Shown: piece after piece, positions 1-63,514 of the stretch
Layout of the letters: each line of letters opens with the position of its first letter
Position numbering within the stretch: position 1 is the stretch's first letter
Assembly (NCBI GenBank): GCA_964611835.1
Contig: CAZTDW010000004.1
Location: forward strand, 1 to 63,514
DNA length: 63,514 bases
Source of the DNA: an uncultured Rikenellaceae bacterium
GTDB lineage: Bacteria; Bacteroidota; Bacteroidia; Bacteroidales; VadinHA17
Direction of reading: 5' to 3'
Position numbers and translations under genes: made by a program
Notes under the pieces: generated by a model
What the model was told of the DNA's origin: nothing
The model's input: the letters and a program-made list of their open reading frames with translations, nothing else
Databases searched by the model: none

Positions 1-309
1 AGGGAAGGGGCAGGGGAAGGGTTAAGGTATCACTGGAAGACACTGGCAAAGAGTTGAGGAATCAACTTGTATTTGTCTGAACCTTTCTGATACTGAGTAT
101 AAAGCAAAAACAGGTGTTAGTGCGGGATAAATCATTTTTTTGAGTTTTTTATCATTAAATTTCAGTGTGTTAGAAAATGAAACCGCATTTATTTTATAAA
201 GCGTCACAATTCATAACCTTCTCTGCCCGGACAATAGTAAAACAGATCACTGCCGGATTATTTATATCCTTATTTATTGCAATTATCCTCCTGTTGATAT
301 TTTAGGTCC

Positions 310-1905
310 TCAGGTGCTTAAGATTCTTCGTGCAGCCAGTTTACCTGTGAGAATGGACATGGGCACTCCGGCAGGACTATAGGTCCATTGTCCTGCCTGA
401 TATATTGAAGGTATAGGAGTTACAACTGCCCGGTTTGATGCAAGGATTTTATTGATTACTGGGACCGGTTCGCGGAAAGACCAGCCGGTAATCGCTCCTT
501 CGGAAGAACCGACCCTTTTTGCATAGCTCAGTGGGGAGAATGAAAAATGTTCCGTTACTTTTTCATTTAACATGGGGAAAACTGATTCAGAAAGTATTTT
601 AATGATCCGTGTCTCAGTTGCCTTTATAAACTCCTCATACCAACCTGCCTGATCGATTCTTTTGAATAAATCAAAATCTGCAAGTATGCTGATTATAAGT
701 CCTGTTTTGCCTTCAGGAGCCATACCGGGATCCTTTAGAGCCGGGACAGAGATCTCGTATGTATTCAGGGCAAGAAATTTATCCAGCCAGGTAATTATTT
801 CAGTCCTGTCCGGCTCACCCGGCACACCCAGTATCCGGTCAAGGTCCCCCCAGCGGATTTCTCCCAATCCTTTTCTTGAAGGAGTATAAAAGAAATGTCC
901 GTTCGAAATATGTTTGAAGCTTTCAACCGGCTCATCCACTTCTGCAAAAATTGTAAAGACTGAATCCCCGCCTCTTTTTCCCAGTAAGCGATTACCGGCC
1001 AGTTCGAATTTAACCCTGACCTTTTCAGGAAGGCCTTCTGTGCTGGTTATCCTGTAAAAGGTTTTAAGATCAGCTGCCCACACAAGATTCTCGTATGTAT
1101 AGTCAATGTTGTTCTGGTCAGTTACTCTTTTTGCGGAAGCATAAACATGTTGGACTGTCGTTTCCCGGCGCACCTCCCCTCCCCATTCAAGGAGTTTGTT
1201 TTCAATCGCTTCCGAAAGTTTGCCGACACCACCTGCAGGATAGAAATAATCGAGGTAGAGGGAAAAATAGCTGAGTGCAAAAAAGACAGGTGTATTCCTG
1301 AAAAAATGCTGTGATATGATATCCCTGAGTGAAGTGTTTTTAATAATTCTGTCCAGGAATGGCTCCACCGGCACATTCATACGGTTGATTTTTCCTATTG
1401 TAATCAGGAATTTCGGTAACCATGGCAGAAGCTCCCTGAACAGGTAGATCCTGTCACTTGTCAGGTCTTTGAAATTGGGATTTTCCACTCCATAAAGCAC
1501 ATCCATTTGCTTCATTACCTTCCGGATTATTCTTATTACCTGATCTGTTTCAGCTTCGCTTTCAGGATACAATCTCTTAAGAAGGTTACTGTATTCGGTC
1601 AGGCTTTCATAGTCTTTGATATTCAGTATTTCGTTCTCCACACCAACAGAGACATGACTTTTGACGACATTAAGCTTAATTCCCAGCTCATTCAGCATCG
1701 GGAAAATGATCCCGGCATTTTCAAGGGCCCTGATGCCGGTATCAAACCTGAAACCGTTGTGTGTAAAAGTATTCACCAGACCTCCGCATTCCCGGTTCTT
1801 TTCGATAAGTAAAACCCGGCGGCCTTCTTTGGCAAGATAGGCGGCACAGGTAAGCCCGGCTATCCCTCCTCCGACAACAATAGAATGATATTTCTTTTCG
1901 GTCAT
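310..1905 (-). CDS. NAD(P)/FAD-dependent oxidoreductase, phytoene-desaturase (CrtI)-like family
   Basis: 531-aa ORF. N-terminal Rossmann dinucleotide motif VVGGGIAGLTCAAYLAKEGRRVLLIEKNRECGG. Only a 6-nt gap to the upstream SDR gene. Confidence 0.8.
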   Translation of the reverse strand: MTEKKYHSIVVGGGIAGLTCAAYLAKEGRRVLLIEKNRECGGLVNTFTHNGFRFDTGIRALENAGIIFPMLNELGIKLNVVKSHVSVGVENEILNIKDYESLTEYSNLLKRLYPESEAETDQVIRIIRKVMKQMDVLYGVENPNFKDLTSDRIYLFRELLPWLPKFLITIGKINRMNVPVEPFLDRIIKNTSLRDIISQHFFRNTPVFFALSYFSLYLDYFYPAGGVGKLSEAIENKLLEWGGEVRRETTVQHVYASAKRVTDQNNIDYTYENLVWAADLKTFYRITSTEGLPEKVRVKFELAGNRLLGKRGGDSVFTIFAEVDEPVESFKHISNGHFFYTPSRKGLGEIRWGDLDRILGVPGEPDRTEIITWLDKFLALNTYEISVPALKDPGMAPEGKTGLIISILADFDLFKRIDQAGWYEEFIKATETRIIKILSESVFPMLNEKVTEHFSFSPLSYAKRVGSSEGAITGWSFREPVPVINKILASNRAVVTPIPSIYQAGQWTYSPAGVPMSILTGKLAARRILST

Positions 1906-1911
1906 GCGGTT

Positions 1912-2883
1912 TCAGGCATATTGGGTTATATCCCGGACTCCGGTCATTTCCACGCTCTTTGCCCAGAGTTCATATGCGGCCTCTTTGTCAAGGGCAGGTG
2001 GTGCAGGATCTTCCATGGTAGTAAGGTTAAAGAATTTTCCGCTCACACCTTCCATTTCATCCGAGACCCCGAGATAATAGATCGCTTCTGCTGCTATATC
2101 AGTCGGCTTCAGTATCTTATCATAAATATGTTTTTTTATCCACCGGTAAACAGGACCATTTTCACGGCCGGTCTCTGATCTGACAGCGCCCGGGTGCATT
2201 GCATTTATTGTTATTCCCCGGGGCCGGAAGTGATCTGCAAATATGAGCATCGACAGCAGCTGGGCAAGCTTGGCCGACCCGTAGCTTTTCAGTCCGGAAT
2301 AGCGTCGTTTCTCCCAGTTAAGGTCATCGAGGCGCAAGCCCCATGCAGCAAAACGGTGGCCTTCTGAACTGACCAGTATGATTCTGGCTTTTCCCTGCGA
2401 TTTTAACTTTTCACTCAGCAGGGTGTTTATGACAAATGAAGAAAGGTAGTGTACGACAAATACCTTATCAAATCCTTCAGGAGTCAATTCTCTTCGGGTA
2501 AGATAGATCCCTGCATTGTGTAACAGCACGTCGATCGGTCTTTCAAGCTTGGTAAGTTCTACTGCAACCCGTTCAACATCCTTCAGGTTACTGAGATCGG
2601 CAATTTTGTAATCACATCTGACTCCAAATTCATTTTCAATCTCATTCTTTAAAGCCTCCGATTTCTTTTGGTTACGATTTATGCAGAGCAGGTCTGCACC
2701 ATGTGAAGCAAACTTTCTTGCAGTCAGATAGCCAATGCCCGATGTGGCTCCGGTTATAACAACGAGCCGGTTCTTGAAATCCCTGGTACATATCTTTGGA
2801 TCCCGCCTGTTATTTTTAACCATGGCAGCGATATTCGACCACTGATAATCATTGAAATATTTGGGCAGAAAGCTATTTGTCAT
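1912..2883 (-). CDS. SDR-family oxidoreductase
   Basis: TGATSGIG cofactor motif, HNAG, and the YGSAK (YxxxK) catalytic motif. 323 aa. Confidence 0.85.
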   Translation of the reverse strand: MTNSFLPKYFNDYQWSNIAAMVKNNRRDPKICTRDFKNRLVVITGATSGIGYLTARKFASHGADLLCINRNQKKSEALKNEIENEFGVRCDYKIADLSNLKDVERVAVELTKLERPIDVLLHNAGIYLTRRELTPEGFDKVFVVHYLSSFVINTLLSEKLKSQGKARIILVSSEGHRFAAWGLRLDDLNWEKRRYSGLKSYGSAKLAQLLSMLIFADHFRPRGITINAMHPGAVRSETGRENGPVYRWIKKHIYDKILKPTDIAAEAIYYLGVSDEMEGVSGKFFNLTTMEDPAPPALDKEAAYELWAKSVEMTGVRDITQYA

Positions 2884-2889
2884 AGTGTA

Positions 2890-3363
2890 TTATCCAAATT
2901 TCTTTATCATGAATCTCCGGTAGGCCTTCCCGAACCGCGGTATATTGTCAAAAATGTCGCCCCACAGATCATAGTAATCCCTTTGCTCACTTATTTTACC
3001 CTTCTCATTTAATGTCAGCCGGCTTGATCCAAATAAGACCGAGCTTGGATTCTTCTTGAATTTAATGGTCATCTCCCATTCAATAAAAACAATATTGCCA
3101 TGCATGACTGCATTTACAATATTCATTTTCAAATCCTTTGACCGGTTAGTCAGACGTTCGGTCATTGCCGTGAAATCTTTTATCCCGTGTATAGCCTGAA
3201 TGGAATCCCTGAAGTATATATTATCATCGTAATAGGGGAGTATGTGTGACCAGTCGGGCTTCCCCTGTGTGTTATAGGTTTTCGACCATAATTCTTTAAT
3301 GGTTTCAGCATTTAAATCCGCAGGTGCGGAATTCTTTTCCTGTTCTTTTGGATTCTCACACAT
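2890..3363 (-). CDS. NTF2/SnoaL-like family protein
   Basis: 157-aa ORF of the size and pattern typical of the SnoaL-like fold. First gene of a tightly packed 3-gene operon with 6-nt gaps. Confidence 0.55.
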   Translation of the reverse strand: MCENPKEQEKNSAPADLNAETIKELWSKTYNTQGKPDWSHILPYYDDNIYFRDSIQAIHGIKDFTAMTERLTNRSKDLKMNIVNAVMHGNIVFIEWEMTIKFKKNPSSVLFGSSRLTLNEKGKISEQRDYYDLWGDIFDNIPRFGKAYRRFMIKKFG

Positions 3364-3498
3364 ATTTTAACTTGTTGTGGGTTCAGATTTTATTTCTGTC
3401 GGGGGCTGCCTTTCTATATTTTTCATGCGATATTTCTCGTAACTATTTATTCGATATTTTTCGCAATTTAACATGCTGTGTTTCCATGAATTTCCGTC

Positions 3499-4365
3499 CT
3501 ATTTTTTCTTTTTATGAAATTCCGGTTCTTTTGGGAATATATCATCTCTTATCTGCCATAACTCTTCGGGAGTATCTATTCCTGGGTCAACCTTTACCAG
3601 CAAGACCGGATTCAGACCTTTGTCAGGGTGTTGAATATTATTGGATTTCTGATTCAGTATTTTTTTTGAAGCTCCGACAACAAATTGCTCCGATCTGTCA
3701 ACAACATATCCGCTAAGGGTTCCGTTATTGTTCAGAGTCAGGTAATTGCTGAATATCTCCCTGCGTGTCAGATAGATCTCGCCCTTAAAAAACTTACCCA
3801 CACTTATCTGAACGGTAACTCCGGGATGTCCGTCATTATCAGGATCTGTCAGATTGGGATCATCAGGATCGGTTGAAAGAGGTTTCAGCGGATCTCCCTC
3901 AATTCCCAGAAGGCTTGGGCTCTCCGGCCTGTGGATATGCCAGGTTCCACCTTTTTGATATACTTCAACTTCCTGAACCCTGGGTTTTATAGACCGGACT
4001 GCTTCATCACTGAATACCGATCTGGCATTCTTCCTGCTTAACTTCTGCTCTGCATGCACAAACCGGTCCGATTGCATAAGTCTTCCTTCCTCAATATAAA
4101 AGTCAGTAAAACCGTATGAAATGATGAAGGTGCGCATGGTCGTTCTGGTTGTGGTGTCCTCGTATGCCACCATATCATAGTGTGCATAATGGCCTGCAAT
4201 TGCTTCTTTGGCACTTTCGGGGTCCTTCAGGTCCGATGTATCGGCTGCCGCGTGTTCAAAAATATACAAAGGCGATTCAGGCCAATCCAATGGACGTGAA
4301 CAGGAATAAAATGTAGAAAAAACAGCCATAAATGCCAAAAAGCACGATTTAACTTTTTGAGTCAT
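3499..4365 (-). CDS. Hypothetical lipoprotein
   Basis: Long ORF (the track start is 4395). The internal Met at 4365 gives the lipoprotein signal MTQKVKSCFLAFMAVFSTFYSCS. I recognised no family. Confidence 0.5.
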   Translation of the reverse strand: MTQKVKSCFLAFMAVFSTFYSCSRPLDWPESPLYIFEHAAADTSDLKDPESAKEAIAGHYAHYDMVAYEDTTTRTTMRTFIISYGFTDFYIEEGRLMQSDRFVHAEQKLSRKNARSVFSDEAVRSIKPRVQEVEVYQKGGTWHIHRPESPSLLGIEGDPLKPLSTDPDDPNLTDPDNDGHPGVTVQISVGKFFKGEIYLTRREIFSNYLTLNNNGTLSGYVVDRSEQFVVGASKKILNQKSNNIQHPDKGLNPVLLVKVDPGIDTPEELWQIRDDIFPKEPEFHKKKK

Positions 4366-4521
4366 AGGTATAAGCTCAGAGCATGGTTTCGGCAAATCTA
4401 TTTAAAAGTCTGTTCAATTCCAAACCTTTAGCTTACATACATGACTTGATCCGGAGATGGTGTGATGGACCGGCCCGGTTAAGCTGTCAATATGTGAGGG
4501 AGAAATTCTTATTATCAGTTT

Positions 4522-5982
4522 TTAGTTACAATACAATGCCCTGGTGTCTGGTACAGCAACACCTCCGTTTACAGGCTGAGGATGGACAGTTTTTAGCAGA
4601 GCTTTCATTTCTCTGACAATTTCAGCATATGCGGGATCTTTTGCAAGATTTCTCAATTCATTGGGATCTGTAACCTCGTTATATAGTTCAACTCCCAGTT
4701 CACCGAATCCCCATTCGGTATAACGCCATTCATTTGAACGAATACTATGGCCTGGAATATAACCTCTCTGAACCTGGGTGTACGCGGGATAATTCCATTC
4801 AGCAGCAGGATTTTTAAGAAGTGGGAGCAAACTTTTTCCTTCAAGGCTGTCGGGCGGCTTTAGTCCTGTGAGATCGGCAAGTGTCGGATAAATATCCAGC
4901 AGCTCGACTGTCCTGGTACATAATTGCCCGGAGGTACTTATCCCGGGAGCTGAAATAATCAGCGGGCATTTTGCTGATTCTTCAAAACAGCTTTGTTTAA
5001 ACCACAGACCATGTTCACCAAGGTGATATCCATGATCACTCCAGAAGACCACAATTGTATTGTCTGTCAGGCCAAGTGCATCCAGTGCATCAAGTAATCT
5101 GCCTATCTGGGCATCTACAAATGATATGGCAGCATAATAGGCCAGAATACATTCCTTAGCCTGGTCGGGTGTTATTCCAAAATAGGGCCATGGTCTTGTG
5201 GAAGCCAGAGCAAGTTCAGGATATTTTTGGGGAGTATCTTCTGTTATTTCAGGCAAACTCATCTGAACTGGGTTGTAGATATTAAAGTATTTCCTGGGAG
5301 TTACCCAGGGGCAATGAGGTTTATAGAATCCGGCAGCAATAAAGAATGGTTCATCTTTATGTTTTTCTAACAATTTAATTGTTTCAGTGGCTACTTTGCC
5401 ATCAGTGTGATCAATATCACTACCTTCCTTGTCAGCAAGAAAACTCATTGAGGAGCCCAATCCCCTTTTGGGAGTATAGTTTATTATATCAGGTTCGAGC
5501 GCTGTTTTATCCCTGCCTGCAGGATTAACACGTTCCATCCAGGACACTTTATCATCAAGTCCGTTTGTGCCAATGTCTCCGGGATTGCCATAATGATACA
5601 TCTTCCCGACCCTGGCAACGTAGTACCCGTTATTACTGAACATCTGCGGAAGGGTGACAATATTTGGAAGATCCTGACGGAAATGATAGGTCAGGTCGAA
5701 CACTCTTGTTTTATCAGGTCTCAAACCTGTCAGCAGAGAACTGCGGCTTGGGCTGCTTAGCGGCAGCTGACAATAAGCATTGGCAAATCCAACTCCTTTT
5801 GATGCAAGCCTGTCAATATTTGGGGATTTTACCAAAGGATGACCATAGCAGCCGAGATCATTGTTCATATCATCCACCGCAATGAAAAGCACATTCAACT
5901 TCCGGTCTTTGGAATATGCTGAGGATACAGCTGTTGATGTTACTAATGGTACAGCAATTATTTTCAGGAGCGGGATCTTCAT
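4522..5982 (-). CDS. Sulfatase (iduronate-2-sulfatase-like), Ser-type formylglycine motif
   Basis: Signal peptide, metal-site motif FIAVDDMN, signature S-S-P-S-R-SSLLTG with Ser at the FGly position, and WSDHGYHLGEHG. Confidence 0.85.
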   Translation of the reverse strand: MKIPLLKIIAVPLVTSTAVSSAYSKDRKLNVLFIAVDDMNNDLGCYGHPLVKSPNIDRLASKGVGFANAYCQLPLSSPSRSSLLTGLRPDKTRVFDLTYHFRQDLPNIVTLPQMFSNNGYYVARVGKMYHYGNPGDIGTNGLDDKVSWMERVNPAGRDKTALEPDIINYTPKRGLGSSMSFLADKEGSDIDHTDGKVATETIKLLEKHKDEPFFIAAGFYKPHCPWVTPRKYFNIYNPVQMSLPEITEDTPQKYPELALASTRPWPYFGITPDQAKECILAYYAAISFVDAQIGRLLDALDALGLTDNTIVVFWSDHGYHLGEHGLWFKQSCFEESAKCPLIISAPGISTSGQLCTRTVELLDIYPTLADLTGLKPPDSLEGKSLLPLLKNPAAEWNYPAYTQVQRGYIPGHSIRSNEWRYTEWGFGELGVELYNEVTDPNELRNLAKDPAYAEIVREMKALLKTVHPQPVNGGVAVPDTRALYCN

Positions 5983-6307
5983 TTTTCAACTATCAGATTA
6001 TTGAATAATATTCAAAAATTACTATTGTGTCTTCAATTTACGATTATTTCTTTAACTGGTGATTAGTAATTTAAGTTTCGCAGTTCTTTAAAATGTTGAA
6101 ATTCAAATTGGGATTGGCAAAAAAAGCAGCATGATATGTAAGTTAAATTAGTGTTTATGAATATATTAACAGTGCCTTCCAAATAAATGGTCATTCTGAA
6201 AAGTAAAATATTAATAGAATTTAAAAATTATAAGACGGTTTTACCGATAGGAAGCTTGAACCGGATTTTAAATTAAGACCTGTTTTTTTCAACTTTCTGA
6301 CTGTTCA

Positions 6308-6524
6308 GGGAGATTCCTCATTTCGCAGATCCTTCGCACGCTCAGGTTCTGCTCATTCGGAATGACAGGCATGAGGTGTAATAAACTGGGGAAGAAACGG
6401 CGGGCCACGGAACGGAATTCTGAATGTTTTTAAATTACTCTGCCGTGGCCCGCCGTTTCTTCCCCCTGATCATACTTAATCACCGTGTCATCCCGAGCCC
6501 GGTTCACCGGGAGAGGGATCTCCC
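6308..6524. repeat. Nested palindromic (REP/MITE-like) element with a perfect 23-bp stem
   Basis: The arm at 6388-6410 (GGGGAAGAAACGGCGGGCCACGG) is the exact reverse complement of 6443-6465, with a 32-nt loop. Imperfect outer inverted arms flank it: GGGAGATTCC...GGAATGAC at 6308-6366 and GTCATCCCGAG...GGGATCTCCC at 6487-6524. Confidence 0.8.
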
Positions 6525-6776
6525 TAAAGCAGATATCGGAGCTGATAATACCAGCAATAATGGATCCGCTTTGCGGAAAAAAGTAAACCGTAAATCCGGA
6601 AACTATCGGACAGAACCTTTAGGAGATTGAATATCAATATCATAACAAAAACAGGAAAACATACAAGCGATTTATTATGCGTGTATCTTTTCCCTAGTGC
6701 GAAACTTGAATTAATAATATTATGGATTATTAACCACAAGTAAAATAGGAATTTACACAGGAAGATCAAGATTTAT

Positions 6777-6805
6777 TTGACTTCGGCTTTTTGTCGGTGT
6801 AACTT
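6777..6805 (+). promoter_or_regulatory. Conserved promoter-like motif, copy 1 (TTGACT-N17-TAACTT)
   Basis: AGATTTATTTGACTTCGGCTTTTTGTCGGTGTAACTTTA. Lies 106 nt upstream of the 6911 start. Confidence 0.55.
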
Positions 6806-6910
6806 TACTTTTAAATCATTAGAAACGACAACGGTAAACATAAAGTTATCTTATAATCTTTCGGTCATCTCATTATGTAACTTTTCGTGGAATCTTAAAA
6901 AAGTAATGCT

Positions 6911-7372
6911 ATGAAAAAGATTTTTACACTTTCAGCAGGTATTCTGTTATTAGTGACATTTTTTATTGCAGGGGGATGCAATGGTACATCAAGCAATCAA
7001 GACGGGAGAGGCCCTAAAGTAACTACCATTCATATAAAGGCGGTTATAAAGGACGGTAAGAAACACCTTAAATTATGTGATTCAAATGGTAATATAGCCA
7101 CTGATCATCTGATAACCAGTGTTGATACCGGATCCATTATTATATGGAAACTAAAAATCTTCAGCAATATAAATAGCATAGAAAGGGTATATTCCACGGA
7201 AAAGGAAAGGGAAATATTTAGGACAGATCCGAAGGAAGGCCCGGAAAATGTATTCACGCTTAAAGTGCCTAAAAATGTACCGCGCGGGGTGATGGAAAAG
7301 TATAGAATCAGATTCATCCACAAGGATGGTAAAGAAGCAGAGATTGATCCATACATTAGGATAGAAGATTAA
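6911..7372 (+). CDS. Hypothetical lipoprotein
   Basis: Signal peptide plus lipobox (FFIAGGC). 153 aa. A 13-nt gap separates it from the downstream sensor phosphatase. Confidence 0.6.
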   Translation: MKKIFTLSAGILLLVTFFIAGGCNGTSSNQDGRGPKVTTIHIKAVIKDGKKHLKLCDSNGNIATDHLITSVDTGSIIIWKLKIFSNINSIERVYSTEKEREIFRTDPKEGPENVFTLKVPKNVPRGVMEKYRIRFIHKDGKEAEIDPYIRIED

Positions 7373-7385
7373 TTATAATAGCTAA

Positions 7386-9425
7386 GTGTATTACAGGTTA
7401 TTTGCAGTTTTTTTCAGGATCCTTTTTACAGCAGTCGCTTTACCAACTGTTGTTATCGGGCAATCCACCGACAGCCTGCTCTATTTACTGGAAAACAACC
7501 TGGTTAAAGATGATTCAGCCCGATACGACCTGTTAAAAAAGATCATCAAGGGTACACCTGATTTGGAAAGCAAGCTTAAGTATTGTGACCAGGCTATTAA
7601 ACTTGCTGAAAATTTAAATATCATACTTCCTGATTCATATATCTTAAAAGGCACCTGTTATATGGATTCGGGGGACCTTGCGGCAGCTCTCGAATGGTTT
7701 TTCAGGGCAGCAGATTACTGTAAGAAACAGGACAATAACAAGGGGCTGGCAAGAGCATATACATTTTTAGCTGAAGCATACAACAAGCAGGGGAACCATA
7801 ATAATGAGAAATATTACCTCCGTAATGCCATTGAAATATTCAGGCACCAGAAGGATTCGCTTAAGCTTGCTAATATCCTGACTAATTTGGGATATGCATA
7901 TTACAGCATGGGGCAATATGACAGTGCGTTGATCTATTTTTCCGGCACAGCTGATATATACAAAGACATGGACCGAAAATCTGACTACGCGTATTGTATC
8001 GGAAATTCAGGACTGGTATATTCAAAACTATCAGATTTTAACCGTGCGGAAGACTACCTGCTTCAGGCAATAGAAATACTTACAAAACTGGATGATAAGC
8101 GGGCCGTCACCGAATATTTGATAGAATATGCAAACATTCTTCAGCATAAGGGAGAAATTGACAGGGCTGCCGCCGTTGCAAATCAGGCATTTGTCAGCTC
8201 CGTAAAGAACGGATATAAAGAATATGAACGAGATGCAGCCCATGAACTTGCCCGGCTGTATCAGTTTTCAGGAAGATATGACAGCGCTTTCCATTATCTG
8301 ACGGTGTATATAAATGCCAACGACAGTATCAGAAATGATCAAGCCATTCAGAAAATGGCCGATCTGCGTACAGAATTTGAAGTAGCCAGAAAGCAGGCGG
8401 AGGTAGAGATACTGGAGAAAAACAAGGTAACCCAGCGAATTGTCAATTTCGGACTGGCAGTCATCCTGTTGCTGGCCATAGGGCTAATACTGCTCTATTA
8501 TTCAAGCCTCAAACGTTCGAAAAAGCTTATGGCGGCTCTTGATGAACGCCGGATAATGCTGGAAAAACAGAGCAGCGAACTTAAAGAAATGAACAATACA
8601 ATTGTAAAAGCCCATGAAGAGCTGAAACAATTGTATGAGGTCACCAATGCACAGAAGGAAGAAATAATAAGCAGCATTAACTATGCGGAAAGAATCCAGA
8701 AAGCAGTCCTTCCACCGGAGGATTATATTAAAGAGTTAATTAATGAACATTTCATATTCTATCAGCCAAAAGAGATCGTAAGCGGTGATTTCTACTGGGT
8801 AAAGCAGATAAATCAGTATATCATTCTTGTTTCTGCTGACTGTACGGGTCATGGGGTACCGGGAGCCTTGATGAGCATGCTTGGTATAAGCTATCTGAAC
8901 GAAATTGTTCAGCGCAAGGAAATAACGATGGCAAATCAGGTCCTGAATGAGCTGAGAAAGGAAATCAAGCACTCCCTGCGGCAAACCGGGAAAAAAGAAG
9001 AATCAAGAGACGGGATTGATATGGCTTTGGTGGTTATTGATACTTCCACTGGTATGATGCAATATTCAGGTGCATTCAGTCCGCTTTATATTGTAAGCCA
9101 TGATAACGGTGAACCGGCACTAAAAGAATTAAAAGCTGATCAGATGCCGGTCGGGGTACACTTTTCGAGCGACAAGCCATTTACCAATCATGAATTTAAG
9201 CTTGAAATAGGAGATACTTTTTACATCTCAACGGATGGTTTTATTGATCAGACCGGGGGCAGTAACAAGACCAGATTCGGCAGCAATAATTTCAGGAAAC
9301 TTCTCCTGGAGATTCACGACAACCCCCTTTTCGAACAAAAGAAAATTTTACAGCAGACTCTTACAGACTGGATGGGAAATAATCCCCAGAGAGATGATAT
9401 CCTGGTGATAGGTGCAAGATTGTAA
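7386..9425 (+). CDS. TPR-repeat membrane sensor with C-terminal PP2C/SpoIIE-type phosphatase domain
   Basis: GTG start and N-terminal hydrophobic segment. About 7 TPR-like repeats, a TM helix (FGLAVILLLAIGLILLYY) and a coiled coil. SpoIIE motifs GDFYWV, ADCTGHGVPGALMS, STDGFIDQ and RDDILVIG. Confidence 0.8.
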   Translation: MYYRLFAVFFRILFTAVALPTVVIGQSTDSLLYLLENNLVKDDSARYDLLKKIIKGTPDLESKLKYCDQAIKLAENLNIILPDSYILKGTCYMDSGDLAAALEWFFRAADYCKKQDNNKGLARAYTFLAEAYNKQGNHNNEKYYLRNAIEIFRHQKDSLKLANILTNLGYAYYSMGQYDSALIYFSGTADIYKDMDRKSDYAYCIGNSGLVYSKLSDFNRAEDYLLQAIEILTKLDDKRAVTEYLIEYANILQHKGEIDRAAAVANQAFVSSVKNGYKEYERDAAHELARLYQFSGRYDSAFHYLTVYINANDSIRNDQAIQKMADLRTEFEVARKQAEVEILEKNKVTQRIVNFGLAVILLLAIGLILLYYSSLKRSKKLMAALDERRIMLEKQSSELKEMNNTIVKAHEELKQLYEVTNAQKEEIISSINYAERIQKAVLPPEDYIKELINEHFIFYQPKEIVSGDFYWVKQINQYIILVSADCTGHGVPGALMSMLGISYLNEIVQRKEITMANQVLNELRKEIKHSLRQTGKKEESRDGIDMALVVIDTSTGMMQYSGAFSPLYIVSHDNGEPALKELKADQMPVGVHFSSDKPFTNHEFKLEIGDTFYISTDGFIDQTGGSNKTRFGSNNFRKLLLEIHDNPLFEQKKILQQTLTDWMGNNPQRDDILVIGARL

Positions 9426-9468
9426 AATTGTAGCTGTAAAAATGATATGAAAAGCTTTGGTATTCTTC

Positions 9469-10293
9469 TTATAAAGGGTTAAGAACTATCCGCTTAAAAA
9501 AGATCTCAGCACCCTCAGACTGGATCTGTATCCGTCCTTTTTGGGGCTTTACATCAAAAGCATGGTTTACCAGAGTGCCATTGAGATATACAATGATCTC
9601 CTTATCTTTTACAATACATTCAATCCTGTTCCATTTTCCGACATGTTTTTCGATATCTTCTGTTCCTCGAAATCCTTTTATGTCTTTCCATCCCGGATCA
9701 CGTGCGAACCAGTTTATCCGACCTGAGTTTATGGTTACCTTATTTCCGGAAGGCTGAAATACGTGTGATCCACCTTGCTGCACAGGAGCAACGGGGCAGG
9801 TGACTGAGAAATTCCGGCTTCCATCACCGACAACGATAAAATCACCTGTTCCCCCTTCAATGATCTGACATTCTATCGAATGCATCCAGGTGCCGTCCGA
9901 ACCGCCATCCTCCCCGACAGAATGCAGGAGCAGCCCGCTGTCCCTGGCTTTATCAATCCTCGGTTCATAAGTTATCTCACCCCACTTGAATTCAACGGTT
10001 ATTTTATAATTTTCAAATTCATCATTTGATGTTATGCAACCAAACTCCTCTCCGGAAATTCTGATCATACGGTTCTGGACCGTAAATACCTTTTTGGGAT
10101 CCGTATTCTTTCCCCTGTCCTTAATATAGGTGTACCAGCCATCAAGGTTTTTACCGTTGAACAATTTTATCTCTAATTTTTTGCCATACTTTAATTCCGG
10201 ACCTGAAAGATCACCAGAGCTGGTAAAGCCGGTTCCCGGTATAACCAAAATCAGAAGGATCATTACCAGCAAATTCAACATGGGCCTTTTCAT
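9469..10293 (-). CDS. DUF1080 (3-keto-disaccharide hydrolase-like) domain protein, secreted
   Basis: Signal peptide. Contains LFNGKNLDGWYTY and a C-terminal IQIQSEGAEIFFKRI pattern, both typical of DUF1080. Confidence 0.7.
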   Translation of the reverse strand: MKRPMLNLLVMILLILVIPGTGFTSSGDLSGPELKYGKKLEIKLFNGKNLDGWYTYIKDRGKNTDPKKVFTVQNRMIRISGEEFGCITSNDEFENYKITVEFKWGEITYEPRIDKARDSGLLLHSVGEDGGSDGTWMHSIECQIIEGGTGDFIVVGDGSRNFSVTCPVAPVQQGGSHVFQPSGNKVTINSGRINWFARDPGWKDIKGFRGTEDIEKHVGKWNRIECIVKDKEIIVYLNGTLVNHAFDVKPQKGRIQIQSEGAEIFFKRIVLNPL

Positions 10294-10429
10294 AACTTAT
10301 TGTTTTTTAATTTAAAAGAAAAATTCACATACTATCTTATCTTAACCTGAATCCGGCAGTAAATACTAAGGTTTTTGATAACCTTCAATGAAAATTCAAA
10401 ATTTATCGTATCAGATCCCAATACCCCAA

Positions 10430-11485
10430 TCAGTATGTGTTTAGTTTATCACGAACTGCTTCATTAATTGCGTTCAGCAATGATTTTCTTCCTGAAGCGT
10501 CATAACCAAGTTCCCATATCATAATTCCCGCAGCTTCCTTTTTTGCCAGTTTCGTTTTATTCTTGATATCAGGTATCCCGTTATAATACATGATATAACC
10601 ATTTGGAAGGTGCCAATGGTCGACCCACTCGGCACCCGCATACGTCGAAACAATATCGCTGTATTTCATATAGGCAATAACAGGATCGGCCAGACCGGGA
10701 CCAAATCCGCGTCCGTAGAATGGTACGCCCAGAACAAGCTTTTCCTTTGGCACCATAAGGGTAAACCGGTAATGGTCCAGATCGTCCATCGCATCTATGT
10801 AGGTTGAATGATGTCCGGGGCGATCCGGCCTGCTCTGTCCGGTATGGTCGTACGACATGATATGGATCAGATCAAACAGGGACAGCACTTCCTGTGTTAC
10901 GTTATCAGCGGGGCGGCTGGGCAAGGCTACAGTAATCAGCTTATTGTGGATTCTTAACGCCTGTGACAGTTCCTTTATGAAAATCCCGTAATTGGGATCT
11001 GTTCCCGGGATGGCAGGATTTTCTCTCGGAAAAGATCGTGATATTGCCATGCCGTTTGGCCCGAAGACATAGCCCAGTTCCAGATCGACATCAACTCCGT
11101 CAGCATCATATTGAAGGACCTTTGACACCAGGTTTTCAATAAGCATCTGCCTTGTCTTGTTTTGTTTCAACAATGCATGGTATTCCTCCGGGCTGGCTCC
11201 TCCTCCAATGGAATAAAGGACCTTTACATCATGTTTATGTGCCGCTTTAATGAATGGGATCAGGGCATCAAGGTTCCTGTTAAAATTCCCTGAAACGTCG
11301 GGATTGACAAAGGCCAGATTTACATGTGTAAGTTTATTGAAAGGGAACTGGGAAATATCCGCTTTCATTGCCGCGTCAACGCCGTAATACCCGACAATTT
11401 TGAAATCAGGTTTGGGATTCTGGGAATTTGTTCTTAAAGAGATAAAGCACACGCAGATAAGGATCAGGAAGAACTTGGTTCTCAT
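10430..11485 (-). CDS. Glycoside hydrolase family 18 (chitinase-like)
   Basis: Signal peptide. GH18 catalytic motif DGVDVDLE (DxxDxDxE). 351 aa. Confidence 0.8.
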   Translation of the reverse strand: MRTKFFLILICVCFISLRTNSQNPKPDFKIVGYYGVDAAMKADISQFPFNKLTHVNLAFVNPDVSGNFNRNLDALIPFIKAAHKHDVKVLYSIGGGASPEEYHALLKQNKTRQMLIENLVSKVLQYDADGVDVDLELGYVFGPNGMAISRSFPRENPAIPGTDPNYGIFIKELSQALRIHNKLITVALPSRPADNVTQEVLSLFDLIHIMSYDHTGQSRPDRPGHHSTYIDAMDDLDHYRFTLMVPKEKLVLGVPFYGRGFGPGLADPVIAYMKYSDIVSTYAGAEWVDHWHLPNGYIMYYNGIPDIKNKTKLAKKEAAGIMIWELGYDASGRKSLLNAINEAVRDKLNTY

Positions 11486-11592
11486 GGCAATTTATTGTTA
11501 TGATTAAACAAATATATTATTTGATTTTAGAAAAGCTGAATTTCTCCCGTATAAAAGATGCTCCGGAAAGTTATTCAGTGGCTTAGATTTAT

Positions 11593-11621
11593 TTGACTTC
11601 AGTCTGCTGTTGGTGTAAATT
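11593..11621 (+). promoter_or_regulatory. Conserved promoter-like motif, copy 2
   Basis: TTAGATTTATTTGACTTCAGTCTGCTGTTGGTGTAAATTGC. Lies 58 nt upstream of the 11679 start. Confidence 0.5.
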
Positions 11622-11678
11622 GCATGATTATACAACATTTGCAATAGTTTATTTTCTGCACTTGTAAATTCTTAACAA

Positions 11679-12173
11679 ATGAAAACAATCCCGTATCTTG
11701 TAATTGCCATAATAATCTGTTCCTGCCAAACAAAAACCCAAATTATACATGTTGATATGAGTGAATCAGAAGAAGCCGTTAAAAAAGTACTGGAAGCACA
11801 CTGGTCTGCAGTAAAAGCAAAAGATGCCGATGCAGTTATAGCCCTGGTAACAGATGATTTTCTTTCATGCGGCTCTGATCCGGAAGAATTCTGGAATAAG
11901 ACAGATATGTACAATACCGTTAAACGGATGTTTGGCAATACGGAATTAAAAACAGATATCACAGTCGATAAACGTGAAATACGAATTGCCGGAGATGGCA
12001 ATTCAGCAATTGCCCTGGAGCAGATGTATTTGAAACCTTTCAGTCAGAAGATGCCAGTCCGCACCATATATCATCTCGTAAAAGAAAATAATACATGGCT
12101 GATTGATTTTACAAGCACCGGGTTTATTCCGAAAAACGAAGATATAGGAAAACTCAATAAGGCACTGGAGTAA
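11679..12173 (+). CDS. NTF2-like (SnoaL/DUF4440-type) lipoprotein
   Basis: Lipobox (IIICSC). EEAVKKVLEAHWSAVKAKDADAVIALVTDDF is typical of the DUF4440/SnoaL fold. Confidence 0.55.
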   Translation: MKTIPYLVIAIIICSCQTKTQIIHVDMSESEEAVKKVLEAHWSAVKAKDADAVIALVTDDFLSCGSDPEEFWNKTDMYNTVKRMFGNTELKTDITVDKREIRIAGDGNSAIALEQMYLKPFSQKMPVRTIYHLVKENNTWLIDFTSTGFIPKNEDIGKLNKALE

Positions 12174-12195
12174 AATCAATATTCGCTCCTAAAAT

Positions 12196-12232
12196 TGACT
12201 TAAGCCTCTGCTTAATAATGTCCCTTAAGTCA
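12196..12232. terminator. Candidate bidirectional terminator hairpin
   Basis: TGACTTAAG (12196-12204) pairs with CTTAAGTCA (12224-12232). It sits between convergent genes. There is no clear U-tract. Confidence 0.3.
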
Positions 12233-12236
12233 CTGT

Positions 12237-13835
12237 CTAATCTTTCAAGCACCTTACTGCCATCCCATTCCGCTTGTTATAGTTATTATCATCAATAAAT
12301 ACAAAGTCATAATAAAGCATTATGATATTTGCCCGGTCCGTACTGAACCCGGTCGATGTCCACCAGTACCCGACCCAGCCATAGCTCATGGTGCTTCCCA
12401 TCTCATTTATCCTTCCGGAAGGAAGACCGGTCCAGCCCGACTCATTTGTAGCTCCTGCATTTGGTTCTTCCCAATGGCCGGTTCCGGCTTCCTTCATTTT
12501 ACCTCCCGTATTTGTTTCCCCACCAAGGAAGGCAATAAGATCAGTGTATTCATTATAAGCAGGGACATGCCACCCGGCGGGGCATAATTTCCCGGTTGAA
12601 ACCGTGTACCAGTTATACATGGCTCCGCAAAAATCTTTATAGACAGCGGGTGAATTAGCGTACCAGGCATAAGCGGGAGTTGAAAGGGTTGACCAGTCCT
12701 GCGGATTATTTACAAATGGTATGGATGCGCCATCATTATATCTGGTTGTCCTCAGATTCTCGGCCATCCAGGTCTGATTGCCGATAATAATGGTTTTGTA
12801 GACATTGCCATCAATGTCTGTTACAGAACCATAATTTAAATCCGGATTAAAATTTATTGGACCAAGGCCATCCGTTGTTTTAAAGGCAAGTTCATTACCG
12901 TATGTAATTCCTGCTTCAGTTACCGCATAAGCCCTGGCAAAATAGTCTGTACCGGGCAGCAGACCGTCAATATGGCTGTCAAATGATCCATCCCCTGAAC
13001 CATTTTCAGCATGCAAGCCTTCAACCGACGGATTTGATTCCGTTCCCCAGCAGACACCTCTGGCTGAAATTCCTGATCCTCCGTTGGCATTGACGATACT
13101 GCGGACCCCTGCCGTAGTCTGGCTTACGTCAAAAACCTCACTGGTGGTAACAACAGGAAAGATATGGAGTGTTGTGAAAGTTATCTCATTCCCGTATGAT
13201 GTTCCTGAGTTATTGGTAGCCCAGGCTCTTATATAATAGGTGGTCCCATAAGTCAATCCCGTCAGCACTGACGTAAAAATACCCGTTCCGGTTCCATCGC
13301 TTGTCTTGTTATCCGAAATTGAAGGATTGGGATTAATGCTCCAACAAACCCCTCTGGAAGTAACCGATGCACCTCCATCACTCACAATATTGCCTCCGGA
13401 TATTGCAGCTGAATGAGTTATTTCCGTAATCTCAGCTGTATTAAGTTCAGGAAGGGAAGCTTGCGGAGTTTCAAATGTCAGTTCATTACCGTATGAAGTT
13501 CCCTTATTGCCTGAAGCATATGCCCTGACATAGTATTTTGTTCCGGCTTCAAGTCCTGTGAGAAGACTGACAAAATCACCGGGCCCGGAACCATCAGCAG
13601 TATGGAAGCCCGTAAGCGCAGGATTTGGAGAAGTTCCCCAGCAGACCCCCCGTGCGGTTACATCTGCTGCCTCATCAGAAATCACATTACCTCCCGATAC
13701 CGCTGTATTCGCTGTTATGTCCGTAACAGGTTCGGTGGTAAGTATTGGAATCCCCGGGTCCTTTTTACAGCCATTGACTGAAATGACAGCAACGGCAAGG
13801 ATCACAATTGCCAGAAAATAAGCTGGTTTTTTCAT
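12237..13835 (-). CDS. FISUMP (Fibrobacter succinogenes major paralogous) domain lipoprotein with three N-terminal ~95-aa repeats
   Basis: Lipobox (SVNGC). Three tandem repeats each contain ARGVCWGT..NP and TSYGNE(L/I)TF.T. C-terminal domain has DIDGNVYKTIIIGNQTWMAENLR, CPAGWHVP and AVRCLKD. Confidence 0.75.
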   Translation of the reverse strand: MKKPAYFLAIVILAVAVISVNGCKKDPGIPILTTEPVTDITANTAVSGGNVISDEAADVTARGVCWGTSPNPALTGFHTADGSGPGDFVSLLTGLEAGTKYYVRAYASGNKGTSYGNELTFETPQASLPELNTAEITEITHSAAISGGNIVSDGGASVTSRGVCWSINPNPSISDNKTSDGTGTGIFTSVLTGLTYGTTYYIRAWATNNSGTSYGNEITFTTLHIFPVVTTSEVFDVSQTTAGVRSIVNANGGSGISARGVCWGTESNPSVEGLHAENGSGDGSFDSHIDGLLPGTDYFARAYAVTEAGITYGNELAFKTTDGLGPINFNPDLNYGSVTDIDGNVYKTIIIGNQTWMAENLRTTRYNDGASIPFVNNPQDWSTLSTPAYAWYANSPAVYKDFCGAMYNWYTVSTGKLCPAGWHVPAYNEYTDLIAFLGGETNTGGKMKEAGTGHWEEPNAGATNESGWTGLPSGRINEMGSTMSYGWVGYWWTSTGFSTDRANIIMLYYDFVFIDDNNYNKRNGMAVRCLKD

Positions 13836-14102
13836 TTAATCAGTTTTAATTAATAATTATAATTCAATCGTGGATTCAATGTCGATCTGGAAGATTTTCT
13901 GAGAAATGTTAATTCATCCCTGAACAGGCGATTATTAATTAATCTATTCATAATCAATAATATGGAATAAGATATATGAATTATTTACTATAATATTCCA
14001 GGGGTACCTTGTTATAACAATTGACAGTTCAAAAGGTTCATAGCACCTTGTGGAAAACCTGGTCACAGTGGGAACCGGTTTTTCCAATACACTTAGATTT
14101 AT

Positions 14103-14131
14103 TTGACTTCGGATTTCTGATGGTGTAACTT
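14103..14131 (+). promoter_or_regulatory. Conserved promoter-like motif, copy 3
   Basis: TTAGATTTATTTGACTTCGGATTTCTGATGGTGTAACTTAG. Lies 91 nt upstream of the 14222 start. Confidence 0.55.
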
Positions 14132-14221
14132 AGAATATCATTGTTGGATGACAGATTTTCTGATTAAGAATAAGAGGAACCAGATTAATTACTGGCTAAA
14201 TAATCAAAACACTTAAATATT

Positions 14222-16141
14222 ATGAAAACGATCGTTGACCTTCTGGAGAACAGTGCACAGAAGTTTAGTGACAATCCCTATCTTCTTGAAAAAAGGGGAG
14301 ACAAGTATGAAGCTGTAACTTTCCGGGAAACCAGGCAGCAGGTCTTTAAGGTTGCGGCAGGACTTTTAACTCTTGGGATCAAGAAAGGCGACAGGATAGC
14401 ATTATTGTCTGAATCCAGGACTGACTGGGTGGTAAGTGAACTTGGTATTTTGTACACAGGTGCCGTGAGTGTTCCGCTTTCTATCTTATTAAAGGAAAGC
14501 AATGATCTGAAGTTCAGGTTAAACCATTCAGAATCAAGATGGGTGATAGTTTCAGGTCTCCAGTATGACAAAATAAATTCCATCAGGAAAGACCTTCAGA
14601 GCCTTGAAAAAGTGATTCTTCTTGATGAGAGGGAGACCTATGACACTGATGAGATATTCATAGGGAAGGTCAGGAGTCTGGGAGAAGAATATCTGAGCAG
14701 GAACCCGGATAAATTCACCGATACATTCAGATCGGTGGGTCCTGATGATTATGCAAATATTTGTTACACTTCGGGAACGACAGCTGATCCCAAGGGAATA
14801 ATCCTGACCCACAGGAATTACACAGCCAATATTGAGCAGGCACTGACACTTTTTGACGTTCCTGAATGGTGGTCGACACTGCTGATACTTCCCTGGGATC
14901 ATTCATTCGCCCATACGGTCGGAATTTATATAATGCTGGCTGTCGGAGCAAGTCTTGCGGCAGTTCAGTCAGGAAAATCCTACCTTGACAGTCTGAAGCA
15001 TATTCCTCAAAATATTAAGGAGATAAGACCTGTTTTTCTCTTCAGTGCACCGGCCCTGGCGAAAAACCTGAGAAAAGGAATTGAAAAAGGTATCAGGGAC
15101 AAAGGATCTGTCATTGAAAAGCTGTTCAGACATGCATTAAAGATTGCATATTGTTATAACGGCATTGGCTTGGACCGCGGGAAAGGATTCAGGGTCTTTC
15201 TGAAACCGCCTTACTTTCTTTATGATCTTATTTTGTTCAAAAAGATCAGGGCAAGCTTTGGCGGAAGATTAAAGTTTTTCATCGGAGGAGCAGCATTGCT
15301 TGATATAGAACTCCAGAAATTCTTCCTGGCAATCGGGATCCCGATGCTCCAGGGATATGGCCTGACGGAGGCTTCGCCTGTGATTTCAGGAAATACAGAA
15401 AAAAGATTCAAATTAGGATCCTCCGGATTGCTGGTTAAAAACCTGAATCTGAAAATATGCGATGAGGATGGTAATGAGCTTGCTATGGGGGAAAAAGGGG
15501 AGATAGTCATACGTGGAGAAAATGTAATGAAAGGATACTGGAAGAACGAAACTGCCACCAGGGATGCCATACGCAATGGATGGCTGTTTACGGGGGATAT
15601 GGGATACATGGACCAGGACGGATTCCTGTTCGTGCTTGGAAGGTATAAAAGTCTTCTTATTTCAGACGATGGTGAAAAGTACAGTCCGGAAGGAATAGAA
15701 GAAACAATAACTGACAGGTCTGTCTTTATCGATCAGATGATGCTGTATAATAACCAGAACAAATACACTGTTGCCCTGGTGGTGCCAAACAGTGATGCAT
15801 TGATAAGATGGGCCAGAAGCAAAAATATCGGTCTTACTGATGAAACTGGTTTTACCGCAGTATTAAATGAATTAAAATCTGTTTTCAACCAGTATATGCC
15901 TGAAGGGGTATATGGTGACCTTTTCCCGTCAAGGTGGTTACCTTCTGCCATTGCTGTTCTCGATGAACCATTCAATGCCGATAACAAGCAATTGAACAGC
16001 CTCGGGAAGATGGTAAGGGCAAAGATCATTGAAAAACATAGGGATACGATAGAATACCTTTACACACCTGAAGCAAAGAATATCATTAATCCCAGGAATC
16101 TTGAATCAATAAAGAAACTGCTAAAGCCAGCTTCCATGTAG
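14222..16141 (+). CDS. Long-chain acyl-CoA synthetase (AMP-dependent synthetase/ligase)
   Basis: AMP-binding motifs YTSGTTADPKGIILTHRN, GYGLTE and TGDMGYMDQDGFLFVLGRYKS. 639 aa. Confidence 0.85.
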   Translation: MKTIVDLLENSAQKFSDNPYLLEKRGDKYEAVTFRETRQQVFKVAAGLLTLGIKKGDRIALLSESRTDWVVSELGILYTGAVSVPLSILLKESNDLKFRLNHSESRWVIVSGLQYDKINSIRKDLQSLEKVILLDERETYDTDEIFIGKVRSLGEEYLSRNPDKFTDTFRSVGPDDYANICYTSGTTADPKGIILTHRNYTANIEQALTLFDVPEWWSTLLILPWDHSFAHTVGIYIMLAVGASLAAVQSGKSYLDSLKHIPQNIKEIRPVFLFSAPALAKNLRKGIEKGIRDKGSVIEKLFRHALKIAYCYNGIGLDRGKGFRVFLKPPYFLYDLILFKKIRASFGGRLKFFIGGAALLDIELQKFFLAIGIPMLQGYGLTEASPVISGNTEKRFKLGSSGLLVKNLNLKICDEDGNELAMGEKGEIVIRGENVMKGYWKNETATRDAIRNGWLFTGDMGYMDQDGFLFVLGRYKSLLISDDGEKYSPEGIEETITDRSVFIDQMMLYNNQNKYTVALVVPNSDALIRWARSKNIGLTDETGFTAVLNELKSVFNQYMPEGVYGDLFPSRWLPSAIAVLDEPFNADNKQLNSLGKMVRAKIIEKHRDTIEYLYTPEAKNIINPRNLESIKKLLKPASM

Positions 16142-16196
16142 TTGGTTCTGATAAGAATAAGGTAATTCAAAGGGCAAGGTATGGACATAGGTTTAT

Positions 16197-16225
16197 TTGA
16201 CTTCGGATTTTTAACGTCGTAACTT
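16197..16225 (+). promoter_or_regulatory. Conserved promoter-like motif, copy 4, convergent on the 3' end of the TIR gene
   Basis: GGTTTATTTGACTTCGGATTTTTAACGTCGTAACTTTAG. The only + strand ORF downstream is an 18-codon micro-ORF (16245-16301) that overlaps the TIR gene stop. Confidence 0.45.
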
Positions 16226-16297
16226 TAGAAAACAATAGCATATTATGAAAACTAAATTCCTTTCACGGATTAAGCAGAGAAGACATCTATTGAACAG

Positions 16298-18631
16298 CTA
16301 ATTATTTTTCTGCCTTGCAACAGCCTGTTCGGCTTCCTTTAAATCATTTTCAAGGTCATTACTGTAGCCTGTCCATTTTTCGAAGACTTCCTTTAAAATA
16401 AGCAGTGCTTCTTCATGTTTGCCAAGCTTATGAAGAGCCAGTCCTTTCATCCAGAGAAGGTCAAGGTCGTCAGGAGCCCTTTCAAGGCCTTTCATGGCTA
16501 ATTCAAGGCCTTCATTTATATTGATCCCCGATCTTATTAATATCCGGCTTAGGTTATAGATCCGGGCAGTGTTTTCAGGTTCAAGATCATAGGCTTTCCT
16601 GGAATATTTCTCTGCTGTAATTGTATCCTTTCCCGATAAATACAAATAAGCAACAGCCAACTCTTCAAATGATTTGGAGTAATTATTTCCTGATAAATAT
16701 GATCTGAGCTCAGAAATATTGTTTCCGGCAGCAAGGGTATCTCCCAGCATAACATTACTGCTTCCCTGATATGCAATTAACCAGGGATCATTTGGCTTGA
16801 TCTGTAATCCCTTTTGACTAATCCTTATTGCTGATTCCGGTTTATCAGCCAGAAGCAATGCCTCGCAATAAGCTCTGTAATATCTGTCATATTTCCAGTC
16901 ACTACCTCTTTCAAGGCTGATTTCTTCGACTTTTTCAAATGCCTCCACTGCCTTATCATACAAATCCGAAAAATTTGAATAGGTCAAACCAATGTCTAAC
17001 CATAATAATCGGGATTCTATTCCGGACTTTTCAAGTAAATCACAATACCGTAGTATATCCTGCTGGCTTTTACCATAATAACAAGCATGCCACATTCCCA
17101 GCCAGTTTTGATACTTTGCCGGGAGTCTTTCCCTCCCTTCATAAGCTTTTTGAGTCCATAATACAGATTGATCCCAACTCCCGCTTGAACCCCAGAAACT
17201 ATAAGCAAACGCAATGTAAAATTTAGCAAAAGTAAAGGTTGAGTCAATCTCCAGGGCTCTTTTCAATGATACGACAGCAGACTCGTAATCCGAAGTTAAG
17301 ATCAGGTTTACTCCTTCAATAAAATACCTGTATGCTTCGGCTGAATTCGGATAAACCTCCCTGAAATCATTATCCGCTTTTTGTTCAAGGGACCTGATCT
17401 CGAGGTAGTCTTTCAGTTTATTGCATAATGAATCTGTGAGCGCAAGATATTCTGAGGACTTTAAATCCCCTTCAACCTGATTGGTATAGACAATGTCCCC
17501 GGTTTTGGTATCAACCAGCTTGGAGAGGATCCGGTATCTGCCTCCCGTCCCCTGGAAACTGCCTGATATATATGTTTCAGCATTGACCTTTTCAGCCACC
17601 TTTCTGGCCCGGGAGGGTGAAATTCCTGCCGTGAAAACCTCATGCATGCTCTCCATTGCTTCAAACATGGTCTGGTCGTCGCGAAGGGCAAGTTCGGAAG
17701 AACCGGCAAGCCCGTTGATAATCAGGGATGAAATACCCCGCTGGAACCAATTCAGCGTGGTATCCCCGGTGAGATTCTCAAAGGGCATAACGGCAATTGA
17801 AATTCTCCCGTCCGTGTCTCTTATGGCTTCAAATTTGTCCTTTTTGAATATTATCGGATATAGTAAAATTCCCGCTATTATTATCAATGCGCTTATGGCA
17901 AGAGGAGCGAGCAGCTTATATTTCCCCCGGGAGGTATGTTTTGCAAATAACGATTTTCTATCTTCATTTACAGATTCTCCGGGCAAGACCCTGGTCTGAT
18001 TGTGTTCCCTCCCTTCCCGGACCTGTCCTGCCTTTATTCCAAGAATGATCTCTTTTATCGCATGTGCTGTTTTGTTTATCTGGTCATTATAGTAGGTTTT
18101 GTTGAGATTGTCCTGCGGGTGTTCCTCATTCACTCGCAGGGGCCGGTTTACCCCTGAGGATGTTCTGAACACAAAATCCATTGCCCTCAGTACGGTACCT
18201 GTTTCCTTCTCGAACAGCTTTACGTCCTCCGGTTCAATATCATGGATCCGGATGGGCAGAATCCTGCTTGCTACATTTCCGCTCCTGAGTTTTATATCCT
18301 TTCCATAGGGATCGTTTTTAACCATCCCGAGAAAAGGCAAAAACTCATACTGCCATGCATAACTGCCGGGATCGCAATAGGTCTGAGAAAGAACAGGAAT
18401 GAATATGAGGCATTTCAGTTTGTCCTCAAGGCTCTTTTCCACATGGTGCGTTTCCTGAAGGCGGTCGTGGGGATTTTCATCGAAATATACTGAAACATCT
18501 TCCTTAAATGTAGCTTCCAGTTCGGCCTTCAGGGCTTCAACGAAATTACTAACCCACTTGTCGCCTTTATTATCCTTCGGGCGGTAGGAAATAAAGATGT
18601 CATAATTATATCCTTCAACGATGCCTGACAT
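16298..18631 (-). CDS. TIR domain / single TM / TolB-N-like / TPR membrane protein (paralog 1)
   Basis: The N-terminus has the TIR signature YDIFISYRPKD and CLIFIPVLSQTY..SYAWQYEF (Glu retained), with no signal peptide. TM helix LLAPLAISALIIIAGILLYPIIF. Then ISIAVMPFENLTGD, followed by about 400 aa of TPR repeats. Confidence 0.8.
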   Translation of the reverse strand: MSGIVEGYNYDIFISYRPKDNKGDKWVSNFVEALKAELEATFKEDVSVYFDENPHDRLQETHHVEKSLEDKLKCLIFIPVLSQTYCDPGSYAWQYEFLPFLGMVKNDPYGKDIKLRSGNVASRILPIRIHDIEPEDVKLFEKETGTVLRAMDFVFRTSSGVNRPLRVNEEHPQDNLNKTYYNDQINKTAHAIKEIILGIKAGQVREGREHNQTRVLPGESVNEDRKSLFAKHTSRGKYKLLAPLAISALIIIAGILLYPIIFKKDKFEAIRDTDGRISIAVMPFENLTGDTTLNWFQRGISSLIINGLAGSSELALRDDQTMFEAMESMHEVFTAGISPSRARKVAEKVNAETYISGSFQGTGGRYRILSKLVDTKTGDIVYTNQVEGDLKSSEYLALTDSLCNKLKDYLEIRSLEQKADNDFREVYPNSAEAYRYFIEGVNLILTSDYESAVVSLKRALEIDSTFTFAKFYIAFAYSFWGSSGSWDQSVLWTQKAYEGRERLPAKYQNWLGMWHACYYGKSQQDILRYCDLLEKSGIESRLLWLDIGLTYSNFSDLYDKAVEAFEKVEEISLERGSDWKYDRYYRAYCEALLLADKPESAIRISQKGLQIKPNDPWLIAYQGSSNVMLGDTLAAGNNISELRSYLSGNNYSKSFEELAVAYLYLSGKDTITAEKYSRKAYDLEPENTARIYNLSRILIRSGININEGLELAMKGLERAPDDLDLLWMKGLALHKLGKHEEALLILKEVFEKWTGYSNDLENDLKEAEQAVARQKNN

Positions 18632-18656
18632 CTGAGGATTACTTGTTTCACTATCA

Positions 18657-18685
18657 AATTTAAACCTTAATTAAACCAAAGTCAA
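18657..18685 (-). promoter_or_regulatory. Promoter of TIR paralog 1 (TTGACT-N17-TAAATTTG)
   Basis: Minus strand reads TTGACTTTGGTTTAATTAAGGTTTAAATTTG, a perfect Bacteroidota -7 box TAnnTTTG, about 25 nt upstream of the ATG. Nearly identical to the region upstream of TIR paralog 2. Confidence 0.6.
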
Positions 18686-18775
18686 TTTTCTTTCATTTGT
18701 GAGAAGAAACTGAACCTAATTAGTTGAGCCACGAAGAGTTAATGCAATGATATATAACGAGTTGGCTGAGTTTAT

Positions 18776-18804
18776 TTGATTTCCGATTTTTGGAGGTATG
18801 ACTT
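18776..18804 (+). promoter_or_regulatory. Conserved promoter-like motif, copy 5 (more divergent)
   Basis: GAGTTTATTTGATTTCCGATTTTTGGAGGTATGACTTTC. Lies 166 nt upstream of the 18970 GTG start. Confidence 0.4.
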
Positions 18805-18969
18805 TCATCAATATTAGCGACTTACACTTAATGAATAAAATATTTATTTTTAACTCAAATATTTACCTGCGAAACTTTTACGTATCATCTTGCACAAAAA
18901 GAAAATGAAAATAATGAAGGTTCCACGCGAACCACTTAATTTACAATAATATAATAAAACTATTTTCTT

Positions 18970-20460
18970 GTGAAAACTATAGTGTTCCAGATAATCATTT
19001 TACTGATTGTAACTTCATGCGGAGCTGACAGAAATCAAGCTGACAAGATTATGGTTTCTGTTGACTGGATTGATACAGTTAACATATCCAAATCATACGC
19101 CACCCTTCAGGTTATCCCCAATCCTTCACACCAGACTGGTTCTCATCTTCGTGAACCTCTATGGAACTCATTAAAGGAACTTAAGGCTCATTATGTTCGC
19201 TACAGTCCCTGGGGCATTTATCCCGAACTGAAGATAGCAGCGTTGAAGCCTCCAACCCCTACTAAAACATACTGGGATTTTTCATCTCTTGATCCCTTGT
19301 TTGATGATTTCATGTCAGCAATGGGAGGAAGGCTTGTTGTAATGAATTATCAGGCAATTCCGGGATGGATGTTCCTTGATCCACGTCCGGAGAAACCCGG
19401 CAAGGAGATTGGCAGCCTGTTAAGAGATAGTTCAGGTATGGAACTTGCAGAATATTTTGCCAGGATCGTTGCATGGTACACAAAAGGAGGATTCAGGGAT
19501 GAACACGGAAGATGGCATGAATCCGGACACAGATATAACCCGGGCATTTGGGAGATCCTGAATGAACCTGACCATGAGAGTATTGCAATGACAAAAGAGC
19601 TATATACCTCACTTTATGATGCAGTGGCCGGGGAGATACTGAAAGTGCAGCCAGATATGAAATTTATGGGCCTGTCCATGGCCAATATGCATCTGGCACA
19701 GGAATGGACCTCTTACTTCCTGGATAGGGATAATCATAAAAAGGATGTTCCGATCGACTACATTTCATATCATATGTATGCAACACTTCCCGGGAAAAAT
19801 GATAGTCCGGAACTCTATCCCATGAATGTTTTCAATCAGGCCGACAATCATCTGAAGACCATAAGCATTGTTGATTCGATACGTCAGAAATTATCACCGG
19901 ATACAAGGATTGATATTAATGAGAGCGGGATCCTGTTCAGGGAACCCCCGGCAGGGTGGGGAAGGATGAAAGGTGATTCTATCGATCTTTCTTTCTGGAA
20001 CCTCTCTGCAGCTTATTATGCATACATATATGCCGGTCTTTCAAGACTGGGAGTTAACATTATCGGAAAATCAACATTGTGGTCTGATCCGAATGACTGG
20101 CCTGAAGTTTCCTTGTTAAACTGGAAGAACGGTAAGCCCAATGCGAGATATCATGTGCTTAAACTTATTATAGAAAATTTTGGTCCGGGCGACGCTATTG
20201 TTAAAACTTTCACAGGTCATTCCGGAGATGAAAGCCAGCTTCTTGCACAGGGATTCATAACATCTGACGGGACGAGGAAGATATTATTAGTCAACAAGAG
20301 CAGTAACGATCTTAAAGTAAGAATCAAGGGACTCAAAACGGGGAATGTCTGTTATGTGGATCAGACGACAGGATTTGAACCTCCAGCTTCAATGGAAATT
20401 TCGGGATCAGACCTGATGATCCGAAATTTTGGGGTGGCTGTTTTGATAGTAAAAAGATAA
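18970..20460 (+). CDS. Clan GH-A glycoside hydrolase (GH39-like), lipoprotein
   Basis: GTG start and lipobox (LIVTSCG). WEILNEPDHE is an NEP acid/base-type motif and IDINESG is a candidate nucleophile. The family assignment is tentative. Confidence 0.5.
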   Translation: MKTIVFQIIILLIVTSCGADRNQADKIMVSVDWIDTVNISKSYATLQVIPNPSHQTGSHLREPLWNSLKELKAHYVRYSPWGIYPELKIAALKPPTPTKTYWDFSSLDPLFDDFMSAMGGRLVVMNYQAIPGWMFLDPRPEKPGKEIGSLLRDSSGMELAEYFARIVAWYTKGGFRDEHGRWHESGHRYNPGIWEILNEPDHESIAMTKELYTSLYDAVAGEILKVQPDMKFMGLSMANMHLAQEWTSYFLDRDNHKKDVPIDYISYHMYATLPGKNDSPELYPMNVFNQADNHLKTISIVDSIRQKLSPDTRIDINESGILFREPPAGWGRMKGDSIDLSFWNLSAAYYAYIYAGLSRLGVNIIGKSTLWSDPNDWPEVSLLNWKNGKPNARYHVLKLIIENFGPGDAIVKTFTGHSGDESQLLAQGFITSDGTRKILLVNKSSNDLKVRIKGLKTGNVCYVDQTTGFEPPASMEISGSDLMIRNFGVAVLIVKR

Positions 20461-20566
20461 TCGGCAGCATTGCCGAGGGTATAATATTTTTTATCTGTCT
20501 TGAACTCTTAAGTCTGAAAGGGTTTAATATGTTGAAAATGTATCGCACAAGTGTTATAACAAAATT

Positions 20567-21907
20567 ATGAAGAACTTTATGATAGTATTAAAGTTTATGC
20601 CCCAGACTTTATTAACTGTGCTGGTAGCCCTATTCATACATGCTCAGACACTGACAGGTCAGACTGAGATTTCAAAGTGGCAGTATGGGAAAAAGGGAGC
20701 TGTTTCAATAACATATGATGATGGTTCAATTAATCAGTTCAGAAAGGCTGTGCCAATCATGAACCAGCTGAATATGCCTGGCACCTTCTTTATAAACACA
20801 GGTAATATACCTGGTTCAGTATACCAGGCTAAGTTCATAGGTCGTCCGGTAAAAGAGATAATAAATGAAGCAAAAACGATTCCGACAACCAGGAATAATT
20901 TCTATGAAAGGGCTTCAGCTGCCAGATTCCTGGGTTACAGGGGTATATCTGAATATTTCACAAATGCAGGCGGGCAGCTTGATGCAGGCAGGGAAGAAGA
21001 GGCATTCAGGATCATTGATGATCTTTACAGGAAAGTCAACTGTGGGGAATTTCTGCCGGAGACAGGATCGGAGAGAAAAGGTAACCGTGAAAATATTCTG
21101 ACCTGGGATATGATTAAAACATTCGCTTCACAGGGGCATGAGTTTGCCAGTCATACGATCGGACATCCCTACCTGGGAGTGCTTGACGAACCCAATATGA
21201 TCTATGAACTTGAGAAAAGCCGTGACGATATACTTAACCAGCTTGGACCAAAACATACATTTTCAGCTGAAACTCCATATTGTTCACAGGATGAGAGGGT
21301 TCTGGATTATGCGTTCAGATTTTATCCGGCTGTAAGAAGCGGTCTGACTGATGAATTCTTTCAGCAGATCAGGTTTTCCAGCCACAAGACACCAGTCAGT
21401 CAGGAAAATGAATATGTGCAATGGCAGCGTGGTACTTACACAAAAATACCTTTGTCGGTATATAAGGACTGGGTTGATACAACAGTCTGTCAGAATAATA
21501 TCTGGCTTGTTCTGATAATCCATGGGTTGGATGGGATAGGATGGGAACCGGTGAAGAGCGAAGAAATTGATGAGTACTTCAGGTACATCAAATCGAAAGA
21601 GAATGACCTGTGGATTGCAACATATGGTGATGTGACCAGATATATCCGCGAAAGGATGAAAGCTGAAGTAAAATCATCAGAGACCAGGAGAAAAATAACG
21701 GTAACACTCAAACACTCGCTTGATAAGAACATTTATGATCTTCCGCTTACACTCAGGACTGTGGTTAAACCGGGGTGGGATGAGGTGACAGTGAGACAGA
21801 ACGGTATTGAAAAGAGGATCAAAACGCAGCAGGAAGGCGAAGTAACATTTGTGCTGTATCAGGCACTGCCAAATTCCGGTAAAATTGAGATTTCAGAATA
21901 TAAATAA
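20567..21907 (+). CDS. Polysaccharide deacetylase (CE4 / NodB homology domain)
   Basis: Signal peptide. GAVSITYDDGSINQF (TxDD motif) and FASHTIGHPYL (His motif). 446 aa. Confidence 0.75.
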   Translation: MKNFMIVLKFMPQTLLTVLVALFIHAQTLTGQTEISKWQYGKKGAVSITYDDGSINQFRKAVPIMNQLNMPGTFFINTGNIPGSVYQAKFIGRPVKEIINEAKTIPTTRNNFYERASAARFLGYRGISEYFTNAGGQLDAGREEEAFRIIDDLYRKVNCGEFLPETGSERKGNRENILTWDMIKTFASQGHEFASHTIGHPYLGVLDEPNMIYELEKSRDDILNQLGPKHTFSAETPYCSQDERVLDYAFRFYPAVRSGLTDEFFQQIRFSSHKTPVSQENEYVQWQRGTYTKIPLSVYKDWVDTTVCQNNIWLVLIIHGLDGIGWEPVKSEEIDEYFRYIKSKENDLWIATYGDVTRYIRERMKAEVKSSETRRKITVTLKHSLDKNIYDLPLTLRTVVKPGWDEVTVRQNGIEKRIKTQQEGEVTFVLYQALPNSGKIEISEYK

Positions 21908-22480
21908 TCTGATCCGGCAGAAAAACCGGTGATAACGATCATAACATACAGAAATGATTGAACCGGCTAACAAAAGGAGAAACAAATGGATTTTATCCAT
22001 CTTTTATTCGGCATTAAGCCCCTCAATTCTTAATTTCAGATAAAGCCAACCGAGCAGACGGGGAAAAATAATAGCTTTCGCCACTCTCAAAGGAGGAATC
22101 TTTGGAGATATCCAGGGTACTTTAATGTTTTCAATCATTGGTGTACAGATTTTTAAATAACCGATTGCTTTTGTCACTGCTCACTTCGACCAGGAGTTAT
22201 TTACAGTCGAAGTTTGAGAATCTGAAAGTCATTTCTGACTATCTTCGGGAATTCAATAAGGTTTAAATATTCCCCTATATCAAAACTATTTTCAACACTT
22301 CAGATAAATGACATCACACACAAAAAACGGATAGTCACTTCCCCGATGTGGCAGTATGCTGCAAGAGAGCCGGGAGATGATGTGGGATGGCCGTTGCAGT
22401 ATCTGAGGGCGAAGAAGGAGTAAAGGCATAACGGCATTAAGGCATTGAGGATTCCAAGATTAAGTAACAAACTTTTAACA

Positions 22481-23188
22481 ATGGAAAAAAAAGAAGATGA
22501 TTATCTGGCGCCACACTTCGTACAACGGAGTAATTGGCTCAGGGCAGCTGTTCTCGGCGCAAATGATGGTATTTTATCAACCGCAAGTCTTGCTATAGGT
22601 ATTGCGGCAGCAAGTGAACTTAGAGAACCCGTAGTACTGGCAACAGTGGCAGGTCTGGTAGCCGGAGCGTTGTCAATGGCTGCCGGAGAGTATGTTTCAG
22701 TCAGCTCCCAGACCGATGTTGAAAAGGCAGACATAAGCCGCGAAATTCAGGAATTACAGGAAATGCCCGAGCTTGAACTGGAACGGTTAACTGAAATTTA
22801 CGAGAAAAGAGGCCTGAAAAGAGAAACCGCCCTGACCGTTGCAAAGGAATTAACCCAACATGATGCCCTGGGCGCTCATTTGAGGGATGAACTGGGCTTA
22901 AACGAAATATCTCAGGCCAGGCCAATTCAGGCTGCATTTGCATCGTGCGGATCATTTGCTCTCGGAGGATTACTTCCGCTTCTGGTCACCCTGTTCATGC
23001 CAATGAAATTTATGGAATATTCACTCTATGTTTTTGCCATCATTTTCCTCATTATGCTTGGAATCATAGCTGCCAGAGCAGGTGGATCGAACATAAAAAA
23101 AGCAGTGATCAGGATCACGTTCTGGGGTACAGTAGCTATGGGGTTAACCGCATTTGTAGGGTATTTATTCGGAGTTAACCTTGGATAA
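22481..23188 (+). CDS. VIT1/CCC1-family iron/manganese transporter
   Basis: SNWLRAAVLGANDGILSTASLAIGIAAA and the C-terminal TM helices are typical of the VIT family. The start is placed at MEKKEDD (22481) rather than the track start 22445. Confidence 0.8.
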   Translation: MEKKEDDYLAPHFVQRSNWLRAAVLGANDGILSTASLAIGIAAASELREPVVLATVAGLVAGALSMAAGEYVSVSSQTDVEKADISREIQELQEMPELELERLTEIYEKRGLKRETALTVAKELTQHDALGAHLRDELGLNEISQARPIQAAFASCGSFALGGLLPLLVTLFMPMKFMEYSLYVFAIIFLIMLGIIAARAGGSNIKKAVIRITFWGTVAMGLTAFVGYLFGVNLG

Positions 23189-23189
23189 C

Positions 23190-23216
23190 TTCAGGGTGGA
23201 ACCAAAGCGCCCTGAA
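23190..23216. terminator. Candidate terminator hairpin between convergent genes
   Basis: TTCAGGG (23190-23196) pairs with CCCTGAA (23210-23216), immediately after the VIT stop codon. Confidence 0.3.
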
Positions 23217-23273
23217 AGTGCCGGCGGCCATAAGCACCTTACGTCATTCTAAACTGGTTTATTCAGGCAGGTG

Positions 23274-24020
23274 TCACGGTTCATAGATCATCTTCCTTGT
23301 CATGCCACCATCGATGATAAGGTTAATGCCATTAACAAAATCGTTCCCATCAGCTGTAAGGTAAAGACAAGCCCGGGCAATATCGTCAGGCTTTCCGACC
23401 CTGCCCGACAGATGCTGGTTATGATCGGATTCACGAAGAAGACTGTAGTCACCGGTCTCGATCCAGCCCGGACTGATGCAGTTTACCCTTATATGGTCGG
23501 GTGAAAAGGATGCAGCCAGAGAATGGGTAAGCGATACTATACCGCCTTTCGAAGCAGCATAGGCTTCACTTGCCGGTTCTGACATAATAGCCCTTGTCGA
23601 AGCTATATTCACAATTGATCCACCTCCATTCTCCCTCATTATCCTCGCAGCCTCTCTTGAAAACAGGAAAGCCCCCCTTAGATTGGTATTGATTATCTCA
23701 TCCCAATCCTCAATTGTGATCTCATAAGGAGATCTCCATGCTGAAATGCCAGCATTGTTGATAAGGATATCTATAGTGCCAAACATTTCCCTGGTCTTCG
23801 CAATCAGATCTTCAATGTCGCCAGGACGGCTCACATCCGTTTGCTGAAAAACTGCACTGCCACCTGATGAGAGTATCTGTCCTTCTGTTTCCCGGCCTGA
23901 ATCACTGTTTTTCTCAGCTATTACGACTTTTGCTCCCTCTGAGGCGTAAGTCACGGCAATACACCGTCCTATGCCTTTGCCCGATCCTGTAACAATGACA
24001 ACCTTTTCTTTGAACCTCAT
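23274..24020 (-). CDS. SDR-family oxidoreductase (glucose 1-dehydrogenase / 3-oxoacyl-ACP reductase-like)
   Basis: VTGSGKGIGR, NNAG and YAASKGG motifs. The start is placed at MRFKEKVVIVTG (24020). The track ORF extends to 24128. Confidence 0.85.
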   Translation of the reverse strand: MRFKEKVVIVTGSGKGIGRCIAVTYASEGAKVVIAEKNSDSGRETEGQILSSGGSAVFQQTDVSRPGDIEDLIAKTREMFGTIDILINNAGISAWRSPYEITIEDWDEIINTNLRGAFLFSREAARIMRENGGGSIVNIASTRAIMSEPASEAYAASKGGIVSLTHSLAASFSPDHIRVNCISPGWIETGDYSLLRESDHNQHLSGRVGKPDDIARACLYLTADGNDFVNGINLIIDGGMTRKMIYEP

Positions 24021-24306
24021 AGTTTTTTCTGGATTTACTGCAGGATTAAAGGTAGGCAATAAAATGGTTTCTTCAATTTTGGTTTTCTCAGCCTGCGCCG
24101 GCGTTACGTGGCAGAAAGCCGGCAGCAACCTGTCATCGTTTGGTTACGGGGATTGAGGCGGGCAAGGCATTACAAGATCCTGGCTCCCCGGTATCGGTTG
24201 CCGGTCCGGACCGACCAACTTAAACCAGCGTTATTCATGTGACCGGTTGAAAAAAGTAATTTCCCGGCGGAATGCAATCAAGGCTACCGTATCTTAAAAT
24301 CTAAGG

Positions 24307-24642
24307 CTATTTCTTTTTTGATTTCAATACTAGATTGTATGAGTGGTCGATCCATGAAAACACTTCCTTATCAGGAACAGATCCATCGATAAAAATAGTG
24401 TTCCAGTGTTTTTTATTCATATGATAACCCGGTATTACGGTTGAATGTCTTTCTCTTAATTCAACAGCCAGGACCGGGTCGCATTTCAGATTAATACTAA
24501 GCTCACCTTCGAGATTGACAAGGGCAAAGATCCGTCCCTCTGTTTTGAAAACAAGTGTGTCATCGCCAAACGGGAAGCTTTCGGTGACATTTCTTTTCGA
24601 AATACAGTATTCTCTCAGGGTTTCGATATTCATAAGCTGCAA
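24307..24642 (-). CDS. MmcQ/YjbR-family protein
   Basis: 111 aa. The pattern ESFPFGDDTLVFKTEGRIFAL...PGYHMNKKHWNTI is typical of YjbR. Confidence 0.7.
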   Translation of the reverse strand: MQLMNIETLREYCISKRNVTESFPFGDDTLVFKTEGRIFALVNLEGELSINLKCDPVLAVELRERHSTVIPGYHMNKKHWNTIFIDGSVPDKEVFSWIDHSYNLVLKSKKK

Positions 24643-24963
24643 CGGAGGATGGTGGTAATATCTTTAACACGATTTAGTGTCTGCAAGTTATGATATCATT
24701 ATGTATTTGTCAAGTCTTTGCGGCTTCATACAAGTTCAGAGCTTTTAAAGGATATCCTTGCAGATATTGCTGATGCCGGGGTGCCGATCATGTTTGTCAG
24801 GTCTGATAAAGAAAGATACATTTCACAAAATAACAGTTATTTAAAGGTGATGCAGGATTGTCAACAGAATATGGTATAAAGTGGTCAATGACCCTGGTTT
24901 GTGTACAGCGAACATATTAAGGAATCGATTGTTAATGATTAATTAGCTTAATAATCAATTACC

Positions 24964-25599
24964 ATGGAAAAAATCGGAATCATAGGTTCAGGACTCGTTG
25001 CAAAAGCGCTTGCAAAGGGACTAATAAAACACGGTTACCAGGTTTTTGTAGGATCAGGTAACATGGTAAAGCGGGAAGAAGTTAAAAATGAGACAGGTGC
25101 CTTAACAGGATCATTTAAAGATGCAGTTGAATTTGCCGATACTGTCATCCTTGCGGTAAAAGGTACTGCAAGCGAAAAAGTCGTAAGCGGACTTTCAGTC
25201 GATCTTAAGGGAAAAACAGTCATTGACGCCACTAATCCGCTTGCTGACAAGCCACCAGTAAATGGGGTACTTAGTTACTTCACCTCTTTGGATGAATCAC
25301 TCATGGAAAGGCTCCAGAAACTTGCCCCTGAAGCAAGTTTTGTAAAGGCTTTCAACAGTGTCGGCAACGGATTTATGATCGATCCGGGATTTGACTCAAA
25401 GCCGACAATGTTTATTTGCGGAAATAATCCTGAAGCCAAAAAGAAAACGGCTTCTCTGATCGAAAAAGTAGGCTGGGAAGTTGAAGATATGGGAGGAGTG
25501 GAATCTGCAAGGGCAATTGAGCCGTTATGCATGCTCTGGTGTGTGCCCGGGTTGCTGCAAAACAGATGGAGCCATGCATTCAAACTGCTAAAGAAATAA
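24964..25599 (+). CDS. NADPH-dependent F420 reductase-like / NAD(P)-binding oxidoreductase
   Basis: N-terminal Rossmann IGIIGSGLVAKALAKGL. 211 aa. Confidence 0.65.
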   Translation: MEKIGIIGSGLVAKALAKGLIKHGYQVFVGSGNMVKREEVKNETGALTGSFKDAVEFADTVILAVKGTASEKVVSGLSVDLKGKTVIDATNPLADKPPVNGVLSYFTSLDESLMERLQKLAPEASFVKAFNSVGNGFMIDPGFDSKPTMFICGNNPEAKKKTASLIEKVGWEVEDMGGVESARAIEPLCMLWCVPGLLQNRWSHAFKLLKK

Positions 25600-25783
25600 A
25601 GGCAATTTCCTGCTTCGTCTGGAGTTACTGACCAGAAAACTCCTTTTGATTCTGATAATGCTTAGACCGTGAATTCCGACCACTCTCTTCTGGTTGTTCA
25701 TATCTGTTTACATGAAGAGCCCTCGGTTATTCTGATGATTTTTAATTATATTTTTACTATAGCATTGTAAAAGACAGTTTTTT

Positions 25784-26461
25784 ATGAACATTATTATCAC
25801 AGGCACGACAGGAATGGTAGGAGAAGGTATTTTAATTGAATGTCTCAACCAGCCGCAAGTAACAAAAATATTGAGTGTAAGCCGTAAACCGACGGGCCTG
25901 CAGCATCCGAAAATGAAAGAATACATTGTGCCTGATTTCCTTGCCCTCCGGGTAAACGATGAGAACCTTAAGGGATACGATGCCTGCTTTTTCTGTGCAG
26001 GTGTAAGCAGCGTGGGAATGAGGGAAGAAGAATACAGGCGTATTACATACGACACAACAATGAACTTCGCCAAAGCTCTTAATCCTGACCAGCAAATGTC
26101 ATTTGTGTATGTGAGCGGAGGAGGGACCGATAGCACAGAAAAAGGAAGGCTTGCATGGGCAAGGATAAAAGGCAAAACCGAGAACGACCTGATGAAGCTT
26201 CCCTTTAAGCAGTCTTTCGGCTTTCGGATTGGTTTACTGATCCCTTCTCCCGGACAAAAAAGAGTATTGAAATATTATAAATATGTCTCCTGGATGTTGC
26301 CTGTCATTAAATTAACAATACCCAATGCAGTATCTACAATGAATCAGGTCGCCCTTGCCATGATTTATGTTTCACAACATGGCTACAGGAATAATGTGAT
26401 CTATGTAAAGGATATAAGAGTCATAGCTGAGAAAGCATCAAAAGAAATCGGATCCTTGTAA
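25784..26461 (+). CDS. NAD(P)H-binding (atypical SDR/NmrA-like) protein
   Basis: IIITGTTGMVGEG glycine-rich motif. 225 aa. Confidence 0.65.
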   Translation: MNIIITGTTGMVGEGILIECLNQPQVTKILSVSRKPTGLQHPKMKEYIVPDFLALRVNDENLKGYDACFFCAGVSSVGMREEEYRRITYDTTMNFAKALNPDQQMSFVYVSGGGTDSTEKGRLAWARIKGKTENDLMKLPFKQSFGFRIGLLIPSPGQKRVLKYYKYVSWMLPVIKLTIPNAVSTMNQVALAMIYVSQHGYRNNVIYVKDIRVIAEKASKEIGSL

Positions 26462-26530
26462 GGTTCTAAATCCATGTCATTGGCCACTTCTCACCGGATA
26501 TTATTTGCCATTCTCCACAGGTTGCAAATA

Positions 26531-27526
26531 TCAATTATCAAGTAAAAATGAACTAATAGACCTTATCAAAGTGTCTCTGCTTGAAAAAATTAAAGATGTA
26601 TGCGAACCTTTTGGTGTCTCAATTATAGCAGCATTTTTAAATTCACTGCTGATTCTGTTCATGCTTTTAATTCTCCAGTTGCTCAATAAATTGTTTTCAA
26701 TAGAATCATATAACTTAACAATTGAAGGGTCCTGGCTGGGAGGATACAAGTAAGGCCTGGCATAAATAATAAGTGCGGGTGCCGCTATCCTGTCATATTC
26801 CCGGTGATATTTCATTGCAGACTCCAATATCACTTTTGACATCCTGTCGTCCGGAATTGTCGTTATACTGCTGTCATTGTTTACAAGTACAGATGCCTGC
26901 AGATTTGATTCAATTGTTTCATTCCATTCAATATCAGGGAACCAAAAACCATGGTACCATTTCCGATAAGATTCCATTGACCTCAAATCTTCTGGGGACG
27001 GTAAAAAAGACCTGGGCAGACTTTTTAAGAAGATTTCAAATTCCTTGTCCGACATATCATATCCTGCTTCAAGATAGATAAGTTTGTTTGTCCTTTCAGG
27101 ATATCGAATGGCAAACTCTGTAATCTCATTGCCACCCATTGACCAGCCCAGCAGATTTACCTTTTCAATTTTTAGTCTGTCAACTAAAAGTTTCAGATCT
27201 GAAACCAGTTCCTCATTGGTATATACGGCATTCAGCGCTATTGATTTACAATGGCCTCGCCTTGAATAAGCAATGATCCTGAAATTATTCTTTAACGCTG
27301 AAGCGATGTCTTGAAAAATATATGGGGAGTCACCAAGTCCATGAATCATAACAAGCGGTTGCCCGGAACCTCCCCAGTCGAGGTAATGAATCTTTACATT
27401 TCCGGACTGTATAAAACCCTCGATATAATTCGGTTTCGATTCCATAGATGATTTCTTTTCATGTGATTGACAACTCATTAGGGGCCAAATTATGCAACAA
27501 ACAATAAGCGAAAATGTGTTTCTCAT
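26531..27526 (-). CDS. Alpha/beta hydrolase, secreted
   Basis: Signal peptide, HGLGDS oxyanion region and nucleophile elbow GWSMGG. Confidence 0.8.
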   Translation of the reverse strand: MRNTFSLIVCCIIWPLMSCQSHEKKSSMESKPNYIEGFIQSGNVKIHYLDWGGSGQPLVMIHGLGDSPYIFQDIASALKNNFRIIAYSRRGHCKSIALNAVYTNEELVSDLKLLVDRLKIEKVNLLGWSMGGNEITEFAIRYPERTNKLIYLEAGYDMSDKEFEIFLKSLPRSFLPSPEDLRSMESYRKWYHGFWFPDIEWNETIESNLQASVLVNNDSSITTIPDDRMSKVILESAMKYHREYDRIAAPALIIYARPYLYPPSQDPSIVKLYDSIENNLLSNWRIKSMNRISSEFKNAAIIETPKGSHTSLIFSSRDTLIRSISSFLLDN

Positions 27527-28037
27527 GAGATTGGTGGTATTTGATCTGACTTTTTTTCATGTTTAAATATCATTATCTGGATTACACAGTGTAACGAATG
27601 AAAGTAATTTGGGTTCAATACAAGAGGTGATATAAAGATTTGGTCAGAAAAGTACTGTTTTTATATTGGACGATTTAAAACTGATACAGAATTTATGGAT
27701 CATTATGGAGAGGGAACCTATAGATTAAATGGGAATAAATTGAGGAGCAAGTTTTATGGCATTATAAGCAAGCATCTTTTGGTAACAAAGTAAAAATGAT
27801 AATGGAACTTTAAAACGATACCCTAATTCATACTTTTCCTGTGAATGAAAATGGGAAGGGGAATGATAAACTCTAGTATGTTCAAAAGTATGTAAGGTTG
27901 GATTAAATTCATCTTTCCCGTTCGGGCTTGAGGGTAAGAATATTTTCACTTCATCAATTCAAATAAAAACGCCGCACCCTTTTGCAGATCCTGGCACCGA
28001 ATGCTGACACCACCGGTCAGTGCCCTGTGTCTTACAA

Positions 28038-30173
28038 TTATTTACCGGGGAGATTGAGTTTCTTAACAAATTCATCGAATCGGGGATCACCGTGCAGATT
28101 AGTGCCCCAATCCATTACAGCTACCCAGGGAAGCCAGATATGGCGAGGTTCGAATGCAAGCCATTTGAATGCTTCATCTTTGTTATTCAGAGCTGAATTA
28201 AGCATAACCTGGCCCAATGCAACGAATGGATCAGGTCTCAGTTTATTCAGGCGATCCAACATCTCCCTGGCTTCACTTTCCCTGCCGGACCTTGCATAGG
28301 TAATACCCAGTTTGAATATCCATTTTGGGTATTTTTCTGCAAGTTTCTTATGTGCTGCAATAGCTTCATCAACATTCCCCATTGCCAGATAAGCATCACC
28401 CAAACCCCATAAACCCTGGTTGTAGTCAGGACGTATCTCAAGAGATTTCAATGCTTCCTGCAGGGCTTTTTCTTTCTTTCCAATATGAAGATATAACCAA
28501 CCCAGCTGTGCTGCTATTTCCGGGGCAAACGGATCATATTTTCTTGCCAGCAGGTTTTCCGCCAGGGCTTCATCGTTCCTGCCAAATAATAAAAGAGCCC
28601 ATGCATAATGAAAATGAGCGTATGCATTGTTCGGATTGATACTTATAGCTTTTCTGAAATATTTTTCTGCTTCCTTGAAATTCCACATAGAATATTCGTA
28701 TGCTTGGGCAAGTGCGAAATAAGTTTCGGCCAGGGTAGAGTCAAGCTTAATTGCCTGTAAAGCTGCAGCTTCACCCTTAATCATGGCATCACCCGGGTCC
28801 TGTGGGCCATGGGCAATTTCAAAATATCCTGAAGCTAGCGCAGCATGAGCAAATGCATCTGCCGGATCAAGATTAATTGCCTGATTCAGATAATCAAATC
28901 CCTGTTTAATAGACTCCGGGGTTTCATGCCTCAAACTGTACATACCCCTTACATAAAGTTTGTATGTTTCGGGATTTATCGTCTGCGGAGCCGATAGTGC
29001 CGCAAGATTCTCATTTGTCAGGTCAAATCCTATTTTGCCTGCTATCTCGTTGGCAATATTGTGATGAAGTTTGAAGACATTCCTCAGGTCACTTTTAAAT
29101 GGCCGGGTCCAAATCAGTTTTTCTTCAGGATAAGCCTGGATCAGCCTGAGTTGAAGATAAATTGAGTCTGAAACATTTAAAACAGATCCCTCGATAATAT
29201 AATCAATATCAATTTCATGTGCCATTTCCGGTATGGGTCTGGATGAACCGGCAATTGCAGCAGCAGTTCTTCCTGAAAGAACCCGCAGAGGTCTGACCTG
29301 GCTTATCATGCAAAGTTCAGAAACCATAGCATCATTCTGTCCTTGTACAAGATAATCCTGGTCCTGATTCCCGGTATTATTTTTAAAGGGTAATACTACA
29401 ATTGATTTCTCAGGTTCCACCTGGCCGGTAAGCAATTCAGGAATGAAGAGTAAACCCAAAATTGTCATCACCAGTAAAATAGCTGAAACGGCTATTATAG
29501 CTTTAATTTTGGATTTCCTTGGTAATGCATGGGAATCAACCCATTTCCCCGGAACCTCTTCGGGCATTAGTTCATTCTGCCCGATAGAGGTAATAATCTC
29601 CCTTATTGCCAGGGCAATTTTATTGATCTGGTTCCTGTAATTTGTTTTGTTAAGATTTTTCTCTTCACTGTCTTTTGGAGTAAGCGATCTGTTTATGCCG
29701 GGTTCCTTATAAATAAATTCAACTCCCCTCAATACACCTCCCAGAACCATCTCACATTCCTTAATATCATTAATTTCGTGATCGTGTATTCTGACCGGCA
29801 TCACCCGTGATGCCACGTTACCACCACGCAATTTAACCTTTAAGCCCAGCTTATCCTGACTGGCCAACCCGACAAATGCCTTAAACTCATGCTCCCAGGC
29901 GAATGATTTCGGATCGCAGTATGTACGGGAGATGACGGGAATAAATATCAGGCATTTCAGCTTTTCCTTCAGCGATTCATCAACATCATGTGTCTCCAGG
30001 AGTCCGTCATGAGGATTAATATCAAAGTATAGGGTAATTTCTTCCTTAAAGGTAGCCTCCAGCTCCTTTTGAAGGTTGTCGACAAATTCTGTTACCCAGC
30101 CGTCATATTTGTTGTCTTTCTGGCGGTAGCTGATGAAGATGTCGTAATTATATCCCTGGATAAGGCTTGGCAT
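28038..30173 (-). CDS. TIR domain / single TM / TolB-N-like / TPR membrane protein (paralog 2)
   Basis: YDIFISYRQKD and CLIFIPVISRTY..SFAWEHEF (Glu retained). TM helix AIIAVSAILLVMTILGLLFI. Then KSIVVLPFKNNTGN...DYIIEGSV, followed by TPR repeats. The TIR region is about 60% identical to paralog 1 by eye. Confidence 0.8.
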   Translation of the reverse strand: MPSLIQGYNYDIFISYRQKDNKYDGWVTEFVDNLQKELEATFKEEITLYFDINPHDGLLETHDVDESLKEKLKCLIFIPVISRTYCDPKSFAWEHEFKAFVGLASQDKLGLKVKLRGGNVASRVMPVRIHDHEINDIKECEMVLGGVLRGVEFIYKEPGINRSLTPKDSEEKNLNKTNYRNQINKIALAIREIITSIGQNELMPEEVPGKWVDSHALPRKSKIKAIIAVSAILLVMTILGLLFIPELLTGQVEPEKSIVVLPFKNNTGNQDQDYLVQGQNDAMVSELCMISQVRPLRVLSGRTAAAIAGSSRPIPEMAHEIDIDYIIEGSVLNVSDSIYLQLRLIQAYPEEKLIWTRPFKSDLRNVFKLHHNIANEIAGKIGFDLTNENLAALSAPQTINPETYKLYVRGMYSLRHETPESIKQGFDYLNQAINLDPADAFAHAALASGYFEIAHGPQDPGDAMIKGEAAALQAIKLDSTLAETYFALAQAYEYSMWNFKEAEKYFRKAISINPNNAYAHFHYAWALLLFGRNDEALAENLLARKYDPFAPEIAAQLGWLYLHIGKKEKALQEALKSLEIRPDYNQGLWGLGDAYLAMGNVDEAIAAHKKLAEKYPKWIFKLGITYARSGRESEAREMLDRLNKLRPDPFVALGQVMLNSALNNKDEAFKWLAFEPRHIWLPWVAVMDWGTNLHGDPRFDEFVKKLNLPGK

Positions 30174-30198
30174 GGAGGCTTAGTTTGTATCACTGTCA

Positions 30199-30227
30199 AA
30201 TTTAAACCTTATTAATGCCAAAGTCAA
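30199..30227 (-). promoter_or_regulatory. Promoter of TIR paralog 2 (TTGACT-N17-TAAATTTG)
   Basis: Minus strand reads TTGACTTTGGCATTAATAAGGTTTAAATTTG. The surrounding ~65 nt are conserved with 18632-18700. Confidence 0.6.
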
Positions 30228-30321
30228 TTTTCTTTCTTCTTGTGAAACAACAACAGTAGTTTAAAGTCTCAGCACGAATGTTTTTAACGTTATGATTTAC
30301 AAATTGTTGATTTAGATTTGT

Positions 30322-30350
30322 CTGACTTCAGATTTTTGTTGGTGTAGCTT
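30322..30350 (+). promoter_or_regulatory. Conserved promoter-like motif, copy 6
   Basis: TTTAGATTTGTCTGACTTCAGATTTTTGTTGGTGTAGCTTTA. Lies 155 nt upstream of the 30505 start. Confidence 0.45.
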
Positions 30351-30504
30351 TAACCGAAAATTGCAAAATCCATGAACATTACAAGATGCTCATTTGTTTA
30401 TTTATATAAATGTTTTTCAGGCCAATTAATTAAAATTATATGGACTGAAATCATTGAGGGATGCCTTTCGGACTTATAGTTAATTTACCTTAATAACTCA
30501 GGTC

Positions 30505-30786
30505 ATGGCAAAATATCTTGTAGAAGTTTCTCATAGCCCTGATAAAATTGAATGTCTCCATACAATTCAGATTTTTCTAAGTTCAGGGTCTCATTTTCTT
30601 ACCCATGCAGACTGGGGTTGTCCTGATGGAGAACATAAAGCCTGGTTCATAATAGAGGTTGACAGAAAGGAGGAAGCTCTCCAGATAGTTCCTTCCTATT
30701 ACAGGAGGAATACAAAAATAATAAAACTGGGCAGATTCAGCCTCCAGGAAGTTGAGAGCATGCTCCATCAACATGAGACGCAATGA
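30505..30786 (+). CDS. Hypothetical small protein (93 aa)
   Basis: ORF downstream of motif copy 6. I recognised no family. Cys and His residues are spaced as C..H...H..C. Confidence 0.4.
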   Translation: MAKYLVEVSHSPDKIECLHTIQIFLSSGSHFLTHADWGCPDGEHKAWFIIEVDRKEEALQIVPSYYRRNTKIIKLGRFSLQEVESMLHQHETQ

Positions 30787-31269
30787 TCTTGCGGGGCAAA
30801 TTAATTTAACCCCATTCAGGCTAAAAAAACTATCTGTTTGTTGTGATAGTTAATCATTGAGCAAGGTATCCAACTGATCAAGCAGGGTATTATCTGCTAA
30901 TTTTGAATTCCATAATTCAATCCAGACTCTAATTGCAGAAGCTGCTACACTGACCATCCTCCCCCGATGTTAACTGACCACCTTCCACTGGTTATTCATA
31001 CCTGTTGCCCTTAACCTTCTGTTTAAACTAAGGACAGTTCAAAAATGGTCGTTGCTTCAGGTTTTCGCAATTACGATCTCTGCCTTATTTAATTACCTGA
31101 AAATATCTGTAACTGTTTGACATTCTTAGCGTCTAAATTAAAGAATTACAAAATGAAAGATATTATTGGGATCCATATGCAATGTTCTGATTCATGGCAC
31201 CATGCCAGGTGAAATTCAGGCAGACTGCGTGAATTCATTCTGAATGAAACATCATAAATTTCTTTAGCC

Positions 31270-32103
31270 ATGAAAAGATCGCATTTTATTATCACTATCA
31301 TCACAAGCATTCTGATTGCATGTACAGCCTTCAGCATTAACAAAAAGAATTCTGAAGGTTTTGTTAGAATTGAAAAATATGTGGGTGCGGGTACCCATAA
31401 AGTAAGGATGCAGGTTTCAGACATGCCTTCCGACTATACCATTGTTCTTGAGGCAGGAGGCGGCAGGTTTTCTGATGTTTATGAAGGTATCCAGGACACC
31501 CTGTCGAAACTTACAGGTTACAGGGTAATCAGCTATGACCGTTCCGGGTTCGGCAGGAGCGAACTGGGACCTGCTGATCTTACCGCGACTGGAGAAGTGC
31601 AGGTATTAAGAAAATGCCTGGAATCCATGAATATAAAAAAGAAAATTATCCTTGTCGGACATTCTTACGGAGGGTTTTTAATTCAGCTTTTTGCAAAGGA
31701 ATTTCCTGACCTTGTAGAGGGGCTTGTCCTCATTGACCCGATGAATGTTGACTTTGTTAACAAATTCGGACTGGATAGCCTGAATGCATATACCCCATAT
31801 TTTGATAATCCGTTGGAGACATGGCAGATAGCCGGAAACAGGATGGTAGACAACTTTCAATATGCACTTGAGAAATTACGCGGTTATGAACTGCCGCGGA
31901 ATATACCTGTATTACTTATCACATCAGGGAATGCACCTTTTAATTCTGCTGTCTGGCGTAAATGTCATGAAGAGATGGTGATGAATTCGCCATTTCATAG
32001 ACTGATCATTGCTGAAGGTTGCGGACATGATATTTTGACGGAGAATCCTGATCTGGTTCTGTACTCGATCATTGAACTGACTAATACAATCAAGCAAAAT
32101 TAG
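31270..32103 (+). CDS. Alpha/beta hydrolase
   Basis: Nucleophile elbow GHSYGG. C-terminal GCGHD places the catalytic His. 277 aa. Confidence 0.8.
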   Translation: MKRSHFIITIITSILIACTAFSINKKNSEGFVRIEKYVGAGTHKVRMQVSDMPSDYTIVLEAGGGRFSDVYEGIQDTLSKLTGYRVISYDRSGFGRSELGPADLTATGEVQVLRKCLESMNIKKKIILVGHSYGGFLIQLFAKEFPDLVEGLVLIDPMNVDFVNKFGLDSLNAYTPYFDNPLETWQIAGNRMVDNFQYALEKLRGYELPRNIPVLLITSGNAPFNSAVWRKCHEEMVMNSPFHRLIIAEGCGHDILTENPDLVLYSIIELTNTIKQN

Positions 32104-32176
32104 GTCGTATCTGTCAAGCAGATGGAATTGAATTGTTTAATTTAAAAGAGTACTCGTAATGCCCTCGCAGGTTATT

Positions 32177-32878
32177 TTAATCCTTCAGACAGCGAACCGA
32201 AAGGCCCCCGTTCTTATCCATTCCGGTATCACTGTCACCCACTTCTCCATTATAATTGTTGATGTAAAAATAATATGCACGATCAGAAGGATATTCTGTT
32301 GACGTCCACCATACACCGCCGTATCCAAAATCCCAGAATTTAAATGTTGAACTAAGATACCCTCCAGGTAATATTGATAACCCGGTTTCGTTCGTGGCGT
32401 CAACATTTGGCTCATACCATAAACCGTCTCCTCCTTCAATCGTCCCGGTCGTTTTTAATTTCCCCCCGGCAACAGATTATCCCCCCAGAAAATTAACCAG
32501 TACTGCCCATTAAGCCTCTGATGGTAAATTCCATCCTTTGGGGCAAAGTTTTCCGCTATGAACGGCATACCAGTTATACAATGCCCCATACGGATCTTTA
32601 TTGCTGATGTCTTTATCATACCAGCAATAAGCAGGTTCTGAAGTATTACTCCATGCCGTTTGTTCAGTAATATAAGATATTGCAGTTCCATCATTTAATT
32701 TAGTGGTTTTCAGGTTTTCCACCAGCCAAACCTGAGTCCCAATGGTAACCGACGTGTAAATATTACCATCTGCATCCATTATTTTATTGTCTTCTTCATT
32801 TTTCTTACAGCTACTTATTATTAAGAGAATTGAAGCAATAAAAAACATGCAACTCCTGAGTGATGATTTCCCTTTCAT
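32177..32878 (-). pseudogene. FISUMP-domain lipoprotein gene interrupted by two in-frame TAA codons
   Basis: A single reading frame runs from ATG 32878 to TAA 32177-32179, with internal TAA codons at 32510-32512 and 32477-32479. The translation reads ...CPKGWNLPSEA*WAVLVNFLGG*SVAGGKLK...GGLSVRCLKD. Confidence 0.75.
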
Positions 32879-33184
32879 TATGGTTAAGATTTTGATAAGC
32901 TGAATCCGAAATCCATTTTATATCCTGAAAAATTTGTTTTTCATATTAAAAACTAAAAAAAGCCTGTAATATTATCTGTAAATCAACTTTTTGGAGAGAC
33001 GTCTCATTTTTCCAAAGACAGCAAATAAGTTCAATATGAATATGTATTCAATTTCAGAAAAGGAGGCTGCACAATGTCCTGTGGTTTCTCACCACCAGAA
33101 GATCAAAGCTCTGAAATGCAAGATCGAACAGGTTCTGAAGCACACCGATAAAAGACATTATGCTTCAAGGATTTTTCAAATTAA

Positions 33185-33228
33185 TTACGTAAGAATATAC
33201 GTAATTAATTACGTAATTAATTACGTAA
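33185..33228. repeat. Four TTACGTAA palindromes at exact 12-bp spacing
   Basis: TTACGTAA at 33185, ATACGTAA at 33197, and TTACGTAA at 33209 and 33221. The unit is TACGTAATTAAT. Confidence 0.8.
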
Positions 33229-33260
33229 TAAAGAAGTCAGCCTGATTTAGGGCGATTGCC

Positions 33261-34187
33261 TTATTGGATCATCCCCATGATCCATTCAAGGTAATTGGAA
33301 GTTATTTCAGATGAACTGACTTTCAGGCTATTCTCAAATTCACGCCTGACATTTTTTTTCTCCTTTTCATTTACAGACGAATCGGAGGCTTTTGCAACAA
33401 TATCGAAAAGTACCTGTTTGGCTTCGCTTTTCAACATCGGATCATTACCTGACATCATATCAGCCATTGGCTGGATCATCACAGCTCCCAGCTTCACTGC
33501 CGACCGGCAGGAAACCTGTCGGACCTGCCAGTCCGAACTATTAAATCCCCCGATGACATAATCCGGTTCAGAATCGAGATCCCGTATACGGATATTTCTG
33601 AATCTGGCAAACTGGTCGGGTTTTTCGGCATGATTGCCCTGGAATCCGATATATCCGGTGAGTGGTTTGCCGGCCAGTGTCTTTACAGTATCAATATCAG
33701 CTATGGTTGTAACCTGGTCATTTACCGAAACACTTACTATATTACGGTCACATCTGATTTCCATTTTATACCACTTTCCAGTCGTTTCATCCGGCCTGTT
33801 TGTAACAGCTACATGGCCGTATAAAGAGCCTGTGCAATGGAGATCATCCCTCCATGGCGTCCAGGGTGCAAGAAGCTGGACCTCAAATCCTGTTTCCGGT
33901 ACCCCGGGATCACGTCTTATAAGGACCCCGCTGTTGCCAACATCCGATAACAGGAATTCAAGCTGAAGAATAAAATTACTGTAAGTTTTTTCCGACCAGA
34001 TATCGGTCCCGGATCCGGAACTGCGGGTAATCAATTCTCCATCAATGACTTCAAATGAGCCTGGCATCTGAAGGGTCCAGTTTGTCAGATCTTTACCATT
34101 AAACAGTGATGTGAATTCCTGTTTTTGTGAATCACAGGAGACTGTGAGTATTGAAATAATAAAAGTGATCAGTATGATGTTTTTCAT
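33261..34187 (-). CDS. DUF1080 (3-keto-disaccharide hydrolase-like) domain protein with C-terminal helical extension
   Basis: Lipoprotein signal (LTVSC), LFNGKDLTNWTLQ and IGFQGNH...FRNIRIRDL. Confidence 0.7.
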   Translation of the reverse strand: MKNIILITFIISILTVSCDSQKQEFTSLFNGKDLTNWTLQMPGSFEVIDGELITRSSGSGTDIWSEKTYSNFILQLEFLLSDVGNSGVLIRRDPGVPETGFEVQLLAPWTPWRDDLHCTGSLYGHVAVTNRPDETTGKWYKMEIRCDRNIVSVSVNDQVTTIADIDTVKTLAGKPLTGYIGFQGNHAEKPDQFARFRNIRIRDLDSEPDYVIGGFNSSDWQVRQVSCRSAVKLGAVMIQPMADMMSGNDPMLKSEAKQVLFDIVAKASDSSVNEKEKKNVRREFENSLKVSSSEITSNYLEWIMGMIQ

Positions 34188-34214
34188 TTTATCTGCAATT
34201 CAAAATATTAAACA

Positions 34215-35537
34215 CTATGATGGAAGTATCCAGGGTTTCCTATATGCTCTCGAAAGGAGGTAGTTGGCAGCTTCATCCCCGACAAATTTCTCATTAACAC
34301 TGTCCCACGTGAGTTTTCTTTTCAGTCTGAAAGAAATCATTGCCAGGTGCATTGGTATCGTCATTTCACGCGCATAATGAAGGTTACTCTCAGGTTTGCC
34401 CCTCGATTTTACGGCATCGATGAAATTCTGCTGGTGTCCGGGAGAACGGGGAATCGTTACCGGCACATCCGGCAGATCTGTCAGGATCTCATCATTAATC
34501 TTTATGAAACAGGAAGTATAATCACAGGTAAGGGTTCCGTTTGTTCCTTCAAAATGAGCTCCGATATGCATTTTATCGGAACCGGGTGCTTCGGGGGGAA
34601 CGGTTGTCCAGAACACATCCAGATCATTGAATTTAAAATCAACATCTATCCATGCAGGTGCATCAGCTATACCATCATATGGTCTTTCGCCCCTGCTTTC
34701 AATACTTGACAATCCCTTTGGATGAACAGACATAAACATAATATCGGCAATATGGCACCAGAAATCGGCAAAAACCCCTCCGGAATAATCCAGAAAATGG
34801 CGGTATGTTCCATGGCATCTTACCGGTGTATATTCTTCATATGGCGCCGGTCCGAGCCACAGATCCCAGTCAAGGGTTTCAGGTGGTTTCTGGCTCGGGG
34901 GGAATCCCAGTCCGGGTGAACCTCCCGTTTTCCATAATCGTACGGTATGTATCTTCCCGAGTTTGCCGGATTGTATTAATTCAGCAACACGGTGATAGTT
35001 ATTTCCGGCATGTATCTGGGTTCCAAGCTGAAAGACCCTGTTGTATTTTTCAAGGTTCTTAAGCATTGCCTGGCCTTCTGCCAGTGAGTAAGTAAGGGGT
35101 TTTTCACCGTACACATCTTTTCCGGACTGAAATGCCAGTATTGCTATCAGGGCATGCCAGTGGTCAGGAGTGGCACAGGTTATCGCATCAATATCCTTTC
35201 TGTCGAGGACATGACGGAAGTCTGTAAATATTTCCGCTTTGGATTCCGGATTTAATTTCTGCAGCTGGGCACGTGCTTCCTCAAGCCTGATCTTATCAAG
35301 ATCACATAATGCAGCAACTTCGACATCAGGAAGATCATTGAACCAGTTCATATGACCTCTGCCCTGGCCTCCAAGTCCGATGACGGCTACTCTTACCCTG
35401 TCGCTTGGCGCTACACTCCAGGCCCTGGTTGAAATAAGAGGAAGTCCTATTAATCCAAGGGCACCTGTTGCAATGAATTTTCGTCTGTTGATCTTTGTGC
35501 TAATTCCCATAAGAAGCTTATTATTGATTTTTAACAT
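34215..35537 (-). CDS. Gfo/Idh/MocA-family oxidoreductase with twin-arginine signal
   Basis: TAT motif NRRKFIATGALG and Rossmann VAVIGLGGQGRGH. 440 aa. A 27-nt gap separates it from the downstream DUF1080 gene. Confidence 0.85.
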   Translation of the reverse strand: MLKINNKLLMGISTKINRRKFIATGALGLIGLPLISTRAWSVAPSDRVRVAVIGLGGQGRGHMNWFNDLPDVEVAALCDLDKIRLEEARAQLQKLNPESKAEIFTDFRHVLDRKDIDAITCATPDHWHALIAILAFQSGKDVYGEKPLTYSLAEGQAMLKNLEKYNRVFQLGTQIHAGNNYHRVAELIQSGKLGKIHTVRLWKTGGSPGLGFPPSQKPPETLDWDLWLGPAPYEEYTPVRCHGTYRHFLDYSGGVFADFWCHIADIMFMSVHPKGLSSIESRGERPYDGIADAPAWIDVDFKFNDLDVFWTTVPPEAPGSDKMHIGAHFEGTNGTLTCDYTSCFIKINDEILTDLPDVPVTIPRSPGHQQNFIDAVKSRGKPESNLHYAREMTIPMHLAMISFRLKRKLTWDSVNEKFVGDEAANYLLSRAYRKPWILPS

Positions 35538-35752
35538 ATTACCAGTCTCTGCAAAAATATTTCTTTGTATAAAATATATAACCTGAATTTAATAATTCAT
35601 ATCCTTTGCGCATTTTGTGGTTGATTCTTTTTTTTACCACTAAGGGTTCAAAGGTCTTCACGAAGTAACACAAAGAGATACAATATATTAAGAATATTTA
35701 TGAATATTAAGATAAAAAAATTATGTTCCGGGCGGCATTATAAACGATGCCA

Positions 35753-37033
35753 TTAAAATTCTATATATGCTGTTTTATTTTGTTTGCTTAGTTCTATCAT
35801 TTTTTCAACACCGTTGACTTTTATTTTGTGGTCTCCAAAAAATGCCCGTATAATGCAATATCCTTCATTATTTGACTTCCCCCTGAATCTTGTCCACCAC
35901 TCATCGAATACCAGGGATTTGTAGGCAGTGGCAGCAGGCGTCAGTGACCAGTCTTTCCTGTAAAGGGAAGAAGCCGGTATCCAGTTTGCTCCGGCCCAAA
36001 AATGCCACATCATGATTGCATCAACAGCAGGATGGGCAAAGCAAATGCGATAATAGTCCTTAAGGTTCTGAGCAAACTGATCTTCTTCTTTTCTGGTTGG
36101 AATTAACGATGTATCCTTCTGATATTTTGATCGCTGACCAGGCATATTGAATTCGGTGATCTTAACCGGCAGCCCGAACTGTGCAAGTACATCGAGGGCA
36201 TATCGCAGGGTATCCCGGCTGAAATCCTCAGCATGCAGGTGTCCCTGTACCCCAATTCCAGCTATTGGTATCCCTCGCCCCTGCAGATCTTTTATATGAT
36301 CAACATATTCCTGTAACAATCTGCCGGTAAGTATATCGTAATCGTTAAGATATAGTTTTGCATCAGCATCGTATTCCATTATCCAGTCTGCCATCTTTTT
36401 GGTAATCCCCGGCCCGAGCCTCTCCTGGTAATAATCGCCATGCATCATTTCGTTATTAAAATCGTATTCTGAAAAGCGGCCTTTATATCTCGGGGCAATG
36501 GTTTTTGCCCGTTTATGGAGTTCATCGTACAACTGGTCATCAGTAAGCGCCTTTACCCAATCCTGTACATAATATATGCCCCAGTATAAATTATGCCCTC
36601 TCAGGGGAAGGTGGTTTTCATCCGCCCAGGTAAGGATATTATCCGTAGTCAAAAAGTCAACTTTTCCTTTTTCAGGTTCCATATGATGCCACTTCAATGA
36701 ACTCGCAGTAACACCGGCATTGAAATTCTCCAGGAATTTCTGCTTATATATCCTGGCGTCTTGTTCGTCCATTTTTCCGTCAAATGCAGTGCTGTTCAAA
36801 GCACATCCAAACCAGAATTCATGCTTTTGTTGTTCCAGCTCAATCATTGTATTGGGAGTCGTTTTCACGACGATGACACCCGTACGATACTTCCGGATGG
36901 AATCAGCAAGGTTCCACGTATCTGAATGGGTCATAGGTGATTCTGTCCAAACTGATGAAGCATTCTGTGCCAAAAGAGGGTGTGTAACCATGGAACAAAA
37001 TGCACTTAATGATATTAGCAGCAACTTTTTCAT
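35753..37033 (-). CDS. Glycoside hydrolase family 10-like (endo-xylanase fold)
   Basis: Signal peptide. LRGHNLYW, FNNEMMHG (acid/base NE) and VKITEFNM (nucleophile TE) follow the GH10 pattern. Confidence 0.65.
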   Translation of the reverse strand: MKKLLLISLSAFCSMVTHPLLAQNASSVWTESPMTHSDTWNLADSIRKYRTGVIVVKTTPNTMIELEQQKHEFWFGCALNSTAFDGKMDEQDARIYKQKFLENFNAGVTASSLKWHHMEPEKGKVDFLTTDNILTWADENHLPLRGHNLYWGIYYVQDWVKALTDDQLYDELHKRAKTIAPRYKGRFSEYDFNNEMMHGDYYQERLGPGITKKMADWIMEYDADAKLYLNDYDILTGRLLQEYVDHIKDLQGRGIPIAGIGVQGHLHAEDFSRDTLRYALDVLAQFGLPVKITEFNMPGQRSKYQKDTSLIPTRKEEDQFAQNLKDYYRICFAHPAVDAIMMWHFWAGANWIPASSLYRKDWSLTPAATAYKSLVFDEWWTRFRGKSNNEGYCIIRAFFGDHKIKVNGVEKMIELSKQNKTAYIEF

Positions 37034-37333
37034 AAATCTTTATAAGTCAGGCAATCACGACAACAAGTATTAATTCTGAATTTTACAGGTTAATTTTGAT
37101 AATCAAATATACAATTTATTAATGTGAATTATGAGTTGAATGTTATCAGGTGTTTGTAAGCCGGAAGCCCTTGCTGCATCCGGCCGGTCAGTATAGCTGT
37201 GTATAGGTATACATGATATTAATAAGGATTCTATTCATTAAAGGAATATAGATGGTGCCCCAAAAAATTATCCATTCTGGGCAATGAATCTGTTATCTGT
37301 TTTCGGTCGTTTTAACCTTGCAATGTTAATATA

Positions 37334-38602
37334 CTACCTTTTATTCTCAATTCTGTAAATATGAGTATCCGAACGAATGAAAAGAGAATTTTCAGAAACC
37401 ACCAGACGGGCAATGAATTTACCTTCAAGTTTATTTTCTGACACTATCTGAAATTTTTTATCGGCCTTTATAACAGTTGTAACGCCATCCATGTCAGTTA
37501 AAAAAATGTTGCCTTCAATAGAGGCAGGAGCAAAGTTAAAACTATAGCTGCCCTGTAATTTTTCTTTCCAGATTAACTTTCCTGTTTTTGCATCCAGGCA
37601 GGATAAGATCCCCTTTTCATTAATCATAAATATCATTCCGTTTGAGATGACAGGGGTTGAGATACCGGGAACATTTTCAGAGAATTTCCATATAACGTTT
37701 GTAGTAGTAACGTCTCCTTTACCATCGGGCCGTACCGCCCAGAGCTCCTTATTGCTATTTCCGGTATTGATATATACAATTCCATTCCAGAAGAGCGGAT
37801 TCGAGATAGTTCCATCACCTCCGGGATAGGTGACACGCCATATTTCTTTACCGGTTTCAGGTTCCAAAACCTGACAGAGCTGTGATGACTGACTTATCAG
37901 CTGATCTTTCCCGTTTAAATGGATGATTATGGGTGTACTATGTGATTTGCGCCAGTCTTCCCTCAGATCCTTATAGAACTCAGGAGGACGATTGACCTCC
38001 CATACTGTAGCTCCTGTCGTTCTGTTGAGAGCAATTATTTTATGTGACTCACCTGCATCATGCTGAAGAATCAGAAGATCTTTAAAGATTACTGGAGATG
38101 ATGCAGGGCCATGCGGTATATTTTCCGTACTTACATCAATCCTTTTCCAGATTATTCCGCCTGATCGTACCTCAATACAAACTGTGCCATAAGGTCCGAA
38201 CTCTGCATAGAGATACCCATCCGCGGCGACAGGGGAGGGTGTGGCATAAGTGTTTGTTTCGTTTTTCCAGTTGACCTTCTTATTTTCAAGTACCGGGATA
38301 TCATGAATAATCTTTCCGGATTCCTTGCTGACACAGACTGCATACATTTTTTTGCCATCCTCAGTAGCCGTGGTAAGCCAGATCTGATCTCCAAGTATCA
38401 GGGGAGTTGACCAGCCTTTTCCATGAATCCCGGTTTTCCATTTAATGTTCTGGGTTTCGCTCCATTTTGTTGCAATGCTTACATTTGCACTGGAAGATGA
38501 AGTACTATAATCTGCATAATTATTCGGTGCATTACATGTAAGCAAAGAACCCGCCTGAAGCAGAATAAAGAAAATCACTGAAAGCCTTTTTAATTGATTC
38601 AT
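37334..38602 (-). CDS. PQQ-like beta-propeller repeat protein (BamB-like fold), secreted
   Basis: Signal peptide and repeated ...G..(I/V)W(K/R/E).. blade motifs across 422 aa. Confidence 0.65.
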   Translation of the reverse strand: MNQLKRLSVIFFILLQAGSLLTCNAPNNYADYSTSSSSANVSIATKWSETQNIKWKTGIHGKGWSTPLILGDQIWLTTATEDGKKMYAVCVSKESGKIIHDIPVLENKKVNWKNETNTYATPSPVAADGYLYAEFGPYGTVCIEVRSGGIIWKRIDVSTENIPHGPASSPVIFKDLLILQHDAGESHKIIALNRTTGATVWEVNRPPEFYKDLREDWRKSHSTPIIIHLNGKDQLISQSSQLCQVLEPETGKEIWRVTYPGGDGTISNPLFWNGIVYINTGNSNKELWAVRPDGKGDVTTTNVIWKFSENVPGISTPVISNGMIFMINEKGILSCLDAKTGKLIWKEKLQGSYSFNFAPASIEGNIFLTDMDGVTTVIKADKKFQIVSENKLEGKFIARLVVSENSLFIRSDTHIYRIENKR

Positions 38603-38777
38603 ACTTTTATCTGGTTTAATTGTCAGGTATTCATTCCTGTCGAAATTGTGTCTTCAGGATGATCCGGAATATGGCTAATATAATCATTAGTTGATTTGAC
38701 AACATATCCTGTACAAACAGGAAATGTACAAATTGCATTAAAAACCGGAATCATATCGTCATTAAAATCCGAATATC

Positions 38778-39047
38778 ATGAAACCACTAAAAATTATTCT
38801 GGTCCTCACAGGCTTCTTATCTTATCTTCCATTATATGCACAGGATGAATCTGAAGCTGACCAACCACAGGAAAAGCTGCAATCATACACCAGGTATGAT
38901 TTTATTGCCGGGGATAAAGGATTTTCAGTTGTTGTGTCCACTGATGGCTGGAAGGCTGAAAACCGGTTCCGCTTTACCATGTGGGGACAACCCGGCCGGA
39001 AATGGTCAGCCTGTAAGGATTTTGCGGAACCACGGCTATGTTTTTAA
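38778..39047 (+). CDS. Small secreted hypothetical protein, possibly a truncated gene fragment
   Basis: Clear signal peptide (LSYLPLYAQ), but the sequence becomes low-complexity or unrecognisable after about 45 aa. Confidence 0.3.
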   Translation: MKPLKIILVLTGFLSYLPLYAQDESEADQPQEKLQSYTRYDFIAGDKGFSVVVSTDGWKAENRFRFTMWGQPGRKWSACKDFAEPRLCF

Positions 39048-39219
39048 GAGACTCAGATGCTGAAAAGATTTATACGGATAATCTTTAGCATTAAAAAATA
39101 AGTTCATCAAACCTGTCTTATTGGCAAACAATATCTTTCTCACATTGTTTAATTAAAGACACAACTTTTCTACTGCATAACCTTTATTCAATTATTAACC
39201 CTTTTTATCCTTTCAAGAA

Positions 39220-39960
39220 ATGTTCTTATTTACAAATTTATTTAAACAGTCAGAAATTAATGTTAAATCTTTACCAAGAACTGAGGACAGGAACTTCCGC
39301 ATTCCATTGATTGGGGAGAGGGCACCTTCATTTACAGCTGAATCAACAGCAGGGACCATCAATTTTCCTATGGATTACGGAAGCAGCTGGAAGATAATTT
39401 TTAGTCACCCTATGGACTTTACTCCTGTTTGCTCAACCGAATTGATTGAATTGGCAAAACTTCAGGATGAATTCGAAAATCTTGATGTTAAATTATTAGC
39501 AGTTTCGACAGATCCGCTTGAAATACATAGGCAATGGAAAAAAGCTCTTGAACAGATTCAGTATAAACAATATCCACGACAAAAACTTGATTTTCCCATC
39601 GTAGATGATACTAACCTGATTATTGCAAAGTTATATGGGATGATCCATCTTGAATCAAACAACAACAGGGATGTGAGGGGTGTATTCATTGTTGATCCCA
39701 ATAACAAGATCAGATCAGAAGTCTTTTACCCGCAGGAGGTAGGACGAAATATGAATGAGATTCTCAGAACGATCATAGCTCTTCAGACAGCAGACAGGGA
39801 CAATGTAATGACACCTGCCAACTGGACAAAGGGAAACGATGTGTTAATACCATTTCCTTTAAAGGCTGATATGTCAGCAATGAATAAAGAATCAGGAGAG
39901 TATTATCAATATTCATGGTTTTTAATTTTTAAAAAGATAATTGGAGCAAGCCAGAAATAA
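39220..39960 (+). CDS. Peroxiredoxin (1-Cys/Prx6-like)
   Basis: Active-site motif FSHPMDFTPVCSTE. 246 aa. Confidence 0.85.
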   Translation: MFLFTNLFKQSEINVKSLPRTEDRNFRIPLIGERAPSFTAESTAGTINFPMDYGSSWKIIFSHPMDFTPVCSTELIELAKLQDEFENLDVKLLAVSTDPLEIHRQWKKALEQIQYKQYPRQKLDFPIVDDTNLIIAKLYGMIHLESNNNRDVRGVFIVDPNNKIRSEVFYPQEVGRNMNEILRTIIALQTADRDNVMTPANWTKGNDVLIPFPLKADMSAMNKESGEYYQYSWFLIFKKIIGASQK

Positions 39961-40165
39961 GAGGTAATAGTTTTGTCCTGCTTTGGTATGTGCTCTGACT
40001 GAATTAGCCTGTGATCTTAAACGCTCTCTGCCTGGAGTTATTTGACCGTCTCCCGCCGGTTGTATATATCTGTTGACATGCAGATTATGATCTTGAACCC
40101 GGTGCCCCTTGAAGTGGTCAATAATTCAGGCTTTTGCAATGGAATATACGAAGAGCCGCCGGATC

Positions 40166-42430
40166 CTACCTGGGCCAGATAAATGTATAGGTATACTTAA
40201 TAGAAATAAGGGTTTTGTTCATTAAAGGAAGTTCAGGATACTCCCGTTTTAGATTGGTATTATAATCACCGTTATACACTATATAAAGATCATTTCCTTC
40301 GCGTGGATTCCACCGGAACCTGATATTATTGACGCCGAATTTTTCACTGCTGCTGTACTGGAAGAACATCAGCAGCGAAAGTTTAGTGGTAAAGGTATAT
40401 TCAGATTTGAACCTGACCAGATGAGATCTGAAATGCTGATCACGGTCCCGGATATCAACCTGGCTGTACCGGTAGGTTAATCCAAGATTAAGATTTGAAG
40501 AAATCCTGAAATTAACCTGAGCGGGAGTAAGGTCGATATATGTACCATCGTAATATTCTCCCATGGTTATCATGTAATTAAAGGATATTAACCTGTTCGT
40601 AGGGGTGTTGAAACCTGTTTCGAAATTAAAATAATTATAAGATCCCACCGGGAAAAAGACATTATCCGACAAGTCGAACTGTTTTGTAAGGTAGTCCTGG
40701 TGCCAGAAGAGGTCAAGCCAGCCACCATATCCATTTTTAAAGGTGAAATTATACCCGACTGAATATGTCGAAAGAAATGTCCTCCAGTCTTCATTGGTCT
40801 TGTTGATAAATGCCCAGACCATTAAATACTGCCTGAGCAATTTTTTATTTTCATTATTGTAAACCCATCCGTAGCCTGTCTGACCATAGAACTGGGTATA
40901 GTTCTCCATTTGTTCAAAGCCCATCTGGGGATCATAATGTTCCCCTGACCGTGCAAAAGTAAAATCATAGTTCAGGCCGACCGTTGCCCGGTTCTGCCAG
41001 TCAAAATTGAACTTGGAATGATTCAGCGGGTTTCCTGTAAATGGTACGCTGTTATCGAAGGTATGAACATAGCTCGTGGTTATATAATTATTTTTAAATG
41101 GGTTTAAAATAATGTCTGCTGCCGTATTGATGTTGTAATTACCCATTGCGTCAATTTTACTCGTTACCATCCCCCCGGCATAGCTGGATTCATTAAAAAC
41201 CTGTTTTCTCAGCCTTAATACTCCATGATTCGCAGAATATAAATGAGTTACTGAATCGATATCCTGATCAGTGTAATCAAAAGCTTTAGTCTGCATATCA
41301 AGAAAGCCAAGATCCCATTTACCTGCCCTTCCGACAATCCTGGCTCCCCCTATTATCGGAACAATTTCTCCCTCGTATAATCCGATACGCCGGCTGTAAA
41401 ATACCTGATCGAGATAACCGGTATGTATGTTAAAAATGCTGGAACGCTCCACAAAGAACTGCCTCTTTTCAGGGAAAAAAAGTGAAAACCGGGTAAGGTT
41501 AACCATTTGGTCGTCAACTTCAACCTGGGCAAAATCGGTGTTCAGAGTAAGATCGGCCGTAATATTGCTGGTCAGTGAATATTTTACATCAAGGCCGGCA
41601 TTGAATTTGGGATTGCTATTAGCCTTATATGCAGTAGCTGTCTCATTTAGGTCGTGTGATTGTTCAAGGCTTCCGAGTGCATATGGTTTAATATAGACCG
41701 GGTTTTTCCTTTTTATTCCTTTTAAGATAATTTTATGAGCCTGTGAAGGTTTCCAGACTCCGAAGTTGCCGAATTCATTGCTTATAACGGGAAAGTTAAC
41801 CCATTCCTGTTTGCTTGAAATCTGCCGCCAGACTGACATTCCCATTGTCACCCTGCCGTTGGTTTCCTGGAAGCGCAGGCTGGAAAAAGGAATGCGGAAT
41901 TCTATATGCCATACATTACCGGTTATACTGGTTCTTACATCCCAGAAGGTATCCCAGCTTCTGTTATAAGGCATCATTCCCAAAGGTACCTGGGCATCGT
42001 TATCGATCGTAAAATCCGATCTCAGTCCCGAGGGATTGGTCTCAAAGCATAAGGCGTTTTCATTGTCATTGAAAGTGTCGAGCAGGATACCGAAATTATC
42101 GCTGCCACCGTCGGCGCCATCCCTTTTTTTTGTAGTTGACCGTATTGTACTTCCGTTTTGATAGTACAGCCTGGCTCCGACATAGAAATGCTCATCATCA
42201 AAGGTTACGAATATATCCGATCTTTCTGACGGCTTGCTGCCATGATTGGGCTTGAACATGGTCATTGGGATTTTGGAAAGGCTGTCCCAGAACGGTTCAT
42301 TACATATACCGTCGAAATCAATTTTACCGGTCATCTTTTGGATTTCAAGGTAGTTTTCACCAGCCTGCCCTGAAACATTTGTGATCGCGGCAGAAATTAA
42401 TAATAGTAAAGCAAGAATATGTTTATTCAA
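40166..42430 (-). CDS. CBM9-like / DUF5916 domain outer-membrane-type protein
   Basis: Signal peptide. N-terminal IDFDGICNEPFWD...FYVGARLY is CBM9-like. A long beta-rich C-terminus ends in an aromatic residue. 754 aa. Confidence 0.6.
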   Translation of the reverse strand: MNKHILALLLLISAAITNVSGQAGENYLEIQKMTGKIDFDGICNEPFWDSLSKIPMTMFKPNHGSKPSERSDIFVTFDDEHFYVGARLYYQNGSTIRSTTKKRDGADGGSDNFGILLDTFNDNENALCFETNPSGLRSDFTIDNDAQVPLGMMPYNRSWDTFWDVRTSITGNVWHIEFRIPFSSLRFQETNGRVTMGMSVWRQISSKQEWVNFPVISNEFGNFGVWKPSQAHKIILKGIKRKNPVYIKPYALGSLEQSHDLNETATAYKANSNPKFNAGLDVKYSLTSNITADLTLNTDFAQVEVDDQMVNLTRFSLFFPEKRQFFVERSSIFNIHTGYLDQVFYSRRIGLYEGEIVPIIGGARIVGRAGKWDLGFLDMQTKAFDYTDQDIDSVTHLYSANHGVLRLRKQVFNESSYAGGMVTSKIDAMGNYNINTAADIILNPFKNNYITTSYVHTFDNSVPFTGNPLNHSKFNFDWQNRATVGLNYDFTFARSGEHYDPQMGFEQMENYTQFYGQTGYGWVYNNENKKLLRQYLMVWAFINKTNEDWRTFLSTYSVGYNFTFKNGYGGWLDLFWHQDYLTKQFDLSDNVFFPVGSYNYFNFETGFNTPTNRLISFNYMITMGEYYDGTYIDLTPAQVNFRISSNLNLGLTYRYSQVDIRDRDQHFRSHLVRFKSEYTFTTKLSLLMFFQYSSSEKFGVNNIRFRWNPREGNDLYIVYNGDYNTNLKREYPELPLMNKTLISIKYTYTFIWPR

Positions 42431-42527
42431 TACTGTCCTTATTCATTTAAATTTTGGTTAAGATATCAGAACCACGCAGCTTTGCAAAAGAATTTCATTC
42501 TTAATTTCAGCTGTATATGATTTATTT

Positions 42528-43874
42528 CTATGTTCCAGCCTCATAAGCAATTCCGGCGACTGGAACTGCTTTAGGGATATTAACAGGACCAAATGCCAGT
42601 ACTTCAGGACCCAGTTTCATATCTGAGTTCATCATCTCTTCGTAAGTAACCTCCTTTCCTGTATATGCGGATACGCGCCCCATGATTGCCACAAGGGTAG
42701 CGACAGCTGTATTTTCTATTTCGTTCAGAACTTTCCCTGACCGGATAGCCGTTACAAAGGTTATCTGCTCCTGCAGATGAGGCTCAACACTTACGCTATT
42801 TAACGGTTTACCGTCTTTATCTAAGGGGTATTCATATTTCCATATTTCATTTCCTGAAAGGTCAAGAATTGTATTGTTGCAATCTGTAGAGCCTTTGGTT
42901 CCCTGTATCCTGTCGGAGACATTTGGCGAGCAGCCATTTATCTGACGGCACATACTGTGGAAATGCATTCCATTCTCAAATGTATAATCAACGCTGAAAT
43001 TGTCATATTGGTCACCTGTGACACGGCGTAACCTTGAGCCAAATCCTGTAGCCTTAACGGGATGCATTCCGGTAAACCAGTTCATCAGGTCAATATTATG
43101 AACATGTTGTTCCACAATATGATCACCTGAAAGCCAGCACCAGTTGACCCAGTCGCGGATCATATATTCCATCTCGCTCCAGTCGGGATCTGGATCGCGG
43201 TGCCAAAGCTTACCCATATTAAAGTAGATATTTCCGCCCACAATCTCCCCTATAGCTCCGTTTGACACCTGCTCCCAGGCTGCAGCCTTGTCGCGCTGAT
43301 GGCGATAATGTGTACCCGGAACAATACAAAGATCCATTCCTTTAGCTTTCTGTGCAGTAGCCATTATCGACCTGACACCAACCGGATCAACAGCAACAGG
43401 TTTTTCAGCAAAAATATGTTTCCTGGCCTCAACAGCGGCTGCAAGATGTTTAGGTCTGAAATAGGGCGGGGTGCAATCAAGGATAATATCTACACCTGAA
43501 TCTATCACTTTCTGATAGGCATCAAAGCCTGTAAAGCAATTCTCAACCGGCACTTCCTGTCCATTTGCTTTCAGAATCTGTGCTCTGCAGTTTTCTACCC
43601 GGTCCTGGAAAGTATCCCCAAGCGCAACAATCTGAAGGTTTGGTCCTGCATCAAGAAAATTTATTGCAGCACCTGTTCCCCGTCCTCCGCAGCCGATCAG
43701 TCCGGCCTTAAGAACCGGCCCGTCCGGAGCCTGATCGAGCATGGCAGGTAAAGCTGCTGATTTTTTTGATGTACGTGAACAACCTGAAAGTAATGTCGGA
43801 ACAACAAAACCTAAAGTCCCTGCAGTGGCTGATTTACTGAGAAAATTGCGCCTTGAAATGAGAGATTTTTTCAT
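42528..43874 (-). CDS. Gfo/Idh/MocA-family oxidoreductase with twin-arginine signal
   Basis: TAT motif SRRNFLSKSATAG and Rossmann GLIGCGGRGTGA. 448 aa. Confidence 0.85.
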   Translation of the reverse strand: MKKSLISRRNFLSKSATAGTLGFVVPTLLSGCSRTSKKSAALPAMLDQAPDGPVLKAGLIGCGGRGTGAAINFLDAGPNLQIVALGDTFQDRVENCRAQILKANGQEVPVENCFTGFDAYQKVIDSGVDIILDCTPPYFRPKHLAAAVEARKHIFAEKPVAVDPVGVRSIMATAQKAKGMDLCIVPGTHYRHQRDKAAAWEQVSNGAIGEIVGGNIYFNMGKLWHRDPDPDWSEMEYMIRDWVNWCWLSGDHIVEQHVHNIDLMNWFTGMHPVKATGFGSRLRRVTGDQYDNFSVDYTFENGMHFHSMCRQINGCSPNVSDRIQGTKGSTDCNNTILDLSGNEIWKYEYPLDKDGKPLNSVSVEPHLQEQITFVTAIRSGKVLNEIENTAVATLVAIMGRVSAYTGKEVTYEEMMNSDMKLGPEVLAFGPVNIPKAVPVAGIAYEAGT

Positions 43875-44594
43875 GTCTGGTCAGATTTAATGGATAACTA
43901 ATATGATCTAAATTAAGTATTAAAAATCAGATAAGCTAAAGTAGCACGAAACAGAATATCTGTTGTGGTAATAAATAAAGTTCCGGTTAATCTCAAAATA
44001 AGGATCATTGAAAGTAAAAATCCCTTCCTTAATATTTAATTTTCATCTTTTTATAAGGAATGGGAAGATTAAGGTGTTCTAATGAACACTTCCATTGAAG
44101 GGTACACGGCATTTTTCAATGCAATGTTGAGTGAAATTGCCATTCATCCTGATCACTCTCCGCCGGAGTTAATTGACCACATCACGCCTGGTATATAACT
44201 GGTATCATGCCAATGATGTTTTTGACCTTCAGACCGGCCAGAAGTGGTCGGAGGTTCCTGCTTTTGCAGTTTAGGTATAAACCTATTATTTCAACTCCTG
44301 ATTAGTCATAAATTGCCGGGAGAATTTCCCAGTCTGACAACCGGCCGGTTTAAGATAAAGGAACTTTAATGAACAATAATTGTTTACCATACAGAACGAT
44401 TACTTTAAAAATGGCTGGATTCAATGCTGTACGGTACTTTTAATAGTTACAATGGAAGGCTTTTAGAGAAAAGTTAGAAAACGAACTTCCTTACCAGCGT
44501 ATACAATATTGATTTTATGATGAATGAATCTGAGATATTTCAGTAGCCTAAAGTAATTAATTGAACTGAGTCTGGAACAAGAAAAACATATATA

Positions 44595-45266
44595 ATGGGA
44601 TCACATACAGTAAAAATTATAACATCCGGCCACATTACCCGTGACACACTTCAGATATTTACTGAAAAGCCTCAGGGCTTGGATTTCACACCCGGGCAAG
44701 CCATAGATATCTCTATTAATAAAGAAGGATGGAAGAATGAAATAAGGCCATTTACATTTACAAGCCTGCCGGATGATGATTATCTTCAGTTTATAATCAA
44801 GACATATCCATCTCACAAGGGAGTCACCAATGAACTCCTTCAGTTACGGAAGAATGATGAATTAATTTTAAATGATGTTTTTGGAGCTATTGAATACAAA
44901 GGTGAAGGGTATTTTATTGCAGGAGGAGCAGGTATAACCCCATTTATTTCCATCTTCAGATATCTAAGGTCGAAAGATGCCATTGGTGGCAACAAGATTA
45001 TTTATGCAAACAAGACCAGGGACGATATTATATTGAAATATGAATTTCAATATTTTCTGGGGAAGAACTTCATTAATATCCTTTCGGATGAATCAGCAGA
45101 AGGATATGCTTACGGGTTTATTACAGAAAATTTCCTTAAAGAACATATAAACGACTTTAACAAGAATATTTATTTGTGCGGACCTCCGCCTATGATGGAT
45201 GCAGTTGAAAAGATTCTGTCAGGTTTAAATGTTGATGAAAGACTGATAATAAAAGAAGCTGTTTAG
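44595..45266 (+). CDS. Ferredoxin-reductase-type FAD/NAD(P)-binding oxidoreductase
   Basis: FAD motif RPFTFTS, NAD motif GGAGITP and C-terminal CGPPPM. 223 aa. Confidence 0.75.
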   Translation: MGSHTVKIITSGHITRDTLQIFTEKPQGLDFTPGQAIDISINKEGWKNEIRPFTFTSLPDDDYLQFIIKTYPSHKGVTNELLQLRKNDELILNDVFGAIEYKGEGYFIAGGAGITPFISIFRYLRSKDAIGGNKIIYANKTRDDIILKYEFQYFLGKNFINILSDESAEGYAYGFITENFLKEHINDFNKNIYLCGPPPMMDAVEKILSGLNVDERLIIKEAV

Positions 45267-45377
45267 GACAGTCCGTTATTAAATGCAACCAATATCCGGT
45301 AGTGCCGGACATAGTTGAAAGGGGGGATCATCCAAATAGGATTTATCAGGCAACAGATCTATATTTCTCTAAGATCC

Positions 45378-46835
45378 TCACCTAGGACCAGACGCCGTCT
45401 TCTTTCGCAAGATATTGACTGCGCATAAATAACCTCCATAAATAGCGCCGGAAAAGCCGCCTCCTGTCCTTCCCCATGCAGAAGCAAAATGAAGATTTTC
45501 AGGTAGTCTGGAAGTATCAGTAAATGTTCTGGAGGGTGTCTGTGCAAATCCATAAACCGCACCTCCGGGATTTAATGTGTAACGTTTGAGAGTTAAAGGA
45601 GTTCCAACCTCGTAGTATTCAATTACCTTTCCAACACCCGGGATCAGCTTTTCAAGCTTTTCAATGAAAACTGAAGCTGCCATTTCCTTTTTAGAAATAT
45701 AATCTTTCCTGTCGAGGCCTTCCCAGTCCTTCAGATAATCTATGCAGCATATTGCTCCGACACTTTTCCCGGAGGGAGCGAGCCTGGAGTCAACCTGACC
45801 ATAATCTACAAAAGTAAAGCTACGCGATCTGAAATCATCCATATTGTTAGTGAGAATATCTTTCTGGGATTTAATAGTACCATCAAAAATAAAAGTCGAG
45901 TAGTTACTATATCCCAGCTCCTTAAGCGGAGTATTGAATCCCAGATAAACTGTCAGCAATGAGGCGCCTGTATTCTGATTATTTATTTCATTTTTAAGCA
46001 CTCTGCCATACTCTCCAGGTAAAAGATCTGCTACATTAGGAATTGCGGTATTTGCAATTATCTCATCAGCTGAGGCCTCAAAATTAACATTTCCACCATC
46101 ATTTTTTCTTTTATAAAAAACACCTGTTAATTTATGATCATCAGTTTTGATGCCTGTAACAAGATGATTTAAGAGAACAACACCGCCATGATTCCTGATA
46201 TAATCAGCCAGGTAATCTGACAACTTCTGGGAGCCCCCTTTGATAAAACTCGCCCCTCCGATATAATATCTTCCCTGTGCTGCCGAGTAGTATGCTAGTG
46301 AAAGAGTGTAGGGATCGTCGTGAAAATATCCAAGATTTCCAAGAAGTATAAGCTTCAGATCTTCATTTGTAATTATTGAGTCAAGAAATTCGCCGAGACT
46401 TTTATCCTGTTCTGCATTCCCAGGGATTTTCTTTTTTGGCTTGATTAGTTGATCAAAATATGCCTTTATGCCGTTTATATCCTGTGGAAAAAGAGCTGAC
46501 AGCTTTTCAGCTGCAACTTCAGGATCATGGGGTATCGTCACGTCGTAATTATTATTAATGAACCTGTAGAATTCATGCAACTTTATAAATTCCACATTCT
46601 TAAATACCTCCAGATCGTTGAATATCCTTGTTTTAATATCCTCAGGTGAGGGTCCGTGCATCTCATGTAATCCCACTTCAAGAATAAAATCTCCTCTTTT
46701 AAATGTTGTTGCGTATCCTCCAGGCCGGTCATGCTGTTCAATGAGAAGTACCTTTTTCCCTTCCCTGGAAAGTTTTGCCCCGGCTGTCAATCCGCCAAGA
46801 CCTGAACCGATAATAATTATGTCATATTTCATCAT
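45378..46835 (-). CDS. NAD(P)/FAD-dependent oxidoreductase, CrtI-like (paralog of 310-1905)
   Basis: YDIIIIGSGLGGLTAGAKLSREGKKVLLIEQHDRPGG. 485 aa. Last gene of a 3-gene operon. Confidence 0.8.
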   Translation of the reverse strand: MMKYDIIIIGSGLGGLTAGAKLSREGKKVLLIEQHDRPGGYATTFKRGDFILEVGLHEMHGPSPEDIKTRIFNDLEVFKNVEFIKLHEFYRFINNNYDVTIPHDPEVAAEKLSALFPQDINGIKAYFDQLIKPKKKIPGNAEQDKSLGEFLDSIITNEDLKLILLGNLGYFHDDPYTLSLAYYSAAQGRYYIGGASFIKGGSQKLSDYLADYIRNHGGVVLLNHLVTGIKTDDHKLTGVFYKRKNDGGNVNFEASADEIIANTAIPNVADLLPGEYGRVLKNEINNQNTGASLLTVYLGFNTPLKELGYSNYSTFIFDGTIKSQKDILTNNMDDFRSRSFTFVDYGQVDSRLAPSGKSVGAICCIDYLKDWEGLDRKDYISKKEMAASVFIEKLEKLIPGVGKVIEYYEVGTPLTLKRYTLNPGGAVYGFAQTPSRTFTDTSRLPENLHFASAWGRTGGGFSGAIYGGYLCAVNILRKKTASGPR

Positions 46836-46899
46836 ATGTTTTTGTTAAAGAGTGATCAAAGTGGTAAAAGTTAAAAGAAATTATTTTTAAATACTGACT

Positions 46900-48072
46900 T
46901 CAATTCCCATATTCGGGAATGGGGTATCGTTTAAATTCTTTTGATCGGTCGAATAGGTACCTGTATGTGATATAGTTCTTAGCCGGCTTGCAGCCGACGG
47001 CAATAAATATTTTTCTCATTTTAGGATTGAAATCTGCAACCCATGAGAATTCTATTTCCGTGTAATGAGGTTTACGCCTGAATACATCTGCCAGGTTATG
47101 AATAAATGCCGATTCAATCCCATGATTCTGATACTGTGGGATAACACCCATCAGCAGGCCTTTTGCCCTTGTCATCGTCTTTCTTTTTTTAAGCCAAAGG
47201 AATTTCAGCATGCTTACAAGATCGAGTCTCCCATTCAGGTGTCTCAGGATTTGATTAAGATCGGGGAACATCAGAAAAATAGCGATCGGCTTACCTTCAA
47301 AATAAGCAATCCAGATGAACTCTTCATCGACAATAGGCTTTGCTTTTTTAAGGGTTGCCCTGATGTATGCCGGCTCAAGAGGTTCAAAATGTTCTTTAAA
47401 AGAGGACCATGCTTCATTGAACACTTCAGCAAAGTCCTTTGTATGTTTTTCTTCTTCTTTCCATGTAAAATGCCGGAATTCGTATCCCGGCTTATTGAGA
47501 ACCCATTCAGCAATTTTACTTAGTCTTTCCGGCAGAGGTTTTGTTATGTCGAGATGAAACCCTTCCATTTTGTAATAGACCTGAAATCCATAAGATTCAA
47601 AAAGAGCCTGATACCAGGGAGGATTATAAGGTACATCGAATGAAGGATGTGTGAAACCGTTTACAAGCAGGCCCCAGTACTTGTCTGTCTCTCCGAAATT
47701 AATGGGGCCATCCATTGCCTCCATTCCTTTCGACTTCAGCCACTCTTTTGCAGTATCAAAAAGAAGGAATGCGGCATCCTTATCATTAACACATTCAAAA
47801 AAACCGATCCCCCCTGTCGGTTGTTCATAAGAATCCGAAAGGTTGAAATCTATGAATGCTGCTATCCTTCCTGCAGGTTTTCCTGAATCATCAGCCAGGA
47901 TCCACCTTTCAGCGGTTCCATGCCTGAAATAAGTGTTTATATTGTGATCGAACACTCCTTTTATATCCTTATCGAGAGGGCATACCCAGGTTTTGTCATT
48001 TTTATTGATAATCCGGGCAGTTTCAAGAAACATACTTTCAGTTTTCCTGTCGGTTACTTTGATAAGGTTCAT
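46900..48072 (-). CDS. GNAT-fold acyltransferase-like protein
   Basis: 390 aa. C-terminal VIPQYQNHGIESAF resembles GNAT motif A. The assignment is tentative. Confidence 0.45.
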   Translation of the reverse strand: MNLIKVTDRKTESMFLETARIINKNDKTWVCPLDKDIKGVFDHNINTYFRHGTAERWILADDSGKPAGRIAAFIDFNLSDSYEQPTGGIGFFECVNDKDAAFLLFDTAKEWLKSKGMEAMDGPINFGETDKYWGLLVNGFTHPSFDVPYNPPWYQALFESYGFQVYYKMEGFHLDITKPLPERLSKIAEWVLNKPGYEFRHFTWKEEEKHTKDFAEVFNEAWSSFKEHFEPLEPAYIRATLKKAKPIVDEEFIWIAYFEGKPIAIFLMFPDLNQILRHLNGRLDLVSMLKFLWLKKRKTMTRAKGLLMGVIPQYQNHGIESAFIHNLADVFRRKPHYTEIEFSWVADFNPKMRKIFIAVGCKPAKNYITYRYLFDRSKEFKRYPIPEYGN

Positions 48073-48099
48073 AAGAACAAAATAAGACGAATTTTTAAA

Positions 48100-49872
48100 T
48101 TATTTCATATAGATCTGGGAAATGAGGCTTTTATATTTATCATGGATGAATTGCCTCTTTAGCTTTAAGGTTGGAGACAATTCTCCTGTGGCAGGCGTCC
48201 ATTCGTCCTTAACGAGTCTGAACCTGTTCAATCTTTCAGGAGGACTCAGCTTCTTATTCAGAGTTTCAATTTCTGAAGAAAAGAAAGACTGCACCATTGG
48301 CTCACTTATAAGTTCATCATTGTCGGAGAATGAGATTTTCTTTGATTTCTTCCAGTCATCGAAATATTTAAAATTTGGAGATATTAATGCGCTTGCAAAC
48401 TTTTGGTGCTCACCGATCACCATTATCTGGTCTATAATTGGTGATTCCTTAAAAATAGTTTCAATCATCTGGGGTGCAATAAACTTACCATTTGAGAGTT
48501 TGAATATCTCCTTTTTCCTGTCGGTGACCATAAGAAATTTTCCGTCCTCAATATGTCCTATATCTCCTGTGCGGAACCACCCGTCATTATCAAAGGCCAG
48601 TCTCGTAAGTTCAGGATCCTTGTAGTACCCGGGTGTTACATTTGGGCCTTTACACAGTATTTCTCCGTCATCGGCTATCTTTATTTGCACGCCTTCAATA
48701 ACAGTGCCCACCGAGCCAAGCAAGACATTCCCTTTCTCCGTCCGGTTAATTGTAATGATCGGAGAGGTTTCGGTAAGGCCGTACATATTTATTATTTTAA
48801 TCCCTGCTGCCCAGAATATCCTTTCGAGCCTTGGCTGAAGGCTGGCTCCTCCGCACCCTGCTATTCTGACATTTCCACCCAGCGCCTGGCGCCATTTGGA
48901 GAATATCAGCCTGTCTGCAATATTTAGTTTTATTCCGTACAGCCATCCGTTTTCACCAAAGGGTTTAAACTTCAGTCCCAGATCAACGGCCCAGAAAAAT
49001 ATTCTTTTCTTCATCCCCTCAAGCTTATTGCCTTTTGAAATAATGACCTCATAAAATTTTTCAAGGACCCTTGGCACAGCATCAAAACCATCCGGTTTTA
49101 TTTCAGCCATGTTTGCGGCTATCGATGCCATGTTTTCGGCATAATATATACTCGTTCCGCTGTACTGGGTCTGATAGTTCCCCAGCCTTCCGCCTACATG
49201 GCATAAAGGCAGAATGCTGAGGTATTTATCTTCAGGTTTCAGATTGAAGACATTTGCGGCCGCCAGGAAATTGCTCACCATATTCCTGTGAGTAAGTATT
49301 ACGCCTTTGGCTCTGCCTGTTGTTCCGGATGTATAGATGAGGGACGCAAAATCGTCAGGACTGATTGTTCTTTTAATATCTTCTACAGCCTGCCTGTACT
49401 TCATGGCGTTCCGCTTTCCGGCTTCAAAAATTTCCTTCCAGTTTTTCACTCCGTCGATATTATCGAAGGAATAAATCTGAACAGGCTGACCTGATGCTGT
49501 GACTGCAATATTCACAACTTTATGCAGCTTCTTATCAGATACAATTATGAGTTTCGCCTCGCTGTGTTTGATAATATATTGATAATCATCTACACTAAGT
49601 GATGTAAAGACCGGGACGTGAATCGCTCCGATAAGTGACATTCCCATGTCGACAAAGTTCCATTCGGAGCGATTGTTCGATACAGTTATTATCTTTTCAC
49701 CTTTCTTTATGCCCAGGTCAAGGAGGCCGTAGCTGAAATTATATGAGTAATCAATATAATCTTTTGAACTGTATTTTACCCATATGCCATTGGATTTGGT
49801 GCAGAGGGCATCTTCCTTAATAAAATTGTCCCTGTACCTGTCAAGAAGTTCAAACGTCCGATCCATATTCAT
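48100..49872 (-). CDS. Long-chain acyl-CoA synthetase (AMP-dependent synthetase/ligase)
   Basis: YTSGTTGRAKGVILTHRN, MYGLTET and TGDIGHIEDGKFLMVTDRKKE. 590 aa. Confidence 0.85.
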   Translation of the reverse strand: MNMDRTFELLDRYRDNFIKEDALCTKSNGIWVKYSSKDYIDYSYNFSYGLLDLGIKKGEKIITVSNNRSEWNFVDMGMSLIGAIHVPVFTSLSVDDYQYIIKHSEAKLIIVSDKKLHKVVNIAVTASGQPVQIYSFDNIDGVKNWKEIFEAGKRNAMKYRQAVEDIKRTISPDDFASLIYTSGTTGRAKGVILTHRNMVSNFLAAANVFNLKPEDKYLSILPLCHVGGRLGNYQTQYSGTSIYYAENMASIAANMAEIKPDGFDAVPRVLEKFYEVIISKGNKLEGMKKRIFFWAVDLGLKFKPFGENGWLYGIKLNIADRLIFSKWRQALGGNVRIAGCGGASLQPRLERIFWAAGIKIINMYGLTETSPIITINRTEKGNVLLGSVGTVIEGVQIKIADDGEILCKGPNVTPGYYKDPELTRLAFDNDGWFRTGDIGHIEDGKFLMVTDRKKEIFKLSNGKFIAPQMIETIFKESPIIDQIMVIGEHQKFASALISPNFKYFDDWKKSKKISFSDNDELISEPMVQSFFSSEIETLNKKLSPPERLNRFRLVKDEWTPATGELSPTLKLKRQFIHDKYKSLISQIYMK

Positions 49873-50184
49873 TTTATTATATTTTCCGTAAAAATATAAA
49901 ATGGATGAATATTAAAAAGAAAAAGGCCTTCTGGTATTCAATCATTAATTCAGGTCAAAGACCAGTGACCCTGACCACCTCACGCCATTATAAGTTGACC
50001 ACTTTAAGCCAGACTTATTATCATGAGCGACAGATAAACATAGAAATATTGGTTTTCCGCCGAAAGGTGGTCAAGGTGACCGGCTTATGCCATTCTGATG
50101 ATTTTCATTACTTCTTTCAATTCTGGCTTGAACAATTCCCTGATTTATTTTGTTATAATGTTACGGTGGTTAAAACCTCATGTC

Positions 50185-50616
50185 ATGGAATCATCTGCAG
50201 AACAAATCATTACAGTTGAGACAGATATAAATGCTTCAGTTGAAAAAGTCTGGGATTTCCTGACCAATCCTGAGCACATCATAAGGTGGAACAATGCATC
50301 AGATGACTGGCACACACCACACGCGGAAAACGATCTGAGAATTGGCGGCAGGTTCCTTTCAAGAATGGAAGCAAGAGATGGAAGTAATGGCTTTGACTTC
50401 ACAGGCATATACACGGATGTTAAACCATTCAAACAATTAGACTATACTTTGGATGACGGCAGAAAGGTGAAGGTATCATTTGTTTCAAAGGGTGATATCA
50501 CAACTGTCAGGGAAGCATTTGAAGCCGAAAATGTTTATCCGCATGAAATGCAGCAAAAGGGATGGCAGGCCATACTTGATAACTTTAAAAAGTATGTCGA
50601 AATGTCCGGCAGGTAA
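50185..50616 (+). CDS. SRPBCC / AHSA1-like domain protein
   Basis: INASVEKVWDFLTNPEHIIRWN is typical of the Aha1/BPI-fold SRPBCC family. The start is placed at MESSAEQ (50185). Confidence 0.7.
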   Translation: MESSAEQIITVETDINASVEKVWDFLTNPEHIIRWNNASDDWHTPHAENDLRIGGRFLSRMEARDGSNGFDFTGIYTDVKPFKQLDYTLDDGRKVKVSFVSKGDITTVREAFEAENVYPHEMQQKGWQAILDNFKKYVEMSGR

Positions 50617-50677
50617 AAAGCCCTTTAATTACTGAAGTCAATTTGTGAAGAGTAATAATTTTAAATCCTTATATATT

Positions 50678-51118
50678 ATGGCACAGGTAAGCACGTATCT
50701 GAACTTCCGTCGTGAAACGGAGGAAGCGTTTAATTTCTACAGATCTGTTTTCGGTGGAGAATTTCAGGGATCAGTGTCCCGTTTCCGGGATATACCGCCA
50801 ACAGAAGGCATGCCTCCCCTGCCTGAAGAAGACAGGGACCTGGTTATGAATATTGCACTGCCGATCCTGGGCGGACATCTGTTAATGGGGACCGATGCTC
50901 CGGAGTCGATGGGCTTCAGGGTCAATTTCGGGAATAATGTTTATATCACGTTGCATCCGGATACAAGGGAGGAAACGAAGCGCTTATTCAATAAACTCTC
51001 GGAAGGAGGGACCATAGAGCAGGAACTGCAGGATATGTTCTGGGGAGATTATTACGGCAGTCTCAGGGACAAGTTTGGTGTTCAATGGATGTTCAACTGT
51101 TCAGAAAAGGGCAAATAA
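50678..51118 (+). CDS. VOC/glyoxalase-superfamily protein (PhnB-like)
   Basis: YLNFRRETEEAFNFYRSVFGGEF...FWGDYYGSLRDKFGVQWMFN is typical of the family. The start is placed at MAQVSTY (50678). Confidence 0.7.
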   Translation: MAQVSTYLNFRRETEEAFNFYRSVFGGEFQGSVSRFRDIPPTEGMPPLPEEDRDLVMNIALPILGGHLLMGTDAPESMGFRVNFGNNVYITLHPDTREETKRLFNKLSEGGTIEQELQDMFWGDYYGSLRDKFGVQWMFNCSEKGK

Positions 51119-51436
51119 GAATACTGGCGTACAGCTAAACCTATTAGACCCTTCTGTTATCATTTAGGATTAGTTGGGAATTACAACTAACCCTTTCAAT
51201 GAAATTTATTCTTTTTTGACCACTTCGAAAAAAGGTGTGATACTATAAAGGCCGTTTATGAAACAATCTTCTTATACAGTATTTCCATTTTAATCCGTCC
51301 CTTCATAAAGCTTCTGCCTGGTGTAGCCGTAGTTGACCTTCGGCCGACGAAGGTGGCTTGCGGAAAGGTCAGGTGAAGGAGAAATCGGGGAATGGGAGAA
51401 GAGGAGAACGGGAGAGTGGTAAAGGGGGAGAATGGA

Positions 51437-51940
51437 TTATTTGTATTCCACCCCGGTAATTTTAAAAACAGTGTCGTTCCCGGCTCTTTTCAGAACAACC
51501 TTATCCCCCGGTTTCTTATTTATCAACAGTCTGGCCAGCGGTGAGAGAAAGGAGATTTTTCCCCTGGATATGTCTGCTTCATCAACTCCCGTTATCTGGA
51601 AAGTCTGGATTTTTCCCGATGGTTCTGTTTCAAGGCTTACCGATGCTCCGAACCTTATTTCATTTTTTGGCTGGTCATCCGGGTTTACAATTCTTGCTTC
51701 GGCAATCCTGTTGTTCAGGAGTTGTAATTTTGCATTGATGAAATTCAATGCAATTCGTTTCTCATTCTCGCTGGCACTGCCCAGGGTGTCTTTCTCTGAA
51801 ATCAGTAATTGTTTTTCTTCCAGGAGCTGCTCCATACCCGATGGAGTAACAAAATTCGGGATCCCTTCCGGTAAAAAGGGCCGCTGCGGCACTATTGGAA
51901 TTTCTTCCTGATCACCTTCCCTGACAAATCCTCTGCTCAT
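51437..51940 (-). CDS. GreA/GreB-family elongation-factor-like protein
   Basis: N-terminus MSRGFVREGDQEE, a central coiled coil, and a C-terminal FKBP-like GDKVVLKRAG...ITGVEY. Confidence 0.65.
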   Translation of the reverse strand: MSRGFVREGDQEEIPIVPQRPFLPEGIPNFVTPSGMEQLLEEKQLLISEKDTLGSASENEKRIALNFINAKLQLLNNRIAEARIVNPDDQPKNEIRFGASVSLETEPSGKIQTFQITGVDEADISRGKISFLSPLARLLINKKPGDKVVLKRAGNDTVFKITGVEYK

Positions 51941-52245
51941 TATCTTAGTACTGTTTCAATCAGAACATGAAACCCACGTGTTCCTTAGAACACAAAAAGG
52001 AATGAAAATAATTCTCAAACATGCGGGTTCCATGTGACCTTTAAGATCAAAATAATTTACACATGAAATTAAATTAAAAAATTGAAATCTGAACTGAGAA
52101 AAGAAGTGCGCTAAAGTGCCTGGATTATTCAGAGCTGAAAGCCGTTATCCGCAAAGGCTGCAAAGGAGACGAAGAAAGCGCAAAAGGGAAGAAGTTTAAG
52201 AATCAGAATGGATTGAAAGTAATAAACTCTGAATTTTAAAATTCT

Positions 52246-52605
52246 TCATTTTTGTTTTTTTGATCCTGCTCTGTGAAGAAGAACAGTAGTTTCATCGATG
52301 GTAACTATATGTCCTTTCCCTGACTTCTCAAAACAGCTTTGAACAGAGTCGAAGAATGCATTTATTCTCTCCGGAGTATCGATAATTTCAACTATTAATG
52401 GAATCTTCTCTCCGATTTCCCAGAGCTTGTCGGAATAAATTTCACTGCTTGATCCGAATCCCATAATTCCTTTAAGTACCGTAGCTCCAGCAATGCCCGA
52501 TTTCTTTGCTGTAAAAACAATATGTTCATAAAGCGGTATATGACCGAATTTATCAGTTGAACTGATGTAAATACGTAGTCGTTTAGCCTTTTCTTTTTGA
52601 TTCAT
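52246..52605 (-). CDS. DUF190 (PII-like) protein, CrcB-associated
   Basis: 119 aa. RLRIYISSTDKFGHIPLYEHIV...GATVLKGIMGFG. Its start overlaps the crcB stop (ATGA overlap). Confidence 0.7.
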   Translation of the reverse strand: MNQKEKAKRLRIYISSTDKFGHIPLYEHIVFTAKKSGIAGATVLKGIMGFGSSSEIYSDKLWEIGEKIPLIVEIIDTPERINAFFDSVQSCFEKSGKGHIVTIDETTVLLHRAGSKKQK

Positions 52606-52979
52606 AATAACTTAATTATTATCATACCAAGTAATGTTGCAGCAATACCAAGGAAGACGCTGAATGTTGTATAAAGTAAGAAATAGAAGTATGCACCATC
52701 TCTCAGCAAACCAAGGCTTTCACCTGAAAAGGTCGAAAAAGTGGTGTATCCTCCGCAGAAACCAATTGCAAGGAACATTTTCCATATCGGACTCAGAAGA
52801 TCGTTCTTCTCCGAAATCCCATAAATAACCCCCAGCAGAAAACATCCGCTTATATTGACCAGGAATGTACCAAGAGGAAAAATGCTAATAAAGCTGTTCT
52901 GAATAAATCTTGAGGTTAGGAAACGTGCAACACTCCCCAGGAAACCGCCCAATCCAATTGCCAATATCGTCTTGATCAT
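52602..52979 (-). CDS. crcB: Fluoride ion channel CrcB/FluC
   Basis: 125 aa, 4 TM helices. Motifs GGFLGSVARF and GFCGGYTTFSTF. Confidence 0.9.
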   Translation of the reverse strand: MIKTILAIGLGGFLGSVARFLTSRFIQNSFISIFPLGTFLVNISGCFLLGVIYGISEKNDLLSPIWKMFLAIGFCGGYTTFSTFSGESLGLLRDGAYFYFLLYTTFSVFLGIAATLLGMIIIKLL

Positions 52980-53273
52980 ATATCAATTTTATTTCACAAG
53001 GTAATGTTTTTCCTATATTATAAGCTATATTCTCTGCCTGTTGCTTTCCTGGTCAGCCCTAATTTGCTGAATCCATCTCTGAAGCTAAGGAATCCGGATA
53101 AAGCTTTGGCGGACAATCTACCCGGAACGGACAAAAGTTGCAACCATGATGCTATTAGAAATACTTATTAGGAAATTCTGTTTGGGTTTAGTAAACTATT
53201 GAATTCATTTTTTAGATTTGTATGAAATGACAGGGCAGCGTATTCATTCCTGCTCACTGCAACTTTAAATTTT

Positions 53274-54641
53274 ATGGCAAAGAAAAAAGCCGAAATTGTA
53301 TCCCGGGCGTCAGATTCATTACAATCACTGAAACCATTGAGTCGTAATCCACTCCTGACCCGGCGTGAAATGATCGGGATAACGGGCATGGCCGGTCTGG
53401 CAGCTTTGACCGGCATTGCAGCCGGTACTGTTCCGCAGGCTGCACAAAAAAGGCCTCGTATCGCCTGTCTCGTTACCTTCTGGGGTGCTCCGGGATCACA
53501 TGCTGACTGGATCATAACCAAGCTGCTGGACGGCTATTGGTGGCAGGGCGCCCACACTTCTTCGCGGGTGGACGTCGTGTCCGTTTACATCCATCAGTTT
53601 GACACAAGTGAACTGGGTCAGAAAATATGCAAATCGAAAGGCATTCCGATCTTTAAGACAGTTGAAGAAGCCGTCACTCTTGGGGGTAATGAACTTACTG
53701 TGGATGGTGTTGTTATAGTCGGAGAACACGGGAATTATCCAACCGACCTCCAGGGGCACTGGCTTCTGCCGCGCTGGTGGATGTACCAGCAGGTTATCCG
53801 TGTTTTCGAGAAAAGCAAACGCTCGGTGCCGGTCTTTAACGATAAGCACTTATCCTACAACTGGAACGAAGCCAGATGGATGTTTGACAAGTCCCGTGAG
53901 ATGGGCTTTCCTTTGACCGGGGGTTCCTCCATACCGTACTATTTCCGAAAGCCAGAGATAGAGCTCGATATCGACACGCCAATAAAGAACTCGATCGTAG
54001 TTGGGGGTGCTTCAGATGAGGGAGCCATTTTTCACTGTGTTGATGTGCTCCAGGCCTTTACAGAACGCCGCAAGGGCGGTGAAACAGGTGTGAAGTCTGT
54101 GCAGTCAATCCGGGGACCTGAAACATCGAAGTGGATCGAACGCAATACGTGGGCAGGCGGACTGCTTGATTCAGTGGAGAAGAGCTTTGACCTGAAGCAG
54201 GGAATATTTCAGGAGAATCCCCGGGCAAATGTCTGTATTGTGGAGTATAATGATGGAACGAAAGCGGCTGTAATTTCGGGCAGAGGTGTGGGCTGGACCT
54301 ATGCCGGCGAAATCAAAGGCCAGAAAGAGCCGGCGATCATCTCCATGCTTGGATGGCCCGGTCCGTATTCACAGTACCACGCCTCAAACGCTCAGCCGCA
54401 CTGGATTACCGAAATGATGGTGACCGGGAAGGAACCATACAATGCGGAGCGACTGCTTCTGTCTACCGGGATTGTGAACCACTACATGGAATCAAACTGG
54501 GAGAACGGCCGTTACTCTCCCGCAGGCCGACGTATTGAGACACCGTTCATGAACATAACCTACCGCCCTACACACGGACCGATGTTTGAGAAAGGGGAGC
54601 GCCCGCCTGATGTTCCATACATTCGAGGTTTTGAAAAATAG
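53274..54641 (+). CDS. TAT-signal exported protein of unknown function (distant Gfo/Idh/MocA-like N-terminus?)
   Basis: The twin-arginine region TRREMIGITGMAGLAALTG is followed by an alpha/beta-like segment ...TVEEAV...VDGVVIVGEHG without a GxGxxG motif. Confidence 0.5.
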   Translation: MAKKKAEIVSRASDSLQSLKPLSRNPLLTRREMIGITGMAGLAALTGIAAGTVPQAAQKRPRIACLVTFWGAPGSHADWIITKLLDGYWWQGAHTSSRVDVVSVYIHQFDTSELGQKICKSKGIPIFKTVEEAVTLGGNELTVDGVVIVGEHGNYPTDLQGHWLLPRWWMYQQVIRVFEKSKRSVPVFNDKHLSYNWNEARWMFDKSREMGFPLTGGSSIPYYFRKPEIELDIDTPIKNSIVVGGASDEGAIFHCVDVLQAFTERRKGGETGVKSVQSIRGPETSKWIERNTWAGGLLDSVEKSFDLKQGIFQENPRANVCIVEYNDGTKAAVISGRGVGWTYAGEIKGQKEPAIISMLGWPGPYSQYHASNAQPHWITEMMVTGKEPYNAERLLLSTGIVNHYMESNWENGRYSPAGRRIETPFMNITYRPTHGPMFEKGERPPDVPYIRGFEK

Positions 54642-54676
54642 CCGGTGAACGAATAACCCATTAAACTATTAAACCA

Positions 54677-55912
54677 ATGAAACGCCGGGATGTTATTAAA
54701 AGCTTAACACTCCTGCCTATAGCGGGAAGTGTCCTTCCAATAAAATCCATGTTATCCGCCCCTGTTGCCGGATACAATCTTCCTCTGACTCATCAGGGTA
54801 AACCGATGCCTGATCTGCATCGCAAAGCATTTGTGATGGACGGACATGTGCATGTAATGACCCGTGAGCTGTTGATGAAAACCGATATAGGCCAGCGTTA
54901 TACGGATGGAACCGTTGATCTGCCAAGGGCTAAGGAAGGTGGCCTGGACGCGATGTTCTTCTCGGTTTATACTCCTGAACACTATTATCCCGGAAGGTTC
55001 GAGACAAAAAACACATTTCGTGTGGTGAACCTTGCATTGGACCAGATCGAAAAAAACCATTCGATCATCGAGCTGGCTCTTACAGCCTCTGATATAGAAC
55101 GAATAAATAAGAAAGGTAAAATAGCTGCTTTTCTGGATCTGGAAGGTGGTTATGACCTTGACGGCGATCTTAACCTGCTCCGTGCGCTTCATCGCTTAGG
55201 GCTCAGATCGATGCAGCTTTCAGCGCATAATACTTCCACTGCTTTTATTGACGCATGCTGTGATGTAAGCCATTGGGGAGGCATTAACGACCTCGGAAAA
55301 GAGATCATAGCCGAAATGAATAGCCTTGGAATGGTAATAAATATTGCCCATGCATCTAATGAGGCCATTCTTCAAACTGCCAAAGCAAGTAAACATCCTG
55401 TCGTCTACAGTCATGGAGGGTTTTACAACATTGTTGATCATCCCCGTTGTATTACCGACGAAGCTGCAAAAGCTGTAGCATCTAAAGGCGGTGTGATTGG
55501 CATTCAGTTCGGAAGCCTGTTTAACAATCCAAAATACTATGCATGGCAGAACTCCCAGCCTTCCGCCAAAGCGACAATACCTGATGCGACCACAATTGAA
55601 GAAGCAGACAGGCAACTTTCTCAGGAGGTTCCGCTAAATTTCAGGGGAACCATCCCTGATGAGTACTGGATGCATGTGGATCAGCTGGCCAGGGTGATCG
55701 ACTATGGCGTAAAATTAGTCGGAGAGGACCATATAGCTCTGGGGTCCGATTTTGATGGCGGCCCCGAACTTCCGCGTGAAATTAAAGATATCAGCGATTA
55801 TCCGCAGATGACCATGGCGATGCAAAAGCTGGGTTACAGTGATCAGCGGATCGAAAAAATCCTTGGCTTAAACTGGCTGCGTGTGATTCGGCAGGTAACT
55901 GAGGGGAAATGA
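54677..55912 (+). CDS. Membrane dipeptidase (peptidase family M19)
   Basis: Signal peptide. MDGHVHV, AHASNEA, YSHGG and ALGSDFDGG match the M19 metal-ligand pattern. Confidence 0.8.
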   Translation: MKRRDVIKSLTLLPIAGSVLPIKSMLSAPVAGYNLPLTHQGKPMPDLHRKAFVMDGHVHVMTRELLMKTDIGQRYTDGTVDLPRAKEGGLDAMFFSVYTPEHYYPGRFETKNTFRVVNLALDQIEKNHSIIELALTASDIERINKKGKIAAFLDLEGGYDLDGDLNLLRALHRLGLRSMQLSAHNTSTAFIDACCDVSHWGGINDLGKEIIAEMNSLGMVINIAHASNEAILQTAKASKHPVVYSHGGFYNIVDHPRCITDEAAKAVASKGGVIGIQFGSLFNNPKYYAWQNSQPSAKATIPDATTIEEADRQLSQEVPLNFRGTIPDEYWMHVDQLARVIDYGVKLVGEDHIALGSDFDGGPELPREIKDISDYPQMTMAMQKLGYSDQRIEKILGLNWLRVIRQVTEGK

Positions 55913-56000
55913 GAGATATCTGGTTTTCCCCAGAGAGGAAAATCCGGCGTTTGTCGGAATTTCTAATTATTTTATTATTACGACAGGTGGATTAAATAAT

Positions 56001-56623
56001 TCAATTATTCTTTTGACTGGCATTAGCTTTTTTTGCTGCCTCGAGATGAAGATGTACTCCATGATTATAGACAGGCCTTAAGTCCCAGCTTTTTTGAAGT
56101 GACTCCATTGCTTCTTTATACATTCCCTGTTTATGTAATCCCCATGCTTTAGTATCAAGCATATAATCAACATCAGGACTTAATTCCAGTGCTTTATCAT
56201 ATTGGTCTAATTTCAGGTATTCAGATCCCAAAAGGCCATAGACAGTTGCACGGTCACCATGAGATTGAAAATCCTACCGAATTGCTGATCACGCGAAATT
56301 CCTATTTTTAAAGCCGATATTACAAGAAAGTTCTTTATCCTCCTATTAAGTGTATCAATGTTCGGGGAAACCATTTACTCGTCAGCGGGATATTCTATTT
56401 CAAAGGCTTTCAGGGCTTCTTTTGTTTTTGTATCTATTAATACTGCATTTACATGCATTTTTGGTCCTGCTTGTTTAATACTGCCATAGATAAGTACATC
56501 TGATTCCAGTTTTTTAGAAACTGTACCTGCAATAAATGGTGTCATAGAAGCATAATTAGTCAATCCCTGGCTCTTAATCAGGGAATTGAAATCATTTTTG
56601 AAGCATGGCGGAAACCTATACAT
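56001..56623 (-). pseudogene. Decayed remnant of a TolB-N-like/TPR sensor paralog (no TIR domain, no TM helix, most TPRs deleted)
   Basis: ORF 56375-56623 (…DVLIYGSIKQAGPKMHVNAVLIDTKTKEAL) resembles ETYISGSFQGTGGRYRILSKLVDTKTGDIV of paralog 1. ORF 56001-56231 is a TPR tail ending ...QKNN, the same ending as paralog 1. Only about 140 nt separate the two pieces. Confidence 0.5.
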
Positions 56624-56925
56624 AATTGAGCCTAAATTTCATGTTCCATTAAAATCATTCGAATCGATGATTGCCCAGGCGGAACACACTGGATTTAAAA
56701 TTATTGAAAGACCAAAAGTAATTTTTAGCCGCGCAATATTGTTAAAATCAGATATCCCGGAATAAATGATGATTTTGCCATACGGCAAAAAATTATGTGT
56801 GTCTTTATTACAAGTTTCGACCTTCCCGGATTCCTCAAAAGGAGGACAGATATCAATAAAATTTAGGAACCCCCAAATCAGCAATTTCAGATGTATCCAT
56901 GTTAAGATGTAGTGATTAAAATTAC

Positions 56926-56954
56926 TTGACATTGGCTTTTTGATTGTGTAACTT
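56926..56954 (+). promoter_or_regulatory. Conserved promoter-like motif, copy 7
   Basis: TTACTTGACATTGGCTTTTTGATTGTGTAACTTAC. Lies 26 nt upstream of the 56980 start. Confidence 0.5.
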
Positions 56955-56979
56955 ACACAATAACTTAACCTGTTTCAAC

Positions 56980-57375
56980 ATGAAAACATCTACAAAAGTA
57001 ATTCAATGGATTCCGAGGATTCTGTGCATAATGGCTATTCTTTTTATTAGTTTATTTGCGCTGGATTCTATTTCATCTGAACGCACATTCTGGCAAAATA
57101 CAGGGGCTTTTCTGATGCACCTTATACCTTCATTTGTTTTGCTTGCCATACTTATTGTTGCCTGGAAATGGGAAAATATTGGTGGAATTATTCTCATAAT
57201 TGCTACGGTAGCTTTTAGTATTTTCGTTTTCAACATTAATTACAATCAAAGACATTTTACACTGCAGCAAAGCCTCATAAATGTTTTAATATTATGTTTA
57301 CCGTTTGCTATTGCCGGCATTTTGTTTATCATAAGTCACATCAGGAAGAAAAAAGAAGTCACCAATGTCCAGTAG
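56980..57375 (+). CDS. Hypothetical 4-TM membrane protein
   Basis: Four hydrophobic helices. The start is placed at MKTSTKV (56980). Confidence 0.5.
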   Translation: MKTSTKVIQWIPRILCIMAILFISLFALDSISSERTFWQNTGAFLMHLIPSFVLLAILIVAWKWENIGGIILIIATVAFSIFVFNINYNQRHFTLQQSLINVLILCLPFAIAGILFIISHIRKKKEVTNVQ

Positions 57376-57526
57376 ACGTTTAATTACTCTTGGAACGTAT
57401 CTCAAGGGTTTCTTAAGTATATTGGGAAATCCGGTGTGTGTGAACACTCTATGCAAAAACCGGTGAACCTGACCATTTCATTCTGTGGTAAACTGACCAC
57501 GCAAATGCCGGACTTAATATCATGAT

Positions 57527-58663
57527 TTACTCCGGCAATATCTGAATGATCCTTCCCGGATTCTCAACGGATACATATATTGATCCGTCAGGTGCCTGAA
57601 TAACATTTCTTACTCTTCCTGAATTACTTAATAAAACATCTTCTTCAATTATTTTATTACCATTCACCACACACCTGATGAGTTTCTGTGATACAAGTCC
57701 GCTCACCAGAAGGTTGCCTTTCCATGATTTGAACTTGTTGCTGGTAATAAAGGCTATTCCGCAGGTTGCGATCGACGGGGTCCAGGTATGGAAAGGAGCT
57801 TCTATTCCTGGTGCATTATGGCCTGATGAGATAGTTGTACCATCGTAATTGACCCCTATGGAATAGGCTGGCCACCCGTAGTTTGCTCCCCCGATAATGA
57901 TATTGACTTCATCACCTCCTCTGGGACCGTGTTCAGTCTCCCAGATTTCACCTGTTTCAGGATTTAGTGCCAAGCCCTGGGGATTCCTGTGTCCAAATGT
58001 ATATATGGATGTAGGTCCGGTATTTCCCGGAATAACCGGATTGTCCTCCGGTATGTTGCCATCATCCCTAAGCCTGTGGATTTTCCCCCATGAAGATGTA
58101 TTGTCCTGTGCATTGGTATTTGTTGCATCGGGTCCGCCATAACTTCCGGCACCACCTTCTCCTACACTCAGATAAAGATATTTTTCCATATCGAACACTA
58201 TCCGGCTTCCATAATGACCATACATGGTATTTGATCCATTGGTAGTAAAGATATTTTCAATATTCTGAACATGATCATTGGTGATCTTAAAACGAATAAG
58301 CTTCAACAGGCCGCCTCCTGCGGGATTTGATGCAGCATAGCATGCATAGACCCAGCCATTTTTTGAATAATCAGGGTGGACCCTGATGTCAAGTAATCCA
58401 CCCTGTCCGTTAGAAAGTACTTCCGGAAATCCGGTAATCTCGGTAACAGTCTCATTGTTTTTTCTGTATAGATTTCCCTGCTTTTCCCCGAAAATAAGAT
58501 CCCCGTTGGGAATAAAATCCATACCCCAGATTATCTCATAACCTGTTAATATGGTTTTCATATTCAAAAGGGGGACACCTGTCAGATCTTCCTCAGTCCC
58601 TTTTTCGCATGAATAGAGTACAGGAAGAGTTAAGCTTAACAGTATTAATATTTTTTTTCTCAT
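57527..58663 (-). CDS. PQQ-dependent sugar dehydrogenase (soluble glucose/sorbosone dehydrogenase family)
   Basis: Lipoprotein signal (VLYSC), GHRNPQGLA and EHGPRGGDEVN. Confidence 0.8.
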   Translation of the reverse strand: MRKKILILLSLTLPVLYSCEKGTEEDLTGVPLLNMKTILTGYEIIWGMDFIPNGDLIFGEKQGNLYRKNNETVTEITGFPEVLSNGQGGLLDIRVHPDYSKNGWVYACYAASNPAGGGLLKLIRFKITNDHVQNIENIFTTNGSNTMYGHYGSRIVFDMEKYLYLSVGEGGAGSYGGPDATNTNAQDNTSSWGKIHRLRDDGNIPEDNPVIPGNTGPTSIYTFGHRNPQGLALNPETGEIWETEHGPRGGDEVNIIIGGANYGWPAYSIGVNYDGTTISSGHNAPGIEAPFHTWTPSIATCGIAFITSNKFKSWKGNLLVSGLVSQKLIRCVVNGNKIIEEDVLLSNSGRVRNVIQAPDGSIYVSVENPGRIIQILPE

Positions 58664-59121
58664 TAGTTCTCTCTAAATCAGTTTCTGCCCTGTATATCTT
58701 TTTAAATTTCCGGAAAACTTTTAAGTTCTATTATATGATATTTATTATTTAAGCATTTGAAACAAAAAGAGTTTCATTATTATAAACAATCAAAATCATT
58801 GTTTGTTTATAAGTCAGTTTTTTCGGTTTGTGAGAATGCGACAGTAACCTTACTACAGGATTAAGAAAATGCAGTGAGGAATAGTAGTAAGCAAGTTTAA
58901 CAGATAATCAATAAGGCAGGTGTTTTGTTACTGTGTAAAATATAAGTAGTCATTTCCTGAATAGCTTGCTCAGCTGATCCGGGATAAGTGTGTGACCGGA
59001 ATTCCAAAGTGCTTATTAATACGGGAAATTATGTTGGAGGATATTTCAAATGGCAGCCTTATTGTTTATATTTATACAGCCTTTAGGCGTAATATAAACT
59101 ATTAATTTTAAAGATATTAAA

Positions 59122-60057
59122 ATGAATATCCGATTTTTATTTGCAGTAGCTTTAGTTTTTTGCTACCTGCCATCTCAGGCACAGAAAACTGAAACAGGTC
59201 CCTATACCATTTCAATGCTTGCTTCCGGAGTATTTCATATTGAGGATGCAAATAAAAGTAATCCAGCCGGTATGCACGCTGATGCAGATGGTAAGATAAC
59301 CGGTTTGAATAATTGTTCTGATATGTACCTGGTGGCCGGGAAAGATAAGGTTCTGTTGATAGACCTTTCGAATTTCATAAAGTGGGATACAACCGCCATC
59401 AGATCACTGCGTTCTATAGTATATTCTGAAAAAGGCGGAAAGGATCTGTTTATCACTGTAACCCATTTTCATGGTGACCATACCGGAATGCTTCCTGCCT
59501 TTAAGGACGATGCCAATGCCTTCTTCTGGATACCTGCGGAAGAATTCAAGGGAAAAGGGATATTCCCGGACGAAAGAACAATACCCTTTCCTGAAAACGC
59601 ATCACTCGACCTGGGTGGCGGATATATAATAAATTCATTTGAAGTACCCGGACATTCTCCTCATTCAACCATTTTTTTTCTAAAGGGCAAAAACCTGTTA
59701 TTTTCTGGAGATGCTATTGGTTCAGGAAACGGTGTCTGGCTTTTTTCCTATGATAGTTTTATGTTGTATAAGGAGAGCATTAATAAACTGATAAAGTATA
59801 TCCTGGATCCTGCTAACGAAGTGGATACAGAAAAGCTGATTGTTTATGGTGGCCACTACTGGCAAAAAGGTGAAAAGGAAAAACTGACTGCACAGTATAT
59901 TTTCGATATGCAGACACTGATCGACAAGATCGGGGAGGGTAAAGCAGTCGAAGAAAAAACAACTTATAACAAATACCTGGATACCAACTTCAGATATGGG
60001 ACTGCAACAATAACCTGGAATAAAGCAGACGCGGTGAAATATTGCAATAGCCGTTGA
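59122..60057 (+). CDS. MBL-fold metallo-hydrolase, secreted
   Basis: Signal peptide and THFHGDHTG (HxHxDH). Confidence 0.8.
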   Translation: MNIRFLFAVALVFCYLPSQAQKTETGPYTISMLASGVFHIEDANKSNPAGMHADADGKITGLNNCSDMYLVAGKDKVLLIDLSNFIKWDTTAIRSLRSIVYSEKGGKDLFITVTHFHGDHTGMLPAFKDDANAFFWIPAEEFKGKGIFPDERTIPFPENASLDLGGGYIINSFEVPGHSPHSTIFFLKGKNLLFSGDAIGSGNGVWLFSYDSFMLYKESINKLIKYILDPANEVDTEKLIVYGGHYWQKGEKEKLTAQYIFDMQTLIDKIGEGKAVEEKTTYNKYLDTNFRYGTATITWNKADAVKYCNSR

Positions 60058-60345
60058 TCCTTACCAAACTGCACCGTAGTTGATTGACTACCTCGGAAAG
60101 CGAAGGAGCAAGCCTGGTGCGATGGCAAAAAAGCCTAACCTTAAATTTTCAATTCATCCATCCCATTTACAGTTTAAGTTTGAGATATGGTATAGTTACC
60201 CGGACCAAAACTGGCACCGGAAATGGTAAGTCCCTCCGGCTTTTGTGATTATCTGTTTATTCTGGATAAATACAGATTGTTACCTGCCATTCTGAATGAA
60301 CAATTGAGCATATTCCCGGGTTAATAAATTAAATTCTATTTCAAC

Positions 60346-61011
60346 ATGGATAGCTCAAACCGGAAGACTATTATAACAGTTATGATTGCATTTTTTGCTA
60401 TCAGTGTCAGCAGCTGTAAAAAAGAAGCTTCAATTGAAACTGTAACAGATATTGATGGGAATGTTTATAAAACGTTATCGATTGGCAATCAGGTCTGGAT
60501 GTGCGAAAACCTGAAAGTTTTACATTTCAGGAATGGTAATCCGATACAGACAACAACGACTCCTTCTGAAGACTTAATGCTGGTGGATAAACCCAATTAT
60601 CAGTGGGCTTATGAAGGTAATGAAAGCTATGTAGACGAATATGGAAGATTGTATTCATTTTATGCAGTTGCAGATACCCGTGGTATTTGTCCTGAAGGAT
60701 GGCATATTCCCAGTGATGAAGAATGGACTTTTTTAACAGATTTTCTGGGAGGAGAAAGCCAGGCACAGAAAAAATTAACTGATCTGGGTTTCAATCCGCA
60801 ATTTGGAGGATCAAGACTGACTGATATTTTTTTTGACATAGATCAAAATGGTATTTACTGGAGCGGCACATTCGTTCCCGAAAATAGCGAGCCGGGGTTA
60901 GCACCTGAAGAGCAAGTATATATCAGAACAATGGCGAATGGTTCAGAAAACATTTACAGAAGCTACCGGTATTTTAAAAACGGTGCATCTGTCAGGTGTA
61001 TAAAGGATTAG
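60346..61011 (+). CDS. FISUMP-domain lipoprotein
   Basis: Lipobox (ISVSSC). DIDGNVYKTLSIGNQVWMCENLK, CPEGWHIPSDEEW and SVRCIKD. Confidence 0.75.
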   Translation: MDSSNRKTIITVMIAFFAISVSSCKKEASIETVTDIDGNVYKTLSIGNQVWMCENLKVLHFRNGNPIQTTTTPSEDLMLVDKPNYQWAYEGNESYVDEYGRLYSFYAVADTRGICPEGWHIPSDEEWTFLTDFLGGESQAQKKLTDLGFNPQFGGSRLTDIFFDIDQNGIYWSGTFVPENSEPGLAPEEQVYIRTMANGSENIYRSYRYFKNGASVRCIKD

Positions 61012-61300
61012 AAAACAAAATCAGATTTCATCGTTTTGACCATCACGAAATGATCTGTTAATCACTTAATTCCTGGCCCGAAACTGGCATTAATTTTAAA
61101 AACGCCTGGTATTGTTTGTGCTGGTGTCTTATTTTTCTTAAAATCTGTCATGCTTTGACCACTTCAGAAGACGGTCTGAAAACACAATTAAACCTTTAGT
61201 TTAAGGGCTCATGAATATTTATCATGATGAGGTCATGTTAAAACAAATTCATCATCTTACCGTTTTAAGTCATTAAGAAACTAATGGAATCCGGAAACAC

Positions 61301-62245
61301 ATGAAACAAATTATTATTATAATTCTTGTTGCTTCATTATTAACTGGCTGCAGCAAGGAAAGCGGTACGATTCTGCATAAAGTCAGATACACAACAACAG
61401 AAAGTGCAATTGAGTCGGAAAAAAGCCAGAATAATACGGCAAAAAGTCCGGATGAGTATACTTATACCCAGTTTGGAACCTACATAACCAGCCTGACTCC
61501 TGAAAAGTTCACTGCAAAAATTGGAATAATGTGTTATCAGGACAATTGGGATCTGAAGGATAATTCGACACATATTATTTCATATGTGGATGGCCATGAT
61601 AATGATCCGAATTATGAAATAGCCACATATGCTGATTTTTCAGGCAACGCGGAAGTCAGTATCGATCCGATTCTGTACAGCACAGATTTGGTGGGAGAAG
61701 AGAAAAGGTTATTTAAACAAAAGGAAGTGACTTTCAATTATTTCAATTTTGTTCCTATTTATTTTTATCAGGAACTGGAATTACCTGCTCAATATAAGGA
61801 TAAACAATTGTTACAGGTCGAAATGGACGCAGAACCCGATCCGGAGTATTATTTTGATCAGGGAAGTAACTGTGTCATTCTCAAATCCTATAGTTTTTCC
61901 TTTCTGAGACCGCTGGGCCGCTATCCCTTTATGTTTGTTTTCGGGAATGCGGAATCGACATATATTTTTAACCAGGAGGGGAATCAGATATTTCCATCAG
62001 CCGATCTTCCGTTCGGTGGTTCCATGAGTTCCCCCGTAGTCAGAAGCAATAAATATGATCCTGTCACTGTAACAATGCCACAGGACGGGGAAGAAATCAC
62101 GATGTCTTCCACCATTATGTTCGATTCGCGGAATTTAATACAGGTTTATGCGGGTGCCGACGATATTGCCTATACCAGTGATGATATTTTTGTATATGCT
62201 CCTTCATACTGGGAAAGGCTGAATGTAAAACTTGAAATAAAATAG
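61301..62245 (+). CDS. Hypothetical lipoprotein
   Basis: Lipobox (LLTGC). 314 aa. I recognised no family. Confidence 0.5.
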   Translation: MKQIIIIILVASLLTGCSKESGTILHKVRYTTTESAIESEKSQNNTAKSPDEYTYTQFGTYITSLTPEKFTAKIGIMCYQDNWDLKDNSTHIISYVDGHDNDPNYEIATYADFSGNAEVSIDPILYSTDLVGEEKRLFKQKEVTFNYFNFVPIYFYQELELPAQYKDKQLLQVEMDAEPDPEYYFDQGSNCVILKSYSFSFLRPLGRYPFMFVFGNAESTYIFNQEGNQIFPSADLPFGGSMSSPVVRSNKYDPVTVTMPQDGEEITMSSTIMFDSRNLIQVYAGADDIAYTSDDIFVYAPSYWERLNVKLEIK

Positions 62246-62435
62246 TTCCAGCTAATTATTACATAAGTAGGTGATCCAGATCACATTTCGCCGGTACTAA
62301 TTGACCAATTGAAGACGGAGTCAATCTCATGTACTATTGATAAATATGAAAATGGTATTCTTTCCGGCAGAATATGGTCAAGGCTATCGGCTTGTGCAGT
62401 AACTCTGTAATATTAAAAGAGTTGACATAGTTTTT

Positions 62436-62464
62436 TTGACTTTGGGATTTTTGTGGTGTAACTT
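62436..62464 (+). promoter_or_regulatory. Conserved promoter-like motif, copy 8
   Basis: TTTTTTTGACTTTGGGATTTTTGTGGTGTAACTTAT. Lies 46 nt upstream of the 62510 start. Confidence 0.55.
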
Positions 62465-62509
62465 ATATTTTAAATCGTAGACTTTAATTAATAACAAAGC
62501 ATTAAAACT

Positions 62510-62929
62510 ATGGAAAAATCAGGAAAAGTTGGAGCACAAATCTATGGTTATACAGTTTGTGTAGTTGCTGTAATCGCATTTCTAATATCCGTTACCACTC
62601 TTGTAAATGCTATTATTGATCTTCCAGACCCAATTCATGGAGGAATCTTGTTCCCTCAAGGACCCAGTCTGGCATCTTTTGACAATTATAAGATGGATAT
62701 TCTAAAGTCACTTCAAAAAGGAGATGAGTCTTCAAAAACCTCATACGTTCCTGACGATCAAACTTTGCATGCAATGTATGAAGCTGCAAGGAACGATAAA
62801 ATACAATCTGTTAAACACCAGTCAAATAAGTCAATCATCGTTGGGGGTCTCATAATTTTTATTTGCGTCATTCTTTTTATAATTCATTGGAGATGGGTGC
62901 GAAAACTTAATAAATTGGCAGCATCATAA
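62510..62929 (+). CDS. Hypothetical 2-TM membrane protein
   Basis: N- and C-terminal hydrophobic helices. 139 aa. Confidence 0.45.
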   Translation: MEKSGKVGAQIYGYTVCVVAVIAFLISVTTLVNAIIDLPDPIHGGILFPQGPSLASFDNYKMDILKSLQKGDESSKTSYVPDDQTLHAMYEAARNDKIQSVKHQSNKSIIVGGLIIFICVILFIIHWRWVRKLNKLAAS

Positions 62930-63003
62930 AACATCATCTTTCATTTAGTAAGAAATATCACATAGATATATAACCAAACTATCATTTTATTTGATGAGGG
63001 ATA

Positions 63004-63032
63004 TTGACTTTGGTGTAACCATAGAGTAACTT
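63004..63032 (+). promoter_or_regulatory. Conserved promoter-like motif, copy 9 (hybrid or duplicated)
   Basis: ATTTTATTTGATGAGGGATATTGACTTTGGTGTAACCATAGAGTAACTTTA. Lies 114 nt upstream of ATG 63146. Confidence 0.45.
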
Positions 63033-63145
63033 TATCCAGTATTTTTGTTGAAAAGCAATGATTTAGAAAGTTTTAACAATATATTTTCCGTAGAATATTT
63101 TTCAAAATTTCATTTTCTTCTTTATTATTATTAAATCTATCTTAT

Positions 63146-63514
63146 ATGAAAAACAAAAACATTTTTATTTTTATGTCTTTTAATAGGCATTACGACTATC
63201 AAGCTTTCTGCACAAACCAGGACCATTAATACTATTGAACCTAAATGGGATGTACCTGATCTGGAAATATTTTGTAACGGTGTACAGGTTGATTTGTTAA
63301 AAAATGATGGGTATGATTTGAGGATGAGCGCTCATTATAAAGATGGTAATTATACATGGTGGACGGGTAAGGTTAATAACCTTATTTATATCAGTGAATG
63401 GACCGGTGAAGTTTTCAAAGTACAAGTGAAAGATGGTTGGTGTATGAAGGATAATCTATATCAGATTCGATTCAACATAATCGGGGAAAAGGGAAACCAT
63501 TATGTAATTGAAGG
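63146..63514 (+). CDS. Partial secreted protein of unknown function, with an apparent 1-nt frameshift in the signal-peptide region
   Basis: ATG 63146 opens a 27-codon frame. A frame offset by +1 is open from 63150 to the window end and encodes KTKTFLFLCLLIGITTIKLSAQ..., a signal peptide with no start codon. Confidence 0.4.

Follow-up and report, generated by a model that had tools for sequence, protein, structure and literature searches.

Why should a promoter-like sequence recur along one stretch of DNA with its spacer conserved as well as its boxes? In the 63.5-kb window (the whole stretch of DNA that was analysed), about one-quarter of the transcription units have the same promoter-like sequence of ~40 bases in front of them. 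The initial annotation described nine copies of TTGACT-N17-TAACTT, all on the + strand, and proposed either a dedicated-regulon signature or a small dispersed promoter cassette. Our comparison with related genomes suggests that the motif is probably a discrete promoter class of an uncultured Bacteroidales clade, read by a dedicated factor and serving a large regulon.

Copies of the motif in the window

The window was scanned with a weight matrix trained on 120 sites, all of them from other genomes, so that the matrix was independent of the window. The scan returned ten sites with scores of 22–50 bits (Table 1) and none between 9 and 22 bits, a gap indicating that the motif class is discrete. 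Two of the ten, 18685 and 30227, lie on the − strand, and thus the copies are not all on the + strand as first described. The exact core was found five times, always on the + strand, as compared with 0.00 expected in 100 shuffles. Of the nine copies first named, five have this exact core and four have one or two core mismatches. The copy at 63004, although exact in its core, scored at background; since shuffled windows reached up to 12.9 bits, its spacer lies outside the family and it is not a member. The spacer and the upstream block are shared by 11593, 56926, 18776 and 30322 despite their core mismatches.

Table 1. Motif copies and related sites in the window, with predicted transcription start sites (TSS) and downstream genes
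Site	Span	Strand	Core	Score (bits)	Sequence	Predicted TSS	Downstream gene
6777	6767..6808	+	exact	50.5	CAAGATTTAT-TTGACTTCGGCTTTTTGTCGGTGTAACTT-TAC	~6812	153-aa lipoprotein 6911-7372; TPR-SpoIIE (PP2C) phosphatase 7386-9425 (Pfam)
11593, subclass b	11583..11624	+	1 mismatch	31.4	TTAGATTTAT upstream; −7 box TAAATTGC	~11628	DUF4440/SnoaL-like lipoprotein 11679-12173 (Pfam)
14103	14093..14134	+	exact	45.8		~14138	acyl-CoA synthetase-like 14222-16141 (AMP-binding, Pfam)
16197, orphan	16187..16228	+	exact	27.9		~16232	18-codon ORF 16245-16301, MKTKFLSRIKQRRHLLNS
18685	18654..18695	−	1 mismatch	35.3	GAAAGAAAA-TTGACTTTGGTTTAATTAAGGTTTAAATT-TGA	~18650	TIR-like/TPR 16298-18631 (motif end 25 nt from ATG)
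18776, weakest of ten	18766..18807	+	2 mismatches	21.9		~18811	GH39-like lipoprotein 18970-20460 (Pfam)
30227	30196..30237	−	1 mismatch	30.6		~30192	second TIR-like/TPR 28038-30173 (motif end 25 nt from ATG)
30322	30312..30353	+	2 mismatches	33.9		~30357	93-aa ORF 30505-30786, without signal peptide
56926	56916..56957	+	1 mismatch	39.0		~56961	DUF7670 membrane protein 56980-57375 (Pfam), 25 nt downstream
62436	62426..62467	+	exact	28.9	second TTGAC box 15 nt upstream (GTTGACATAGTTTTT-TTGACTTTGGGATTTTT)	~62471	139-aa membrane protein 62510-62929
63004, doubtful ninth copy	63004..63032	+	exact	8.9	boxes TTGACTTTGG and GTAACTTT		
Boxes-only site	24685..24713	−			TTGACA-N17-TAACTTGC; same geometry, without family spacer		YjbR-family 24307-24642 (Pfam)

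Start codons on the + strand lie 19–165 nt downstream, close to the 20–166 nt given initially, but 16197 has just an 18-codon ORF; no ORF of at least 20 aa was found downstream of this copy, which faces the 3′ end of the convergent gene 16298-18631. Copies 18685 and 18776 stand back to back, as do 30227 and 30322. The two TIR-like/TPR genes are paralogues (38% identical), and the intergenic regions of 18776 and 30322 adjoining them are likewise paralogous, so that these two copies are not independent.

Anatomy of the unit

The consensus across the relatives' genomes was aAAATAAAn-TTGACTTyGGCTTTTTGcTGGTGTAACTTTGa. This unit of ~40 bp is composed of four elements: an upstream block, which is the A-rich AAAATAAA or, in a subclass, TGACTyAGATTTAT; an extended −35/−33 box, TTGACTTyGG; a T-rich centre; and an extended −10/−7 box, GGTG-TAACTT(TG). 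Similarity starts ~10–12 nt upstream of TTGAC and stops directly after the −7 box, an abrupt end that the initial annotation had already noticed and that the alignment of copies bears out. The −7 box across genomes, TAACTTTG, matches TAnnTTTG and has a TTG 20 nt upstream, in agreement with the Bacteroidota −33/−7 layout first proposed, while the window copies retain GTAAC and retain the TTTG part poorly. The −35 box, with its 17-bp spacer, resembles the proteobacterial TTGACA. Spacing of the hexamers was rigid (N17 in 45 independent, non-seed sites versus N16 in two and N18 in two), and the halves were almost never found on their own, indicating a single unit.

Conservation of the spacer and of ~10 nt upstream was confirmed at positions that the search pattern had left free, namely G9, C11, T12, T14-15, G17, T19, T30 and G31, together with the A-run at −9 to −2. 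When sites were selected by their boxes only (89 sites versus 4.8 expected), TTyGG and GGTG still flanked the boxes, and the spacer is therefore not devoid of information. The information in these sites is bipartite: it falls with distance from either box and is lowest in the middle of the spacer. In the commonest form of the motif the centre is strongly conserved, while in related genomes it varies along a continuum, so that spacer conservation reflects, in part, what is preferred and not what is required.

Within the consensus, TAACTTTG repeats TGACTTTG in direct orientation at a distance of exactly 22 bp. No dyad symmetry was found in the unit, nor were inverted or terminal repeats or secondary structure found at the motif (z-scores between −1.0 and +1.3). 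A subclass, termed b, carries an extra TGACTyAGATTTAT unit 15–16 nt upstream, and this unit goes together with a C at position 8 and a downstream GCAT (Fisher p = 0.0016). Its −7 box ends in TAACTTGC or TAAATTGC, that is, TAnnTTGY, and not in TAACTTTG as at most sites. Some motif copies have in common ~90 nt of further conserved leader.

Position, orientation and conservation in related genomes

More than 114 stretches, drawn from at least 61 uncultured Bacteroidales MAGs at the species level, contained the motif pattern, and a search of viral contigs with the same pattern gave 0 hits. Only 1 of 164 sites fell inside a long ORF, as compared with 65% of random positions, and 87% of the 164 were followed within 300 nt by a co-directional ORF (random positions, 38%), a positional and strand bias consistent with a promoter. 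The median distance from the end of the motif to the ATG was 55 nt, a value compatible with published lengths of 5′ UTRs in Bacteroidetes (PMC9723704). Neighbouring copies were mostly on the same strand (107 pairs versus 21 on opposite strands), forming co-oriented arrays of terminator-promoter-gene units. This placement in front of genes, in the window and in at least 61 genomes, points to a large sigma- or transcription-factor regulon.

Orthologous genes retain their copies, which have diverged mostly in the spacer centre; even where that centre is quite different, the boxes and their spacing are preserved. The orthologous lipoprotein/phosphatase operon of locus L028 (window 6911-9425) likewise has an upstream copy, and copies lie 27 nt upstream of the ATG of the L096 homologue of 11679-12173 and 32 nt upstream of the L013 homologue of 56980-57375. 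In other MAGs, the same variant as the 18654..18695 copy lies 24–25 nt upstream of genes homologous to 16298-18631, and the putative promoter pair 30227/30322 is conserved in L048 (78% identity over 152 nt).

Downstream genes and other promoters

A hydrophobic N-terminus was found in 81% of the downstream proteins versus 43% of controls (Fisher p = 3e-15), the control set consisting of crude ORF calls that include operon-internal genes. The top downstream Pfam families were Fib_succ_major (12), T9SS Por_Secre_tail (11) and DUF4440/SnoaL, none of them a housekeeping family; exported-protein genes behind the motif include T9SS cargo, FISUMP and DUF4440 proteins. In contrast, 18 tRNA promoters of the same genomes had plain TAyTTTTGC boxes, showed neither TTGAC nor GGTG nor any T-rich spacer, and all gave negative matrix scores. 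Elsewhere in the window, genes are preceded by plain TAnnTTTG boxes, and most other promoters there lack the unit.

Because the spacing is rigid, the position intergenic and directed, the downstream genes biased toward exported proteins and the tRNA promoters devoid of the unit, the motif appears to be a promoter class separate from housekeeping promoters. These features and the conservation of the motif favour the dedicated-regulon signature of the initial annotation.

Candidate readers of the motif

RNA polymerase with a dedicated specificity factor would read the whole unit as one piece. The likeliest such factor would be an alternative sigma factor, and the second candidate is the primary sigma together with a clade-specific protein that binds the spacer. 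Spacer conservation would reflect contacts reaching inward from both boxes (TTyGG, GGTG) and a preferred T-tract; the class would drive genes that are mostly monocistronic, are often co-oriented and encode exported, surface or membrane proteins, and that would act as one large regulon. If the −7 box acts at the position published for Bacteroidota, transcription is predicted to start ~7 nt after TAACTT, at motif start +35 for copies on the + strand.

The gene and Pfam survey found no sigma or regulator gene in the window, and the 791 kb of related loci contained just two ECF sigma genes, neither with the motif upstream. The motif boxes show no resemblance to ECF (AAC/CGT) or sigma-54 signatures. 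They do fit the primary-sigma consensus TTG/TAnnTTTG, and the housekeeping sigma therefore stays a candidate reader. It is conceivable, if unlikely, that the primary sigma reads the motif without an extra factor, as a super-consensus promoter that serves strongly expressed secreted-protein genes and combines an UP-like A-tract for alpha-CTD with extended −33 and −7 boxes and an optimal 17-bp spacer. The A-rich block lies at about −45 to −38, the position of the proximal UP-element subsite in E. coli, and the decay of box-only information to the spacer centre fits as well. Sites are also numerous, ten in 63.5 kb extrapolating to hundreds per genome, more than alternative-sigma regulons typically comprise. 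The match to TAnnTTTG with its TTG agrees with the sigma-A consensus, although the invariant spacing does not, that of Bacteroides sigma-A promoters being reported as variable (PMC7366714). The tRNA promoters, expected to be the strongest for sigma-A, lack the unit; window scores are bimodal with no continuum, and both the poorly kept TTTG of the window and the bias toward exported proteins argue in the same direction.

Pho boxes replace the −35 element, and a clade-specific global regulator might similarly have its site embedded in a primary-sigma promoter, with T(G/A)ACTTTG-like repeats over the −35 box and spacer. The 22-bp direct repeats, the extra unit of subclass b with its linked positions and the strongly conserved centre of the commonest form are consistent with this reading. 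We consider it slightly less probable still, since dyad symmetry is absent from the unit, the search of neighbouring genes found no regulator, the bipartite information with its low centre is more sigma-like than operator-like, and orthologous genes keep boxes and spacing with quite different centres.

A mobile 40-bp cassette spread by transposition or recombination, or a guide-RNA target recruiting an ECF sigma (dCas12f-sigmaE), is very improbable: sharp boundaries at both ends, unrelated downstream genes, the co-oriented arrays and the leader of some copies would suit it, but terminal repeats, secondary structure, isolated halves, guide-like partial copies and viral-contig hits are all missing, and copies stay at orthologous genes with divergence concentrated at the spacer centre.

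Comparison with known promoter systems

RNA-guided transcription exists in Bacteroidota, needs no promoter motif and, like the motif, uses short conserved DNA upstream of several genes to set the RNA polymerase start (PMC13472631). Its targets, however, are 14–16 nt beside a 5′-G and few per genome, with up to seven per guide in published systems (PMC13472631), whereas the motif is a bipartite unit that is conserved over more than 30 nt, occurs in many copies and has its boxes in the canonical arrangement. Neither a dcas12f gene nor a guide-like copy was found in the sequence examined, and the window contains no Cas12f-like or sigma gene.

The primary-sigma (sigma-ABfr/sigma-A) promoter of Bacteroidota, as summarized in PMC7366714 from Bayley (2000) and Vingadassalom (2005), has a −33 TTTG and a −7 TAnnTTTG. 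The motif is similarly bipartite and stands 20–170 nt upstream of start codons, of mRNAs without a Shine–Dalgarno requirement. It differs in its invariant spacing, in the extension of both boxes (TTGACTTyGG, GGTG-TAAC), and in its T-rich conserved spacer and upstream block; moreover, neither tRNA promoters nor those of ordinary genes in the same genomes carry it.

Among non-canonical classes, SM5 (TAnnTTGY) of Flavobacterium psychrophilum departs from the sigma-A consensus, with its reader not assigned (PMC9723704). Subclass b, with 11593 as the window example, ends in the same sequence at the −7 position, but SM5 is defined by the −7 region alone, without a reported −35 box or spacer consensus, and the genes behind it have roles in LPS, amino-acid scavenging and gliding (PMC9723704). 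PM2 of Bacteroides thetaiotaomicron, with elements near −10 and −30 and an alternative sigma suggested as its reader (PMC7366714), is likewise a non-canonical promoter class in Bacteroidales; compared by description only, it is reported to be near-palindromic and over-represented at oxidative-stress genes and sRNAs (PMC7366714), while the motif lacks dyad symmetry and marks exported-protein genes.

The general-stress sigma regulons are alike in possible working, not in family membership. Sigma-B of Bacillus and sigma-S of E. coli control hundreds of mostly monocistronic genes, many of them encoding uncharacterized small lipoproteins or membrane proteins, and sigma-B promoters have rigid spacing (GTTTAA-N12-14-GGGTAT). 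The motif boxes are unrelated to that sequence and no such sigma gene was found; a further point in common is a PP2C (SpoIIE/RsbU-type) phosphatase gene, 7386-9425, which sits under a motif copy.

Copies of the unit in the window

The exact core TTGACT-N17-TAACTT occurred five times in the window, always on the + strand (6777, 14103, 16197, 62436 and 63004; sites are named by the position at which the TTGAC box starts), with none expected from 100 dinucleotide-preserving shuffles. The initial annotation had counted nine copies of this core; the four remaining sites that it named carry one or two hexamer mismatches, yet alignment shows clearly that they have the spacer in common, together with some 10 nt ahead of the core. 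Since a weight matrix made from the nine window sites would have been circular, we built a second matrix from 120 sites, all from other genomes, and scanned the window with it. This cross-genome matrix retrieved ten sites at 22–50 bits, eight on the + strand (6777, 11593, 14103, 16197, 18776, 30322, 56926 and 62436) and two on the − strand (TTGAC starts at 18685 and 30227), and no score fell between 9 and 22 bits; therefore the motif family is real and discrete. Site 63004 scored at background level (8.9 bits, compared with a maximum of 12.9 bits in shuffled windows) and is doubtful as a ninth copy. The family thus stands with ten members and serves roughly one in four transcription units of the window (~10 of 35–40), and the earlier statement that all copies lie on the + strand does not hold. 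The + strand bias is explained by the tendency of adjacent copies to point the same way: in the listed motif-bearing loci from other metagenome-assembled genomes (MAGs; numbered with the prefix L), 107 neighbouring pairs share a strand and 21 are opposite, with up to five copies per 8 kb.

Anatomy of the unit

The consensus of the 120 sites from other genomes was aAAATAAAn-TTGACTTyGGCTTTTTGcTGGTGTAACTTTGa. Positions left free by the search pattern were conserved at G9 (95/120), C11 (85/120), T12 (114/120), T14 and T15 (102/120 each), G17 (82/120), T19 (95/120) and C27 (92/120), as well as at the two unforced positions after TAACTT, T30 (104/120) and G31 (75/120), through which the box reads TAACTTTG; the full TTTG was present in two of the ten window sites. 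The A-run at −9 to −2 was also conserved, and beyond the limits of the unit the information was that of the background. As a check on bias, sites were picked by the two boxes alone, with the seeds removed, in the 791 kb of listed loci, which gave 89 sites compared with 4.8 in shuffles. In these sites TTGAC was still followed by TT(y)GG and TAAC still preceded by (g)GTG, and the five central spacer positions were the least informative. The proposal that the spacer positions carry information was thereby supported twice, by the free positions of the 120 sites and by the box-flanking ones of the boxes-only sites.

The spacing was rigid: TTGAC-N17-GTAAMTT was found at 45 non-seed sites and the N16 and N18 forms at two each, and every site places the TTG of its TTGAC box 20 nt ahead of the TA of TAACTT. 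Orphan halves were rare (left 2/115, right 2/123). In related genomes the spacer centre forms a continuum (e.g. CTTTTTGCT, CTTAAACAA, TTAATTAAG) between boxes whose sequence and distance do not change; the conserved spacer therefore consists of two parts, namely firm inward extensions of the boxes and a strongly preferred, non-obligatory T-rich centre. In a second subclass (b), (G)TGACTyAGATTTAT replaces the upstream A-run, position 8 is usually C and GCAT stands at the downstream end, which makes the −7 box read TAACTTGC, the upstream and downstream features being associated (Fisher p = 0.0016). Its upstream block is found in most + strand window sites, and subclasses a and b occur together within single MAGs.

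Position relative to genes

In the listed loci, one of 164 sites was located inside a long ORF, compared with 65% of random positions, and a co-directional ORF of at least 70 codons started within 300 nt of 87% of the sites, compared with 38% of random positions, in agreement with the placement upstream of start codons reported initially. Many copies come straight after the GC-rich hairpin and T-run of the preceding gene, and the distance from motif end to ATG had a median of 55 nt, which agrees with published lengths of Bacteroidetes 5′ UTRs (PMC9723704). The published Bacteroidota layout comprises a −7 consensus TAnnTTTG with a −33 TTG upstream (PMC7366714); TAACTTTG fits TAnnTTTG and the TTG lies 20 nt upstream, so the unit is compatible with this layout, as first suggested. 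From these features we infer that the unit is a promoter.

An RNA element or a hairpin recombination site was rejected, since none of the ten window sites folds on either strand (z-scores −1.0 to +1.3). Rfam gave no match in the whole window at the gathering score and none at E ≤ 1 around 6777; in 18 related loci its matches were limited to tRNAs and, in L104, a single DUF805b RNA without connection to the motif.

Distribution in other genomes

A search of one genome per species (GTDB) with the pattern TTGACTTYNGNNTNNTNNNGGTGTAANTT matched at least 114 stretches from at least 61 different MAGs. Of the MAGs behind the matches listed, 59 were labelled Bacteroidales, 'Rikenellaceae', Bacteroidia or Bacteroidota, two were single contigs (Ignavibacteria and Atribacteria), one was a complete chromosome and none belonged to a cultured, named species; the closest relative of the window among the listed loci was L039, 77% identical to it at the nucleotide level along 4 kb. 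The pattern had no match in a viral contig collection, and the readings as a phage promoter or a phage origin were therefore rejected.

Clustered copies each stand upstream of their own gene. Five loci of 8 kb each (L023, L024, L033, L097 and L101) carry up to five copies in a row, all pointing the same way and each with a small gene of its own, often right after the terminator of the preceding gene, in a cassette-like monocistronic layout. In two loci a promoter region is broken and the left motif half is gone, at a poly-G run in L023 and an N run in L011, both of which are assembly or masking artefacts.

Comparison with other promoter classes

All 18 tRNA upstream regions of the same loci were negative with the matrix (−11 to −30), most of these promoters showing an A-rich stretch followed by a plain TAyTTTTGC box and lacking TTGAC, GGTG and the T-rich spacer; the window itself contains no tRNA genes. 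Other window genes have plain TATATTTG, TATTTTTG, TAGATTTG or TACTTTTG boxes. Because the tRNA promoters and these other window promoters do not carry the unit, the motif class is distinct from the ordinary promoter of the lineage.

Promoters of ECF (group 4) sigma factors have an AAC core at −35 and a CGT core at −10, and those of sigma-54 have GG and GC 10 nt apart (−24 TGGCAC/−12 TTGC). An ECF reading of the boxes was rejected because the unit has no CGT-type box; with GTAAC taken as the −35 element, the region 16–17 nt downstream was uninformative (positions 43–48, IC ≤ 0.14 bits). Likewise, sigma-54 was rejected, since in the consensus the GC of TTGGCTTTTTGC follows its GG at 8 nt, counted from first G to G, where 12 would be needed. 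Bacteroidota primary-sigma promoters, at which transcription begins about 5–7 nt past the −7 box in dependence on sigma-A, have a −7 TAnnTTTG and a −33 TTG or TTTG some 19–21 nt ahead of it; the unit shares the former (in the cross-genome set) and the distance of the latter. However, primary-sigma promoters serve housekeeping genes (tRNA, rRNA and similar), and the unit was missing at the 18 tRNA genes; moreover, the sigma-A promoters of Bacteroides thetaiotaomicron are reported to have variable box spacing and no spacer consensus (PMC7366714), in contrast to the fixed N17 and informative spacer found here.

The nearest described classes are the canonical Bacteroidota −33/−7 promoter, the non-canonical PM2 of B. 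thetaiotaomicron (PMC7366714) and SM5 of F. psychrophilum, TAnnTTGY at −12 to −5 (PMC9723704). The −7 form of subclass b resembles SM5, a TAAnTTGC ending being present in 17 of 185 sites, including 11593 in the window, while most sites end instead in TAACTTTG or TAACTTTA. The fixed 17-bp spacing, extended boxes, spacer consensus and gene set are absent from the descriptions of canonical −33/−7, PM2 and SM5 promoters. Literature searches on promoter classes and structures in Bacteroidetes led to PM2, SM5 and RNA-guided transcription and gave no description of the unit, and the motif strings matched unrelated primer sequences only. We rate the unit as a lineage-specific promoter class or regulon signature.

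Genes downstream of the motif

With all loci taken together, a strongly hydrophobic N-terminus was present in 81% of motif-downstream proteins and in 43% of other ORFs, which are a crude control (Fisher p = 3e-15). The most frequent Pfam families in 136 downstream proteins were Fib_succ_major (12), the T9SS Por_Secre_tail (11), DUF4440/SnoaL (~9), TPR and GYD, with no housekeeping family among them. The comparison of orthologous regions in relatives that the initial annotation had advised showed that the motif was retained at the SpoIIE operon (L028), the DUF4440 gene (L096), the DUF7670 gene (L013) and, with a family-specific spacer, many TIR-like/TPR genes.

Features of the window and of related loci
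Feature	Position	Strand	Remarks
Motif pair	18654-18807	both	One copy per strand, ~90 nt apart; + member drives GH39-like gene
Motif pair	30196-30353	both	One copy per strand, ~90 nt apart; + member drives 93-aa ORF
TIR-like/TPR protein, 777 aa	16298-18631	−	Downstream of − strand motif copy; sub-threshold TIR_2 (Pfam) match
TIR-like/TPR protein, 711 aa	28038-30173	−	Downstream of − strand motif copy; sub-threshold TIR_2 (Pfam) match
Orphan motif copy	16187-16301	+	Includes 18-codon ORF (MKTKFLSRIKQRRHLLNS); no other ORF after
Boxes-only site, TTGACA-N17-TAACTTGC	24685-24713	−	Upstream of YjbR-family gene
153-aa lipoprotein	window		Downstream of motif; followed by phosphatase
TPR-SpoIIE (PP2C) phosphatase	7386-9425	+	In operon under motif
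DUF4440/SnoaL lipoprotein	window		Downstream of motif
Acyl-CoA synthetase-like enzyme	window		Downstream of motif
GH39-like lipoprotein	window		Downstream of motif
93-aa cytoplasmic protein	window		Downstream of motif
DUF7670 membrane protein	window		Downstream of motif
139-aa membrane protein	window		Downstream of motif
crcB (fluoride channel) and DUF190 gene pair	52246-52979	−	
Poly-G run	L023:5120-5165		Breaks promoter region
N run	L011:2726-2800		Breaks promoter region
~90-nt leader	L012:3580-3740		
~90-nt leader	L023:3690-3860, 5120-5290		
~90-nt leader	L063, L091, L104	−	
DUF805b RNA (RF02914, 46 bits)	L104:6465-6500	−	

Possible readers of the motif

The best-supported reading is that the class is recognized as one rigid unit by RNA polymerase, which would act together with a dedicated specificity factor. 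A sigma-like reader is favoured over the housekeeping holoenzyme alone because the information profile is bipartite, the 17-bp spacing is invariant, the class is discrete (bimodal scores), housekeeping promoters differ and the gene set is coherent. The dedicated regulon signature suggested initially is supported by the position and direction of the sites, the rigid spacing, the difference from housekeeping promoters, the functional bias and the conservation in related genomes. No sigma, Cas12f-like or regulator gene is encoded in the window. An autoregulated cognate ECF sigma would have the motif ahead of its own gene; only two ECF sigma genes were found in the 791 kb of listed loci together with the window, neither with the motif upstream, and the cytoplasmic proteins downstream of the motif included one HTH protein and no sigma.

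A clade-specific DNA-binding partner comes second; its target would be the direct repeats of T(G/A)ACTTTG at a distance of 22 bp, with one more unit upstream in subclass b. A 'super-consensus' sigma-A promoter is still a live rival because the boxes of the unit also satisfy the primary-sigma consensus. A mobile cassette (a MITE, an integron attC or similar, marked by terminal inverted repeats or a hairpin and by truncated copies) or a target of RNA-guided transcription is unlikely, given the lack of repeats and structure at the window sites, of partial copies (the halves are nearly always together) and of viral-contig matches, and a bipartite conservation over more than 30 nt; the alternative of a small dispersed promoter cassette raised in the initial annotation found no support. 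RNA-guided (dCas12f-sigmaE) targets consist of a 14–16-nt guide match by a 5′-G, are few per guide and depend on a dcas12f-rpoE-gRNA locus (PMC13472631). The unit has ten sites in the 63.5 kb of the window, where no Cas12f-like or sigma gene was found, and the search for single halves gave no guide-like partial copies.

With a dedicated specificity factor as the preferred reader, a wider proposal can be made, which we advance tentatively and regard as somewhat less probable than not in its full form: a clade of uncultured environmental Bacteroidales may carry an uncharacterized specificity factor (a new sigma or an RNA polymerase-bound partner) that would use a rigid 40-bp promoter to control exported and surface proteins (among them T9SS cargo, FISUMP lipoproteins and DUF4440 proteins) through several hundred genes, mostly monocistronic and co-oriented, with sub-specificities a (AAAATAAA...TTTGA) and b (TGACTyAGATTTAT...TTGCAT) in one genome. 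If true, a second 'secretome' transcription programme would run in parallel with that of sigma-A.

Most knowledge of promoter recognition in the Bacteroidota comes from a small number of species in culture. These use a single, unusual primary sigma, sigma-54 and numerous ECF sigmas, few of which have a known motif. In many uncultured Bacteroidales of soil, sediment and digesters, a single, easily scanned motif seems to tag a very large set of genes. If confirmed, the motif would show that non-canonical classes (cf. PM2, SM5) can dominate in some lineages and would provide a handle for predicting co-regulated secretome genes straight from MAGs, a pointer to the reader sigma or regulator, which could be found by phylogenetic profiling, and a compact, strong, orthogonal promoter part for Bacteroidales engineering; its interest would grow with the discovery of a new sigma or RNA polymerase partner in charge of hundreds of secretome genes. 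In other phyla, SpoIIE-type PP2C phosphatases feed into the partner switching by which alternative sigmas are controlled, and by analogy the phosphatase gene under the motif is a possible lead to the reader.

Individual sites and neighbouring features

Each of the two − strand copies stops 25 nt short of the start codon of a TIR-like/TPR gene and stands back to back with a + strand copy (18685/18776 and 30227/30322). The two intergenic regions are paralogous, the motif blocks being kept and the DNA between them diverged, and the genes driven by the + members are mutually unrelated; the pair is conserved in L048 too (78% identity, 152 nt). The TIR-like/TPR proteins are themselves paralogous (38% identical), with the N-terminus 'YNYDIFISYRxKDNK', a predicted membrane segment and then TPR repeats, and matched TIR_2 below threshold only (E = 0.006 and 0.02). 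Homologues are very common in the related loci (L011, L018, L025, L074, L084, L088, L090, L095, L100 and L107), where they have their own promoter variant at a fixed 24–25 nt from the ATG.

The orphan copy 16197 points towards the convergent TIR-like/TPR gene, into the region of its stop codon, and may represent a promoter left over from a lost gene, the promoter of a gene for a small peptide or that of an antisense RNA. The start of its peptide resembles 'MK.HFLSRFDA.NLRK' membrane proteins encoded after the motif in L004, L032 and L042; this similarity was not significant, and a relic of an 'MK.HFLSRFDA' membrane-protein gene was rejected. The boxes-only site has the boxes and spacing of the family, a subclass-b ending and an unrelated spacer, and may be a weak or ancestral class member. 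For the crcB–DUF190 gene pair, Rfam with the gathering score as cut-off gave no fluoride riboswitch.

Several secreted-protein genes from different MAGs share a conserved leader of ~90 nt from promoter to ATG, roughly ...AAGAATTTGGTTAATCAGGATCAnnGAAATTGATATTGCA...CTTATATCTAACTTCTTTTTATTAACTAAAATCTTTCAATTATG, which had no Rfam match and could be a cis-regulatory RNA or a leader common to paralogues. The DUF805b RNA of L104, unrelated to the motif, lies directly upstream of a small secreted-protein gene.

Follow-up and report, generated by a model that had tools for sequence, protein, structure and literature searches.

The gene at 16298..18631 of the window (the whole stretch of 63,514 nucleotides analysed here, from an uncultured Rikenellaceae bacterium) raises the question of whether its product is a membrane receptor with a cytoplasmic TIR domain and, if so, what the output of such a receptor would be. 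To our knowledge, nearly all TIR domains known from bacteria are cytoplasmic components of anti-phage systems, and transmembrane TIR receptors are regarded as an animal invention. The open reading frame, which a preliminary description had delimited correctly while leaving its strand unstated, lies on the minus strand, starts with ATG, and encodes 777 residues followed by a stop codon. All motifs quoted in that description were found in the translation, namely YDIFISYR (residues 10–17), CLIFIPVLS (74–82), and SYAWQYEF (90–97), together with SIAVMPFENLTGD (278–290) and TYISGSF (353–359) in the TolB-N-like part. Because the upstream neighbour is divergent (18970/19051, plus strand) and the downstream neighbour convergent (14222–16141, plus strand), the gene is probably monocistronic. 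The window genes around it encode glycoside hydrolases, an AMP-binding enzyme, a deacetylase, VIT1, SDRs, and similar proteins, and PADLOC gave no real match for the 777-residue protein. The absence of an adjacent defence partner, as first described, holds both at this locus, where the neighbours are metabolic, and for 119 flanking genes of relatives.

Residues 1–211 (17999..18631, minus strand) are predicted to be cytoplasmic and to form a divergent, enlarged TIR-fold domain. In HMM searches with Pfam, NCBIfam, and PADLOC, this part showed hints of a TIR but stayed below threshold: Pfam TIR_2 (PF13676) scored 13.5 bits with the full protein and 16.9 bits with residues 1–235 against a cut-off of 28, the aligned stretch being residues 12–88, beyond which the aC region falls, and the same weak match recurred in 77 of 80 relatives (best E value, 2.2e-4). 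In the AF2 model of the domain (pLDDT 82, pTM 0.79), the structural elements follow one another in TIR order from bA to aE, that is, bA (10–15), aA (26–41), bB (47–49), the BB loop (50–63), aB (64–72), bC (74–81), aC (91–105), an inserted hairpin (112–122), bD (~124–130), aD (134–144), bE (~153–156), a conserved GVNRPL loop, and aE as a long helix (181–211). A Foldseek search of the PDB with this model returned TIR domains at all of ranks 1–31 (E values, 5.8e-5 to 1e-2), including the NADases RUN1, RPP1, BtpA, and SARM1 and also the TIR domains of MyD88, TLR, TRIF, and IL-1R, at TM-scores of only 0.45–0.6; flavodoxin-like reductases entered the list from rank 32 onward.

Profile–profile comparison by hhalign matched the family profile to the canonical TIR_2 profile with E values of 2e-4 (local) and 3.5e-5 (global, 143 columns) at modest probabilities of 45–47%. 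The alignment to a canonical bacterial TIR profile was colinear across the whole fold from bA to aE, with bD reading ILPIRIHDI against IIPxRIEDV. Against PDB sequences, the family profile yielded one TIR match, flax L6/L7 (E value, 1.1), and two unrelated proteins scored slightly better. The hhalign comparisons with single sequences were discarded: with P0064, a metagenomic protein described below, the alignment was confined to the bA region (14 columns), with SARM1 it covered bA–bB only (33 columns), and forcing it to run globally against SARM1 gave no meaningful result (E value, 0.85). The Box 1 consensus at bA, (F/Y)D(V/I)F(I/L)SY, is matched by Y10-D-I-F-I-S-Y-R17, which is invariant or nearly so in the family; DIFISYR differs from SARM1 D563-VFISYR569 solely at I12/V564, and SVYFD pairs with SVFID. 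The TIR assignment made in the preliminary description missed the Pfam threshold but is supported by AF2, Foldseek, and hhalign; it was borne out, although it had overlooked that the domain represents a divergent subfamily of ~200 residues beneath Pfam recognition. Collectively, the modelled structure and the profile alignments strongly support the view that the N-terminal ~210 residues are a divergent, enlarged TIR domain.

The glutamate earlier singled out as the retained catalytic residue is E96 (codon 18344..18346, minus strand) in helix aC, which lines up with the position of the catalytic Glu in TIR NADases and is invariant in alignments of 80, 32, and 64 sequences. The S-x-W-x-x-E string, which had been presented as the TIR motif, calls for one correction: its Trp and Glu are spaced as W93-x-x-E96, one residue closer than in the canonical W-x-x-x-E of, for example, SARM1 (W638...E642). 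Because the single-sequence alignments covered only the bA region or bA–bB, E96 was mapped by way of a canonical TIR profile of 66 sequences (A4), corresponding to E75 of A4 and thence to SARM1 E642 (probability of the A4–SARM1 step, 93%), a transitive mapping that passes through the profile alignment of 45–47% probability. Moreover, S15-Y16-R17 and D51 pair with SARM1 S567-Y568-R569 and D594, and all of them are invariant in the family. A retained catalytic Glu is necessary but not sufficient for TIR activity, and many TIRs that retain it act as scaffolds; judging from the sequence, NAD cleavage or formation of a TIR-derived messenger by the N-terminal domain is plausible.

A variable linker (residues 212–237; 17921..17998, minus strand), recognised by low pLDDT (<50 over residues 209–235) and by a pairwise identity averaging only 0.18 across 110 homologs, connects the TIR domain to the membrane. 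It is followed by a single transmembrane helix, YKLLAPLAISALIIIAGILLYPIIF (residues 238–262; 17846..17920, minus strand), assigned by hydropathy. Residues ~238–262 are the sole segment with KD19 above 1.6 (peak, 2.67), and KD19 reaches at most 0.23 in the first 60 residues, so that there is no hydrophobic N-terminal segment; hydropathy thus agrees with the one helix and missing signal peptide originally proposed. The net charges flanking the helix (N side, +3; C side, +1) mildly favour N-in, the outside domains are of periplasmic types, and the topology is predicted to be N-in/C-out, that of a putative single-pass type II inner-membrane receptor.

On the other side of the membrane, residues 270–420 (17372..17824, minus strand) are assigned by AF2, Foldseek, and NCBIfam to a predicted periplasmic alpha/beta domain of the TolB-N-terminal/LpoB-C/PelC/GNA1162-like type. 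The AF2 model of residues 263–420 (pLDDT 88) matched LpoB (E value, 3.4e-8; TMt, 0.64–0.67), TolB (2.4e-7), GNA1162, PelC, FlgT, and CsgG in Foldseek, and NCBIfam TolB covers residues 272–396 with an E value of 9.5e-5, a score below the cut-off set for the full-length protein, as a lone domain would give. The remainder, residues 421–777 (16301..17371, minus strand), is a TPR solenoid, also predicted to be periplasmic, in which Pfam TPRs above cut-off occupy residues ~447–750 (TPR_8, 38.4 against 25.7; TPR_12, 32.5 against 30.1; TPR_19, 30.7 against 25; and TPR_14); it is the most variable folded portion of the protein. The Foldseek, NCBIfam, and Pfam matches bear out the periplasmic-type TolB-N-like domain and TPRs of the first description.

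That description had also placed the outside module on cyclase and winged-helix outputs elsewhere, and such proteins were indeed found in rhizobia, where it lies behind N-terminal adenylate/guanylate cyclase and winged-helix outputs. In these rhizobial receptors (WP_064251585.1 and WP_304501468.1; plasmid genes; relatives of NCBIfam TIGR04510), the matched regions are collinear with the present protein, and the common order of cytoplasmic N-terminal output, TolB-N-like domain, and TPRs implies the same outside-to-inside one-component signalling logic; the direction of signalling is assumed here by analogy with the cyclase and wHTH proteins. The output is a class III cyclase or a DNA-binding domain in the rhizobial receptors, which are from Alphaproteobacteria, and a TIR domain in the present protein from Bacteroidota, and the shared module is only 21–28% identical between them. 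P0064 and P0069, metagenomic proteins of 716 residues, carry a canonical Pfam TIR/TIR_2 domain of ~140 residues and of the CWIAPRD type, in contrast to the divergent one described here, on a TM-TolBN-TPR chassis 61–64% identical to that of the present protein. At the level of sequence comparison, they are a natural domain swap, TIR for TIR.

A paralog of 711 residues is encoded in the same window (28038..30173, minus strand; BLASTP, 38% identity over residues 1–405, E value 1.5e-77), with a TIR-like domain of the same kind (55% identical over 210 residues), a transmembrane segment at residues ~223–246, a TolB-N-like domain, and a different TPR tail. The family comprises 1352 clusters at 50% identity, with at least 11 copies in one MAG and tandem arrays of up to 5 genes, and its members are co-directional in 28 of 29 multi-gene loci. 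Among 110 homologs, conservation is highest in the TIR part (mean pairwise identity, 0.71, against 0.41 for the TPR part), and the insertions absent from canonical TIRs (GVNRPL and DNLNKT) are conserved throughout the family. The outside domains of 64 members include TPRs (45), PD40 propellers (8), DPPIV_N (5), and FGE-sulfatase domains (3). This is a large, multi-copy, and unstudied family of predicted receptors of uncultured Bacteroidota. In the databases searched, its members are labelled only as 'TPR repeat protein', 'TolB-like protein', or 'hypothetical protein', so that Pfam-based TIR surveys would miss the family.

The size and copy number of the family, its tandem arrays, the second copy in the window, and the preferential conservation of the cytoplasmic domain were all absent from the preliminary description. 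Many matches of 200–350 residues that might be taken for stand-alone N-terminal-domain proteins were rejected as such: the three inspected, from long contigs, have non-homologous, junk-like tails typical of frameshifts, and others break off mid-domain in the alignment.

When all ORFs of 84 loci were clustered, no conserved non-family neighbour was found, the best being Fib_succ_major in 12 of the 84, and no TIR-containing or other conserved partner gene occurred near 83 loci. PADLOC analysis of the immediate flanks (119 genes) gave only scattered candidate-family matches, no model matching more than 5 of the 119, and no candidate effector or reader of a TIR product was found among these flanks and the ORFs of the 84 loci.

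The explanation that we prefer, and to which we attach roughly even confidence as a whole, is a membrane receptor with a clustering-activated TIR domain and an NAD-derived output. A periplasmic ligand or envelope cue would alter the oligomeric state of the outside module, the ligand possibly being a peptide or glycan because this module has TPRs. The altered oligomeric state would bring the TIR domains together and thereby switch on NAD+ cleavage, as in other TIR enzymes, and the product would be an ADPR-derived messenger that diffuses and is recognised by a partner whose gene lies at another site in the genome. Such a messenger appears more likely than lethal depletion of NAD+, because an almost identical TIR recurs in many paralogs whose sensors differ, because the chassis otherwise carries messenger-making cyclases, and because the genes sit in ordinary chromosomal contexts.

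Depletion of NAD+ would be the purpose if the proteins were envelope-triggered suicide or defence NADases, in which phage adsorption or injection, envelope damage, or a competitor toxin leads to growth arrest or cell death by abortive infection and each paralog is a separate pattern-recognition specificity. The NAD-depleting SARM1 and BtpA are among the best structural matches, a diversified tandem repertoire of variable sensors on a constant TIR resembles immune receptor families, and some members carry FGE-sulfatase-type domains, which Kaur et al. (PMC8195603) tie to conflict systems with TIR effectors. We nevertheless consider such a function unlikely, since the genes lie outside defence islands, the protein itself lacks a PADLOC match, and the flanks show only scattered PADLOC candidates (≤5/119 per model); moreover, the chassis otherwise bears regulatory outputs (cyclase and wHTH), TIR conservation so strong is unusual for arms-race genes, and carrying at least 11 potentially lethal triggers would burden a genome. 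The extreme conservation over the whole 200-residue domain, including GVNRPL and DNLNKT, would also fit protein–protein surfaces, and thus a non-enzymatic adaptor that recruits a soluble partner by homotypic or heterotypic assembly upon receptor clustering, in the manner of TLR and MyD88. The presence of MyD88, TLR, TRIF, and IL-1R TIRs in the Foldseek matches and the non-canonical Trp–Glu spacing speak for this reading as well, whereas E96, S15-Y16-R17, and D51, invariant at SARM1 active-site positions, speak against it, as does the lack of a TIR-containing or other conserved partner gene near 83 loci. Almost all characterised bacterial TIRs known to us are enzymes, which also counts against an adaptor, and we regard it as quite unlikely.

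The remaining two alternatives concern what the two ends of the protein are. The closest folds of residues 263–420 are those of the envelope-assembly proteins LpoB, TolB, PelC, FlgT, and CsgG, TPRs are common in such machines, and glycan-active enzymes are often neighbours; the periplasmic part might accordingly be an envelope or polysaccharide-export assembly factor working inside-out, with the TIR-like domain as a nucleotide-binding regulator and not as an output. However, the fusion of the module to classical outputs (cyclase and wHTH) argues for a sensor, at least 10 paralogs per genome with varied outside domains suit sensing better, and the genes are not consistently linked to operons for envelope or export functions, which makes such a scaffold very improbable. 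We give hardly any credence to the alternative that the N-terminal domain is some other flavodoxin-like three-layer fold of unrelated function, whose likeness to TIR is convergent. It would agree with the sub-threshold scores in every curated HMM library and with the flavodoxin-like reductases from Foldseek rank 32 onward, but not with the exclusive occurrence of TIRs at ranks 1–31, the single difference (I12/V564) between DIFISYR and SARM1 DVFISYR in Box 1, the colinearity of the profile–profile alignment through bD and aE, or the canonical TIR that occupies the same chassis in P0064 and P0069.

Comparison with known systems sets the proposed receptor apart in several respects. With the SARM1-type, bacterial, and plant TIR NADases (SARM1, BtpA/TcpB, RUN1, and RPP1), the domain has in common the predicted fold, the aligned aC Glu, and a BB loop predicted to be flexible; it differs from them in its length (~200 residues against ~140, with four family-wide insertions in aA, after aC, in aD, and before aE), in having WxxE instead of WxxxE, in its score below the Pfam gathering threshold, and in its anchoring to the membrane by a C-terminal helix. 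Thoeris ThsB, TIR-STING, TIR-SAVED, SPARTA, and Cat1 likewise have a TIR with Glu at the catalytic position and a possible nucleotide-signal output. In contrast to these defence TIRs, the present protein has no adjacent effector gene, defence island, or PADLOC match, is membrane-anchored with an extracytoplasmic sensor, and is highly multi-copy. The animal Toll-like and IL-1 receptors resemble the family in being multi-gene and partly tandem, with variable sensors and a conserved TIR, but they use LRR or Ig domains where the family has TPR repeats and an extra TolB-N-like domain, and the polarity is reversed, the TIR being N-terminal here (type II) and C-terminal there (type I); set against theirs, the TIR of this family looks enzyme-like. 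The resemblance is one of logic only, and there is no evidence for shared descent of the whole architecture.

A Toll-like-receptor-style sensor repertoire in environmental Bacteroidota (and Ignavibacteria), in which at least 10 paralogs per genome combine varied TPR, propeller, and FGE sensors with one nearly invariant, membrane-anchored TIR enzyme making an NAD-derived messenger, is put forward tentatively, as a possibility on the doubtful side. If true, it would constitute a new class of transmembrane signal transduction beside histidine kinases, receptor cyclases, and ToxR-like regulators, and sensing of peptides or RiPPs would be possible, one sub-clade having a small ORF and a B12-radical-SAM gene. 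The family would show TIR serving as the output of ordinary-looking, highly expanded membrane receptors of bacteria, in which a cyclase or a DNA-binding domain can take its place, and would offer a simple system in which receptor clustering across the membrane leads to activation of a TIR enzyme. If the domain is active, NAD-derived nucleotides would be candidate general second messengers for extracytoplasmic cues in bacteria. Full-text literature searches found no description of a bacterial receptor that spans the membrane with its TIR in the cytoplasm and its sensor in the periplasm, an earlier mention in Burroughs et al. 2015 (NAR) being possible, and the term-matching passages of a 2025 study that systematically surveyed defence islands for TIR signalling systems do not describe such an architecture.

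As to the immediate flanks of the relatives, a B12-radical-SAM gene occurs in 6 of 119, all confined to one syntenic sub-clade, and this same sub-clade is linked to a small ORF together with the B12-radical-SAM gene.

The reading frame at 16298–18631 on the minus strand, put forward in the preliminary description, proved to be a real gene that starts with ATG and encodes 777 residues (hereafter the main protein), and all the motifs quoted there were found in its translation: YDIFISYR at aa 10–17, CLIFIPVLS at aa 74–82, SYAWQYEF at aa 90–97, SIAVMPFENLTGD at aa 278–290, and TYISGSF at aa 353–359. Hundreds of homologs begin with the same pattern, M-x-S-(I/L)-I-x-G-Y-x-Y-D, which supports the choice of start codon. 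The gene lies between a divergent GH39-like gene upstream (18970/19051, plus strand) and a convergent gene for an AMP-binding enzyme downstream (14222–16141, plus strand), and is probably transcribed as a single-gene unit. Inspection by eye also revealed TAAATTTG at 18662–18655 on the minus strand, ending 24 nt upstream of the ATG, which fits the Bacteroidetes −7 consensus TAnnTTTG and may be a chance match, and TTTG at 18680–18677 on the same strand, 14 nt further upstream.

The N-terminal TIR domain claimed for this protein was borne out by predicted structure, profile-profile comparison, and a module swap, but not at the curated thresholds of Pfam, NCBIfam, and PADLOC. Thus, Pfam TIR_2 scored 13.5–16.9 bits against a cut-off of 28, the TIR-like NCBIfam model FxsC_Nterm gave an E value of 0.055, and PADLOC returned no real match; the family profile searched against PDB sequences reached just E 1.1, to the TIR domain of flax L6/L7. 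The assignment is nevertheless made because four independent lines of evidence agree. The weak TIR_2 match recurred over aa ~12–88 in 77 of 80 family members, with no other family recurring in more than 8 of them. An AF2 model of aa 1–235, built from 80 sequences (pLDDT 82, pTM 0.79), has its elements in TIR order, and its Foldseek matches in the PDB were TIR domains throughout ranks 1–31 (RUN1, RPP1, BtpA, SARM1, SNC1, MyD88, TRIF, and TLRs; E 5.8e-5 to 1e-2, target TM-score ~0.45–0.6), flavodoxin-like reductases appearing from rank 32 onward. Against A4, a canonical bacterial TIR profile of 66 sequences that all match Pfam TIR/TIR_2 (66/66), the family profile aligned locally over 97 columns (E 2e-4) and globally over 143 columns (E 3.5e-5); the global alignment was colinear from bA through bD (ILPIRIHDI vs IIPxRIEDV), bE, the xxPL loop, and aE, with four conserved insertions in the family. 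Lastly, the 716-residue metagenomic proteins P0064 and P0069 are 61–64% identical to the main protein over the TM, TolB-N-like, and TPR parts and carry a canonical ~140-residue Pfam TIR/TIR_2 domain in place of the divergent ~200-residue one, which reads as a naturally occurring exchange of equivalent modules. The main protein is thus placed in the TIR superfamily on its predicted fold and motifs, though under the curated Pfam threshold, and we conclude that its N-terminal domain represents a TIR subfamily, divergent and enlarged to ~200 aa, that current Pfam models fail to capture.

The Glu said to occupy the catalytic position was also recovered. Three alignments, of 80, 32, and 64 sequences (the 64 sampled from 50%-identity clusters), all show E96 as invariant, and in the profile alignments this residue pairs with the invariant E75 of A4, which in turn pairs with SARM1 E642 (hhalign probability 93%; SARM1 sequence and numbering checked against PDB entries); the mapping of E96 onto E642 is transitive, via an alignment of 45–47% probability. 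In the local alignment to SARM1, S15-Y16-R17 correspond to S567-Y568-R569 and D51 to D594; in SARM1 these residues line the NAD site. The motif surrounding the main protein's Glu is W93-x-x-E96, as against W-x-x-x-E. Activity requires a Glu here, but the Glu does not suffice alone.

The remainder of the described architecture is likewise supported. Hydropathy analysis gave a single TM helix at aa 238–262 and no hydrophobic stretch at the N-terminus, in line with the claimed absence of a signal peptide, and the flanking charges mildly favour N-in. After the helix, NCBIfam TolB matched weakly at aa 272–396 (E 9.5e-5), and an AlphaFold2 model of aa 263–420 (71 sequences, pLDDT 88) found its best PDB structural matches in the LpoB C-domain (E 3.4e-8) and the TolB N-domain (2.4e-7), followed by GNA1162, PelC, FlgT, and CsgG, all of them periplasmic and several ring-forming. 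The TPRs at aa ~447–750 are the sole part above cut-off in curated HMM libraries. Since periplasmic-type domains come after the helix, the natural reading is a predicted N-in/C-out topology.

The same scaffold serves cyclase and winged-helix outputs, as had been proposed. The aa 263–777 region matched 342 plasmid records, mostly rhizobial, and the genes annotated at the matches are labelled 'adenylate/guanylate cyclase domain-containing protein' or 'winged helix-turn-helix domain-containing tetratricopeptide repeat protein'. Of two such genes that were inspected, one encodes a 739-residue cyclase that matches from about residue 231 and the other a 525-residue wHTH protein that matches from about residue 127; both have the output N-terminal, as in the main protein. 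NCBIfam TIGR04510, 'peptide modification system cyclase', also matched at aa 315–516; this family, which has the sensor module too, belongs to a peptide-modification cassette. These comparisons confirm the earlier view of a known sensor scaffold that has acquired a TIR output.

The main protein belongs to a large family. A paralog of 711 residues, 9.4 kb away on the same strand (28038–30173, minus), is 38% identical to it over aa 1–405 and 55% in the TIR part, whereas its TPR tail is unrelated; it has AWEHEF at aa 92–97, a TM helix at aa ~223–246, and a TolB-N-like domain starting with SIVVLPF at aa 257. Among 1.84 billion representatives, the N-terminal-domain profile matched 1352 clusters at 50% identity (919 at E<=1e-10, 558 at E<=1e-30), and in the best 150 matches, mostly proteins of 650–850 aa, the domain begins at residue 1 in 148 and at residues 17 and 29 in the other two. 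The many apparent stand-alone proteins of 200–350 aa most probably arose from frameshifts or truncation and would swell any tally of 'TIR-only' proteins; three that were inspected on long-read contigs (P0125, P0131, and P0169) have non-homologous, junk-like tails. Species-representative genomes contain at least 577 family loci, of which the best 80 are all from uncultured Bacteroidota MAGs (Bacteroidales, 'Rikenellaceae', Cyclobacteriaceae, Cytophagales, and Chryseolinea); one full-length relative is labelled Ignavibacteria. Among the loci retrieved, one MAG holds at least 11 copies, and 2–5 copies stand within ±6 kb at 29 of 83 loci, co-directionally at 28 of these 29. Among 110 full-length homologs, the TIR part had the highest mean pairwise identity (0.71), ahead of the TolB-N-like domain (0.54), the TPRs (0.41), the TM helix (0.37), and the linker (0.18). 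The outside domains of 64 diverse members were TPR (45), PD40 propeller (8), DPPIV_N (5), and FGE-sulfatase (3), the latter three replacing or extending the TPRs; in Aravind-lab papers (PMC8195603), the FGE-sulfatase domain is considered as a sensor of conflict systems.

The window is ordinary chromosomal DNA of ~41% GC, encoding glycoside hydrolases, a sulfatase, oxidoreductases, hydrolases, and a peroxiredoxin; we saw neither mobile nor defence genes in it. Clustering of every ORF of 84 loci yielded no conserved non-family neighbour, the most frequent being Fib_succ_major (PF09603) at 12 of 84. Pfam hits among 119 immediately flanking genes were led by Radical_SAM with B12-binding (6), Fib_succ_major (3), and AAA_14 (3), and PADLOC gave scattered candidate families at no more than 5 of 119 per model. 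The reported absence of an adjacent defence partner therefore holds in the window and for the family as a whole.

The architecture, the TIR fold, the conserved Glu at the catalytic position, the exchangeable outputs on the chassis (TM, TolB-N-like, and TPR parts), and the multi-copy receptor-family behaviour are shown or strongly supported; NAD hydrolysis or a TIR-derived messenger, the function suggested earlier, we infer by analogy. A periplasmic cue would alter how the outside module oligomerises; this would cluster the TIR domains, which would then cleave NAD+. Ring formation is seen in several of the proteins structurally related to the TolB-N-like domain. Clustering of TIR domains activates NAD+ cleavage in SARM1, plant TNLs, TIR-STING, and AbTir. 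As the output, we weakly prefer an ADPR-type messenger that diffuses to a lethal loss of NAD+, because a single, almost unvarying TIR serves many sensors, the chassis elsewhere bears a cyclase that makes a messenger, and the genes stand outside defence contexts; a suicide or defence NADase appears unlikely. An adaptor TIR without enzymatic activity, at odds with the invariance of the Glu, is quite unlikely. An envelope scaffold under inside-out control, which the LpoB- and TolB-like matches might suggest, would be a very unlikely role beside the exchangeable signalling outputs, and a non-TIR fold, consistent with the sub-threshold HMM scores, is the least likely given the Foldseek and profile matches.

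In its workings, the putative messenger-making receptor is closest to a receptor-type cyclase, with TIR taking the place of the cyclase. In logic, it resembles Toll-like receptors, combining a solenoid outside with a TIR inside, joined by one TM helix, and forming a diversified family with tandem copies, but its polarity is reversed and its repeats are TPR rather than LRR. Because it has neither an effector partner nor a PADLOC match, the system is not of the Thoeris, CBASS, Pycsar, or SPARTA type. Full-text literature searches gave no account of a bacterial receptor in the membrane that pairs a cytoplasmic TIR with a periplasmic sensor, although an earlier in-silico mention is possible, and searching a TIR survey and a 2025 TIR-system screen by term likewise gave no such architecture. 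We class the domain as a divergent TIR subfamily that is new, as is the receptor context in which it occurs; the finding goes beyond one odd fusion, since it brings to light a large receptor family, TLR-like and so far unannotated.

Several minor observations concern the neighbourhoods. Fib_succ_major genes at 12237–13835 and 32510–32878 (both minus) lie 2–4 kb from both family genes of the window, and another occurs at 4383–5453 of the relative's locus L003; this proximity could be chance in genomes rich in Fib_succ_major. A 587-residue TPR and SpoIIE/PP2C phosphatase protein, a further signalling protein of TPR type, is encoded at 7662–9425 (plus), 7 kb from the main gene. Two 3-keto-disaccharide hydrolase (PF06439) paralogs, at 9469–10293 and 33261–34187 (both minus), lie 3–6 kb from one or other receptor gene, and PF06439 occurs twice among the 119 flanking genes of relatives. 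In a sub-clade of 805–817-residue members, a weakly conserved ORF of 66–85 aa and then a B12-binding radical SAM gene of ~530 aa come after the receptor gene, all on one strand (L039:5314–7203, L050:8448–10379, L054:8488–10387, L062:8490–10555, L064:8494–10445, and L075:2494–4384). This linkage may reflect descent only, since flanking synteny suggests orthologous regions; the small ORF and the radical SAM gene offer a lead to a candidate (modified) peptide ligand.
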